A stretch of 64,000 bases of DNA from assembly GCA_040954595.2 (NCBI GenBank), contig CM082594.2, positions 10,668,276 through 10,732,275 of the forward strand, read 5' to 3'. The notes beneath the pieces were generated by a model that had not been told where the DNA came from, made no database searches, and was given only the letters and a program-made list of their open reading frames with translations. Positions 1 to 64,000 of the stretch are shown one piece after another. Position numbers and translations under genes: made by a program. Within the stretch, counting starts at the first letter, position 1. Each line of letters opens with the position of its first letter. Source of the DNA: Balanoglossus misakiensis. Taxonomy: Eukaryota > Animalia > Hemichordata.

Positions 1-6399
<6,399 letters not shown>

Positions 6400-7298
6400 G
6401 TTGATGATAGAGTTTGTCAGTATTGGTGTTAGTCATTTCTCTTCTCCAGTGCACCGCAACAGTTCGCGTAACCTGTGGTCTCTTTCTCGATAAAAAGTTA
6501 TAGTACCAAAAGCTATGTATGTTAACTCCAATATATAAGGTGTTAGGCAACTATATCGAAAATGAACGTTCTATTATACTTGTGCAGAAATCGGTCATTT
6601 GCATCGATGTTTGATTTTACACTGAAACAAATACATTTTGCGGGCGTTTCTGGGACCGCTTTATTTTCTGACCCTTTTTTCGATGTTCTCATTTCTTTTT
6701 CATTATCAGGACATGACTGATGACATAAAAACGTTAGGCTATCGCGTGTTCCATTCAGTGAAAGTAAGCGACATGGCTTAAGCGCACAAACCTTTAACAA
6801 ATTTCATCACAACAAGCTACGGCGTTGGGCTCTTGACAAGTACTGGGAACAGAACCATATCAAGTTCGCGCCGCTTGAATAACTCTGAGAAAGTTCCTAG
6901 ACCTACCTCCCCATCTATTATGTCCAGAACACAATGGACGAGGGTCTTTTTTCCTCTAGATCTGTTGATCATGATCACCTGGAATTGATTTCAGGTCTAC
7001 CATACAGGCTGCAGGTATTTGTCACTGGTTCGGGTTTTGGCCTGTTTGTCTGAAGCGGGGTTGCTTTTAGGTCAACTTTTGCTTAATGAGGCCATACACA
7101 GTGACCATTCAAGGAGGATACATATATTTGTATTCAAAGGACGTTCCGATTCGAGTGCACACACTTTTTATTTACGATAGCGTGAAATCACGGGACAGTG
7201 GTGAAATCACTGACAACACCTCTGAAATTCTGATTGAAAAAATTCTTTCCTGGATCGACGCGTATCCTCGACGGCCAGGATCTTGAATCGATAGAAGC

Positions 7299-9636
7299 AT
7301 GGGGAACTCTCAGTCGGGTGCCGAGTCCGGAATGCCGTCGAACGACCCGCACCACAAGCATCGGAGGATTTCTAACAAGGCTACAACGGGAACGAATGCA
7401 GGTACCACCGATGAGAGAGAGCGCATACCTGCTGGCGCGCCGCCACGCCCAGTCAGCAAGGTGGCTGGCCAAGGCGGTGTCCATCATGAGCGCCGATCGA
7501 CTGCTTCGAACACGGAGAAAACTTTGATATTGGCGGTAAAGAGCGGGCTTATCAAAGATGATGATGACGTCGACGCCACTAGAAAGAGCAGTCCACATGC
7601 CGGAATCTCTCAGCAGATCAAACGAGAGCGCAACGTCACCAGCGGAGAGCAAACGACTTGTGAGAAGTCGGCAGAAAGTCAACAGAAGTCGGAACAAAAG
7701 GAAAATGAAGCCGAAGTGAAGCAACAGGTTGTTGTTGAGAACCAAGGTCACGAAAAAAGTGTTTCAGAACAGAGAACTGTTGCGGTGGTGGTTAAAGAAG
7801 GTGCAGAGACTGGTGAACAGCCGGTGGCAAAACTTGAAAATTTACAACCGTGTGGTGTTGGTGATCAAATGTCAGCCGATGGCAAAACAGCGCGACTCCG
7901 AGAGGACAGGGGCACGCAGTATGACGTCGAGGCGGTGGCTGACGGCAACAAACCCACGGGGAGCAGCGATACACGTCAAAATGGCAACGCAGGACCCCTG
8001 CTGGACGGCCGAGAAGTCCTTTCGAGACTGCAACAGCTTGAAGACGAAAAGTTAAAACTGCAACACGAAAATAAAGCACTGAAAGCCATCGTAGACGACA
8101 TGACAGCACGGTAAATCGGAGATTGTGTCTGACAATGCAAACTGGTCGATTATTTTACTGTAATTTGCGTGATTTAATCGGAAAGAAATATGTCTTTAAT
8201 TCTTGATTCAGGTATATGCCAAACAGTCGGGGTAGGGCTCCCAGGCCGGTAAGTAAAGGCAAAGACGATCAGAGGGAAATGGTCAAAAAATATCTGGAAC
8301 TTTACAACAGAGAATGGACGACAGCTCGACGGCGGTTGGATCAGTTATCACCGCTGGGACGAGGGAGTAAGTTTGAAAAGTACCACTTGCAGTTTCTGTG
8401 TGATGTATACGTGGTAAGTGACCTGGAGCTAATGAAAGAAGTTTGGTTGATTGATTGATTGTGTATTCGCCTTTAAAATCTGAAAACAGCCTATCTGTCA
8501 AAAAGTAGAATGTCGCTAAAAAATATGTCTCAAAGTCGTTACGAATCGTAGCAAGTTTAGTCAATATAAGCACAGTCTCTCTAAGGAACAGTGTTACAAG
8601 ATTTGATGTGGTTCTTGAATTGCACATCTTGACAAATATTCGGACGAATCTCAATTTATAGGCGGCATTTACCATAACACGCCGTGCGGTGCACGAATTC
8701 GAAGATCGTCTGACGTCATTGCTGTTGAACGCTGTTCACTACTCGACAAATAAAACTCAGGTAAATAATTTAAAGTATACATAACCGAACCCTTTCGGGA
8801 ATTTGAACATAGGGAACTGAGATACGAGAATGTTACAGACGAGGAGTCTACACAGTTTGGGTGGGGGGGGGGGGCAGCTATGGGCGAAACCCTTGCAAGT
8901 GCTGTTTATTCACCCAAGCAGATATCGACTAGTTTTCATTTGTGTCCTTCATCTTTCTCACGTAGGAGGAGGCTTCCTTGAGACGCCGCGGTGTGGCGCT
9001 CTACTCATCCGTCATTGACCCGATTCCAGATCTGAAAGCCGCTTTCAAACAGTCGGGCGACACAAGTGCAAACTTCCTTAAACAACTACTGCAGTCATGT
9101 CCAGTGAATGATGTCATTGATGTAAGTTAGTCAGTAACTTCACACGCATCACGGTCGCTTGAAAGTTATCATGAAAAAAGCGCGTCTCGTACATGACAAG
9201 TCTAAGCTTTCTTTTATCTGGAACTGGTCCAAAATCAGGTTTATCAAAACTAAGAAATATTATTTGTCAGAAACATTGCTGGAAATTTGTCGGATACTTT
9301 CAACAAGACTCCAATTTTGTTTTTCAGGAAGTGCACAAAGAGCTGAAGAAAGAGTGGTCGTCAACACTTCTGTCGGCTGTGGATGACAACAAAGAAGTCA
9401 AGGAATTCATCGAAAAGTCCTGCAGAGTTGCTTTCCAAATGAACATTCTACGTCCGCACATCGAAATTTCACACAAGGGCAAGAAGTTCAGCGCGAGCCG
9501 CCACGATCCAGAACTCGCCACCGACTCGGTGTCCATCAAGGACGCCACAGTCGACTTCCACATCTGGCCTACACTGCTAGATGCCAGTGACAATGTTCTC
9601 GTGAAAGGGAAAGTTAGAATAGTACATTTTCTCTAA
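7299..9636 (+). CDS. Uncharacterised ~525-aa protein: N-myristoylation motif, disordered N-half, coiled coil, C-terminal MIEAP (SPATA18/mitochondria-eating protein)-like domain
   Basis: Exons 7299-8110, 8212-8413, 8662-8760, 8966-9121 and 9328-9636 splice in frame. Starts MGNSQS; coiled coil LSRLQQLEDEKLKLQHENKALK; MIEAP-like motifs YLELYNREWTTA, FIEKSCRVAFQMNILRP and VDFHIWPTLLDASDNVLVKGKV. Family call is from motif recall. Confidence 0.72.
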
Positions 9637-10961
9637 CCTTTCCCACAAACCGATAATCGAATATTACCCAGTTTGCAGTGCCGCATGTAGACCATTAGTT
9701 ATCGAGTGAAAAGGCACCTGGAGTGAAAAGGCACTACCGTAACTACTTTTAGATGATACGAACTCACGCTCTTGAAGACCACGGCACTCCATTTTCGGAC
9801 CGGCGCTTCAAGTGACAGACTGGCGTTACATCTCTGAGAAAAAATGTTAACTATGGCTATTTCACCAACAGGGTAATACATGATGTACTATGCTACTGGA
9901 ATGCTTTTTATAAAACAATAACTCCCTCGTGGCTGAACGTCTAGTACAACGCGGATGACGTCACACATGGACGACACTGATTGGACATTTCCGATTTAAA
10001 GGATGCGGCTCTGTTGGGGGCGGGCCATAGGCTATGCACTTCGGAGAACTTTCCAATCGTCATGTGGCATAAATAAACAACGTCCGTCTGCACATATAGA
10101 CGTCACCATAATTTCACATACAGAAGTTACACAGATTTTACCTGACGGGAGCTTCGTCCGGTTTCGGCAATTGGCCTCCACTGTTGTCTGTTCTGTCGAG
10201 AGAACTTGATTTGGAATCAAACGTTACCATTTACTGCCTCCCGTACAGCACTGTCCACCTTCATACTGAGACAACGGAATCCATCGAACCATCCGTTCTC
10301 AAATGGTGCTCCGTGTCGGGTTATACGACATTATCTTGGTCTTCCAAGCGCGAGTGTTCGTAAAAGAGACAAGTCCCAGAAGAGCCCTTTGCACGACCAG
10401 CGTCAAAATGAAAATTCGTCAATAATATCCACTAAGTGTATTCACTGGCTCGCGCAACACGCTGCTGTCCCCTCCAATGTTGAATACTGGATGATGAAGA
10501 CGAGCCTCGTGGTTTCACGTGCCCGTCAATGATTGGCCAATACACTGACGCCCAGGTGTTCATGGCGTTGGACGAATGAATGTAGGTGGACGAATGTCAC
10601 ATGTCATTCACGTGTTTACATGTGCTCACCTGAAGGACAAATGATCGTTCTTTGTATATTGCTTCTTTAGTACTACCACACAGGCGAATAAAACTGGTTT
10701 TATACATTTAATTTCTCTTTCTCTGCTGTGACAATATATGACCACACTCATACCCACAAACACACACACATATATACATACATAGAATGAATTCATGCAT
10801 TCTTTCTGATTGATATCAAAGGAGACATTTTATTTTGAAAACATATTATTGTGGCATAAATAAACAAAACAATTTTTTAAAAAATGAAAAAATCCTGACT
10901 TGCAAAACTTAGAATTGTGGTAAAATTCTCAATTATTGTAAATATTAAAAAGATATGGTCA

Positions 10962-12435
10962 CTAAAATTTAAAATAATTCTGCGATGAGTACCCTGTTTT
11001 TGTGAGAATTTTGATCATATCTTTATCAAAAGATTTTGTTCCACATATCAGAATAATTGTGTCATCTTTCACAGGACTGGTTTCCTTGACAACCATAGCT
11101 TCATCTAGTTTCCCATAGTGCACCTGTTCTCCGTAGCGGTGGGATTTTGTATTTGTTTCCTGCAGGATGAAGTTAAAAACAAGATTTTGTCAATTTCAGT
11201 TGATTTTCGTCTTCATTATTTATGTCTCAAGTTGCAGTGGAATTCAATTGCTAAAAATTTAAGTCAACTTTACCTGGCTTAGAACGTAGAGGACTGTGAA
11301 GTTCCAATAGGCAGTGAGTTCATCCAATGTGGATTTCATCAGAATGTCTTGATATGTCCGACAATAGTACACCAGATGTACAAATGTTTCTTCATCCTCA
11401 TTGAGGAGGATTTCTCTGATGACCTGCATCATGGGAGCCACTCCAGTTCCTGCTGCCAACATCACAACACGACCATACTAAAATGGAAAATTCAAGGAAG
11501 ACAATATAATTTTTCTTCGAGAACCTGCTCAGCAGAATTTTCCAGAAAATAGACTAAATGGAAGCACGGCCACAAAAAGTTTACCAGGACCACAGAGTTG
11601 CCACAATCTTACCTTATTTGGCTGATATTTAAATTTACCAAAAGGCCCTCTGAACTCAACATGGTCATCCACGCTCCATGTCTTGACATAACTTGACATC
11701 TTTCCAGCTTCGTAGATCTGACAGAAAATAATAAGAGTCTAGACATAAATTATAGAAGCACACAGCCATAACATTTGCAGAAACTGTTACCACTGTAGGC
11801 TTCTCCAAATGTCGTGAACAAAAATAAAGGTGTATTCTTTCTGCCAATATTGCACACAATCATGCACATAACCCAACACACTTAGAATCCACACCTTGAT
11901 AAGGACATCAAAATACCCTCTGGCATCCAAAGGACTGATTGGTGTATACTGCCTGGTGATGGTTCCTCCATTGATTTTCCCCTTCATAATGACATGTTGT
12001 CCCACACTCAGACCCAGCGATTTGTGACTTGGTAGTTTGAATCTGTAGACAATCGAATCTGGTGACACTCTGGTGATGCTGTCGATTGGAAAACTTGTGT
12101 ACTGAGCCACGCTTAAAACTGGCCGAGTGTCCTGTGAACACATTATATGTAGATAGAAAGGGTCAACCTCTGTTCGCTGTACATATGCTGGACCTCTCCA
12201 GAACAGCAAGCAGCCTTACCTCGACAGAGTGTGGTTCAGCATTCTGTTTTCTCAGGTGTGGTGGACCTTTCTTTCTTTCATCCTCCCAAAGTCTCAGCTC
12301 ATCCTCATAGATGTCAAACACACAGGGAGTACAGCCTGATCCGCAGCAGTCGCTAGGCAGTGGCTCGGCTGGTTTCTCAGGTAACCAGTTCAAATCTTCA
12401 TCACCACAGTCACCCATCATACACCTGGGTATCAT
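10962..12435 (-). CDS. CYB5RL: NADH-cytochrome b5 reductase-like protein
   Basis: Exons 12220-12435, 11895-12131, 11613-11717, 11274-11477 and 10962-11159 are in frame. N-terminal oxidoreductase-like motif PEKPAEPLPSDCCGSGCTPCVFDIY, FAD motif RQYTPIS, NAD motif MLAAGTGVAPM, C-terminal ICGTKSFDKDM...YFKF*. Confidence 0.93.
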
Positions 12436-12519
12436 TCACAAATTCTGTTTGTTCGTCCCCAGTTCTGCTTGCATGCTCTCAACTTCGTCTATTTTTCTCT
12501 TCTTTGCTGTCGCAGACAT

Positions 12520-12953
12520 TATACCCACCTTTCTGCATTGTACAGTTGGCAATCTCGGTAAAAAGCAAAAGTCAAGCAGTCGCGTCGTCTTTTCTCAAAA
12601 CATCACCGCCATCTTGTGTAATATTGATTTTGCATTGTTAATCTGTGGGTTCGTCATATAGATAGTCAGCTATTGAAACAGTTCGAATAACCCCCAAAAA
12701 TTGCCTCTTTGTTGTAATTAATCATATATTGCATAATATGCATAATATTTAACCATTTTGCTTGGATTTTGATTGAATTGTTTAAGAATAATTATTTATG
12801 AAATTTGCGAATTTGAGTCTGAGTATACAATGGATGAAGGTTACAGACGACGCAGGGAATAAACATACAATGTACATTACATGCGAGCAGATTCTCATGA
12901 CACTGCTTACATCGCATTGAAGCAGTTGTGATGGTGTTTGCATCATATCATTA
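12520..12953. promoter_or_regulatory. Bidirectional promoter CYB5RL/SETD9 with YY1-like site
   Basis: Head-to-head starts about 500 bp apart; CCGCCATCTTG near 12606 matches the YY1 motif. Confidence 0.6.
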
Positions 12954-14563
12954 ATGTCCAAAAACATATTTAGGAGTCTACTGTCAAGATGGAAGAGTTA
13001 CCGTTACAGATTTGTGCCTTGGATTGCTTTCCATCTAAAAGACAGGTTTGTTGCATTGGTAAATTACTTTTGGGGATTTATGTGAAAAGTTGTTATACTG
13101 TACTGATATCTTAGGCTGTGTGTTTCCCCCTAAATTCTCGTGCATGTACTTCAGGTCACTCCGTGTAGTTCCCAGAGAAAGCCAGGACAAAATCATCACC
13201 GATGACCAAGTAGAACAAACTCTACTGAAGCTCTTCACAGCATTGGATACAACATCCACAGAAAGTACAGATGGCACATCTAAGACACCATTGGATGTAT
13301 TGATGTCAGTGATGGGATTCAGAGTTGACAAAGGTGACAGTCAGGTTGGAGGCACTGGTGTGTACGTAACTGATGGGGTGGTACCCAAAGGAACAGTGCT
13401 AGCAATGTATCCAGGTAATACTGTAAATCAGGAATTTTTTCGCAATATCAAAAGAAGCAACAGTTACACGATGATTAATTTTTGCTCTCGTATTTCACAG
13501 TCTCCAAAAAAACATTTGCAAGGCATTATCAGCCTTTGTACTATTTAACTTGAAGTCTCCATTTTTTCTTACACAGGTGCTATTTATTTACCATACGAAC
13601 CAATCTTCTTTCAGTCACTAAGTAACCCTTTCATATTTAGATGTATTGATCACATACATATTGATGGAAATGACAAGAGACTTTCTAAAATGTTGTACAG
13701 GTAAGAAACATAATTTAAGATGCCTAAAATGATTAAATGTTGTAACATTATGTCTTTCAACCAACTCGCATAGTTAATTACAAACAACACCGAAGTCAAG
13801 GTGTTTTTAATTATTTCCCTTTTACAGGTCTTGCAGCAAAAGAGATAGAATGGGTCCATACATGACGTGTGATGCATCGTGGCTGACACCAAACCTAATC
13901 AATCCACTTGCACTGGGACAGTATGTCAACAACCAATCAAACAGTAAGTTTGTGTGTGTGTGTGTGTGTACAGTACACCGAGTTTATCCTACTCGCATCA
14001 TTTTTGGGACCAACAGAGACTGACAATGACAAATATAAACATTTTTGGTATTAATACTTGTACAAACCATTTCATCATTCCATCACTGGCTGTTTGATTG
14101 ACTGACAACTGCTTTTATTTACAGAATTTCCTGCAAATGTAGTTTATCAGGAGTACAATGTCAGAGACGATTTCCCAATTCACCTGATGAAATACATCCC
14201 AAATGTTAGGTACAATTCACTCAATGACAGTAGCACACAATTAGACAGGTATGTTGCATTTTCAGTTCTTTGACAAGAGAGAATGTTGGCACACAAGTTT
14301 TCCACAATAGAAATGTTTACCGGCCAACTTCACACCAACTCATCCACATGTGATTCTAAAACGATCAAGTTTACCTGCTTTGGAATTTAATTGCTTTGTC
14401 ACAGTTTTCTCCATGTTGATTTGAGCACAAGTCGCACTGCGTCTTGTTACTCACTCGTTTCTCTTCTCTTGGTAGGTTTATCCGCACAGTTGTCTTGGTA
14501 TCAACACGAGATATCCAGCCGGGTGAAGAAGTTTTCTCAACATATTTTACAATGGTTTATTGA
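12954..14563 (+). CDS. SETD9: SET domain-containing protein 9
   Basis: N-terminus MSKNIFRSLLSRWKSYRYRFVPWIAF resembles SETD9. Further motifs GTGVYVTDGVVPKGTVLAMYPG, FFQSLSNPFIFRCID, NPLALGQYVNN and RTVVLVSTRDIQPGEEVFSTYFT. Six exons (approx. 12954-13045, 13155-13414, 13577-13700, 13828-13943, 14124-14248, 14476-14563). Confidence 0.92.
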
Positions 14564-15417
14564 CTTTTACCTGCATAGGGAGATTACTTCAGATGGATTC
14601 TTTTATTCAATTGGCTGGAACAATTTCTTCAGTCCATTTGGTGTCTGGTGTAGACAGGTTTTACTGTACATCAACAGAAGAAATTCTTTTGACAGACCAG
14701 TCAATCATGGGACACCGATCATGTTGTAATTTGAGCCTAAGCCTAAGACATCTTTTATTTCAAAGTTCGACATTACAGACACCTAAACAGATAAAAACAT
14801 ACTACATGTATTATCAGTTGGCAAAAAATGAAGTCCAGAGATGTAAAATTTCTGTATCAAAATTTTCAACATGATTAAATAAGGGCTCTGTATATAGTCA
14901 AACATTTAAATAAAGTTTTTCTTTCACTTCAATACAAATTTTTGTTAGGGATAAACCAACATTGTATATTGAAATATTTTCAGTGTTTTCTTCCTAAATG
15001 TCTCTCTCATCAATCATTACAAAAGTTAACATTTAAAAGATATTTGTAATGAAACAAGGAAAAATTGAACAAATGCTTCATGGAAATTTTGGCAAGTGTT
15101 GGATACACAACTGATTTCATTTCACTTACATATATACATACATAATGTGTCTCCCAGGATGTATTCGATAGTGAAAATGCACAATTCTATTTTACTGGTG
15201 TATAGTCCCTGCCAATGGCCACAAGTCCTGTTCAGAACACCAGCTCATTTTATCTTTTGGTCAGCAATCATGGTGCATTCTTCACCAGGGGTTCTGTATG
15301 CACTCAGTGACAGACCTGAAAAGTTTTTTATAGAGCCTTACCCGACACTGGTTATCCTTCCCCCAGAAAACATGCAGTATATCCTGACAGAAATGCCTGT
15401 TCGTGAATGCCAATAAC

Positions 15418-17938
15418 TTATCCCTCTTTGATAAACCAGTGAGATTTCCCTTTGATCTTCATGTGCTGTGGACTGAGTTTCCTGAGTATATCTGTGATTT
15501 TCTGTACAATATCCTTCTGGTTCATTCCAGTTTTCTTGGCTCTCAGTTTATGCAGCAAATCCTTGGTTGTCATGGGTTTCCGTTTCAGGTAACGTCTCAC
15601 CATCTCTTCTGTTATACCTCCATCACTGTGTGGAAGAAAATTGGACACAGAAATGCACATTAAAGACAAGACAAAAAAGACAGGTTCTGTACAAATTCAA
15701 AATGGCCACCAGTGTCTCATTGTAAGTCGCTAAGAACAATCTTACCTGTAGCCTGATCTGGACCCAGCTACATCTACAGGACTGCCCCTGGGTCTCTTGG
15801 CTGGGGGACCGTCATCTTTACCTTTCCGTTTGCCTGAAACCAAGAGTTGATAGCTATTAAGTTATGACCACCCTAAATAAGTTCAACATCTATATTGCTG
15901 ACTGCAGTTCCTTTTTCATAGATAAAGAACCTCTATAAACTGAACACCTCTGCGAACCAAACAATCTCTTCAGTCCATTTGGTGTCTGTTTTAGACAGGT
16001 TTTACTGTACACAAAAATTCTACCACATCTACTTTGATCATTCTCACCTTGAAGTAGCTTACCAGCAGCAGAGTCTAGTGTATGTGAGGTGCTGCCATCG
16101 ACTGCAATGGTTGGCGTTCCACTCCTGCTGCTATTCCCGCTGCTGTTTGATGACGTTGCTTTCACAGGCGACTTCCGAGATTTCTTCTCTGAGCCTTTAC
16201 TCTAGAAATCCAAGGAATACAGACACCTCTAATTTACATATGCCCATATATGTTCAAAAGGGTGTGATTGGCTATATTTCAACTTTCCATGGTAACTGTG
16301 GCTAAATTTGCAAACTATAGTAATGTATACAAGTACACCACATACCGGAATAAACAGAGCAGATTTCAATTCTGTGTTGTCCAGATCACTGTCGTCTGAT
16401 TCTGAACTGCTGTCACTGCTGAGTTCCTCTGTAGGGTCAAAACACAGAAAATATCATTGGAAAACAGACTGAACAAATGGAACAGTTATTTTGAGAATAT
16501 ACACAAGATTTCATTCACCCACAAGGATGCAGAGTGAACAATACCTTTCTTTGTCGCATCTTCTGTCTCTTTCGCTGCCCCTTCTGTCTCAGCCGGTGTC
16601 TCTGTCTTCTGTTCTTCTTCATCTTCATCAGAATCTTCCTCTCCTGATATTTCCTGATCCAATCCCTTCATCTCATGTCTCTTAGAATTGATGTCTTTGT
16701 CATCCTCGTCACTGTGCAGAAAGAATGGTTTGGGGGAAAGTGACAAATTGCAATGATAAGGAATAGCAGAGTGGTTCTGTTGCTATTCAATACAATGCAC
16801 TATATGCGTGGTGCAGATTACATTGTAACGATATACCCAATCCCTGAACTGTTCTATTCTGTGCCATGCTGTGATACGGTCACTTGGAAACCACTGAAAG
16901 TAATGCAGGATGCAATGCAGCAGTCTCACCTTGACTCCTCTGATAAATAGTCATATTCTCGTCCGTCAAAATCACCCTCATCACTTTCTTCCACAGCCTC
17001 TTCATCATCTGAATCTTTCTTCTTTTTGGGTTTCTTTGCTCCTTCCTTTTTCTTGGTTTTCTTGGGTTTTTCTATAATTGCAAGGAAAAATGTTCAGAGA
17101 TCAATAATAATAATAGACTAATAAAAAGTTTTGGGGAAAAGTCTTCAGTGTCAGGTTTCTAGTTCAGCCTGGATTCTTTTTAAACAGGTAGAGATGTTTT
17201 TTCAGCAAACTTACCATCACCACTGTCATCATCGTCGTCATCGTCATCATCGGACATGAAACCTTGATATTCGTCATTTTCTAAAATGGTCTGCAAATAC
17301 ATTGAATGAAATACAATCAATATATCAGTCACCATAAAATCTCTCAAACACAACACAGTGGGCAGAGGGTAGTTACTGGTATGCCTAGTCACAAATTTTC
17401 TTTCACAGCAATAGTCACTGTGGTTACAAGCTGTTTGATATCTAAAGAAGAACACTCAGCATTATTCTGCTACTTACCAAACCTTCAGTTTTCTTGGAAG
17501 TTTCTTTGATTGCTTCTACTTCTTCTTCCCCCTCTTCGTCTTTCAATCTTTTCTTCACCATGATTGAAAAATAGTTCAACACTTTGTCCCTCCTGTTTGA
17601 TGATAATAATATACTGTTAAAATTAACTCCAATCACTACCACTGGTGCATGTATTTTGAAATGACAATCCACTTGAAGATTGTAGATTAGTCAAACAGCC
17701 TATTTCTTTCACCACTTTACCTGCCAAATTCTTCTTCTGCTTCTTCAGCATTTAGAGTTTTGTAATTGATCATTGGAGAAAATTTATACCAGGATGCTAG
17801 AGGGTGCGCTTCAAATGCCCCATCAGGACCTTGTGTGAAGATGAAGTAGGAGGCATTCTCTGTTATGCCCCCTTCTCTTTTGCCTTTGTACCTGTGAATA
17901 GATGTGAAATGTTAATGTATAGTGAGGAGTGGTGGTGG

Positions 17939-18001
<63 letters not shown>

Positions 18002-18870
18002 GCCTCACTTATATTAAGAGTGACGCTCATACCTCTTTCCATTTTTTCCACCATGTTTCAAGATCCAAGGTTGATCTTCTGGTTTATATCGTCTTGTAAT
18101 GATGCCATATTTTTTCCTTCTAGCTTCTTCTCTTCTGCCTTTACCGAACTCACTTCCAGCACCAAAGGTTGGACTTTCATCCTCCTGTTTGAACTCTCTC
18201 AGATTATTTTCCCTCTCCATTTTCACCTGCAGTCAAAAAAACATCCAAGTTAGACTCTAGAACTGAGACATCAATGCAGTGCAGTGGAACTCTGGGATTG
18301 TGAGTGGAATGATATCAAGGTCGAATACAGTGTCTTCCTTGGCACTTGGCACAACCACAATGGGACAGAAAGCTCACAATCTTCTTGTCTGTATTCATTG
18401 TACAAAAGATATCCAAAGTCGGGGTTTACCTGCTGCCATTTAGCCATGTCAATCTTCTCATTGCCAACAAAGTTCATCACACTAAATGTCTTCTTTGAGT
18501 TCCTAGGTACAAGACAACAAAACACCAGGAACAGTTATAACATGACTTATCCATCAGTTATATATTGAATTCATAGCCACAGTAAAGTTCTGTCCCATAC
18601 TCACTTTGCAACTCTGACTGCATATTCTTCAACTTTTACATTGCCTTGCATGCCAGGCCTAGCAACTCCAGACACTCCAGACGCAGAACTGCCTGGTGGC
18701 TGGAAAGGGAACAAGATTATGTATCAATAAGACAATATACAATATTTAAAGTAATTTATATGAGGTTTTCCTTGGTTTGTGTGGGTTTCTGGCAGCCAAA
18801 ACATGATGACAAGGAAAAGCCTCAAGCTACCGATCCCTAGAAAGAAACTTACCCTTGATGAGCTGGCCAT
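15418..18870 (-). CDS. GTF2F1: General transcription factor IIF subunit 1 (RAP74)
   Basis: Starts MASSSR. Motifs VPRNSKKTFSVMNF, MERENNLREF, FGAGSEFGKGRREEARRKKYG..PEDQPWIL, an acidic middle region, and C-terminal winged helix ITEEMVRRYLKRKPMTTKDLL..ILRKLSPQ..HWFIKEG*. Confidence 0.96.
15920..16011. mobile_element. Fragment of a TA-CAGT-ended (Tc1/pogo-like) non-autonomous element; related copies near 14620-14670 and 58650-58760
   Basis: Shared end CAGTCCATTTGGTGTCTG..TAGACAGGTTTTACTGTA at ~14645-14669 and ~15970-16009, and TAGGCAGGTTTTACTGTA at ~58742-58759. A GTTTATAGAGGTTC motif is shared, inverted, between ~15927 and ~58660. Confidence 0.55.
17941..18000. repeat. (ATG/CAT)20 microsatellite in a GTF2F1 intron
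   Basis: Perfect trinucleotide run lying between exon splice sites. Confidence 0.95.
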
Positions 18871-19248
18871 TATGAATTCTCTTCCCTCGGTCACACGATC
18901 CGAAGTATTAATTACAGAGTCGCACAAATCAGTTTGATTTCATATCCTCAGAAATCGACAAGACACAACGCATACCCAGCCAGACACTGCGTGATTGAAA
19001 AACTCGGTTAAGATTCAGATTGCTTTCAAATCTTGGCCGATATGCGCCCTCTATCGGTAGGATGAAATCCCCCATGTCTGAATCTGAAATTCGGGCGAAA
19101 CTGCACAAAAGTGATGATCGCGCGTAAATCGTAAATAGTAATTTACTCAATTGACTATTTACTCTCTACAAAGCATATATTGCACTTGTCAGCAAGCTAT
19201 CAAATAAACTCGAGCGTGAGATACCGGGATACGGATATCGGATCAGAT
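18871..19248. promoter_or_regulatory. Bidirectional CpG-rich promoter GTF2F1/XRCC1
   Basis: Divergent ATGs about 380 bp apart; CpG-rich compared with the CpG-poor gene bodies. Confidence 0.7.
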
Positions 19249-22200
19249 ATGCCCATGATCAGAGTACAACACGTTGTCTCCTGTAGCAGTGAAGACAAGG
19301 TAAAAATGTTGACTGTTGTTATGGTCACTGTGACAGCCAACTTTTGTTGACCTGGTCACTAGCAAACTATTTAATACTAGATCATCTGCAAACACCAATA
19401 TTTCCACCCGATCACCCTTCGCCAACCACGCCTGCATCTCTTATCTTTATCGGTTACTTTACAATTCTCTGTATGTAGAACCATAAGGCTGATAATTTAC
19501 TGAAGGATGAAACCTACAGAAAATGGAAGAGTGCTTCACAAGCTGAGAGGAATATTTCAGTCATCTTACAGGTTAGTACTGAGGATGTTTTATTTGTAGA
19601 CAATCAAATTGTGGTATCCCTGCAGACAGACCAATAATATCAGTTAATACCAATTTTTTATTGCCTTTTTTTCATTTCAGTTCGAAAAGGCTAGTGTAAT
19701 ACACTCCATTGACATTGGCAATGAAGGAGCTGCATTTGTTGAAGTCTTGGTTGGAAAATCAACCGATGTTTCAGATAATTATCAGGTAGGTTTAAGTTCA
19801 CTACGAGAGTTGTGGTCTTCACCTGTTGGTATGACCCTACTGTAGTGGCAAACGTTACTGTGAGTCAAGCAAAGCTCAGCTGGACCAGATGCTATAACCA
19901 GCCAAGTTTATACAGTGCTAGCTAGCCATATAAGCTCCTCTTTACTAGAACATGTATACATGTATTAATCATTACTGTCGCTTTTTCAGGTCTTGTTGGT
20001 GTCATCGTCCTTTATGAGTCCAGCAGAGAGTAAGAACAACACAAATGTTAACAGAGTGAGAATGTTCGGTCCTGAAAAATTAAGCAAAAGTGTCTGCAAC
20101 CAAAAGTGGGACAGAGTCAAAATTGTCTGCACTCAGCCCTTCATCAAGGTAATAGTAGAAAAGTTTTATGGATTGTTACACCGTAAGTGATAAAGAGCAT
20201 TAGGGGAGGCACGTGATTGACTCTTATGATTTTTGCATTTCAGACAACCACCTACGGCCTGTCGTTTGTCAAGTTTCATTCGCCACCAAGTTCCGATGAA
20301 CCATCAGAACCTGCAAAGACACAGGTCAGCACTAGCCCTGGATACACAAATCTCACTTACTTGGTATTGTCATAACTCTACCTGTTGATCTGTCTGAAAC
20401 AACTTTCTCGGACTCTGAATGATCATTTGACAAGATTTATATCGTTCATCTTTTGATAGGGTACAATGAAACTTGGGGCATTCACTCTGAAAGAGGAATC
20501 CCCATCTAAAATAACACCAGGAAGTTTATTCAAAGCGGAAAAGAAAGCAGATACAACACCATTAAAAGGTAATGCCATTGTTTATTGTTGACAGATGTTG
20601 AACACATTTGAACCATTTTTAGCCTCTGGTCATGTGACAAGATGATTGACATTTCCCTTCTCCCACAATCCACTGTGTTTCCTTTCAGGTGCCGCAGCAG
20701 TCAGAGCCGCAGCAACTGCAGCAGCAACACTTTCAACATCAACAACTACACGAGCTCCATCTACATTGCAGTCACTTCCACAAACATCTCGGGTGAGCAC
20801 TTTCTCTTGAAATGAAGCTACTTTTTTTCAACTGCACTAGAAGACACACCCTGATGTAATATAAACTAATTTTATGTTACTCTGTTATTATGTAGCTCTT
20901 TTCTGATTTGTTTTGTTTTAGACTGAGAGCAGAAAGAGGCTATCAACTGAAGACGATAAAACGAAGGTGCAACCAGCTGCCAAGAGGAGACATTCCAATG
21001 ATAACGACAGCAATGTTGCTTCGAGTAGTAAGATAGAATCCAAGACATCAACGAAGAGACCAGCCAAGAAACAAGAGATGCATGTATCAAGTCTGAAGAA
21101 GGCTAAATGTAGGTTGACAGGGACAGACATTATGGCTCCCACTATAAACATCCCTAGTTACAAGTTATGACCCTAATATTGAGTGCCATACACTACAGGC
21201 AACCCGTGACTCATAACAACCAATTTGTTCCATTTACAGCTGAACTATCTGAAGAGAGGAAATTTTCAGAGTTGATGAAAGGTGTAGTGTTTTGCATCAG
21301 TGGTTATCAGAATCCAGAGAGATCACAACTCAGAGATAAAGCTGTTGATATGGGAGCCAAATATCGATCTGATTGGACTGGTGACTGTACTCATCTCATG
21401 TAAGTAGTCATTACCAGTACCGAGTGAGGAATTTGTGTGGATCATTTGAATTTATTTGTTGAATGTACTGATATGCATTTATAAAAGTCATTGACTTCAA
21501 TCTTTCTCTGTTCGCAGCTGTGCCTTTGTCAATACGCCAAAATATATGCAAGTGAAGAAAAAAGGTGGTAAAATTGTCTCCAATAAGTGGATATTACACT
21601 GCTACAAAAAGGAAACACTGTTGCCTTGGAAAAAGTAAGTATGGCATATTATACACCAGTCATTTGGCCCTACTGTACCTGATACTAAACATGGATGACT
21701 TGATTTGATTCTGTGATCAAATTGCCTGTATTAAGTTCTGGTAGTTTAAGGTCAGTAACACAGCTGCCTGTACGGGTAATTTCTGATACAGTTACAGATT
21801 AGCTCCAGGATCGTCCAGCAGCGAAGAAGAGTCTGATGACGACACAGATACAGAGTATGTCCCCACAACAAAAACACCAGAAAAACAACAACAAAGACAA
21901 TCAACACCGAAAAAACAAGACAAGCCAACACGACAGAAGACGCCGCAAAAACAAAGCAGTTTAACTGCAGAGAGCACAAGAGAGAAAGGTAAGTAACAAT
22001 GTAAATTTGGGATAACAATACAGTCTTCCTGATATTAGACTGCAGTGATGTTGCAGTGAGCTTGTCTCAAGTGTTATGACCATTTATATATTCAGGTAAT
22101 GAAGACAGAAAAGAGAAACCAAAGTCCAAGAAAAAGGCACCCGACTCAACTTCAGGAAGTGACACTGAGGATGAAATTGAAAGGTGTGTGTAAATTAAGA

Positions 22201-23199
22201 AATCAGTGGCTTTCATGCAAGTTTTACTCAGCTGAAGAAAATCACAGTACATGTATGTATGCTTTCTTGCTCAGAATCAAACAACAGCAACAGCGACCCA
22301 AAGGTGTGAAAGCAGAAGAAGATGACCTCTACGGAGGTTCAACAGATGAAGAACCGGTGGAATGCAACAACAAATCAACTGATGTGTCTGACATCCCAGA
22401 ATTGCCGAATTTCTTTGAAAACTGCTGTTTCTTTTTCTATGGATCATTCCCAGACAAGGAGAGGAGACTGCTCACAAGATACATCATAGCATACAATGGG
22501 TGAGTGAGGTCTATACTGCTTTAACTCTTCCGTCAAGATGTCTTTGTTCAGACCTATCATTTCCAGTGGTAGAGATGGATGTCTACAAGTGTAAAATGGG
22601 GATGAAAGGGACAAAGAAACCAAAAATACTTAACTTTGTTGACATTTACTGGTAGTGTGTTCTCCTCAATCAACGTTGGGCTGCCATTTTCTTTCAGTCT
22701 AAATCAGCCACTGAGGGCGCTCTCCCTGATCTACCCCTCGTATAGGGTATACCCATATACCCACAAAGCAACACATTTTTCAGTGTGCAGGACTGTGGTA
22801 TTTGCACAATTGTTCTATGCTTGCCAAGTGGCACACAAAATGTGTTATAAAATATTGTTCCTCACTGTGTATTTGCTTTGGTTTTTGGCAGAAAAATTGA
22901 AGAGTATATGTGTGACAAAGTCCAGTATGTTGTGTCGCACTCAAGATGGGATGACAATTTCAATCAGGTGGGTTTCAAAGACTTTCTGTTTAGAACAGAT
23001 TTTCTGTTCCCAAAGTTTACCCTTAATGTATAGTACTGAAATGAATTCAAGCTTCACCTGTTTATAATGATGCCTTTTTTCCAATTTCTAGGCTTTATCT
23101 GACAATTCCGAGCTGAAATTTGTGACACCAAAGTGGATCTATGATTGCTACGACTTGCAGAAGCGGCAACCATACCAAGCCTACGCCATAGTACCTTAA
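19249..23199 (+). CDS. XRCC1: DNA repair protein XRCC1
   Basis: Starts MPMIRVQHVVSCSSED. NTD motifs IDIGNEGAAFVEVLVG, LLVSSSFMSPAES and KWDRVKIVCTQPF; BRCT1 MKGVVFCISGYQNPERSQLRDKAVDMGAKY; CK2/FHA motif YGGSTDEE; BRCT2 PELPNFFE..RRLLTRYIIAYNG..FVTPKWIYDC; ends YAIVP*. Confidence 0.97.
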
Positions 23200-23874
23200 C
23201 AAGAGAGATGTCCTAGCCTATGTCTCAGATTTGAAGGGCTTCCCGACATTGCTGTAGTCTTCGTTACTCGTAGCCTGAAATGTTCTATGAATACAGGGTT
23301 ATTGTCATCCAACACTAAAATCTATGCACAGGGAACCCAAGCTTTCATAAAGATGTTGATGTAGATTTTCCAGCATGCCGTACAAAAGGCATAAGCCATC
23401 TCGATAGTCTAGGTTGAGGAAAGTCTAGCTTTATTTCTGAAAAGTGACATTTTGACATTTACAGAAACATCTGTGAGTTGTGAAAAAAAAAGTCTGAAGT
23501 TTTACGGGGTTTTTTAATGACCACTGCATAGCAGGTAATCATTTCCATAGTTCCAGATATTTTCTGTAAAGAGAACACTTAAAATTTTCAGCAAAACAGG
23601 TTGATGTTTGGTGTTGTGGTGAAAGTTCACAAAGTAATATTCATAGAAATGCCGCAGGACAAAAATGTAGCAAGTACCTCACTGTACAAAGTCAAAGTCA
23701 TATTTCACAGATAAGAGTATATAAACAGCAAAGTTGGAATAAATAGTTTTTTTTACAAGGAAAGGCAAATTTCACCTTATTTGGACGGGACATGCTGTTG
23801 ATACACATTAAATACAAAACAGTTTATTGCATAGCATATTTGTAGTGTTGAAAAAAATGGTTTAAAAATCATCG

Positions 23875-26800
23875 TCATTTTGTTTGACTCAATGCTTTTT
23901 GCTCGTCGTAACTTTTGATTTCTTCAAACAAGGAGACTGTTTTCTCAATCATGTCACCGAGAAGACCATAAACCTGGAAGAGGAAAAAATAAATAAAGAA
24001 TATTGAAAACCATAAAAGACTAAATGATTGTCATTTGTCTGGTTCTAAAGATTGCCTTGAGTCAAGAGAATACTGCACTCACCTGCACATACAGTTTTGT
24101 TCGATATTTGTTGTCCAATACAGGATCACCTGTGTCTGAAGCTGGAGTGATGGCGCCCCCTAGCAGTTGAGGACTTCGTAAATCTTGTCTCTCACCAGAT
24201 GGTGTTGTCAGATCTTTTGTGCTCACCGATTGTGTCGGGGTGGGCGCAGTGCGCGACTGTTTGCCACCTTTGCTTTTACTTTTGGGACGATCTTTCTCCT
24301 TTTCCTGGAAATATACACAGACAGACATGAGCGTGAAAGGCAAAGACATTCAATGGAGTCGGCTATGGCTCTCCCTACAGTACACTGCGCACACACAGCC
24401 CTATTATCTATACATGACTACATTCTGTACAACCCTACATTTTGATCAACTTACATCTTTCTTTCCTTTCTTCCCTCCATCCTTTTTATCTTTCTTTGTC
24501 GTCTCCTCCTCCTTGTGCTCTCGTTTCTTTTTCTTGGGCTCACCTAAAGAATCACGACAACCGAAATTAGTCTACATACACCATGCAAGATACTGACATC
24601 TTTGTCAGCTTCACACTCTGTGCATCGTGTGCACGTAACTACAACTGAACTTGAGGTTCTGAGCCTTGAATTGCAAATGTATGGTTTTGAAAACCAAACA
24701 CTGGTGGCGCAGGATTAGTGTTTGTGACAACATTTCACACCATTACTTCCAACACTTGCAGACAAGACTCTGGTTTTAATCAGCTTCACAATCATGTGCA
24801 CATACCTAACTGTATCAAGTCAGGTTACTGTGGTTTACATTGATGGAGAAAAGACAACACCAATTATACAGCATTGTGCGGGTTACTGGTTTGTGTCTTT
24901 TCTTCATAATGAAACCAGGATGCATGGAAGTTGATATTAGTCGGACAACACATCTAAAGTGAAGCAGTCCACCATAAGGTTACTTCAGAACCCCAAGTGA
25001 AATGTTATGAGAAACTGTGTCATTTATCATTCAGAGTTTTAATTCACACACTCGCTCACACATGAGTTGCTCTATCAAATAAATTCTGCCATGACAGTGA
25101 TTATAAACCATAACGATGAAGTGATTATGCCGATAGTCGATGCAGCCCCTCCCCATTTCTCCCATATATTGGAATGACCCCCATTTACTGTAGTTGATGG
25201 ATCATTCCAATGTTCAGGAAGAGGGGAAGCAAACTTTGTTTTCACCCTGTGGTGCACTAAAATGCCTGACTTACTTTTCTGAGAACTTTTGCCAGCTGAA
25301 ATGTGTTATGTGGTGTAAAGGATAAAAAATTTATCAGAGAAAATAAAAATGAACTAGGAGTTAGTTAGAGGGTTAGTTTGGGTACATTCAACCCAATGGG
25401 AAAATGGGTTAGGAAATCATATGAATTCATTACTTGGTAATAGCGGATGGGTTGAAAAAGGGTTCAAGATGAATGAAGGAATACAACATAATAAAGAAAT
25501 AAATAAAAAAGGTCGCTATGTGAAATACTGATGGACTTCATTTATAATATATTCTGCATAGTAAATCTGAAAATGGCCGCCGCTTAATTGGAGTAAATAA
25601 ATCACACATTCTCAACTATAATTGGACACCGTTTAAAGATATGGGGGTCAAAAAGCACAAAAATACACACAAAACAATATCAGACCCACCCCACCTCCCC
25701 CCATTGTGAGATAGAAGCACTTCACAACAAGTGTGGGTAGGAATCTCAAAAAACTTCAATGTGATTGACAGGGCAATGCAATCATGCAAATAACCAACTC
25801 AAATTATTTTGGAAATAAAGAAAATTATAGAAAAGTGGAAAAAAAAAATCAAGTGACCACAACATTTCTATCAAGTGAAGATTTCAACCTGCTGAATCCA
25901 CACTACGTTTGCCAGATTGGATCCCTAATTTCGAGGAAATATGAAAGAAAATGGTGTGTGGAACAAACAAAAAATTACGTCGGATAGTGAAAAATTGTGA
26001 GTGAAACTCTCTCACAAAAACCAAAAAATAACAGAAATGCAAAAACTGCAGATACATTTTTTTAAAAAACCAACCACAATCAGTGAAGGACCAGAAGAAT
26101 TCAAAAACAACATGAACGTGAATAACGTTGTCAGGAAATATAAATTTCTTCAGAGTATATTGAAAATTGAAAAAAAAGATAAAAATGGTGCATGTGTCAC
26201 ACATCAGGAAACAGAATTTTGCAAGCAATAACGAACAAACCACATGAAAAGATTTGAAACATCACTGTGCAGGGAAAATTGAATCACGGATGTGATGTTC
26301 ACAGGAGAGGGAAACCACACGAAACTTACGTCTTTCATGATGACGTTTCCCTAAAAAAATAGATAGCATGTGATAAGGGGGTGATGAAGAAATGAAATTG
26401 ATGAAAAGTTACTTTTGTTAAAAATGATTGAAATTAAATAAGATGATTGGCAAAGTGTAATTAATTTTAGCAACTGAAACAATGGAAGTATTTAATGACC
26501 TGCTTTCCCTGATACAGCAACACATTCTGTTCATACTTAAAAAGCAACCACAGTCTCTCACACATAATTTTTTGAATGATGAACTAAAACTGAATGAGAG
26601 GGGCTAGCTTCATACAACTAACAAGAATCTATCCTTAACATAGTTGGAAAAGTTTTACAGAAATTATCATAGCATACAATATAAATTGTACACCTACATA
26701 GGTTTTTACATTATATAATATATTAATCTACTCTCTGATTTGAGTTGTACTATTGAACAACCTTGTAATCATTAATATTGCAAAGTAATTCAATACCATT

Positions 26801-29800
26801 TTCAATATCTTGTACACACACACACATGCACGCACACATACCGTACATACATACACAGCAGAAGAACATGGTGTATTTCTGCACACTGTGTCAGAACATT
26901 CATACATGACACAGTGCACAGACAATGAATTACTGCAGTAGTAGTAACAAATACTTAGTCCAAGAATCTCTTGATTAGTGTATAACATTAGTACCAGTTT
27001 GACAGGCTCCAGAACAAGACTGAATTAGTCCATTGAGTGTCAGTGGAATTGTATTAAACAAAACTAAAATAAAAAGGTCTTAGTGAAGACACTTACTCCA
27101 TGGACACTGTGGACAGAAGAACCGCGTACTCAACAACAAGGAACGATACGACGTGTGTTACTGTTATTTGTGTAGACACAAAACGAGCAAAGCGTGCAGC
27201 AGAAGCAGATAAAGTGAAGGATGGTTACAAGTTGGGAGGGGAGTTGCGTTAGCACAGAATAAGGAAGGGATGTTATTAGTTTTTCAGGAGTGGGATTTCA
27301 GGACAGGATTCTCAAGAAAGTTTCGGGATTTGAAACCATATAATAGGGCACAGGGAAATTGCAGTTTCTTTTTTTAAGAAAGCAAGCTTTAACATTAAAG
27401 GTACTTCTACAAGGGTAGGTACAACATATCTAGGTTTGCCTGGGTTTTTATGTGTACTGGTAGCTTGGATGGGTTGCACTTGGGTGTGCGGGCACAATAA
27501 TGGGTATAGGGATGGAATGATGGGTATTTACACAGGATGGTGGGTACTTAGATGAGAACGACGGGTGGTGGGTATACGAAAGTGGTGGGTTCTAAGATTG
27601 CAGAAAAGCATGGTTGGTCTTTACAGGGGTTGGTATACATTATGAGTAATGAGTTCCAGTTACTTATGCACTCAATATGCACTGATGCAGATTATACTAG
27701 TGAGAGATTTAGCTAGCAGCTCCCGAATGATTAAAATACTGCCAGGCATTCGCGATGGATTTCTCAGCGCACACCGTGAGGTTAAAGTTCATCACCATGC
27801 CAACACCCTTCACACAATAAAACATCTCTGTTACTAAGCAACACCGGATGATGTTATCCTCCCTGTCAAACACCTAATTTAACTTCCGTGCTAAATATAA
27901 TTGAATTTCCGTGCATGATAACACATGGACCTACAGCTATGCATTCCTTGTTGTTGAGGACAGGGTTTGACATCCAAAGTGCTATGCAGCAAGAAAAGTG
28001 AGTGATTTTATTATTTTTCTAGATTTTTTGTTGGTAACTATACCTCTCATGGCTTCGAGGACCGCTAAGACTGTTGATGCACAGAAGATAGTGAGATTTT
28101 TCGATGAAGAAAAAGAAAACATGAACATAAATATATTTGAAAAGAAACGTCAACAACAATAGCAACATGCCCACCCACTTTGAAAAAGTTGCAAACTACT
28201 ATATCAAGTGAAATAAACAAGCTAAATCAAGTTTCGAAAATTGCACTGACTGAGCTCATAATTGATGAGGGAAGGTAAATTAAAATTATGGGGCTTGGGT
28301 CTGGACTGGGGCACTTCTCAACCACAAATGCACATTTCAGATATGAACATCCCGGGGAGAAAAATAGGAAGAATTTGAAAAATCTGTGCAAAGAAATATG
28401 AAAATACTGAGTCACATGCAAAGATCACAGAGGAGAAGGTACCACTACTGTTGCTCCTTTTTTTTGAAGACTTATACAGACTGCAATTTGGGTCGAAAAT
28501 CTTCTGTGAAATCTTTGAGAAAATAATTTCACATCAAAACACTATCAAGATCCTACTGATTTGGGAAGGGAAAAAATGGTCTGGAAAATTTGGTAAAAGC
28601 ATCGACTATTTTCATTTGCGTGAATTTTACCTGTTTGACTCCATTTCTTAGTAAGACGTCCTTGAAAATGTGTAGGACCAATATTTGATGATGAGAAGAA
28701 TTCAATTAACAAATCTAACATTTTGTATCATTCTCACAGTAAAAAATGAAATTGGTCGTAGCGTACGGAAGTCTCCTCTATAGAAGATGTGCAGTGTACA
28801 CATATCAGGACATGCATAGAAACAAATAAGACAAAATGACAAAGACCAGGAATGACAACACTCACTTGTTTCCGTCTCGGGATAGACATCTTCCTTGTCA
28901 TCCATTCCCAATGCATTCCGTAACAACATGGACTGTCCAACCAAGCCATCGACCGACTCCAACCAGCACTGGTATCTGAGAGGCAAACAGGATCACTTGC
29001 ATTAGGCAAAATGACATATTTTATGTGATTTTCATCAAACTTATCAGGCCATAAGTCTATAGATTCAAACAAAATCACTACTTACGCCACTTTATACATT
29101 TGCTGTTGTACCGGAGACATTGGCGGGAATCGCAATGACACTGCGGCCGCGTTCATTTTCATCAACAAGTCCTCTCTCTTCTCCTCATCTTCAATCTGCA
29201 GGAATGCATCCTTCATGTTGCCAAGCGACAAGTCCCACTCGTACTCATCTCGTTCATCTTCCTCCAATTGTTCCAGGTACAGACTTCGCAGCTCGGTGAC
29301 CACCTCATTGGTGTAATGCATCTGCAAACGAACAAACAGTGGATGTTTTCACTGAAGGTATGTTTGCTGTAGGGATACATGAAATGCAAAGTGTACATTG
29401 ATCTAGCCATACTCCATTCACTCATTATTTAAAGATAAATCCAACTTACTCCTGGATTGAGTCGTTCAAATATCTCTTCATCAGTGATGTAGGCATCCAC
29501 AGGAGACCTGGCTCTGTCAGGGGTACGCACTCCTTCAACCAAGTCATCCACGATCTTACGAATGTTCATTTCTGCTTGCCTGTGCGCCAACTCTCTCTGA
29601 AATTAAATTATGATGTATACAAAAGTTGAGGACACATTAATTCTGGAACCAAGGACAGTGGAAAAAGCTCAAAACTAGTTGAACTGAATTGAATTTACAT
29701 TTATTTCTCTCACCTCAATTTCATTTCTCATTTTCTTGTTCTTGTCTTCCTGCAAAGCTACGGCCCTGAGTGTGACTTGCAGAGCACATCCGCCATTGAG

Positions 29801-32800
29801 GGACGGTCTAGTCACCAACTGCCAAGTCTCGCTGAAGATACCGGCATTCGGAGATTTGAAGACAAACGGGAATTTCAGGCCATCCCCCGGAAGCAAGACA
29901 CCACTGCTGGTGTTGAAGTAAAACCGCTGAACATTTCCACTCAGGACCGTTTCCAATGGGTTGGATTTAGGAATTAGCTGAAACAAGTAAAAGGAAGACA
30001 AAAATCTTAGATGATGATTCTCTTACTGCCATAAGAGGTAATGCTGGTTGTCAAATCATTGAACGAGAACGACCAAATGAACTCTGACCTACTTTGACCT
30101 ACCTTCCAATCATAGTAGATAGTTGTGGTACCATCATTGACCAGCTGCAAGTGCGAGGTCACTCTCTCGCCGGCAAAGGCCTCAAAGGTCACCCTGGCAT
30201 TGTGACCGATTTGGTCCTTGTTTGCATAGCTGTCACCAGTCCACCTGGCAGGGTAGCCATCAAACAACAGAGCTGGTCCAATCACAGGCTGTGGGATATC
30301 TGGTTGGTCATGTAGAGGGTCCCTGCAAGAAGAAGTAACAGAAACAGACTCTGATTTATAATCCATGACAAACCAACACAGGTAAATGGAACTGCTTGGC
30401 ATCACCAGTCCACCAAAAATCTGGTGATTCAAGATTTGTTTCTAGTGTGTGTGGTTATTATTTCATCAACTTACAATGTATCATCTTCTCCTGGCATTTC
30501 CGTGATGGTTGCATCTTGTAGAGATTCTCTCTCATCTTCTTCTTCAAAGCGTAGCGGTTTGTTGCTGCCAACAACTTGCAGGTTATCCAGATCCTGCAAT
30601 AGTTGAGAGATTGTTAAATCTTTGACTTCTTCTGTCAGGAAATCCTCTGTGATCATTTTCAATCTTATTTTCTCATAATAGTGTTTTTTGATCCTGGCAA
30701 ACAAATTAATAAAACCATGGAAACTCACCGGTTTGTAAGGGTCCAGCTCATCCATCACTTCCTGGATTTGTTGCTTCCGTTGGTGGAGATATTGGGATTT
30801 CTTCCACGGATAATTGATAGGCGTTGATCTTCCTGCTTGCCATGTGGTGCCTTTCTCCTTCTGGATGACCTTGGGGTTACCAATGTGTTCAATTGGGGGT
30901 GGGTAACCTCTCTCAGTCTGCGTCAAGGTCATCTGGACGCCAGTCAGGTCGTCACCGATCTTCTCTACCTGCTTCCAGAACTCACTACCGACACGATCTT
31001 GGAGGGGAGCGTACGAGTTAGACATTACACAGTGAAAGATTGGTCACTAATGCTATATATTGTTTGAATGAATAAAGGATGAGTTCCCACCAAATTTCTG
31101 CAAAAGGGTGATTTTATCCATACTCACATCCTTTCCCATAATCCACAGCCGGAATAGATCTATCAATAAGATATCTCTCTTCTTGGATTTTTCTGTATTC
31201 CTCAGACTGGTTCATTACCAGCTGTTCAACTGGTTTTTGCAGAAGTTCTGTGGGGAAAAAACATGAAAAGTTTTCATGTGTGATTCTTGATATATTTTGG
31301 CTCAAACTTCAACCATCCATAATCACAATTTTTGAGTTCAGGATCAGGAGCTGAAACTACTTACTTGAAATATATCCCTGCTGTCTCTTTCTGTCGATCA
31401 TTTTTTGCTGCCAGTTCTTCAAGGCATTGTTTTCATCCAAGAGTGGATTTTGAGGCGGTACAGCCGACGCCCTTTTCTTCTCAAACTTGACACTGGGTGT
31501 CCTGGGTCGTAGGTCAACCTCTTTCTGCTCAGGATAGTTCTATCAGTGAAAATAGAATGAATATGTCATTATTTGTGAGACGATGACATAACCATGCAAC
31601 TTCTAACCTTCCTCTATCAATCCATAACATCTCCCTAACCCCTCCTTCCCTATATCTCCTTCTATCCCTCCAAACCTCACCTGCAAGTGACCCTGTTGAG
31701 TGGCTTCCATTTTGAACTCTTCCACAGTTCCCAGGATACTGAATGGAATGATGTTACCATGGGAGTCAAATTTTGGACCAGTGCCACCTGTAAAAATAAT
31801 TGAAAATACATTAATTTAACCATCTGACTTTTGTCCATCCACCCTTCCCTACACCATGGCACATTTTGGTTTAAGCCAGTGTTTTTTCAATCGCATGTGG
31901 CTGGACCCATCTACTGGGAAACAGGGGTAAAAGCTAGGATTTCAAGCCCAACCCACCTAGGTAGTCTGGCTGTTTCAATGGTGCATCAGGTGGTGCCGGT
32001 TTGGCTATGGTGATGCGTTTCGTCTTGGGTTTCTCGATTTCAGACTTGGGTTTGGCCTTTCTCACCAGGACTGGTTTGGTTGGTGTCCGCTTTCTCTCGG
32101 CTGATGGTGGTTTGGGCATGCGAATCTGTCAGGCAAAACATATCAAGAAGTTTACATGAGAAAGGTGGAAAATTTCTTGTTTAATGATAATTTGGCATAA
32201 ACAGGTTAACATGTGATCATTTTGGGATAATACATAGACTGTAAACCACCAGAATGATTAAATTAGAGTTTATTTTCTACTCACATCTTTGAGTTTCTCC
32301 ACATCAATAGCCAACGCTTGGATGTCTTCCCCATCTATCACCTGCTTGGGGGGAGGGGCTTGTTCCTCCTCAACCTGCGACTGAGATAGGTTGGGGCTTG
32401 CTGCTTTCTCTGGGGTTCCATCTCGTTTCTTGCCACCTTTCAACTTATCTGAAACGTTCCAGAGAGAGAAATAGCCAGGTTAATCCTATGCTGTCACCCC
32501 TGTTTTCGTGCGTGTGAGTCTGGCCGTAACCATTGACAAGAATACATGTAGGGCTGTTGCATAATGGTGGTGGTGATAGGGTGGAATCAGTGATTGCGAC
32601 AAAATGGTGGTACGATCAGGTTGGCTGTTGGCCTTGGGTTTCTTGACAGTGTTGGATCTTCACATACAGGTACATATAGCTAGAACTGACACCTTTTTGT
32701 ACAAACAGATGCATCCATAATGCTCAAACATGGAGATTCGGGCTGGGAGATTCTGTGAAATCACATGACTGTGGTCAACAGAGTCGTCTGTCATCTCCAT

Positions 32801-35800
32801 GGATACGGTTTTAAATGACTGATATACACTTCTATGCAGCATCATAAGAGTAAACTTCAATAACATGACAAATGCATGTACTGAAATAAAACTTACAAGC
32901 AGTAGTTGACACTCAACATACCTTCTTCAAGTAAACCAAACATGCCATGTACGCAATCATACACGTATTACAAAAATTCTAAGACATATAAAAAAGGAAG
33001 GGAAACATTCTTACAAAACATTCTCAACTTGGTGGATATCGCCAAAGTCGACTTGGACGTCATCTTGGCCACAAACGTTACCAAAGTATACACAATCACA
33101 ACCGCCACCAAACAGCTCGGAGCTGAGGTTTGTTATCAAGACTCAGTCTCCACTTGAGTGTTTCAAACACAGATATGCAAATTTTATGCAGATCAACCCA
33201 TGATACACCTAATGTATCAACAAAAGTTGCTATTTGCTCTAGGCCATACTAAATTAAAATTCTGTTGAATGGAATCTACTGGTAGACTTTTTTTACCATT
33301 TCAGATTATATGTCAATGTACAATGAAAATGTGGTTTAGGTACAATTTACTAAATTATTGCTGAACGTTTTAAGATCATCGTTTCACTATTAATCAGCTC
33401 ATCAGTTTCAGCTTTTGTACATTTTATTTTCCTTTCCAACAGTAACACTGTCAATATTGGTTTTGAAACCAGGCTTCAAATACCACAGCTTTTGTCTAAA
33501 TGCTAATTGTAATTTTCACAAACTCACCAAAGAGCAATTTGTTGACTTTTCAAAGGCGATTGCCATGACTGAAGGGACGTAAATCGAACCACACACAGTC
33601 AACAGATGGTTTTGGACATTGACAGTCGGAGTGTGGAATTTTCTGGTTATCAACTACTTGGTGCTGAGGTGATCTGTAATTCCTTACATCGACCACACTG
33701 GTAAGTCAAAATTCTGCGATTTCCACAGATGCTAATTTTCAGATGACAGCCTTGGACCAACCCCTCGAATACCCCTCAAAGTTAACCCTCCATCCGTCCT
33801 GCATAAGTGTCTACAGCCAACTAACCCACCAATACAGACATTTAGTATGCCACCCTTGCCCCCTTTTAGTAAAAAAACACTTAATTTCGTCGTATTCTCT
33901 AATTGCTTCGTACATTCCTCCAGGCAAGAATGTAATTACACCAGTCAGATATCGATCATGAGATCAGGTTCTAATGGAGCCACTTAGCCAACACCATATG
34001 CTACAGGTACACAATACCCAACATGTAGTCTAACACACCTACTCAGGTGATGTCATTCTAGATGTATCCCCGGGGCACACAGGACTAATTACAAAGTGTA
34101 GACCCGCTAAGTGGATGTTAATCCGTGGCCATGAAAGAGCAATCAGAGAAAAAAGCTGTTGGGATTCTGGGAATCACTGGAGAGAAAGCTAATTTAATTA
34201 CAGACTGGCAACGCAGGGATTAATCGCAGAGACACAGTCAGTGTAAACACATCAGAGTGCTCGCTGAGTAAATGAGTTTGTGTTGAATGAACGCTGAGGA
34301 ACAGAAATTTCTACATACTGGCTGAGGATATATTGCGTACAGCTGAACCAAACCTAGCTCTTGTTTTCTTAGAGGCTCTTGAAGTACTGGCACTGGACAG
34401 GGATGATGTCTGTGACACTGGTCTCCTGCCTGCTGATGGAGATTTCGGTTTGGTTGCTTTGTCTTGCATATTGCACTCTGTGAATCTGTGGCTTCGTCAA
34501 CTAGAGTGCTGTGGAATTCTGTGGCAGTTGGTTTTGTGTTTAAAGTTTCTGTGTTAGTACTTTTATGTTAGAAGTGATAGGCAAGTTATGCTTGATCACA
34601 AGTTTGAAATCTGTTCCCTGTCATATAGTTCGATTGTCAGCTCTAGCTATATACCTGCATCTGATCCAAGGGTTGAAAGTTTCAACACAAACTTGGCAAG
34701 AGCTTATTCTCCAAGCAAGTATTTACAAGTTACAGTTTGACTTCAAAAGACAGCGCGTGAGATTTCTTTAGCGGTTTCGCAGCCAGGCAAAATAATGAAC
34801 TCTTCTTATCCGAGAGTTGCTATAGTTACTGTCAATATGATGTGTACCTGCGTGCCGATACAGTACTTCTTGCGTTGAAACAAACGATTCTTATAATGCG
34901 TGAGCACATCCAAGAGTTTATTTCTATTCTGTTCAGAACAAACAGCTCTGGATAAACGTTCACAAAAGTTTGACGCTGGATCAACAGGTGGTTTTCCAGT
35001 GGAGTTGCCAGGTGTCGGATTGTTCTCCCAGGTCACATTTTTGTGTTGTTGGTCTTGACAGGGCGGTGGACAAAAGACAACGCTCTTAGTTCGATGATCT
35101 CTCCACAAACACCGGATGACAAAAAATAAACCAACTCGCTTGTTCAGATCTTCTCTAGTACCACACGCACGTCCGTCACACAAAGGACATAATTATCCAG
35201 GACAAACAGTGGGACTCGTCCTCAGAGAAACGCTAATTGCACTTTTCCAGGTGATCACACCCTGACACTTGCCCCGTGGAATTGAAATGTAGATTGACCA
35301 CAGCAACCAATAAACAGTGTCCAGGACTCGACCACTGCACACATAGGGATGTTCAAGTTCAAATCAATGCTTCACAAACATTCTAATTTGTCCTCCTTGA
35401 GGAATTCTAGTCCTCATTTTCATTCTAACGCCCTTTCCAAATAAAGCTTGAATTAATATGTTCATATCTGTGATGAGAGTATAAGTTTAGTTTACTTCTG
35501 TGTATTCATCTCATCCCTTGTTTTTTAATGGTACAGTCCAAACAAATCTAGAGGTACATGTACTTCTTTTGGCCAGAATAAATATTCACATCTGTTAGAC
35601 TACAAATATTTACAAACTGGAAGTTTTTTTCCCCACAGCAACTAGTCATGCTAGTTTTATACACAGGCCCTATGGCCTCATTTACATTTACAATTTTACC
35701 ATTTTAAGAAAATTAAGTTCTCATAAAGAAGTTGTCATTTTTGTGTGAAACAGGCTAAGAATAACATTTGTGTGAGTCACCGAAATTAACAATACTTGTT

Positions 35801-38800
35801 CACATTTCTTATGGCCTGGTCTGTGTACATTTCAGTGACGAAATGAAACGTGTGGTTCGTTGTGAAAAGAACGCAAACATCATGAGGGCAGTCTTGCTTT
35901 GTGTCTTATCAGAGCAAGTGGGCCATGGAAACACTATAACAACAACCGTGGTCGGTCAAGACTGACACTGGTCAAAACCGGCCGTGACGGAGAGAAATTA
36001 ATAAGACGTTATCCAGCCAATATTGGTGGCAATTGACAATGTTTAATTAACTGATAAGACAGTGTGGAGTGTTTGATAATCACTTAGAAGTAGCAATATG
36101 GATCTAATATCTCCTTGTTAATTAAACTGCCCTAAATCCAGACCAACAGACAAGTCAGAACAACAATTGGTTCACATTTATTTAGGTACCAACACGCAAA
36201 AATGTTATGTATGCTTAAATTGGTTATTGGGTATTTTTATCGCCAGTGATTTAATGGTCAAAATGCAACATTATTTACACTGTCAGACAACAGCATTGAT
36301 TTTATTGATCAAATTTTCTGTGGCCTGACACTCCGCCCTCCCCCCACTCACCAAAACACTAGACTGCAACTAACCGTACCGGCACTAATCAGCTGTTTAT
36401 CTTTCAGCCATTTTACGTGACCCACCAGGTCAAAGTTTCTTAGGTACAGGATAAAACAAAACAAATGGACACTGTAAATCATTAGCTCAATGCACAAAAT
36501 CCAGACATGCAAACACTCGAAACTAAATTTATGGCTGAAAACGCCACTTGAGAAAAGGCAAATCAATAAGTTGATGGGCATAAAATGGACACAGTTTTTT
36601 CGCTGATTAGAAGTGTGTACCATGACCACACTAGACAAGCTAGCTATGCATAATGTCTCAGTTTTGGAGTAGATTTGGCTTTTGCGGCACTGCTTCAATT
36701 ATAACAACAATATTTTCAGATGCATATCAGTAAACACATGAGTTGCTACAGACTCAGACTGTTAGATACAAAGTCGTGACAGGGGTCTTTAGGAGGAACT
36801 GTATCATGGTAGTTCCAATCGCCTGGGTTGGGTGATTTTTTAAAGATTTCTCTGTAAACTATAATGCTAAGGACAATGTCAAAGAAATACTTTAAGTGGT
36901 TCCTTCTATACAGAGTACCGGTACTTGAAAACTGGTGTGATTAAATTTTAATGATGTGCACTTCAATGTCATATATGAACTCGACAACGCTGTTACTGGT
37001 ATCATGTACATTCTAGGACCAAATTCCAAGCAAGCAAGATACATGTATATAAAACGAACATAAAATTGACACACCAATACACTTGGGTGAATTTTTAGAA
37101 ACAGCACTACTTTCTTGGCAGTTTTATGAATCTCAAAACACCAACAGAAAGAAAAAGATCAGCCGTTCTTGTTAGATGAGGTCAGTCATGCATACTGGAA
37201 TATGCAGTGCTGACAGACAAAAATGTACACCTACTCAGAAAGATTTTAATCAGCCACTGACGACAACCACACCAGAAAATGACCGGCAACTAAACAAACA
37301 CTGAACTGATAATGAACTATATAAAGTCATCACCTTCACTTTGGTGGCCAGAGTCGGCCGTGCTCGCACTCCTCCGGACAGCGTCCACCCCCGTACTCGA
37401 GCCTCTCCGAACTGCTTTCTCCATCGGCTCAATCGAGATCAGGTCCAACGACGACAGCTTGTTGCTAACTAGCCCCTCTCGGCAGAATAATTGACTGCCA
37501 GCACTCAATTGCCAAACAGTAAAATATAGACTCAACACCTCATGATCCCATGCACTGTGACACCTGGGTTAAAATTCTTTTGCTGAGTACCAAGTACTGT
37601 GACACTATCAATTAGAGGTGTCAACCCCCTTTTTATCCAGTCGGACTTAAACATTTAGCAGTTGCCATGGAGACTTGGCACTGCCGCACTCCTTAAACAA
37701 AGCTGCCCTAACCCAGTCCCAAATGGTAAAAAAAAATATCCATAAGACCAAGGAATGTCACAAACATGTCAATAGACGCGCTCTGTTTGTATTTAATCCC
37801 ATCCACTGCATTTCTAAAGTATCCTTTTGCTATTTACTAGAGCAGCAATAATACGAGAACTCAATCGTGGGAGCGCATATCTGACTAATTAGCAGGGCAC
37901 TTGCTCTCAACACAGACCAAAGCACCAGTTGTGAGTATGAAAAGACACTATATACCTAGGTATGATACCTTTGTGTATTTGTGTCGCGGTAAACACTGCA
38001 TTGTATGGCTTTCCACTGATTGTCATTCGTCTCACTGTATTTTTTTTTCCACTTGCATGGTTGCAATTACGCCGTCATGCAGGTTGCACATAATGGTCTT
38101 AATGCTTCTTGGCTGGAGATGATGTTTACATTGAAAAGGGTCTCGTTTCAGAGTACGTGGCTGGGAACAAGTGAAGCAGAAATCTGCTTGAAGTGGCCTT
38201 TTTATTAGAAGGTGATGTGATTAATTTGAATACTTGTCAAGCTGCACTGTACAGCCTAGCTATTGATCTGACAGGTTTTTTGTGCATATGTGTGTGTGTT
38301 GTAATCACTTCGTCAATAGCAACAGGTGGCATGTCCTCAAATGAAGATTGGATTGATAGCGCTTGGAAAAACAAAGGAAGGTTCATATGTTGTCACTGAT
38401 GGTGCTGCACGTATAACGCGGCTCAAACCAATGTGATTCCCAGTCACCATGGAAACTGGTGTCAATTTCTCTGAAACGTGACAAATTTCTGTTTAATATT
38501 CTGTTTCCATGTAACAATGAAATGACTTTCCCAAAGACATTTTTTATTCATGACCATAATTATGAAAAGGCTATCGGAGGTCTCTATGCACATCAGTTTC
38601 TTAAAACATAATGAAAATTTGAAGACCTTTGGTCAACAAAGAAGATACCTCAGGGTGAACTACAACCTGCCTGAGTTGATCGAATTCTATGATATTCAAA
38701 TAATACCTTGTGTGCAGTGGATACATCTAACATCTTGTGAGCACGCTTGACTAACTCTGAATTATATGAAACATACATCCAGACTTAATACTATCAGGAG

Positions 38801-41800
38801 AAACTGAATTGAAGTATAGCAAGTGACAGGAATAAGAATCAGCTCACTCAAGCATTGAAAAGGATTTGGCGAAAAGAAAACCAAAAGATATACATGTAAC
38901 TGTACATACATTGTAAATATGACAAGATAATACTAATTAAAATTCCTGTCATGGCAACCTGTCAAATCAATACCCAGCCAGCAATATTGACAAAAGAATT
39001 AACGCGCAGAAAATAAATTGCATGTACTCATCTCTCATCTATGAAAGGAAGTGACACCATGTCAAAGCTGCCAGGGAAAACATTCGATCCGCGACAGTAA
39101 TGGGAGAACTGAATGGAAAGGAAGCAGGTAATTCTGAGACCTGTCGGGATAGTTAGGGATTAACAACAGACAGGAAGCTCTATGTGATGGGGACGAAGAT
39201 GTCAATTTATACAAATCGGGAAATAATCAGTGTGTGAGTAATTGTCACCACACTGATCCATGAAATATACATACGAAGCAGAGTGATTCCACGGAGCTTC
39301 TTCCAGGGGGCAGAGCCACGACCACTGCCCGGACTTCGCGGCGAAAGCGACAACCGCCTACTGGAGCTTGATCTCCTCTGTAATTGGGCGCGGGATGGCT
39401 GTCTGAGTATCAGTTTGGCAGGCGCCTTCTTCTCGGTCGATTTCTGACTTGCTGTGTTGTCTTTCTTGCCGAGGGCTGCCTTGTCAACGCCATCACTACC
39501 CGGGACCTGCAACAGAGCTTTCTGCATCGTCGGCTGATTTCAGAACATCACAGTTTTGATCAATACAACAGATGAGTTTTGTCTTTTTTCTTCAATGACT
39601 CCTTGCAAAAATCCAGAACGGTAGACAGGCAGATGATCCACACCACTCAATTCTGCTCATCACAACTTTTTCTCCGGATCATCACCTCTGAAGCATCTTC
39701 TAAATATTTGCTTCAAGTACCGACATGTTGCTAGGCAACCCTTCATTTAATTCTTCTGCCTGTGGGATTCTCAACTGGCGGGGGAATCTTCCAAGTAAAC
39801 AGTTCATCAATGTTGTGAGCTGAGACTCAGTTATAACAAGCTATTGCTCGTTATCGATATCGATTGTTGAAATCCTGTCTTCTCGCGACTCCAGCACTCT
39901 CATCCGACGGACGCACACAACGTTAATGGGGGAACTTCACTATGTACTTCAAGAGTGACAGGAGCAATTCTAAAATCCCGCTGGATGTCGTATCCGTGAC
40001 AGCCTACTAAGAGTGCACCAATGGTGAAATTGACACTGAATTGCGAGGCAGACTGAATATGGACAACAATCTGATGAAGAAAGGTCCACAAAATGATGCA
40101 GACACACCGGTAATTATACCACAATACTTCAATTATGATCCACCATCAACGAAAGTTGATCCAAGATCGGAAAATCTGCTCAGCATTCTCATCGACACTC
40201 AAGCTCGCTTTCATCTCCGAATTCGGCAATTGACAGACTTCTGCAGGCTCAGATGCCCTTTCAAAGAGATGATTTTCATGCATATTCCTCCCTAATAACA
40301 ACAGGTTCAGGGTGATTCCATCGTGAGATATTTTAAGGGGTGGCAGCATGATTGCTTGCTCACCTGTGAAGATCAGTGAAGCTTATACAAAACATGATGA
40401 ATGCCCAAGCAGAATGAATTTGTTCCACTCCATTGACTTCTGGGTCTCAAGAGAAATAATGTGTAAAACACAAAATTATGGGCTGTAGTCTCCTGAGAAC
40501 TACATTACCTTATAAAAACGATGAATAATAATAATGAAGACAATCATAGAAAATAACCAGGCTGATTGCTAATTAATCTTAGGATAACACACACATGTTA
40601 CTATGGTAACAGTGTCATCAATAACCACAGAACTTTGTATCGTTCATGGAAACAAATGTGCAGTATTAACATCTGTGAAAGGCAAATAAATTGGAATTAT
40701 TTTTCACACTTAAATTTGAATATACAACAGGTATTATCATTTGCATCGATGTGACTCTTCCATCACAACTAAAATCATCAATTCTGTGCTTGTAAACCAT
40801 AAATGTTACATGACCTTAAAAGGAAATTGATTGGGAAACGGTAATTTGTTCTACAAATCATTGAGTGGGACTTTTTTTACACTGTGGAGAATTTAGTAGG
40901 TGTACACAATCATGTACTTCAGCAAAGAAGTGGTGATAGTAATATATAGGGCATTCACGCTATGATGTATCGGTTTCAGTGTTGTGTTGTTTGCAATGGT
41001 ACAAGCTGAAAAGGATTACACCTAGTGATACTCAATCAATGCAAATTGTTGTACACTTGTGCTGGTACATACAATGTACATGTGCTGGTATAATTAGCAT
41101 GATTTCTATGAATGCACACTGGCGATTAATGAGTATAAACCATGACTGAAATGTATACATGCACCTTAAGTATCTTCCTGCACCCAATTTTATCATTATT
41201 ATACAGTTTTGTGAGAATAATTCCTGGCAAAAACTTCCTTTACAGAGCTTCTTGCTAGAATGGTGACAATGGTTCAGATAAGAATGTAGATATCCCATGA
41301 AGATAAATTGGATGTTACCATGGAAACTGGACGACCCGAGGCATCATAAAATAATATTCCATTGACGGCTGGATGAGATAAGCTATGGCTCAGAACTGAT
41401 GAATTGAGATGACTTGAAGAAGAATAACATGTCTCAGGTAAATCCAGTGAACTTTCCAACGAAAAATCCCATTATCAGTCACCTAAAGCCTATTCATAAT
41501 TTTTCAATGTCAGATTTTATATTTCTATCACATAAAGTTACATTATTTATGAAATCATTTTTTTACCCAGGGTTTGAAATGTGTTATAGATCCTGTGGTG
41601 TCTGACAGACTTTAATGTAATATTTGAAAAAGATCAGCTTTTAACAGCTCACAGTACCTGGAGGGCTTCCTGCATAGACTGAATCACATGAAATACATAA
41701 CCCATATTTAAATGCAGTGAACGTCCACACAATAATTCAAAGGCTACGAGTGATGTGGTGTGTAAATTTACTCATAGTCTATAATTGATCTTGGTTGATG

Positions 41801-44800
41801 ATTGCAACGGGGTGCAATTTTGCACGCCACGGTGATTTTGATCGAGTTCTGAAATTAATCATCAACTGTAACGGATATGGTCAGTGTGATGAACAATGAC
41901 ATTAAATTGCCTGAGAGAAAATAAATGTAACACGCTGAACAATGCAAAATTCTACTGAAGGTACAGAGATCCTCGTAAGCCATTTAATGTTTGATTTTAG
42001 TGCTCAGGGGGAAAATACAAATGTGTTAGTTGATTATTTTTTGCAAATCTGTTGCAAATTTTTATAAATATTCACCTCAAGGGGGCGCTGTCAATAGCTA
42101 AATCTTCAACCAAGAATTACAGACTTTCATGTGCAGACCAGTCCAGTAAATGTTCATCCAACCATTTAGTTCAAAGCTAATACCATTGTGAAACTGACAG
42201 CCTAACCATACATGTTATATGAAGCTTTCCAATTAACTGAAACTAACACACTGTGTCACGTTGAGCCCTCATCCAAACATGCAACGTTGCAAATAACCCA
42301 ATATTATGTCAAAGTTGTGCTTTATAAAGATTTATCTGTTTGCTGGCTCACTTCACTCGACAGTGGTAGGATTAAAAAACACCTGATTCTGATGACTTCG
42401 ATGACTGCATCTGATAAAATCTGACACCCCACACCCACATTTATAACACTCCACCATTGTTTTATACATCATCTGATCTACCAGCAATCTGCTAGAGTCT
42501 CTAGATTACTTTAACAATCTGCAACTGCAAACTATAATGCAGTTTTCTCTTCCAAATTTTCAGAAAGATATAAATTTCTGCAGTTTTTGTTTTGTCAGAA
42601 TTACAAAACAAGTGTAATAGAGGTCGCTGATAACAGCGACACTCGTACCTTCTCAATGGTCACATTTCCACGGCAACTGATATGGCCACTGACATTCCAT
42701 TGTGCCACCAGGCAGATTATCGATTATTTGAACACATATACATGTAACACAACTGATTGCGAAGTATGCATTTCAGTCCTGCAACTGTAAATGCTGGTTA
42801 TACACAACTCATTCTGAAAAGCTGGATACATGTACTTGGGACTTTAATGTTCTTGGGTGTACAGTGAATTCATTAATAAAATGTGCTTATAATTATGGAG
42901 ACTACATTATTTCAGTTCTCTTAATTAATTTATTTTTACTTGTTATCAAAACATCAATGCATATATATGAACTCCATTTCATGCAGCTCAGTTTCAGCCA
43001 GGTGATGTTTGTTGAGACTTTGTTTACGTGCTTCAATCACTCTGGGCCCAGTCACTCGAACAGTTTATTCAAGTTTCTCAGCACACAATTATCGGTAAAT
43101 TTATTTTCACCACGTTTGACAAGTCCTTATTGTGTAGGTTGCTGGTGTGTACATGTAAATGTTGACACACCTCAGTGTGTTGTTTTCACTCAAAATTAAT
43201 AGGTCTCTCCTCCTTATTGACCTTGCTTTAGATCATCTAAGGAAGTTTAATACCCCTGTATTTTTGACTGTCACCTTTCAAATTCTGATAATGGAAATAA
43301 TTGTCTCAACTGATATTTAAATTGTTCACGCAAACCAGAAAAATCTTCAATAATTAAAAACAAAATATGCCTGTTGTGCTAGGCAACCTGAAAAGTTGGT
43401 GGTTAACTACTGCACATGATTCAGACAGAAAATTACGTAAAAACTAGACTGCACAAAGCTCTGATAATTAAAGTCACAATTTACGTATCCCAGGACAACG
43501 CACAGAAAGCCACCCCCAAAACACTCTGCAATTCTCCTGACTTGATAGTGTGCTAAAAGCAATGTCAATATGGCAAGCCTAAGTTACATAAAGAAAGGCA
43601 ATTTTCAAGAGGCAGATTCATTAAGCTGAGACCTAAAGCTCACCTCCTTAAAAAGTGTGTTTACAGTTAAAACCCATAAACTCCCGCCCACCCATTCTGA
43701 AGTCAAACTTTTAGCTACTTCAGAAGCCGAGAAAATAGAGCATTTTTTTGACGGATTTGAACTTATTGGTAGCTTTGAAAAGCCACTGTGATATAACATG
43801 TGTTTCAAATCACTAAAATTAACTAGTAAGTAAATATAAACAACTTACTGGTCTGGTTTTGAGTTTTGGCAGCCTCACTTTGTATAACACTGGAGGATTT
43901 CATTTTAGGTGTAGACATACTACGACTAAACCACAGACCCAGACCTTATATTGCCGCGGTTGCAAACGGTTCAGTGTTTTCATGAAAAGTAACTCATAGC
44001 AACCAACGGGGGTCTCCATATCACCCTAACAACTAGGTTTTTTTTTTTGCAGAAGCCTGTGTTACTCACACTCCACAAACTTTGAAGACGTCACGGTTCA
44101 GAAGAAAAGACTATTCTAGCATTACGGTGCGACTGGTGTTTCAATGTCTCAGTTACACCCACAAAGTGCAGGATTGGATGTGTTTTCTAGTCTTTACAAA
44201 TTAGTGTTATTTCAGTATTCTGCTGCAATGTAACCACAGTGGACTTCGATCGGAGAGAGGATTTGCTCAAATGTTTGGTACAAAATTTGTGTTGCTACGA
44301 CCAACATACCAATTTCAGTCATGGATCAGTATTTCAGGTATCTGTATTAATTATCTGTGTGGTTACACTGATAGCAGGGATTCAATTTGGGAGTCATAAG
44401 TGGATTATTTTAGTTTACCTTCTGATATCGCGACTAAAGCCACCGTCCCTCTCCGTTTCTTGTTCAGCTCCTTCAACTTAGAGTCCCTGTGCGGAAAGAG
44501 GGATCCCCGGCGACGATTCACATCCATGCCTCCTCCTCCCGACAACCCCGGAGTCAGCCGGAAAAATGAGGTACGTAACTGGTGTTTTGTCGCTAGTAGT
44601 GAGGCTGTTTGCTCTCCATGAATAGGAGAGCTACCTATCGGCAATGTTTGCCAAACAGTTCTACAGGCTTTTTCTGTACTTCACATCCTTTTGTCCATAA
44701 ATCATTTACTCAGACCCCTGCCCCTTCAATACCTAGCTCCGCTTCATTGCCAGATGCTACACACTTGCAAACTTCCCTGCATGATAGTCACACATATTTG

Positions 44801-46040
44801 TTACTATGGAAACCTCAGAACTTTGATCTTTTTGATATTAATAGCTGCCTTTCAAATAAACACTCAAAAATTCAGACCTTGTATTACAGTCATTAATCTA
44901 AAGCATCTCATTTCAAATTTACATTAAAGATGTTTCCACACTACAGCAAGTGAAGATAATGCATTCTTAGAAGCTGACAAAAACAACATAGGTGAGTAGT
45001 CAACTAAAACTTGAATTATGATACTTCAAATGCTTGTAACTTCAAAAGGTCATAGGTTTATGAACCGATGAACAATGTGTTTTATTGTACATGTACATTG
45101 TTCCTGATTGGAATGTTCACTTCTTGGATGTCCATGGAATTCACACCTGTTTAATTATGATCATTTTTACATCTACTCACACTGTATTTACTCAATGTCA
45201 CATCTTTCGATACACATACATGTACTTATATGTAGTCATTGTAGTGTACACTATGTAGTGGGACACAGTTACCTCCTGGAAATTTACCATCTGGACACTT
45301 CCCAGCTACAAGTCAGAGCTAGAGTAAGGGATAGTGTTGGGGTAAAAGTCCATGGGGGTAACTCTGTCAGAGAGTCCCTTGATTGAGGACTGTAATACTG
45401 GTAGCACTCTGTTTGCTATTGCCATCAGATGGGTGGGAAAGATGGGTCTCTGCCACATGGTGGTAGATAAGATACGTGATCTTGGTTTCAAGTTTAGTGT
45501 GGGTGGGCGGGGCAGTCTCCTTGTTGGTATCTCTGTGCAACCGGTCTTGTCGACACAGGTAGTCTGAGATACGAATTTGTTGCCACGTTGCAACCAATTG
45601 ATCGTGATCCGGAGACGGTTGAATTCATCAAAACACAATTTATGTACGGGGTTAAGCAAGGTCGCAAAGTGCAAACAGAATCCGTTTCACACAGGATTAA
45701 CATTCTGGTGTTGGGAGGGAAGGGAGACTACGATCAGTGATACTGGGAAACATTTTGAGATGGCCCTCCCCTGAAAATTAAATACGACGGATAACACTAC
45801 TTCTGTTGGGCGAGTAGGTGGGAAATGATAGTGGAAATCAGTGGTACATCAGTATTATTTCGGACTTTGTAAGCAAACACTGTACGATTTCAAATCTGTG
45901 CCTGAAATCGAATGATGGAATCTTGATTGTCAGAACGAGAGATAACTTCAGGGCTACGTGTTTGAGATCATATCTCAGTACTAACCGGTGGATTTGGGCC
46001 GATCTTTCTTTGAGGGCTTGCTGCTTAGCTTGGTACTCAT
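23875..46040 (-). CDS. MYCBPAP: MYCBP-associated protein (ciliary/flagellar central apparatus); likely ancestral first exon 45986-46040 spliced to common exon 32285-32448
   Basis: Motifs VIDGEDIQALAID, ITIAKPAPPDAPLKQPDY, QKPVEQLVMNQSEEYRKIQEERYLIDRSIP, EFWKQVEKIGDDLTGVQMTL, LVNDGTTTIYYDWK and FYFNTSSGVLLPGDGLKFPFVFKSPNAGIFSETWQL. Last exon 23875-23973, polyA signal at 23823-23828. Confidence 0.9.
33015..33063 (-). CDS. MYCBPAP: MYCBPAP candidate alternative first exon (MTSKSTLAISTKLRMF)
   Basis: caagATG start, 49 nt (3n+1), donor T|gtaaga; in frame with the exon starting at 32448. Confidence 0.65.
34319..34469 (-). CDS. MYCBPAP: MYCBPAP candidate alternative first exon (MQDKATKPKSPSAGRRPVSQ...RARFGSAVRNISSA)
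   Basis: 151 nt (3n+1), donor A|gtatgt, X-box at 34816. Confidence 0.72.
37334..37424 (-). CDS. MYCBPAP: MYCBPAP candidate alternative first exon (MEKAVRRGSSTGVDAVRRSASTADSGHQSE)
   Basis: 91 nt (3n+1), donor AAG|gtgatg, locally GC-rich, X-box at 37661. Confidence 0.68.
39275..39527 (-). CDS. MYCBPAP: MYCBPAP candidate alternative first exon (MQKALLQVPGS...RRSSSSRRLSLSPRSPGSGRGSAPWKKLRGITLL)
   Basis: 253 nt (3n+1), donor C|gtatgt, GC-rich coding-like composition, X-box at 39727. Confidence 0.75.
43849..43903 (-). CDS. MYCBPAP: MYCBPAP candidate alternative first exon (MKSSSVIQSEAAKTQNQT)
   Basis: aaaATG start, 55 nt (3n+1), consensus donor A|gtaagt, X-box at 43989. Confidence 0.65.
44419..44527 (-). 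CDS. MYCBPAP: MYCBPAP candidate alternative first exon (MDVNRRRGSLFPHRDSKLKELNKKRRGTVALVAISE)
   Basis: 109 nt (3n+1), donor AAG|gtaaac, X-box at 44800. Confidence 0.72.
45986..46040 (-). CDS. MYCBPAP: MYCBPAP first exon at the shared CpG promoter (MSTKLSSKPSKKDRPKST)
   Basis: accATG start, 55 nt (3n+1), donor G|gttagt; directly downstream of a YY1-like CAAGATGGCG and the CpG-rich promoter. Confidence 0.75.
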
Positions 46041-46099
46041 GGTGTGGAAGTAACGTCTTGAAGAAGCTCAGAACTTGGAGATCTGTTCTGTAAACAACA

Positions 46100-46620
46100 C
46101 TCAATCAACAACAATCGCCATCTTGGGATTCCCTGATATCACCCAATAACGCTTTATTGGTTTCTATGTTGATACACGGATAAAATATAGTACGGAATTA
46201 TACTCCGCTATCTACCTTCTTATTGGGATACTGATGATAAATTTCAATTACATCAACCTATTTATACTTTTTGCAGGATAAACTCAAAGCAAAGAGTATT
46301 TATTTTGGATGGAATCATATTCCGAAGTTCTGACATGGAGCCTAGCGGATCAGTTTCACACAAATCGTATTTCGTGATCAGACCTTGACGACGGGGAACT
46401 GCGCAAGTGCACGCAGCCAGACGCGTTTCCCGGGAGGTGACCTTCGACCCCACTTCGAACGTACCAACCGGAAGTGTAAATAAATCGTCTGCTGTATGAT
46501 CAGGACTGCTGCATGATGTAGGAAAAGTCGCGCCGTAGCGCATCGGGAACGATCACGCCATGCCAGACTGGACTGAAGGCTGCTGTGAAGCATTTGACAG
46601 ACTGGATTTCAGCAAGGTTT
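46100..46620. promoter_or_regulatory. Bidirectional CpG-rich promoter MYCBPAP/PEMT
   Basis: CpG-dense; YY1-like CGCCATCTTG (~46116) and ETS/GABP-like CCGGAAGTG (~46468); divergent genes on either side. Confidence 0.65.
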
Positions 46621-47126
46621 CATAACAAAGCTATTTTAGCAAGTTTATCGTGTTTGTTGCATGCCTGTTTGTTTACGTGTACATGTATGATGTACTAAAG
46701 TTCACTTCGGTGTACACATTTGATCGCGATCTGTCGAGGCTAGACACAGTCTGAAACCATGGAGTAATACCGAAAGTCGTGTTATGTAATCTGAAATACA
46801 TGTAGACTGATTTCAGTTGAATCCCTGGGTAGCACTGAGAGGGGTACCCTTTCACCACAATGGTTGGATCCAAATCCATTGTTTTCTGCGGTGAATTTGG
46901 ACCTCTACATAAGGAAACAGGGAAGGGGGTTAACTTTATAGACATCAGTAATCTTAAATCTTAATGCAACACAGATTTGACAGATAAGCTTCAATCACTT
47001 TGCATGGTTGTCTGATCTTTTTGTTTCGTAATAGATATGGATAATTCCATTGGTTCATTCTATTGTTAACGAGATTAATGTTTTTTGACTTTGAACAGAA
47101 ATCTCTTATTGTTCTTTCAGGCATCT

Positions 47127-50100
47127 ATGTGGCCACTTGACAAAATGGAGACTCTTATAAACTGGAGAGATCCCAATTTGTATTTTTCTATCAGCATGAT
47201 TCTGCTTAAGCCAATATATTGGACTTTGGTAAGTGTATTGCAAAGTATTGGAATTATTTTTCATCTCATAAGTACAGGTTGGTAAGCTCAACAAAAGTAT
47301 TTACAATTTTCTTTTATGGTAACTTAATCTTTGAGTATTTGCCATTGTATAAGAAACTCTTTAATAATTAGTTTTGAAAATATGAACTCAGGTAACATGA
47401 CTCAAAAAGTAAAACTGGTATCTAAAAGTATGTGTTGATCCCGAATGTCAAGTTTGAATGTTAACGTGTTTATTATACTGTTAATCCACTTGTTCTGTCT
47501 GGCATTATTTGTCAGTCTGTGGGAACTGCTTTGTAAAGTGGAATCGATGGTTTATTTGTGAGCAGTCTCTCTACGCTAATTACAAAAGTTTGTTTGGAGA
47601 TCGATGATGCTGTTGAATTTTTAATGATGAAGCCACTTTGCAAAATGACCGCGCATGTCTGGAATCATTTGAAAATTTTCAAATTTTAACTGTTGCTATT
47701 TTCAGCATCACTGTTTTCAGAATACAAAAGATAACGTATTTATTTTCAGGAACATGTAAACACTTTTTAAAGAAATAAAAGTTGTTAAGTATTTCTCAAA
47801 GCCAATAAAGGGTTTAACCCAATCAGACAACAACTTCGTAACTTTTCACTTACATGTCACAGACTTTCAAGTATAAAAGATTTAATTAAAGTGACTATTT
47901 TCAGTTTTAACACATTGCACTATGGAAAAGTTGACCTTATACTTTCGGATACAATTTCACGTATTCCATTTTCACATTGTACTACTTGGTGTATAAGAAA
48001 ACCAAGATTTAGCCTGGTGGGTGACAGTGCAAATGATCAGATACGGTGTTTATTGTGTGTATGTATGTATAGTTGGTGAGATCTGTGCTTTTCTGTTTTA
48101 TTTTGTAAAATTCAGTTTGTACCTTTTTCTTAAAGGAAGAAATAAAACAGTAAGTTTGAGTGATGCAACAGACAGCCAATGGTGTTCAAAAACAGGCATG
48201 TCTCCATTGAGAGCTTCAAAGAGCTTCAAAGAGAAAAAAAAATCAATGAGGTGAAATTTGAAGAAAAACTTAATGAGACTAAGGAGATAGAATATTTATA
48301 AGTTATAGCTAAGCCCAATTTATCCATGGGTGTGTTTGTAGTAATAGGAGATGCTCCCTTTTGTTTGCGTTGTTGACACCCATTGTTAGAGATCATCACT
48401 GTATACCATGGGAACTTAGCAGGTGCATGCTAACATCCTATTCCAGTTTGAAATTAGTTTTTTGTCCGTTAAAGTCAGAGTATTTTGGCCGCCAAAAGTA
48501 GCCTTTGAACCAACTGCCAATTTTTGGTCAAATGTTACATCTGTTTAAAATAAAGATGGAAAGGAACGAGTCTAACATTTTTAGAAAGCATACCATTTTG
48601 CACAAAGAAGTTACCTATGCTTTCAACTAAGAATATTTATCAGCTTTTTCAAACACAAGTTGTGATGGAAGCATTACTGAGACAGTTTTATGAAATCCCG
48701 TTTTAGTTTTTACAAATGTTTGGCCAAAACAGAGCTACTTTGTGTAAAGACATCCTGCACAAGTTTTGTAAGTAAATGTTGAGAAGTTGTTTCTTCCCAC
48801 ATATTTTCTACCCATACTTCTTGTCAAGTTGAAGATTGCATCAGGTAATCACACCCTATTATCTCCTAATTTCATGCTAGTCACAAATTTGCCAAATTCC
48901 AATACATTGAATCAAGAAGCTGGGGAGCCACGTTGTTTGCATAGCATGGTGTATACAGAGAAACAAAAGATATTCATTGCTATTATGCAGCCATTTTAAG
49001 AAGCTAAACTGATCAGTGCATGACGTGTCTCTGAGGAACAGGCCAGAATTTCTCACATTTTTGAGTGTTTGTCAAACGAGAAAAACCCAAAGTTGGCAGT
49101 ATCGGACAATAATTACCTCTTGAAAAAGTGTTGATCACTTTTTCCATGGTAGTGTTTGAGGAAGAAAGTTATGACTTTTTGAAGGTTAGTTTATAGCAGG
49201 GTGAACACTAGTATAAATTGTAGCGTGAAGAGTGAAAGAGGGTCGTTAGAAGGTGTGTGGGAGAAAAGTCCCAAGTTGGTCTCTCAGTGAAGACAGAAAT
49301 GTAACAGCAAAAAGAAGAAAGCTGGCAAACAGCCCTGAGGGTGAAAAATATGAAGGTACTGAGAATCTTACAATATATGCTGGCAGTGCAGTCTGGCACA
49401 GGTTGTTGGTTGGCTGTGGAGTTTCCGTTGGTGTCTTTCGGAGCTTTCGGCCGCATTGCTGAAGCAAGCGACAGCATTCTGTGTTCTTTGTGGGACAACT
49501 CACACAGGTGAAAATAGCCTGTGAGTTGTTCCACAAAAACCACAAAACACCGCCAGAGGTATAGATGCAAGCTGAGTCACCAGGTAGCAAGGAGCATTGC
49601 AGGTAGCCAAATAAACAGCCAGCAGCTAGCTGAGGGTTGCAGAAGCACAAGCATGGGTGAGTGTGGCAGCCAGCAGGACTGAGATGCAACCGCAGGGAGT
49701 GGATGGACAGAGCAGCTCTCTGCAGCGATGTTCACCCCTTCCAGTCCCGAGTGTGGAGTGAGGTCAACAGGCGCTGGTCAGTCGCCTTTAAGTAGCGAGG
49801 GATGGCGCGGACATTGTGAAAGACAGAAGGAGCACAGCTCAGCCAATACAATTCAATTTAGCAGCCAATAATAGAGTGGGAAAATAGGGGATTATGCTGA
49901 GCCGTAGATCCCTCACATATGCAAATGAGGATGCTACCGGGAAGAATTGATCTGCTGTGGCCTTCATAATTCCCATCTATGCCTTCAAGCAGTTGAACAA
50001 GTTCTGTTGTGTATGGAAACAACAGTGTTGACAAATTATACTTTTGTTCCCCATTGCTTTGGGTAAAAAAAGAAGATGGAGCTGTAAAACATACAACACT

Positions 50101-53100
50101 TTTCCCACGTGCATGAAGAATACTATTAGGCCAGAGACACCCATGTCTGAGTTACTATTTTGAGCGCATTCCTATGCATCGTGCGTTTGGATGGAATTGT
50201 GAATATTTACTGAAGCTAGAGTTTATCCTGATAGCTTATGCAGTTTTAAGCCCCTATTACCCTTGCAGAATTTGTGGTGAACTTTCCGTTTGAAATAAAG
50301 AAGGACCCACATCCGCATGTCACAACTGACAGACACACACACCCATAGTCCGTGACGCAACCAGAAGTCACCCATCACCTTCATAAACACATTTTAGTGT
50401 CATCTTATCAGGCATTTGCTACCCTAAAAAAACAATACTCTGAATTTTCTGCAACTAGCGTCAGCGTTTTTGTGAAATTGTTTTTCTTTGGTGTCAACAG
50501 AGCCATCACAATGGCTGAATAGGGCAGTAGTTACATGTCTTGTTTGTGTGAATGGGGTGCAACAATCGCAATGTGGTTTTTACCTTGGTGTGAAATGACA
50601 GCTTAGCTTTTGTGGGCAGGTCAAAGATTTCAAACAGTATTGTACATGTGTTGACAACTGTGTGGCCAAACTCCAGTGAGGTGAACCAACGAACCACATT
50701 GTTGCGCGATTTTTTAGCTCTAGTGTTTTCACAACACGTATAAACATATTTGTGTATTAGTTGCACATTTTGGTACAGTTACATGAATGTTCTCACAGGT
50801 TATGACAACTACATGTATGTCAGCTGCATTGTCTAGGTGACTGCATCACAATTATGTCACAATTTCAAAATATGCTAAAATTATCACTTGTATCGTTAGT
50901 TTTCTACATGCAAAATAATATCAGTAACAACATTTGTTTGTATCAACACTTGGTTTGAATTAAACACCAAATGTTTTGTGTCGATTCAAGCCAGTTTCTT
51001 TCACACAGTTCTAAACTTTAACTTTAGTCTTGTGAGTTTTTCAAGTTGCCAACACCTGCCAGACTCTGCACTTTACAAAAGGAATAAATAATATTGATTC
51101 CTTTCACAGCTTTTGTCCTGCGGCTGATCTCAAGTTTTCAACCCATTAAATAACTTTGCAGCCAGTTCCCAGGGTCCACCTTTTGTCCCGTACAATTTCC
51201 ATGGCAACAGTGTGAATTCCCAAAATACTGCTGATGAAACAGGAATTTGCAGAGATGAACAGGTGTAGATGTTTGCATGTATTTCTAGATTTTCTTTCCC
51301 AACCATTTCCAAACTTAATTGGTGATTAATTGCTTACCTCCTAAATTAGCACTTAGTTTCTTGTTAGCCGAATGGAAACCACTTTTTGGTGCGTTCTGTC
51401 TCTTGCTCATCTTGCTGCTAACAATCGACCACTTGCTGACTTTTGCTGCTGCTGTACTTCCAGTAGTCTGTGGAAGTAACAAAAATATGTGAGCAGAAAT
51501 TTAGTTTTGAAGTGTTGTGCAGAAATAGATGCAGATATAGATGGTTTTAGGGATGTTCATGTCAGTTGGTAATATTAGTTCATGAATTAATGCAAGACCT
51601 ATCACCCCCATTCATAGTGGAATGGTCTATGTGATCATTCAAAATATCTGAAGTTGGAACATTCTTCTTTCAGTACATTTTTTCAAACATGGCGCATATG
51701 CAAACCACAGTCCATGTACTTTATTTTTTTCTCAAACTTTCAAAGTGTTTGATTTCTAACTCTGTGTGCAGACTATCTCTCTCAGTAAATTCTGCATGTG
51801 TGTGTGTGCAGTCTCTCTCTGGTCTACATTTTGCTCCCTGAAACATTCTCTCACAGTCCCTCTGAGTAACTCTTTTGGCCGAGTGATCACAACAGGTGTA
51901 ACGGCCATTGTAAAATGCTGATCAATAATTCACACTCATCTGATCAATTTCTGCTCATTATCTCCAGTGCCAATCAATCGTGCGGTCACCTTTCATAACC
52001 ATTCCAAATAATTTAAATCTCCTCGGCAAGAATGGAACTATTGTCACATTGGTAATTGTATAATCTTTTGTGGTGTTGGAAGTCAACTGACTGGTCCATG
52101 GGGAAAGTCTGATCCGTACCAACCAAAATAGAACTATTTCAAAAAAGCTTTGTTATTATCAAATTATGAGACTACAATCACAATATTTTTCTACTGAGAT
52201 TCAGTGTCAAAAAAGTTCATTCAATGAATGTTCATAAGAAAACCTTAGTCACACATGTCGATCTGTTTATGGTGAATATTTCACGCCCGACTAAATGTCA
52301 AATATTGACCTATGATGTACTGAACCAAATTTATTTTGTGAGTTGTATGAAGCGACCGATGTACAGGAGTTGACATATTAAACAGAGGAGGGTCCTAACT
52401 AGCATAACATAGTGTCACATTGTGTTTTCACTTCACAAAAGGGATTGTGTATTAAACTATTTACTTTGCCGGTAATCCACCTACCTTAACTTTATAACGC
52501 ACTCATCCCCTACAGATGGACTCCCTGACAAAATCTTCACACTGGGATTCAAACGTCCCCGTGAAACAACAGTGGGCAAATTTTGTGTCGTTGTCGAGAT
52601 TTGTGCGTTGGCCTCAGAACAGGTTGGACTTAATCACACGGATATAATGCTTTGGATATGCGAGGGGGGGCCTAGACGATGCTTTGTTTACCTGACAACG
52701 TGTATGAGAGTGGAACGGTGTATAGCCAGCAGGTACCAAACATGTGTTGGGCTTTTGTTTTGTCTTGTGTCCTTTCTCATTGATCGGCAGACGGCCCTCT
52801 TTTAGACAATGCTAATTTCAGGGGGCTTTTTAGTAACGCTGTGGGCTAAACAAAAAGCCCACTTTCTTTTAATACTATGGCCAGCAGAGCTGGAAACTCA
52901 ATGGTCTTGTTTAATTGTGAAGATTTTTGAAGTCTCACATTATTTTGACTTGAGACTTGGGGCCAAAAAATCGAAATAGAGGAATTAAAACTTGTATGTA
53001 CCGGTCAGGTATTTTTCAGTTCAGTGTAGATCTGTGTATTTCATCATCATTTTCTGTGTATTATCATCACAGGCATGCAGACTGGAATATCACACACGCA

Positions 53101-54121
53101 CTTTCAGTAAAGCAGTTGGCAGCAACTACAAGGCATGCGTTCTGTTTGGAATATCAATTCTCATCTTTGGTGTATTCAGAGATTCCAGGTCAGTCTGTAC
53201 AAGGGTGTAGTTTGATGACTAAGTACTCAAGCTGCACACATAATGTATCATTTCGTTCCAAATATGGGCTACAATACGTTCGCCTTTTGATGTATACATC
53301 ACCGTCAGTACATTTTGTGTACATCTTCTCCAAAACGAATCCAACATAACATTTTCTCATTTACAGTTTTAAGGTAGCAATTGATGGTCAGCCCAAACTG
53401 GATCTGCTTGACAATCCCATGGTGGATTTATTAGGTACAGCTTCTATCATTATCGGGTCAATTCTTGTGCTAACCAGTTTCTGGCATCTTGGTTTTGTAG
53501 GCACTTTTCAAGGTGAGTGAATTCCCATTTCTGTTTTGTTCTGCGTCTTAAGAATGTACGCCAAGAATGTACACTTACTCACTTCTACTATTGTCATTTT
53601 CACGAAATCTTACACCTAGCTCAGTCAAGTACAAATAAATTCATTGGTCAAATATTTTTTTCTGCAGGTGATTATTTTGGAATCTATCATGATGGGAGAA
53701 TAACAACTTTTCCATACAACCTGTTTGACAATCCAATGTACGTTGGCACTGTATTGAACTTCTTAGCATTTGCATTATGGTAAGTGGATAAACTTACTAA
53801 ATATATATTCCAGGGTAGAACAAGAAACCAGAGTTGATATATAGCAGACATAGGGGGAAAAGTGTGTTACTGGGTGTGTCTGTCTGTCTCTCTCTCTCTC
53901 TCTATCTCCTCAGACATATATGCCTAATTTCAGATCAATAAAGGGAACACAGTATCATTGATTCTGTCTTTTTCGGATTTAATTTCAGGTCTGCCACTCC
54001 AGCAGGTCTGTGCCTGAGTGCTCTTGTTGGAATTGTCTACAGGATCGTTGTGTACATTGAAGAACCTTTCACTGCAGAGATTTACAGAAGGAAAGCTGAG
54101 GAGGATGCCAAAAGGAAATAG
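47127..54121 (+). CDS. PEMT: Phosphatidylethanolamine N-methyltransferase
   Basis: Exons 47127-47228, 53073-53188, 53367-53512, 53668-53779 and 53989-54121. Motifs KPIYWTLACRLEYHTR, SFWHLGFVGTFQGDYFGI, FPYNLFDNPMYVG and EEPFTAEIYRRK; basic tail AKRK*. Confidence 0.95.
49372..49477 (-). CDS. MYCBPAP: Candidate alternative first exon antisense in PEMT intron 1 (MLSLASAMRPKAPKDTNGNSTANQQPVPDCTASIY)
   Basis: 106 nt (3n+1), donor T|gtaaga. Upstream lie a GC-rich leader, two CCAAT boxes (~49842, ~49864) and an octamer ATGCAAAT (~49919). Confidence 0.58.
51338..51410 (-). CDS. MYCBPAP: Candidate alternative first exon antisense in PEMT intron 1 (MSKRQNAPKSGFHSANKKLSANLG)
   Basis: caagATG start, 73 nt (3n+1), strong donor GAG|gtaagc. 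Confidence 0.6.
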
Positions 54122-54685
54122 TTCAACAGTATCCGAACAAAATTGCGATGATTGGATCAAATATAGGGCATTATATTTTACAATCAATTTTTTTAAATTC
54201 ATCTGTAGAAGCAAAACATTATGAGAGATAAAATCTTAAGAAATATACATATCAGTTCTGAGAGTGTACTATTTTACCCAAACATAGCATAATGCGATTG
54301 GGAAATATCTATGCCACTATGGAATATGTGAAAATGTTACTATCACAACCTTTCCACTCTCCAGTGGCAACAATGGGGGAGACCTTTCAATCATCGGTGG
54401 GTACTGCAGGTCAATTTTACGAGACACAATTAAATTTATTTAAATACACGCAAGTTTAAGTGGAAAATGCTGAAAGATAGATAATTTTGATCACTACACT
54501 TTCTGGAGTTACAACTTTGTTTTGACGACGTTTTGTTGACATTCAGGCGATCATCACACATTGTCCCTGACAGTGGAATTGAACAATGGTTGCTCAACTA
54601 AACCTTGAACTAAATAACAAGATTATACTTTTCTCAATTAAACTACCAGTGCTCCCCACGTGCAAACCAAAAAATATTCACTCAC

Positions 54686-54896
54686 CTCCGCCATGATGGA
54701 ATTGGTAATTGTCACAAAAATTGGAAAGTTTGTTGGTGAAGCATTGGAGGTTGAAACTCAAAAAGTCATGTCTGTACAGAATGCTGTTGTATAAATGATA
54801 CCAAAGGTTTGGCTGTGTGTCATCACTTTTCGCTCCGACGATTGTCTCCATGCGAGAGCTATTTGATCTTTGTCCCCTCATAAAAACCCCTGTCAT
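54686..54896 (-). CDS. Weak candidate distal first exon beyond the PEMT 3' end
   Basis: A 70-codon open frame ends in phase 1 at a consensus donor GAG|gtgagt; an alternative reading (ATG GCG GAG) is phase 0. Confidence 0.35.
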
Positions 54897-55301
54897 TATT
54901 GTCCAGCGGCCCTTTGCCAGTGGCGGTGATTGTCACAGCAGAAAGGCAGTTTGTTCCACGCCTATCGTTTTACAGAAGGTCTTTTATTGGTGTTTTTATG
55001 GACAACACAAGGCACCTTTCCTTTACTCGTCGATTGTTCGGCTACTTCAAGATTATCTCTTGTGTTGATGCTGACAGTTGAAGAGATCATTGGTGTTTTG
55101 CCCCTCAAAGAAAGTGACAACTTTCTGCCATGTGCTAGAAACCAAATTCCCATGCACCAGTGAATTTAGGCATAAATCAACACCATGTGACTGTCGCAGT
55201 GTGCATACACTTTCTATGTGTCTCTCTGTTAATAATTCTCATCCACATTGTGATGAGTAGGAAGCATATTACCAATACACACAGACATAATTATATCATC
55301 A

Positions 55302-55331
55302 CCCCCCCCCCCCACACACACACACACACAC
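55302..55331. repeat. poly-C/(CA)n microsatellite
   Basis: Read directly from the sequence. Confidence 0.85.
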
Positions 55332-56234
55332 AAAGATAATAACACAGTCAATGTTGTATTCTTGTTATTAAGAATGGCACATGTATTTGTTCTAAATAAA
55401 CGCTATGTACAAGAACTGATAGGCAACTGAAAACAGAAATAGAGATGTGACAATAAAAATGGGTACATGTTTAGACCAATAACTTTTTCTCTCTCACTGA
55501 TACATAATAAAGATGACAGAGATGGATATATTTATCTTCAAGGTATTGGGCATGAATACGGCATCAGTCCAGAATTGAAATCTATTTATCTGTGCTTATT
55601 AGACACTGATATGAATACTTCCAAATACTTTTAATTCAGTATTAATGATATGACAACGAAATGCCAGAAGCTCCTGATTCTCAGCATATGTAACCCCAAA
55701 CCACTGTGGTAGCCTTATTCAAATATTGGATTTTGTATTTATTTATAAAATTTCACTTTTATTTCTCTCTCACATACCCTCTCACATTCTCTCTTTCTCA
55801 CTGAAGAAGCATGCAGCATGTGCCTAGACCTCCCAAAACTCTAACATCTAAATTTCCTACTGCAATAAACATAAGATGAACGCAAGATTTTGATGCAAAC
55901 AGAAGCATTTTTTTTTTCAAACAAGATGTGATTATGTTGCTTTTTTCGTTGTCAATATATGTATAAAAATCCCTACAATACTAGTGAAAGGTGGGTTTTG
56001 GTTCAACTACCTAAAGCAATGCTAATTTTTTAATTAACATGCTATTTCTTATTTTTTTAATAATCGTGCAAAGAATTTTAACCTTGTTACAATAACCAAC
56101 AAAACATGAGAAAAACTATCACTGGCTAAAAAAATCAACACCAGACGTGGATAAAATGATTGTTCATTTCAGAAAAGAAAAAGTAATAAAACAAACAAAA
56201 CAAAAACGTAAGGAAAACATAAAACACTTGTTGG

Positions 56235-56313
56235 GCTGATTGTGGCCAGTGTAACAGGTGTTGTAATTGGCTCTGATTGTGGCCACTACATAACAGGTGT
56301 TGTGATTGGCTCT
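56235..56313. repeat. Short two-copy tandem duplication (~37-38 bp) in the E-protein 3' UTR
   Basis: CTGATTGTGGCCA..TAACAGGTGTTGT.ATTGGCTCT occurs twice in tandem. Confidence 0.75.
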
Positions 56314-57875
56314 CTCTGTCAGCCTCCACATTTCGACATAAATTATATATTTAAACTGTGAATTATTTCTTCAGTATGAAGTTGACCAAAAAATTGATAG
56401 AGCAATCTCTTTTCGAAGCAATAATGAGATGAGAAAATATATATATTAAGTTTTAATCATTGCTATTGCGCAACTGTCTGTGCCAAATTTTAAATTGTTG
56501 CCCTGTATCCTACTGGATCCAATGAACTACGCTTCAAGACACAAACTAAAAGCTTGAAGCTCAAAAACCTACATTTCTTCTGAAAATACTCCATAAATAT
56601 GCAATAAATTCCTTTCTTTTTAAGTTATTTGCTTTTTTTCCATGTCTTCTCTTTTTAAAGTTCAACAGCATCCTCTTGGACACAATCGCAAGAAAACCTT
56701 GTGGACCGGTAAACATTAACAACGCTTTTGAAATAATGGCCAAATGTATGCTCTTTCAAAAGTCTTTGTCCTGTTTTGTTTTGTTACTTGTTTATATTTT
56801 CGCTTTCTGTTGACGGAAGACGCTTTGTATCAAGGTAACAGATGTAATGTTTGAGTTATTCAAAGCACAGTTCTCTGAGCACACGTTTCAAGGGATAAAA
56901 ACCAAAAAAGTTGTTTCTGAAAAAAATAAAAAGCTTGTCAGTCTCCAACCCAGGCGAGGTTGCATCCTGACTCCAGTTGTCTGTTTCAAGATGTCGCACG
57001 TTCCGCCATGTTGGAACCCAAAAATCTGCCCCTCAATACGAGGTAATAATCAAACATCCAAAAACTTTAAGTGAGTTTGAAAAAGAGCACAAAGGCACAA
57101 TTAAAGTACATTTAAAACATCAAAAGAAAACATAAGGAATACCAGCCCAACTTTGAAAACTTTTTTTTGTTTTTGATTCCAAAATATTAAAATTTTGTGA
57201 TGAAATGTTCACCGACAACCGATACAGATTATTTCTTTTTTAAGTATACATCAAATGTTAGGTTTGACTTTGTATTTTTTTCGCCTAAGGGAAACATCTG
57301 TTTCAGTAACAAAATGAGGTAAAAGACTGAGACCAAAAATGCTCGTTTCTTTCCAGTTTTCCTCGTCTAATGTTTTCCCAACAAACTCTACTCCCATTCT
57401 AGCAATCATGATAAAGAGCTAGTCGGTATCTACTTCCAAAATCTGGATCCATTAATTGTCATCTTGATTCTTTCAATTTCTTTCTCTAAAGTGGATAAAA
57501 TAAGTATAAAACTTCTCTGTTGATTTGTCTTGCTTGATTTCCTTTCATCAGTTTTGAGTTGATTCGTTTTATTTTTTCGATTCTCTATATCAGAGTTTTC
57601 AGTCTCTGTGAGCTATTTGTTCTCAGTACAATCCCAAGTGGGCGGGGTTCTCTGAATTTCCCCACGGCACTTGACTGTTAAAAAACTGTTGTGATGAGCC
57701 CAGAATATAGAAGACAGTCCACACTGTGTGTCTCTCAGGTGAGTTCTTGCAGACTGCCTGGATTTCACAAAACATCATCCTTCGTTTATCGCTTGTGAAA
57801 CACTGAAATCCTTTTCCACACAACTCGTTGGGCATTCAACCGAAGAGCCCTCAGTGACGATGACGACAGCAGCGG

Positions 57876-60156
57876 TCAGTGCGCGTGGTCGTGAGGTGGC
57901 GACGTCTGGAATGGGTCCGACGGCAATATGTGAGTCAATGGCACGGTCGAAGGGGGAGGTGGGGGTGACGTTTGTTGAGTCGATGTTGAAGACACTGTTG
58001 GTGAAAGTCTGGCGGTATCTAGCTGGATATTACGTGGTGGCTGTAATTGCTTGTTATCTACAGGATCCATGTCATGCGATCCGAAAATGTCAATTCCTGG
58101 GAATCGCTCGTGCTCTACTGGCAGTCGGGACTCAGACTGTGTTCGTCTAGAGCATTTTCCATTTCTTGCGTCACTGCCTGCAGGAGAGGAGCCACCACTG
58201 AAAGTTAGAAATATATCGCACGCAGGCGTTTTAATAACATTTTTATATTCCACAACACAATTTTTTTGGCAGCTGTGTGGTCAGTCCACCCAATACAAGT
58301 GTCAACACAGGCGGGTTTTATGCGCCGATCGTGAAACAGTAAAAATCTCAAGCAATCTGTCGGAGAGCTCGCTATGACCCAAAGGTTGTCTCTACATCGC
58401 TGACGAAACACCAAGGCAAGGGTCGTTTCCTGCATTCAAAGGCAAAAAGTCAAAGTATAAGAATGTCTGGCAGTTTGAGACACAAAAGTTGTTGACTATC
58501 TCAAAGTCACACTGTCTGTCCTCAAATTATCACTTCCAACAATCTCAGTTACAGCCAGTGCCCTTTTAAACATCCTGCCATTTTTCGTGTTTGTTTTATT
58601 GCAAGCAAGTCTCACTTCAAGACAAGATGGACTGAAGAAATTGTTCGTTTTGTGGGTGTCCAGTTTATAGAGGTTCCATGTCAAAGGGATGGGGAAAGGT
58701 GTTCGGTATAGACAGGTTGCCAGATTAGACATAGTTTGGTTTAGGCAGGTTTTACTGTAGTTACATTAGATGCAACTAAATGCAAAATCTGCTCAAATAA
58801 AATAAAACAAATATGTATGGAGTAGCGTGTGTATCAAAAGAGTATTAAATTTTGAAAGCCCTCAAGCAGGGTTCTTTTTATTTCACACACTTTCTTTCAA
58901 GTCAAACTTTGTGCACAGACAAGCTTTCAGTTCAACAGATATAGCGCCCTCATGAGGTGAATTGTTGACTGAAAGCGCCCTCATATCATGAATGAAAACT
59001 TTCCATGGAGATGTACATACTTCCTAGAGCTTGCTCGGCAATTGAAGGTCCCGAGGACCTGTTAGGGAGTTCATCCACTTTCTCTTCTTCTCTTCGCTTA
59101 AGACATGCTGCTTTTGGATTAAGATTGCGTTCTGGTGAGAGAGAGAGAAAAAAACATGGTCATTTTCATTCTTTTTCCAGTAGCTTTTCTAATAAACGTC
59201 ATAAAAAAACACAACTTATCGTCACTACTACGTTGTGAGCAAGTTCGCACTTTAACCTTTACCCTCTGACATACTCACCTCTGACCTGCTGTTCAAGACT
59301 TGTGATGACATTAACCGCTTGATGTAATATACAGAGTTTTGTTTGTGCTTTGTCACTTTTGAGATGAATGGAACACATCCTTCCGAGTTCTTTAAAAGCT
59401 TCGTTGATGTCGCGTACTCGTATCCTCTCACGTGCGTTGTTCGCGTGTCGTCGTTCTTTTTCGCGAACTATTTTAATTTCTGGCGGTTCATCTTCGGTTG
59501 GTCTAGAGAAAGAGAAAAGGACCGTCATTTCCACTAGTTACACTACTATATGAAAAGTCAACACACAAACTGAACAAATAATTGTCTTGCTTTCCTTCAC
59601 AAGACATGAAAGAAACAACAGAACTGCATTTTGGCATTGACGTTTTTTTTTCTCTCTTACCGTGATTTTTTCGACCTGGCTCCACCACGCTCACTGTCCG
59701 AACCATCATCATCAGAAAGATTCCTGTCATCAAGGTCCAGATCTGCCACCACGACCTGTTTATTGCTTTCCTGATTATTGTTATTCTTCTTCTGTTTCTT
59801 TTGATCGATTTTCTCGATTTTTATACCCTGAGCCTGGTTGCCATTTTGACTGAGAATTTCATTTTGAACAGCTGAGAAAGAAAGGAGAGAAACGAGATAA
59901 AATATTTATAAGCCAGGGAGAGAGAGAAAGAGAGAGAGAATCTGACATGTATCCTTCACGTGACAAAATCACCATCTTCACAAAATAATTCTAGCAGGCA
60001 CTATTCTGGAGTTCTGTAACTTTCTGAGAACATACCATTGAAAGGTTGTTGAGGTTGTGCAATTTCTGGAGTTGTGGTTGGCCCAACAGGCAATGGATTG
60101 CGTAGACGAATTGTACCATCCTCACTTGTAGGCTGTCCATGTGATGGCGGACCAGG
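57876..60156 (-). CDS. TCF12: Class I bHLH E-protein (TCF12/TCF4/daughterless-like), last five coding exons; 5' part probably lies beyond the window
   Basis: Exons 60036-60156, 59661-59871, 59279-59502, 59021-59131 and 57876-58177. b[71 protein letters not shown]. The symbol marks family membership, not one-to-one orthology. Confidence 0.93.
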
Positions 60157-63100
60157 CTATCAATGAGACAATAAAAAAGAGTTTTTTATTAGAAGTGAGG
60201 TACACAAGACTGAAGAAAAGCTTGGTTTGCACTACACTTTGAACAGCTGTGCCAGTAAACATCATTTCTCGTGCCTTCAATATTAGAATCCAGCTGAATT
60301 TCACCAACTTCACATTTTCTTCACAAGTTTTTATCCGTGAATCCAGCAGGGACAGAGAGAGAACCCTATTTGAGTTGTTTATATCCCAGTTCACAGCAGA
60401 TTCAATCAGAGGAGGTCACTTTAATGAGATAACGGGCAATAATGGGCTGTAATGACAAACAGGTGTTGGGCAGTGATGGCAGAAGCTACCCATCACTGGA
60501 GTAATTCAAGCGTGAACATCTAAACAAATGCTGGACCACTTGGCCGTGTTTCATCAATGTGCTAAATCATGAGTCTTGCGTTATCACGTTTGTCAGGACT
60601 TAGCAGCTGATCACTGGCTGATACTCTGGAAAGATGCTGCTTGAAAGATTTACACTTCAGAGATTGTCTTCCAAACGGCAGTTGGATAAAATGTGGACCA
60701 TGGACAAACTGACTTCCATGGTCTGTACACACAGTACACCTCACTGCCGTACACTGCACGAGAAGCTTCAGCACTGCCCTAAAAGGCATACTAAGATTTT
60801 CCCACTTCTCACTTTCACTCCCAAAATACCACAGATCACCAGAAGGTGACCTGTGATATTTACTTTGTCGCTGTTGGACTTGGTAGACATCTGACCAGGA
60901 TTTACCTGCAACAAACACCTGATTGCATCCACTTGCACAAACACCAACTCCAGTCAGACCATCTGCGGTCAACCCTTCACAACTCAAGAAGCCATCGCTT
61001 TTCAATTTTCTGACATAAAATATGTCTGCACCACACATGACATTTTGATGCAAGTTTTCTATTCTTAGAAGAAAGCTGAATGCTTTGGCATGAACTGATC
61101 GTCAGGGCAACTGCAGATGGGCAATTAAGCAAGAGAAGAATTCTCCGGACTGTTGTTCTTCCAAATCAAGATCGTCGGCAGTTGACAAGTAACATGTGAA
61201 TGGCAAATGATTTACAGACCCATTGCAGCCTAGACCTTTGACTGGAAGATTCTGCAGATGTTCAATCGACTCTTCCAAGAGTCTTTTTCTCATTGATACT
61301 TTCCCCTTGCACGGAGCTGCTCTGTATTCACACAGCACCAAACTGCACGAATCTGAAAACTACTCTACACTAGATGCAAAACAGCAACACTTCATTGTCG
61401 TCATGGCGGAAAACCTGCACCATTCAATAAAGAAAATATCACCACACGAACCTGAATATGAAAACTACTACAAACCAATGCATGAAATGTAAAACAAAAT
61501 ACACATTTGTAGCAGACAAAGCTTCAATCGTCAGGGGTGGTGCTTCACAAACGTTGAGGAACAGATGGTATTATCTGCTGGGGCTATTGTAAAAATGCCC
61601 AGAAGTTGAAATTAAATTTTCCATTAACTCAACCTAGGTACAATATCCTTTGACTTGGGGCATACAACTACAACATAGCTATGGGGTGCAGTTTTAAATA
61701 TTGTTTGGGGTTGAATTTTCATCAAATATGGAAATATACCACATATTGTATTGTATGATGATTAAACAATATTCTTTTTGTTGTTGCTCTGTACCATCTG
61801 TGCTAGTTTCTGAAGACAAGGGTCTCAAGGGACTCAAAACTTCTTCCAGGTGTCCAGCATGCTCAAGGCAGCTTGGACAAACAAATCACTCAAACAACTG
61901 CACCTATCATCTAAGTGGCGAAGATTTGTCAAAAATATACAGTCACACAAAACAATGCTTACCCAATAGTAGGGATGGTAGTTGTAGTAATGAAGGTGTG
62001 AGGAAGAAGGCTTGCCATAGTCACACTGGGAACACCACATACTGACAAGGCTGATCTGTACGCTTCAGCTGGGCGTTTTTTAATGTCAGCAGCTATGTTT
62101 CTCACCCCAGGCCAGAGAAGACAAGGCTACGGCTGTCCAGGGGAACGACTGCCCATTGGCGGCTCTCGACTCGCTAATATTGCAACATCTCAAACCCAGC
62201 ATAATTGGCCGCTTGCGCGACCCCTCCCTGACCCCTTGTTTATTATGAGCCGTAACTATACCTTGGGTAAATACAATGTTACAACTTGCAAGAATGTTTC
62301 CAATTTACTCGGCAAAGTTGTCCGTCAAATCCTTTGAGATGATTTGCGACCAGAGAATGTGTCGGCCTAAATCAGCATCACAGAATATCAAAGACTAGAC
62401 GGGATAACAAGCTCGTCCTTTGCTGACTTTTTAACAAGTTTGGTAAGGCAACGTAAAAATAACACCACAACCAGGATTGAAGTCATTTACTGGTGGGCGG
62501 GCGGTGTTGGCCCACGCTCTCTGTTGCAACAGCGGAGTAATTGACAGACCTAATGGGTTCAGTTTGCGGAAAAGTTTGCCAACACCAAGCTCTAAGCTAC
62601 ACATAAAACAGGTCATTCGCCAAAAACCACTGTTTACAGTTCTCCGATCCACCGACCGTGTCGTTTGCTTATGAGACCGATATACATCATTTGATGCGGA
62701 ATCGGCGATTAAGCACATGTTGGAGATCGCCTGACACCTTTTGCACACAACTCATCGACTAAATACTGTCCTCTGAGCACGTCAGACTCATCTTCAGACC
62801 GCTCGGACAGTGGAACTCACAGAGAGAGGCGGGAAAAACATCAGAGCCACCGCTGGCTCAGTCGGTAGAATAGTTCGTCCGCCAACACAAGCAAACACCT
62901 CTAGATCTGATTTCACAATGTCAGTCACCTATGAATCTAATACTCGGACCCTCAGTTTTCAGCACTGGGAGAGAAGATATTACCAGTGGGGGGATCACGC
63001 TAGAACTGGTTCTAACAGAGAAGAGAGAATGGTCACTAACAGTCCCACCCTGCCTGGCCGGCCTTCAAACTTCTGGAGATGGCCATGGAGTTTGTTCGTC

Positions 63101-64000
63101 CCTAGGGGGAGTCGGTCGATCTAAACAATTCATGCTCAAGCCTGCAGTTTCTGAGCATGTACGAACACTTATCTAACTGCTCAGCAAATAAACATGAGAA
63201 ATCCGAGTTATGGAAAGATAGGTATTCAGAAATCCCAAACATTTGCACACACGCTTCGCCATTGTCAATCGGCCCGTGGCACCACCGCAGTCTTATAGAT
63301 TTCAGGAATGACAGACAAGTTATGAGCTATGCATAATGCAGTGAATGAACACATCATATCAGTTTGATGCTGCAAATTTTCCACATAACATCTAATTAAA
63401 ATTGAGAATAAATATTAGTGGTCACCATGCAAAATTTAGAATGACAGAGTCTCAAAATGGCTGCCACCTCTAAAATCACACACTCAGCAGATAAATCTAC
63501 GGCTTCACTGAAATACAAACTCTATCACTGCCTTTATTCAATTCAAAGACATTCAACTTTCCATATCTTGAGATGCTGTACCTGATTTATCGCCCTTTCT
63601 TCTTTAATCTTAAGGTTGTGAACTTTTACTCACAATCTGTTGAATTTCACTAACTTATCTCGCTGTTGCCATTAATCAAAACCTCCATATCGAACCTGAC
63701 ATGAGGACCTGTTTATTTTCAGTGGGGGGGGGGGGGGGGTGTCACAGTGGAAAGGGTTTACAGACAGAGTACATACAGTATGTACTGCTTTGAAACTTGT
63801 TTCGATTTCACCAGCTGGAAGAGTCGACTGACCGACAGTGGTACTGATGCACAATCCATTACCAAGTTCAACTAACAACCTGTTACCAACTGAAGTATTC
63901 CAACTAGAAACCTGTAGCCACACATCATGACAGGTTGATTATTGTTAGACACTTGTGTTGCAAGGGAGAACCCTGGTGATTGGCAGACAGCAGAGGGAAC

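Follow-up and report, generated by a model that had tools for sequence, protein, structure and literature searches.

The 64-kb window analysed here, the whole stretch of Balanoglossus misakiensis DNA, contains what sequence similarity identifies as the 5' end of an acorn-worm (enteropneust) MYCBPAP gene, where short candidate coding exons, unrelated to one another, are all in phase with a single constant exon. We favour, at a probability of roughly 0.6, the explanation that these exons encode interchangeable heads at the N-terminus of the protein, with plain, PKA-phosphorylated and calcium-calmodulin-bound types predicted. Within this explanation, an architecture of four or more heads on one constant exon is highly probable, and a number of six or more is quite probable.

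The MYCBPAP locus and its candidate first exons

The first-pass annotation had named the downstream gene MYCBPAP, and this identity was confirmed by PF14646 (MYCBPAP), which exceeds the Pfam cut-off in all three of the exons scanned. The constant part is 93% identical to Ptychodera MYCBPAP, exon 2 is 94% identical to its Glandiceps and 89% to its Ptychodera counterpart, and the product matches PDB entries with E values of 3e-186 and 2e-28 (structures cited: 9IJJ, 7N61 and 7SOM). MYCBPAP, AMAP-1 and FAP147 belong to the same family (PF14646), whose vertebrate, lancelet and coral entries seen carry a single head, and are described in the available parts of three reports as a scaffold of the C2a projection in the central pair of motile cilia (PMC13345628, PMC9113940, PMC11759756).

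Table 1. Features of the MYCBPAP locus (positions within the window)
Feature	Position	Strand	Description
V1	33015..33063	-	16 aa; unsupported; geometry only, no orthologue, half X-box upstream
V2	34319..34469	-	50 aa; likely; composition filter passed, calmodulin-type motif, X-box 347 nt upstream
V3	37334..37424	-	30 aa; likely; composition filter passed, X-box 237 nt upstream
V4	39275..39527	-	84 aa; supported; Glandiceps X1-X4 match over full length
V5	43849..43918	-	ATG at 43903 or 43918; unsupported; good donor, X-box variant at 43989
V6	44419..44527	-	36 aa; supported; Glandiceps X5 match, X-box 273 nt upstream
V7	45986..46040	-	18 aa; supported, ancestral; identical to Glandiceps X6
V8	49372..49477	-	35 aa; unsupported; GC-rich upstream region, no orthologue
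V9	51338..51467, ATG 51410	-	Supported coding exon; Ptychodera head match
V10	54686..54896	-	70-aa phase-1 head, or leader with three-codon phase-0 start at 54694-54686
MYCBPAP constant exon 2	32285..32448	-	Phase-1 acceptor at 32448, 164 nt
Other constant MYCBPAP exons	23878..32125 (approximate span)	-	tblastn of P0002 residues about 80-887; PF14646 matches
X-box-like RFX cluster	34816..44813	.	Six 14-mer sites plus 13-mers
14-mer X-boxes	34816, 37661, 38443, 40597, 41314, 44800
13-mer X-boxes	36435, 39727

The array had been described as 9-10 first exons, and the geometry given for them was reproduced: each of the ten minus-strand segments opens with an ATG, contains no stop over its 3n+1 nt, closes at a GT and continues its frame across the acceptor of exon 2, V5 having an additional and earlier in-frame ATG. 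As evidence for exons, however, ATG-donor geometry was rejected, since it occurs at chance level. Under a single donor rule, passed by all ten candidates, 26 minus-strand phase-1 pairs were counted between positions 32500 and 55500, versus 18, 17, 25, 16 and 21 in the five remaining combinations of strand and phase. A filter for basic, disordered peptides, with thresholds chosen after the peptides were seen, retained 6 of the 26 phase-1 pairs (V2, V3, V4, V6, V7 and V9) and 1 of the 97 controls, this sole survivor lying inside V4 in a different frame. No further convincing head was found among the other 16 phase-1 pairs. V1, V5, V8 and V10 failed the composition filter and had no orthologue among the 105 heads compared, the latter result including the 70-aa reading of V10, and the count of 9-10 is thus unsupported. 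The core claim of several unrelated first exons on one constant exon is nevertheless supported by comparative evidence, geometry alone being at chance level: it has the backing of relatives' models for V4, V6, V7 and V9, is likely for V2 and V3, and lacks support for V1, V5, V8 and V10.

The ten segments were indeed mutually unrelated (45 pairs compared, best z 2.0), and their description as mostly K/R/S-rich holds for V1-V4, V6, V7 and V9 and not for V5, V8 and V10 (9-11% K+R). Paralogy among the exons was rejected: there was no protein similarity, and DNA similarity was confined to overlapping flanks, as in the match between V5 and V6. V3 has a GC content of 63%.

Heads at the same junction in related species

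V4, V6, V7 and V9 match N-termini that RefSeq models of Glandiceps or Ptychodera join to this exon, with scores reached by none of 150 shuffles; V4 scored 147 against Glandiceps X1-X4 (null maximum 65), V6 scored 63 against X5 (null maximum 50) and V9 scored 99 against the Ptychodera head (null maximum 41). The Glandiceps models begin at the Met equivalent to the start of V4, V6 and V7. A V4-type head is also present in protein P0275, and across three enteropneust-like sequences its final 15 residues are nearly invariant while the remainder drifts. V7 is near-identical in corals and anemones, and on this comparison it is the ancestral head, kept since cnidarians. The best match of V3 was equalled by 6/150 shuffles, giving no clear orthologue, and those of V1, V2, V5, V8 and V10 by 65-143 of 150 (V5 143/150, V8 79/150). 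Homology of V2 to an echinoid long head was discarded as not significant (74/150 shuffles).

In the models of echinoderms, bivalves, a brachiopod and tunicates the junction carries 2-7 heads, except for Antedon and Asterias with 1 each, these RefSeq isoform models being predictions and the heads of related species not independent samples. The distinct heads number 3 in Glandiceps, 5 in Lingula, 3 in Anneissia, 7 in Mercenaria, 4 in Mya, 6 in Lytechinus variegatus, 4 in L. pictus, 5 in Strongylocentrotus, 3 in Amphiura, 2 in Apostichopus, 3 in Ciona and 2 in Styela. One head was found in corals, lancelets, lampreys and the vertebrate entries seen, the vertebrate statement being based on lampreys, gar and single entries. 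Ten clusters (oyster, mussel, abalone, limpet, nemerteans, scallop, bird, hydrozoan, sponge) were covered by one representative each, and frog and bichir are likewise single representatives. The sea urchins have one duplicated pair of heads, and in two bivalve models the head consists of two residues.

The residue at the junction is D, N, H or Y in 104/107 heads, versus 12% elsewhere in heads, which is what a split xA(T/C) codon would give where a phase-1 intron is conserved. Ancestral and non-ancestral heads both occur among Logan proteins about 850-890 aa long, and their contigs measure 3.0-3.8 kb and are therefore probably spliced transcripts. Searching with exon 2 for further enteropneust heads returned 2 matches, both already known, and 6 of 9 representatives examined gave one V4-type head not met before, besides four frames that seem to be genomic read-through. 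We found no paper on alternative MYCBPAP heads, the isoforms standing in RefSeq without comment, and the two mouse MYCBPAP papers searched contain 0 occurrences of the word 'isoform'.

Promoter motifs, serial splicing and consensus sites in the heads

All 9 strand matches to the 14-mer X-box lie within the cluster (chance mean 0.43 per 64 kb; 0/100 shuffles), and X-boxes are found at most 400 nt upstream of V2, V3, V4 and V6, that of V4 being a 13-mer at 200 nt. Three of the six full X-boxes have no assigned exon, and according to the part of PMC2375033 at hand an X-box by itself does not predict RFX control. The region upstream of V7 is CpG-rich, with CCAAT, YY1-like and ETS-like motifs and no X-box.

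Serial splicing, which the first-pass annotation had set against its own proposal, was seen as a minor mode, in the V9 acceptor and in three bivalve models where an extra piece follows the ancestral head; in a Diadema model, one head follows directly on another. Among the region's 17 strong acceptors, the one lying in frame 57 nt before the V9 ATG is alone in reading open to a candidate donor. Judged from these signals, V9 may be an internal exon entered at the phase-0 acceptor 51467, and V10, whose donor is the strongest among the ten and both of whose reading frames are open, may be a three-codon exon that splices into it rather than a 70-aa head. The 500 nt preceding V1, V2, V4 and V5 contain no acceptor scoring at least 2.5, and V3, V6 and V7 have none in the nearest 400 nt.

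The PKA substrate consensus is RRx[ST] followed by a hydrophobic +1 residue in an accessible region. This motif was present in 22/52 non-redundant non-ancestral heads (2000 shuffles: mean 1.0, maximum 5), in 0/32 ancestral-type heads and, in the protein bodies, at a density of 0.00 per 100 aa; by clade, it was found in 5/10 echinoderm, 9/18 mollusc and 2/3 hemichordate heads, and in none of 7 tunicate, 4 brachiopod and 4 annelid/nemertean heads. The +1 residue is hydrophobic at 27 of 45 RRx[ST] sites. The heads of the window contain five RRx[ST] sites (shuffle mean 0.60, reached in 2/5000), V3 having one RRxS site, V4 two, one of them with a hydrophobic +1 residue, in addition to its conserved basic-hydrophobic end, and V6 two, both with a hydrophobic +1 residue.

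The basic 1-5-8-14 calmodulin-type pattern, taken from the part of PMC4076516 seen (Table 1 there; hydrophobic anchors at 1, 5, 8 and 14 and a net positive charge), was present in 7/52 non-ancestral heads (shuffle mean 1.23; 2/3000), none of which has a PKA-type site, and in a fixed register in 4/52, with shuffles giving up to 5. The end of V2 conforms to the pattern when exon 2 supplies the last anchor; V4 fails it, having 1-10 spacing only, and V7 contains neither type of motif. The Styela match, one of the seven, looks spurious. Such motif rules have limited specificity, with 78% true negatives (PMC4076516, available part). Taken together, non-ancestral heads are enriched in PKA-type sites, and the calmodulin enrichment is weaker and modest. 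These two motif types and the X-boxes are additions to the first-pass annotation. The PKA sites in the heads are probably functional, and binding of calmodulin by heads is rather doubtful.

In the parts of the literature available, Ca2+ and cAMP have opposing effects on the cilia of invertebrates (PMC7017327), an RII-like AKAP-binding domain is present in MYCBP, which partners MYCBPAP (PMC4901443), and two accounts of the C2a projection name no calmodulin there (PMC9113940, PMC12297659). In the predicted structure, almost all of the N-terminal 64 residues have a pLDDT under 50, within a whole model of low confidence (pTM 0.26).

A proposed model of interchangeable heads and its alternatives

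We propose that promoter choice would set the head type, plain, cAMP-responsive or calcium-responsive. Each head would have its own promoter, presumably of RFX type for V2, V3, V4 and V6 and of CpG/CCAAT type for the ancestral V7, and would be situated in a disordered tail, where PKA phosphorylation or calmodulin binding may alter the action of the C2a projection on beat. Different ciliated cell types may use different heads.

Clustered protocadherins and UGT1A likewise place an array of variable first exons ahead of constant exons that all forms share. Those first exons are large paralogues in tandem that encode folded domains, whereas the MYCBPAP heads have 16-84 aa, are predicted to be disordered and, the sea urchin pair excepted, are not paralogous; no protein or DNA similarity of a tandem-paralogue kind was found among the ten. 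In PDE4, promoter choice yields unrelated N-termini that change where a shared core is targeted and how PKA regulates it, a likeness in which the MYCBPAP side is proposed. The PKA site of PDE4 lies in the shared regulatory region of the long forms, unlike the predicted sites of MYCBPAP, which lie in the variable exon, on a core that is a structural scaffold. Plectin, as described in part of PMC3695321, has variable first coding exons with their own ATG in frame with a common exon 2, and the MYCBPAP exons have a similar layout and are likewise mutually unrelated; the likeness rests, for MYCBPAP, on exon layout and the models of relatives, its promoters being predicted from motifs. Unlike plectin in that account (PMC3695321), the MYCBPAP scaffold is axonemal, a PKA-type motif class recurs, and the heads turn over between phyla with one ancestral head kept since cnidarians.

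The array might instead serve transcription only, as several RFX-driven promoters for different ciliated tissues, with heads that are incidental disordered tails. This is in agreement with the clustering of the X-boxes in the array, the predicted disorder of the tail, the two-residue bivalve heads, and the turnover of heads between phyla and their unrelatedness within the window. Nevertheless, we consider it unlikely, given a PKA-type motif about 20-fold above composition-matched shuffles in three clades, the near-invariance of the end of V4 and the retention of V7. Few of the segments might be true first exons, most being chance ATG-donor pairs or serial internal cassette exons behind one or two promoters, a reading to which the chance-level geometry, the strong V9 acceptor with its fitting three-codon start in V10, and the bivalve and Diadema models lend weight. 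The lack of such acceptors close upstream of V1-V7 and the start of the Glandiceps models at the equivalent Met make it highly improbable.

The heads might also be functional as docking or targeting elements (tubulin-binding basic tails, import signals, or amphipathic helices for MYCBP or the PKA regulatory subunit, not calmodulin), as suggested by direct MYCBP-MYCBPAP binding (PMC13345628, available part) and by the threading of FAP147 through the C2 microtubule wall, the end not being stated in the part of PMC9113940 seen. The heads are basic (net +1 to +15), and RRxS sites could tune a charge-based binding. This alternative is quite unlikely, since the hydrophobic +1 preference suits kinase recognition better than plain charge and the amphipathic class shares its basic character with calmodulin targets.

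Returning to the interchangeable heads, the way in which the axoneme reads cAMP and calcium so that cilia of marine larvae and gills speed up, stop or reverse is largely open (PMC7017327, available part), and a structural central-pair protein can now be named whose alternative N-termini carry consensus targets of both messengers. The question can now be put to the test through expression of single isoforms, mapping of phosphosites and knockouts of individual exons, and sea urchins, Ciona and bivalves are tractable animals with annotated isoforms and existing RNA data. As a tentative and speculative extension, MYCBPAP of marine bilaterians might be an axonemal isoform switchboard, in which alternative RFX-driven promoters select a plain, PKA-sensitive or calmodulin-binding head for the C2a scaffold and so tie the central pair of each ciliated cell type (ciliary band, gill, epidermis or sperm) to a second messenger of its own, the heads having been reinvented in several phyla and having converged on two motif classes, and vertebrates and lancelets having a single head. 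If the explanation is true, one gene would let different cell types tune ciliary beat, and MYCBPAP would be a deeply conserved case of variable first exons in which the exons turn over and the motif content recurs.

MYCBPAP and its neighbours

All three minus-strand exons scanned downstream of the phase-1 acceptor at 32448 matched PF14646 above the cut-off, which identifies the gene as MYCBPAP, and one 89-residue exon was 93, 89 and 81% identical to that of Ptychodera flava, Glandiceps talaboti and Saccoglossus kowalevskii, respectively, which makes an enteropneust hemichordate the most probable host. The Chlamydomonas homologue, FAP147, is the rachis protein of the central apparatus C2a projection (PMC9113940), and mouse MYCBPAP loss leads to C2a collapse and an altered beat (PMC13345628). 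Relatives with a solved structure are 9IJJ and 7N61/7SOM. The AlphaFold model of the Ptychodera protein (a weak model overall, pTM 0.26) shows pLDDT values below 50 for nearly all of residues 1-64, a prediction consistent with a disordered N-terminal tail. MYCBPAP is probably also alternatively spliced in its C-terminal half.

Features of the MYCBPAP region and neighbouring genes (window coordinates)
Feature	Position	Strand	Observation
TFIIF alpha gene	15421-15696	minus	
BRCT-containing gene	22060-22500	plus	weak BRCT match; tail to tail with MYCBPAP; we take it to resemble XRCC1
MYCBPAP C-terminal half	24500-28860	minus	small cassette-like exons
Small cassette-like exon	25922-25890	minus	100% match to Ptychodera residues 734-744
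Small cassette-like exon	28077-28003	minus	weak match to insert of Glandiceps isoform X1
Exon 2 (constant)	32285-32448	minus	phase-1 acceptor at 32448
V4	39275-39527	minus	first exon supported by orthologous heads
V6	44419-44527	minus	first exon supported by an orthologous head
V7	45986-46040	minus	first exon supported by orthologous heads; ancestral
CpG-rich stretch	46200-46800		highest CpG density in the region (observed/expected ratio 1.0-1.2); V7 lies downstream
V9	51338-51467	minus	coding exon supported by an orthologous head; ATG at 51410; may be internal, entered at the acceptor at 51467
V10	54686-54896	minus	candidate first exon or leader
bHLH gene, E-protein appearance	59262-59537	minus	HLH match; upstream of MYCBPAP, same strand

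The first-exon array

The first-pass annotation had proposed 9-10 phase-1 coding first exons (V1-V10, numbered outwards from the acceptor) fitting the constant exon 2. All ten begin with ATG, are stop-free and 3n+1 nt long, end at GT and read in frame with exon 2, and they are not paralogues of one another. This geometry is by itself unremarkable: the minus strand holds 26 phase-1 ATG-to-donor pairs vs 16-25 in five control classes. A basic/disorder filter, whose thresholds were chosen after the peptides had been inspected, passed six of the 26 pairs (V2, V3, V4, V6, V7 and V9) vs 1 of 97 controls. When the encoded N-terminal peptides (heads) were compared with 105 heads of relatives, each of at least 10 residues, the matches of V4, V6, V7 and V9 were reached by none of 150 shuffles and the best match of V3 by six, and V1, V2, V5, V8 and V10 gave no match above chance (65, 74, 143, 79 and 90 of 150 shuffles). 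The V9 head opens the Ptychodera RefSeq protein, joined at the same point; the Glandiceps RefSeq isoforms carry V4-type (X1-X4) and V6-type (X5) heads and one identical to V7 (X6), with the same junction throughout. An unnamed 171-residue protein (P0275) supplies a third V4-type head. V7 is the ancestral head: corals, anemones, crinoids, sea stars, bivalves and Lingula have MYCBPAP proteins that begin with 18 residues near-identical to it. The multi-first-exon array is thus real, with orthologous heads for V4, V6, V7 and V9, but contains fewer exons than claimed.

V10 may belong to V9. V9 alone among the candidates lies shortly after a strong acceptor, at 51467, which precedes the V9 ATG by 57 nt and is in phase 0 with an open frame. 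Of the 17 strong acceptors in the region, no other has an open frame to a candidate donor. The last three codons of V10 form a phase-0 start that would fit this acceptor, so V10 could supply the leader for V9 rather than a separate head. Two observations argue against this: the Ptychodera model begins at the V9 Met, and phase-1 ATGs farther upstream in V10 also have an open frame to the V10 donor. We see even odds.

Distribution among animals

Among RefSeq-predicted isoform sets, distinct heads number seven in Mercenaria (five starts, and two forms in which an additional segment follows the ancestral head), six in Lytechinus variegatus, five in Strongylocentrotus and Lingula, four in L. pictus and Mya, three in Glandiceps, Anneissia, Amphiura and Ciona, two in Apostichopus and Styela, and one in Antedon and Asterias. 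A single head was found in 7 of 8 lancelet and 13 of 14 lamprey entries (the remaining one truncated), and one head in each of two coral clusters (10 and 22 members) among the long entries listed, nine per cluster. Unnamed Logan proteins support the layout independently of RefSeq; their contigs barely exceed the coding sequence, so their source is probably spliced transcripts. The junction residue is D/N/H/Y in 104 of 107 head rows and E in three (seven rows re-anchored by hand; vertebrates, lancelets with junction G, hydrozoan, sponge and flatworm entries, several unnamed ones and those truncated before the anchor left out), vs 12% D/N/H/Y elsewhere in heads, the pattern left where a conserved phase-1 intron splits a codon.

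In sea urchins, two heads with a pair of PKA-type sites each resemble one another (P0095 and P0190 in Lytechinus; P0098 and P0203 in Strongylocentrotus), apparently through duplication of a first exon, which illustrates one route of array growth. The Diadema model P0094 carries in tandem two heads that are alternative elsewhere, explained by serial splicing or by a fusion of models during annotation.

Plectin has the layout seen here in sequence and gene models, with unrelated coding first exons spliced to a shared exon 2 (PMC3695321); the array is not of the protocadherin or UGT1A type because its exons are non-paralogous. RefSeq already lists the MYCBPAP head isoforms as predicted, numbered entries; a search of mostly open-access literature found no description of them among the papers listed, and the word "isoform" is absent from the two mouse C2a papers searched.

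Promoter signs, motifs and a possible role of the heads

An X-box consensus, applied after sites had been spotted by eye, gave six sites, all within 34816-44813, and nine strand matches (chance mean 0.43 per 64 kb; nine reached by 0 of 100 shuffles). Including 13-mers, an X-box lies 200-347 nt upstream of the ATG in each of V2, V3, V4 and V6; as 14% of region positions have one at a like distance, four of ten exons correspond to P of about 0.04. RFX control is not predicted by the X-box alone (PMC2375033). No convincing coding exon was found downstream of the full sites at 38443, 40597 and 41314 or the 13-mer at 36435, which may mark enhancers, first exons without coding sequence or extended leaders of V3 and V4. 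Upstream of V7, CCAAT, YY1-like and ETS-like motifs in a CpG-rich region take the place of the X-box, and a nested or bidirectional transcript may arise there.

The PKA consensus is RRx[ST] followed by a hydrophobic residue at +1. It occurred in 22 of 52 non-ancestral heads (32 ancestral-type and 2 two-residue heads dropped, near-duplicates collapsed) vs a mean of 1.0 and a maximum of 5 in 2000 composition-preserving shuffles. None of the 32 heads of ancestral type had it, and its rate in the protein bodies was 0.00 per 100 residues. By clade, it was present in echinoderms (5/10), molluscs (9/18), hemichordates (2/3) and unnamed transcripts (6/6), and absent from tunicate (0/7), brachiopod (0/4) and annelid plus nemertean heads (0/4). 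V3, V4 and V6 together hold five RRx[ST] sites, vs a shuffle mean of 0.60 (2 of 5000). Other heads close with a stretch that is both basic and amphipathic. The calmodulin pattern 1-5-8-14 (Table 1 of PMC4076516) with net charge of at least +3 was found in 7 of 52 non-ancestral heads (shuffle mean 1.23; 2 of 3000) and in 0 of 32 ancestral ones, never in a head that also has a PKA-type site. This signal is weaker than the PKA-type one (fixed register 4/52, shuffles up to 5). V2 matches the pattern with its last anchor contributed by exon 2, and V4 fits only a 1-10 spacing. For both motif classes, heads common to related species inflate the count of independent events.

Most likely, promoter choice would pick the head, predicted to be plain (V7), PKA-site (V3, V4, V6) or calmodulin-type (V2, perhaps V4), for an invariant C2a scaffold, each head presumably having its own start site and a use that differs by cell type; phosphorylation or calmodulin binding of heads may then affect beating. 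MYCBP connects MYCBPAP with AKAP scaffolds (PMC4901443), cAMP increases beat frequency and counters calcium-driven arrest in invertebrate cilia, stimulated larvae of hemichordates and echinoderms stop their cilia or reverse them (PMC7017327), and calcium-calmodulin regulates one plectin isoform (PMC3695321). A signalling role of the MYCBPAP heads is a testable hypothesis.
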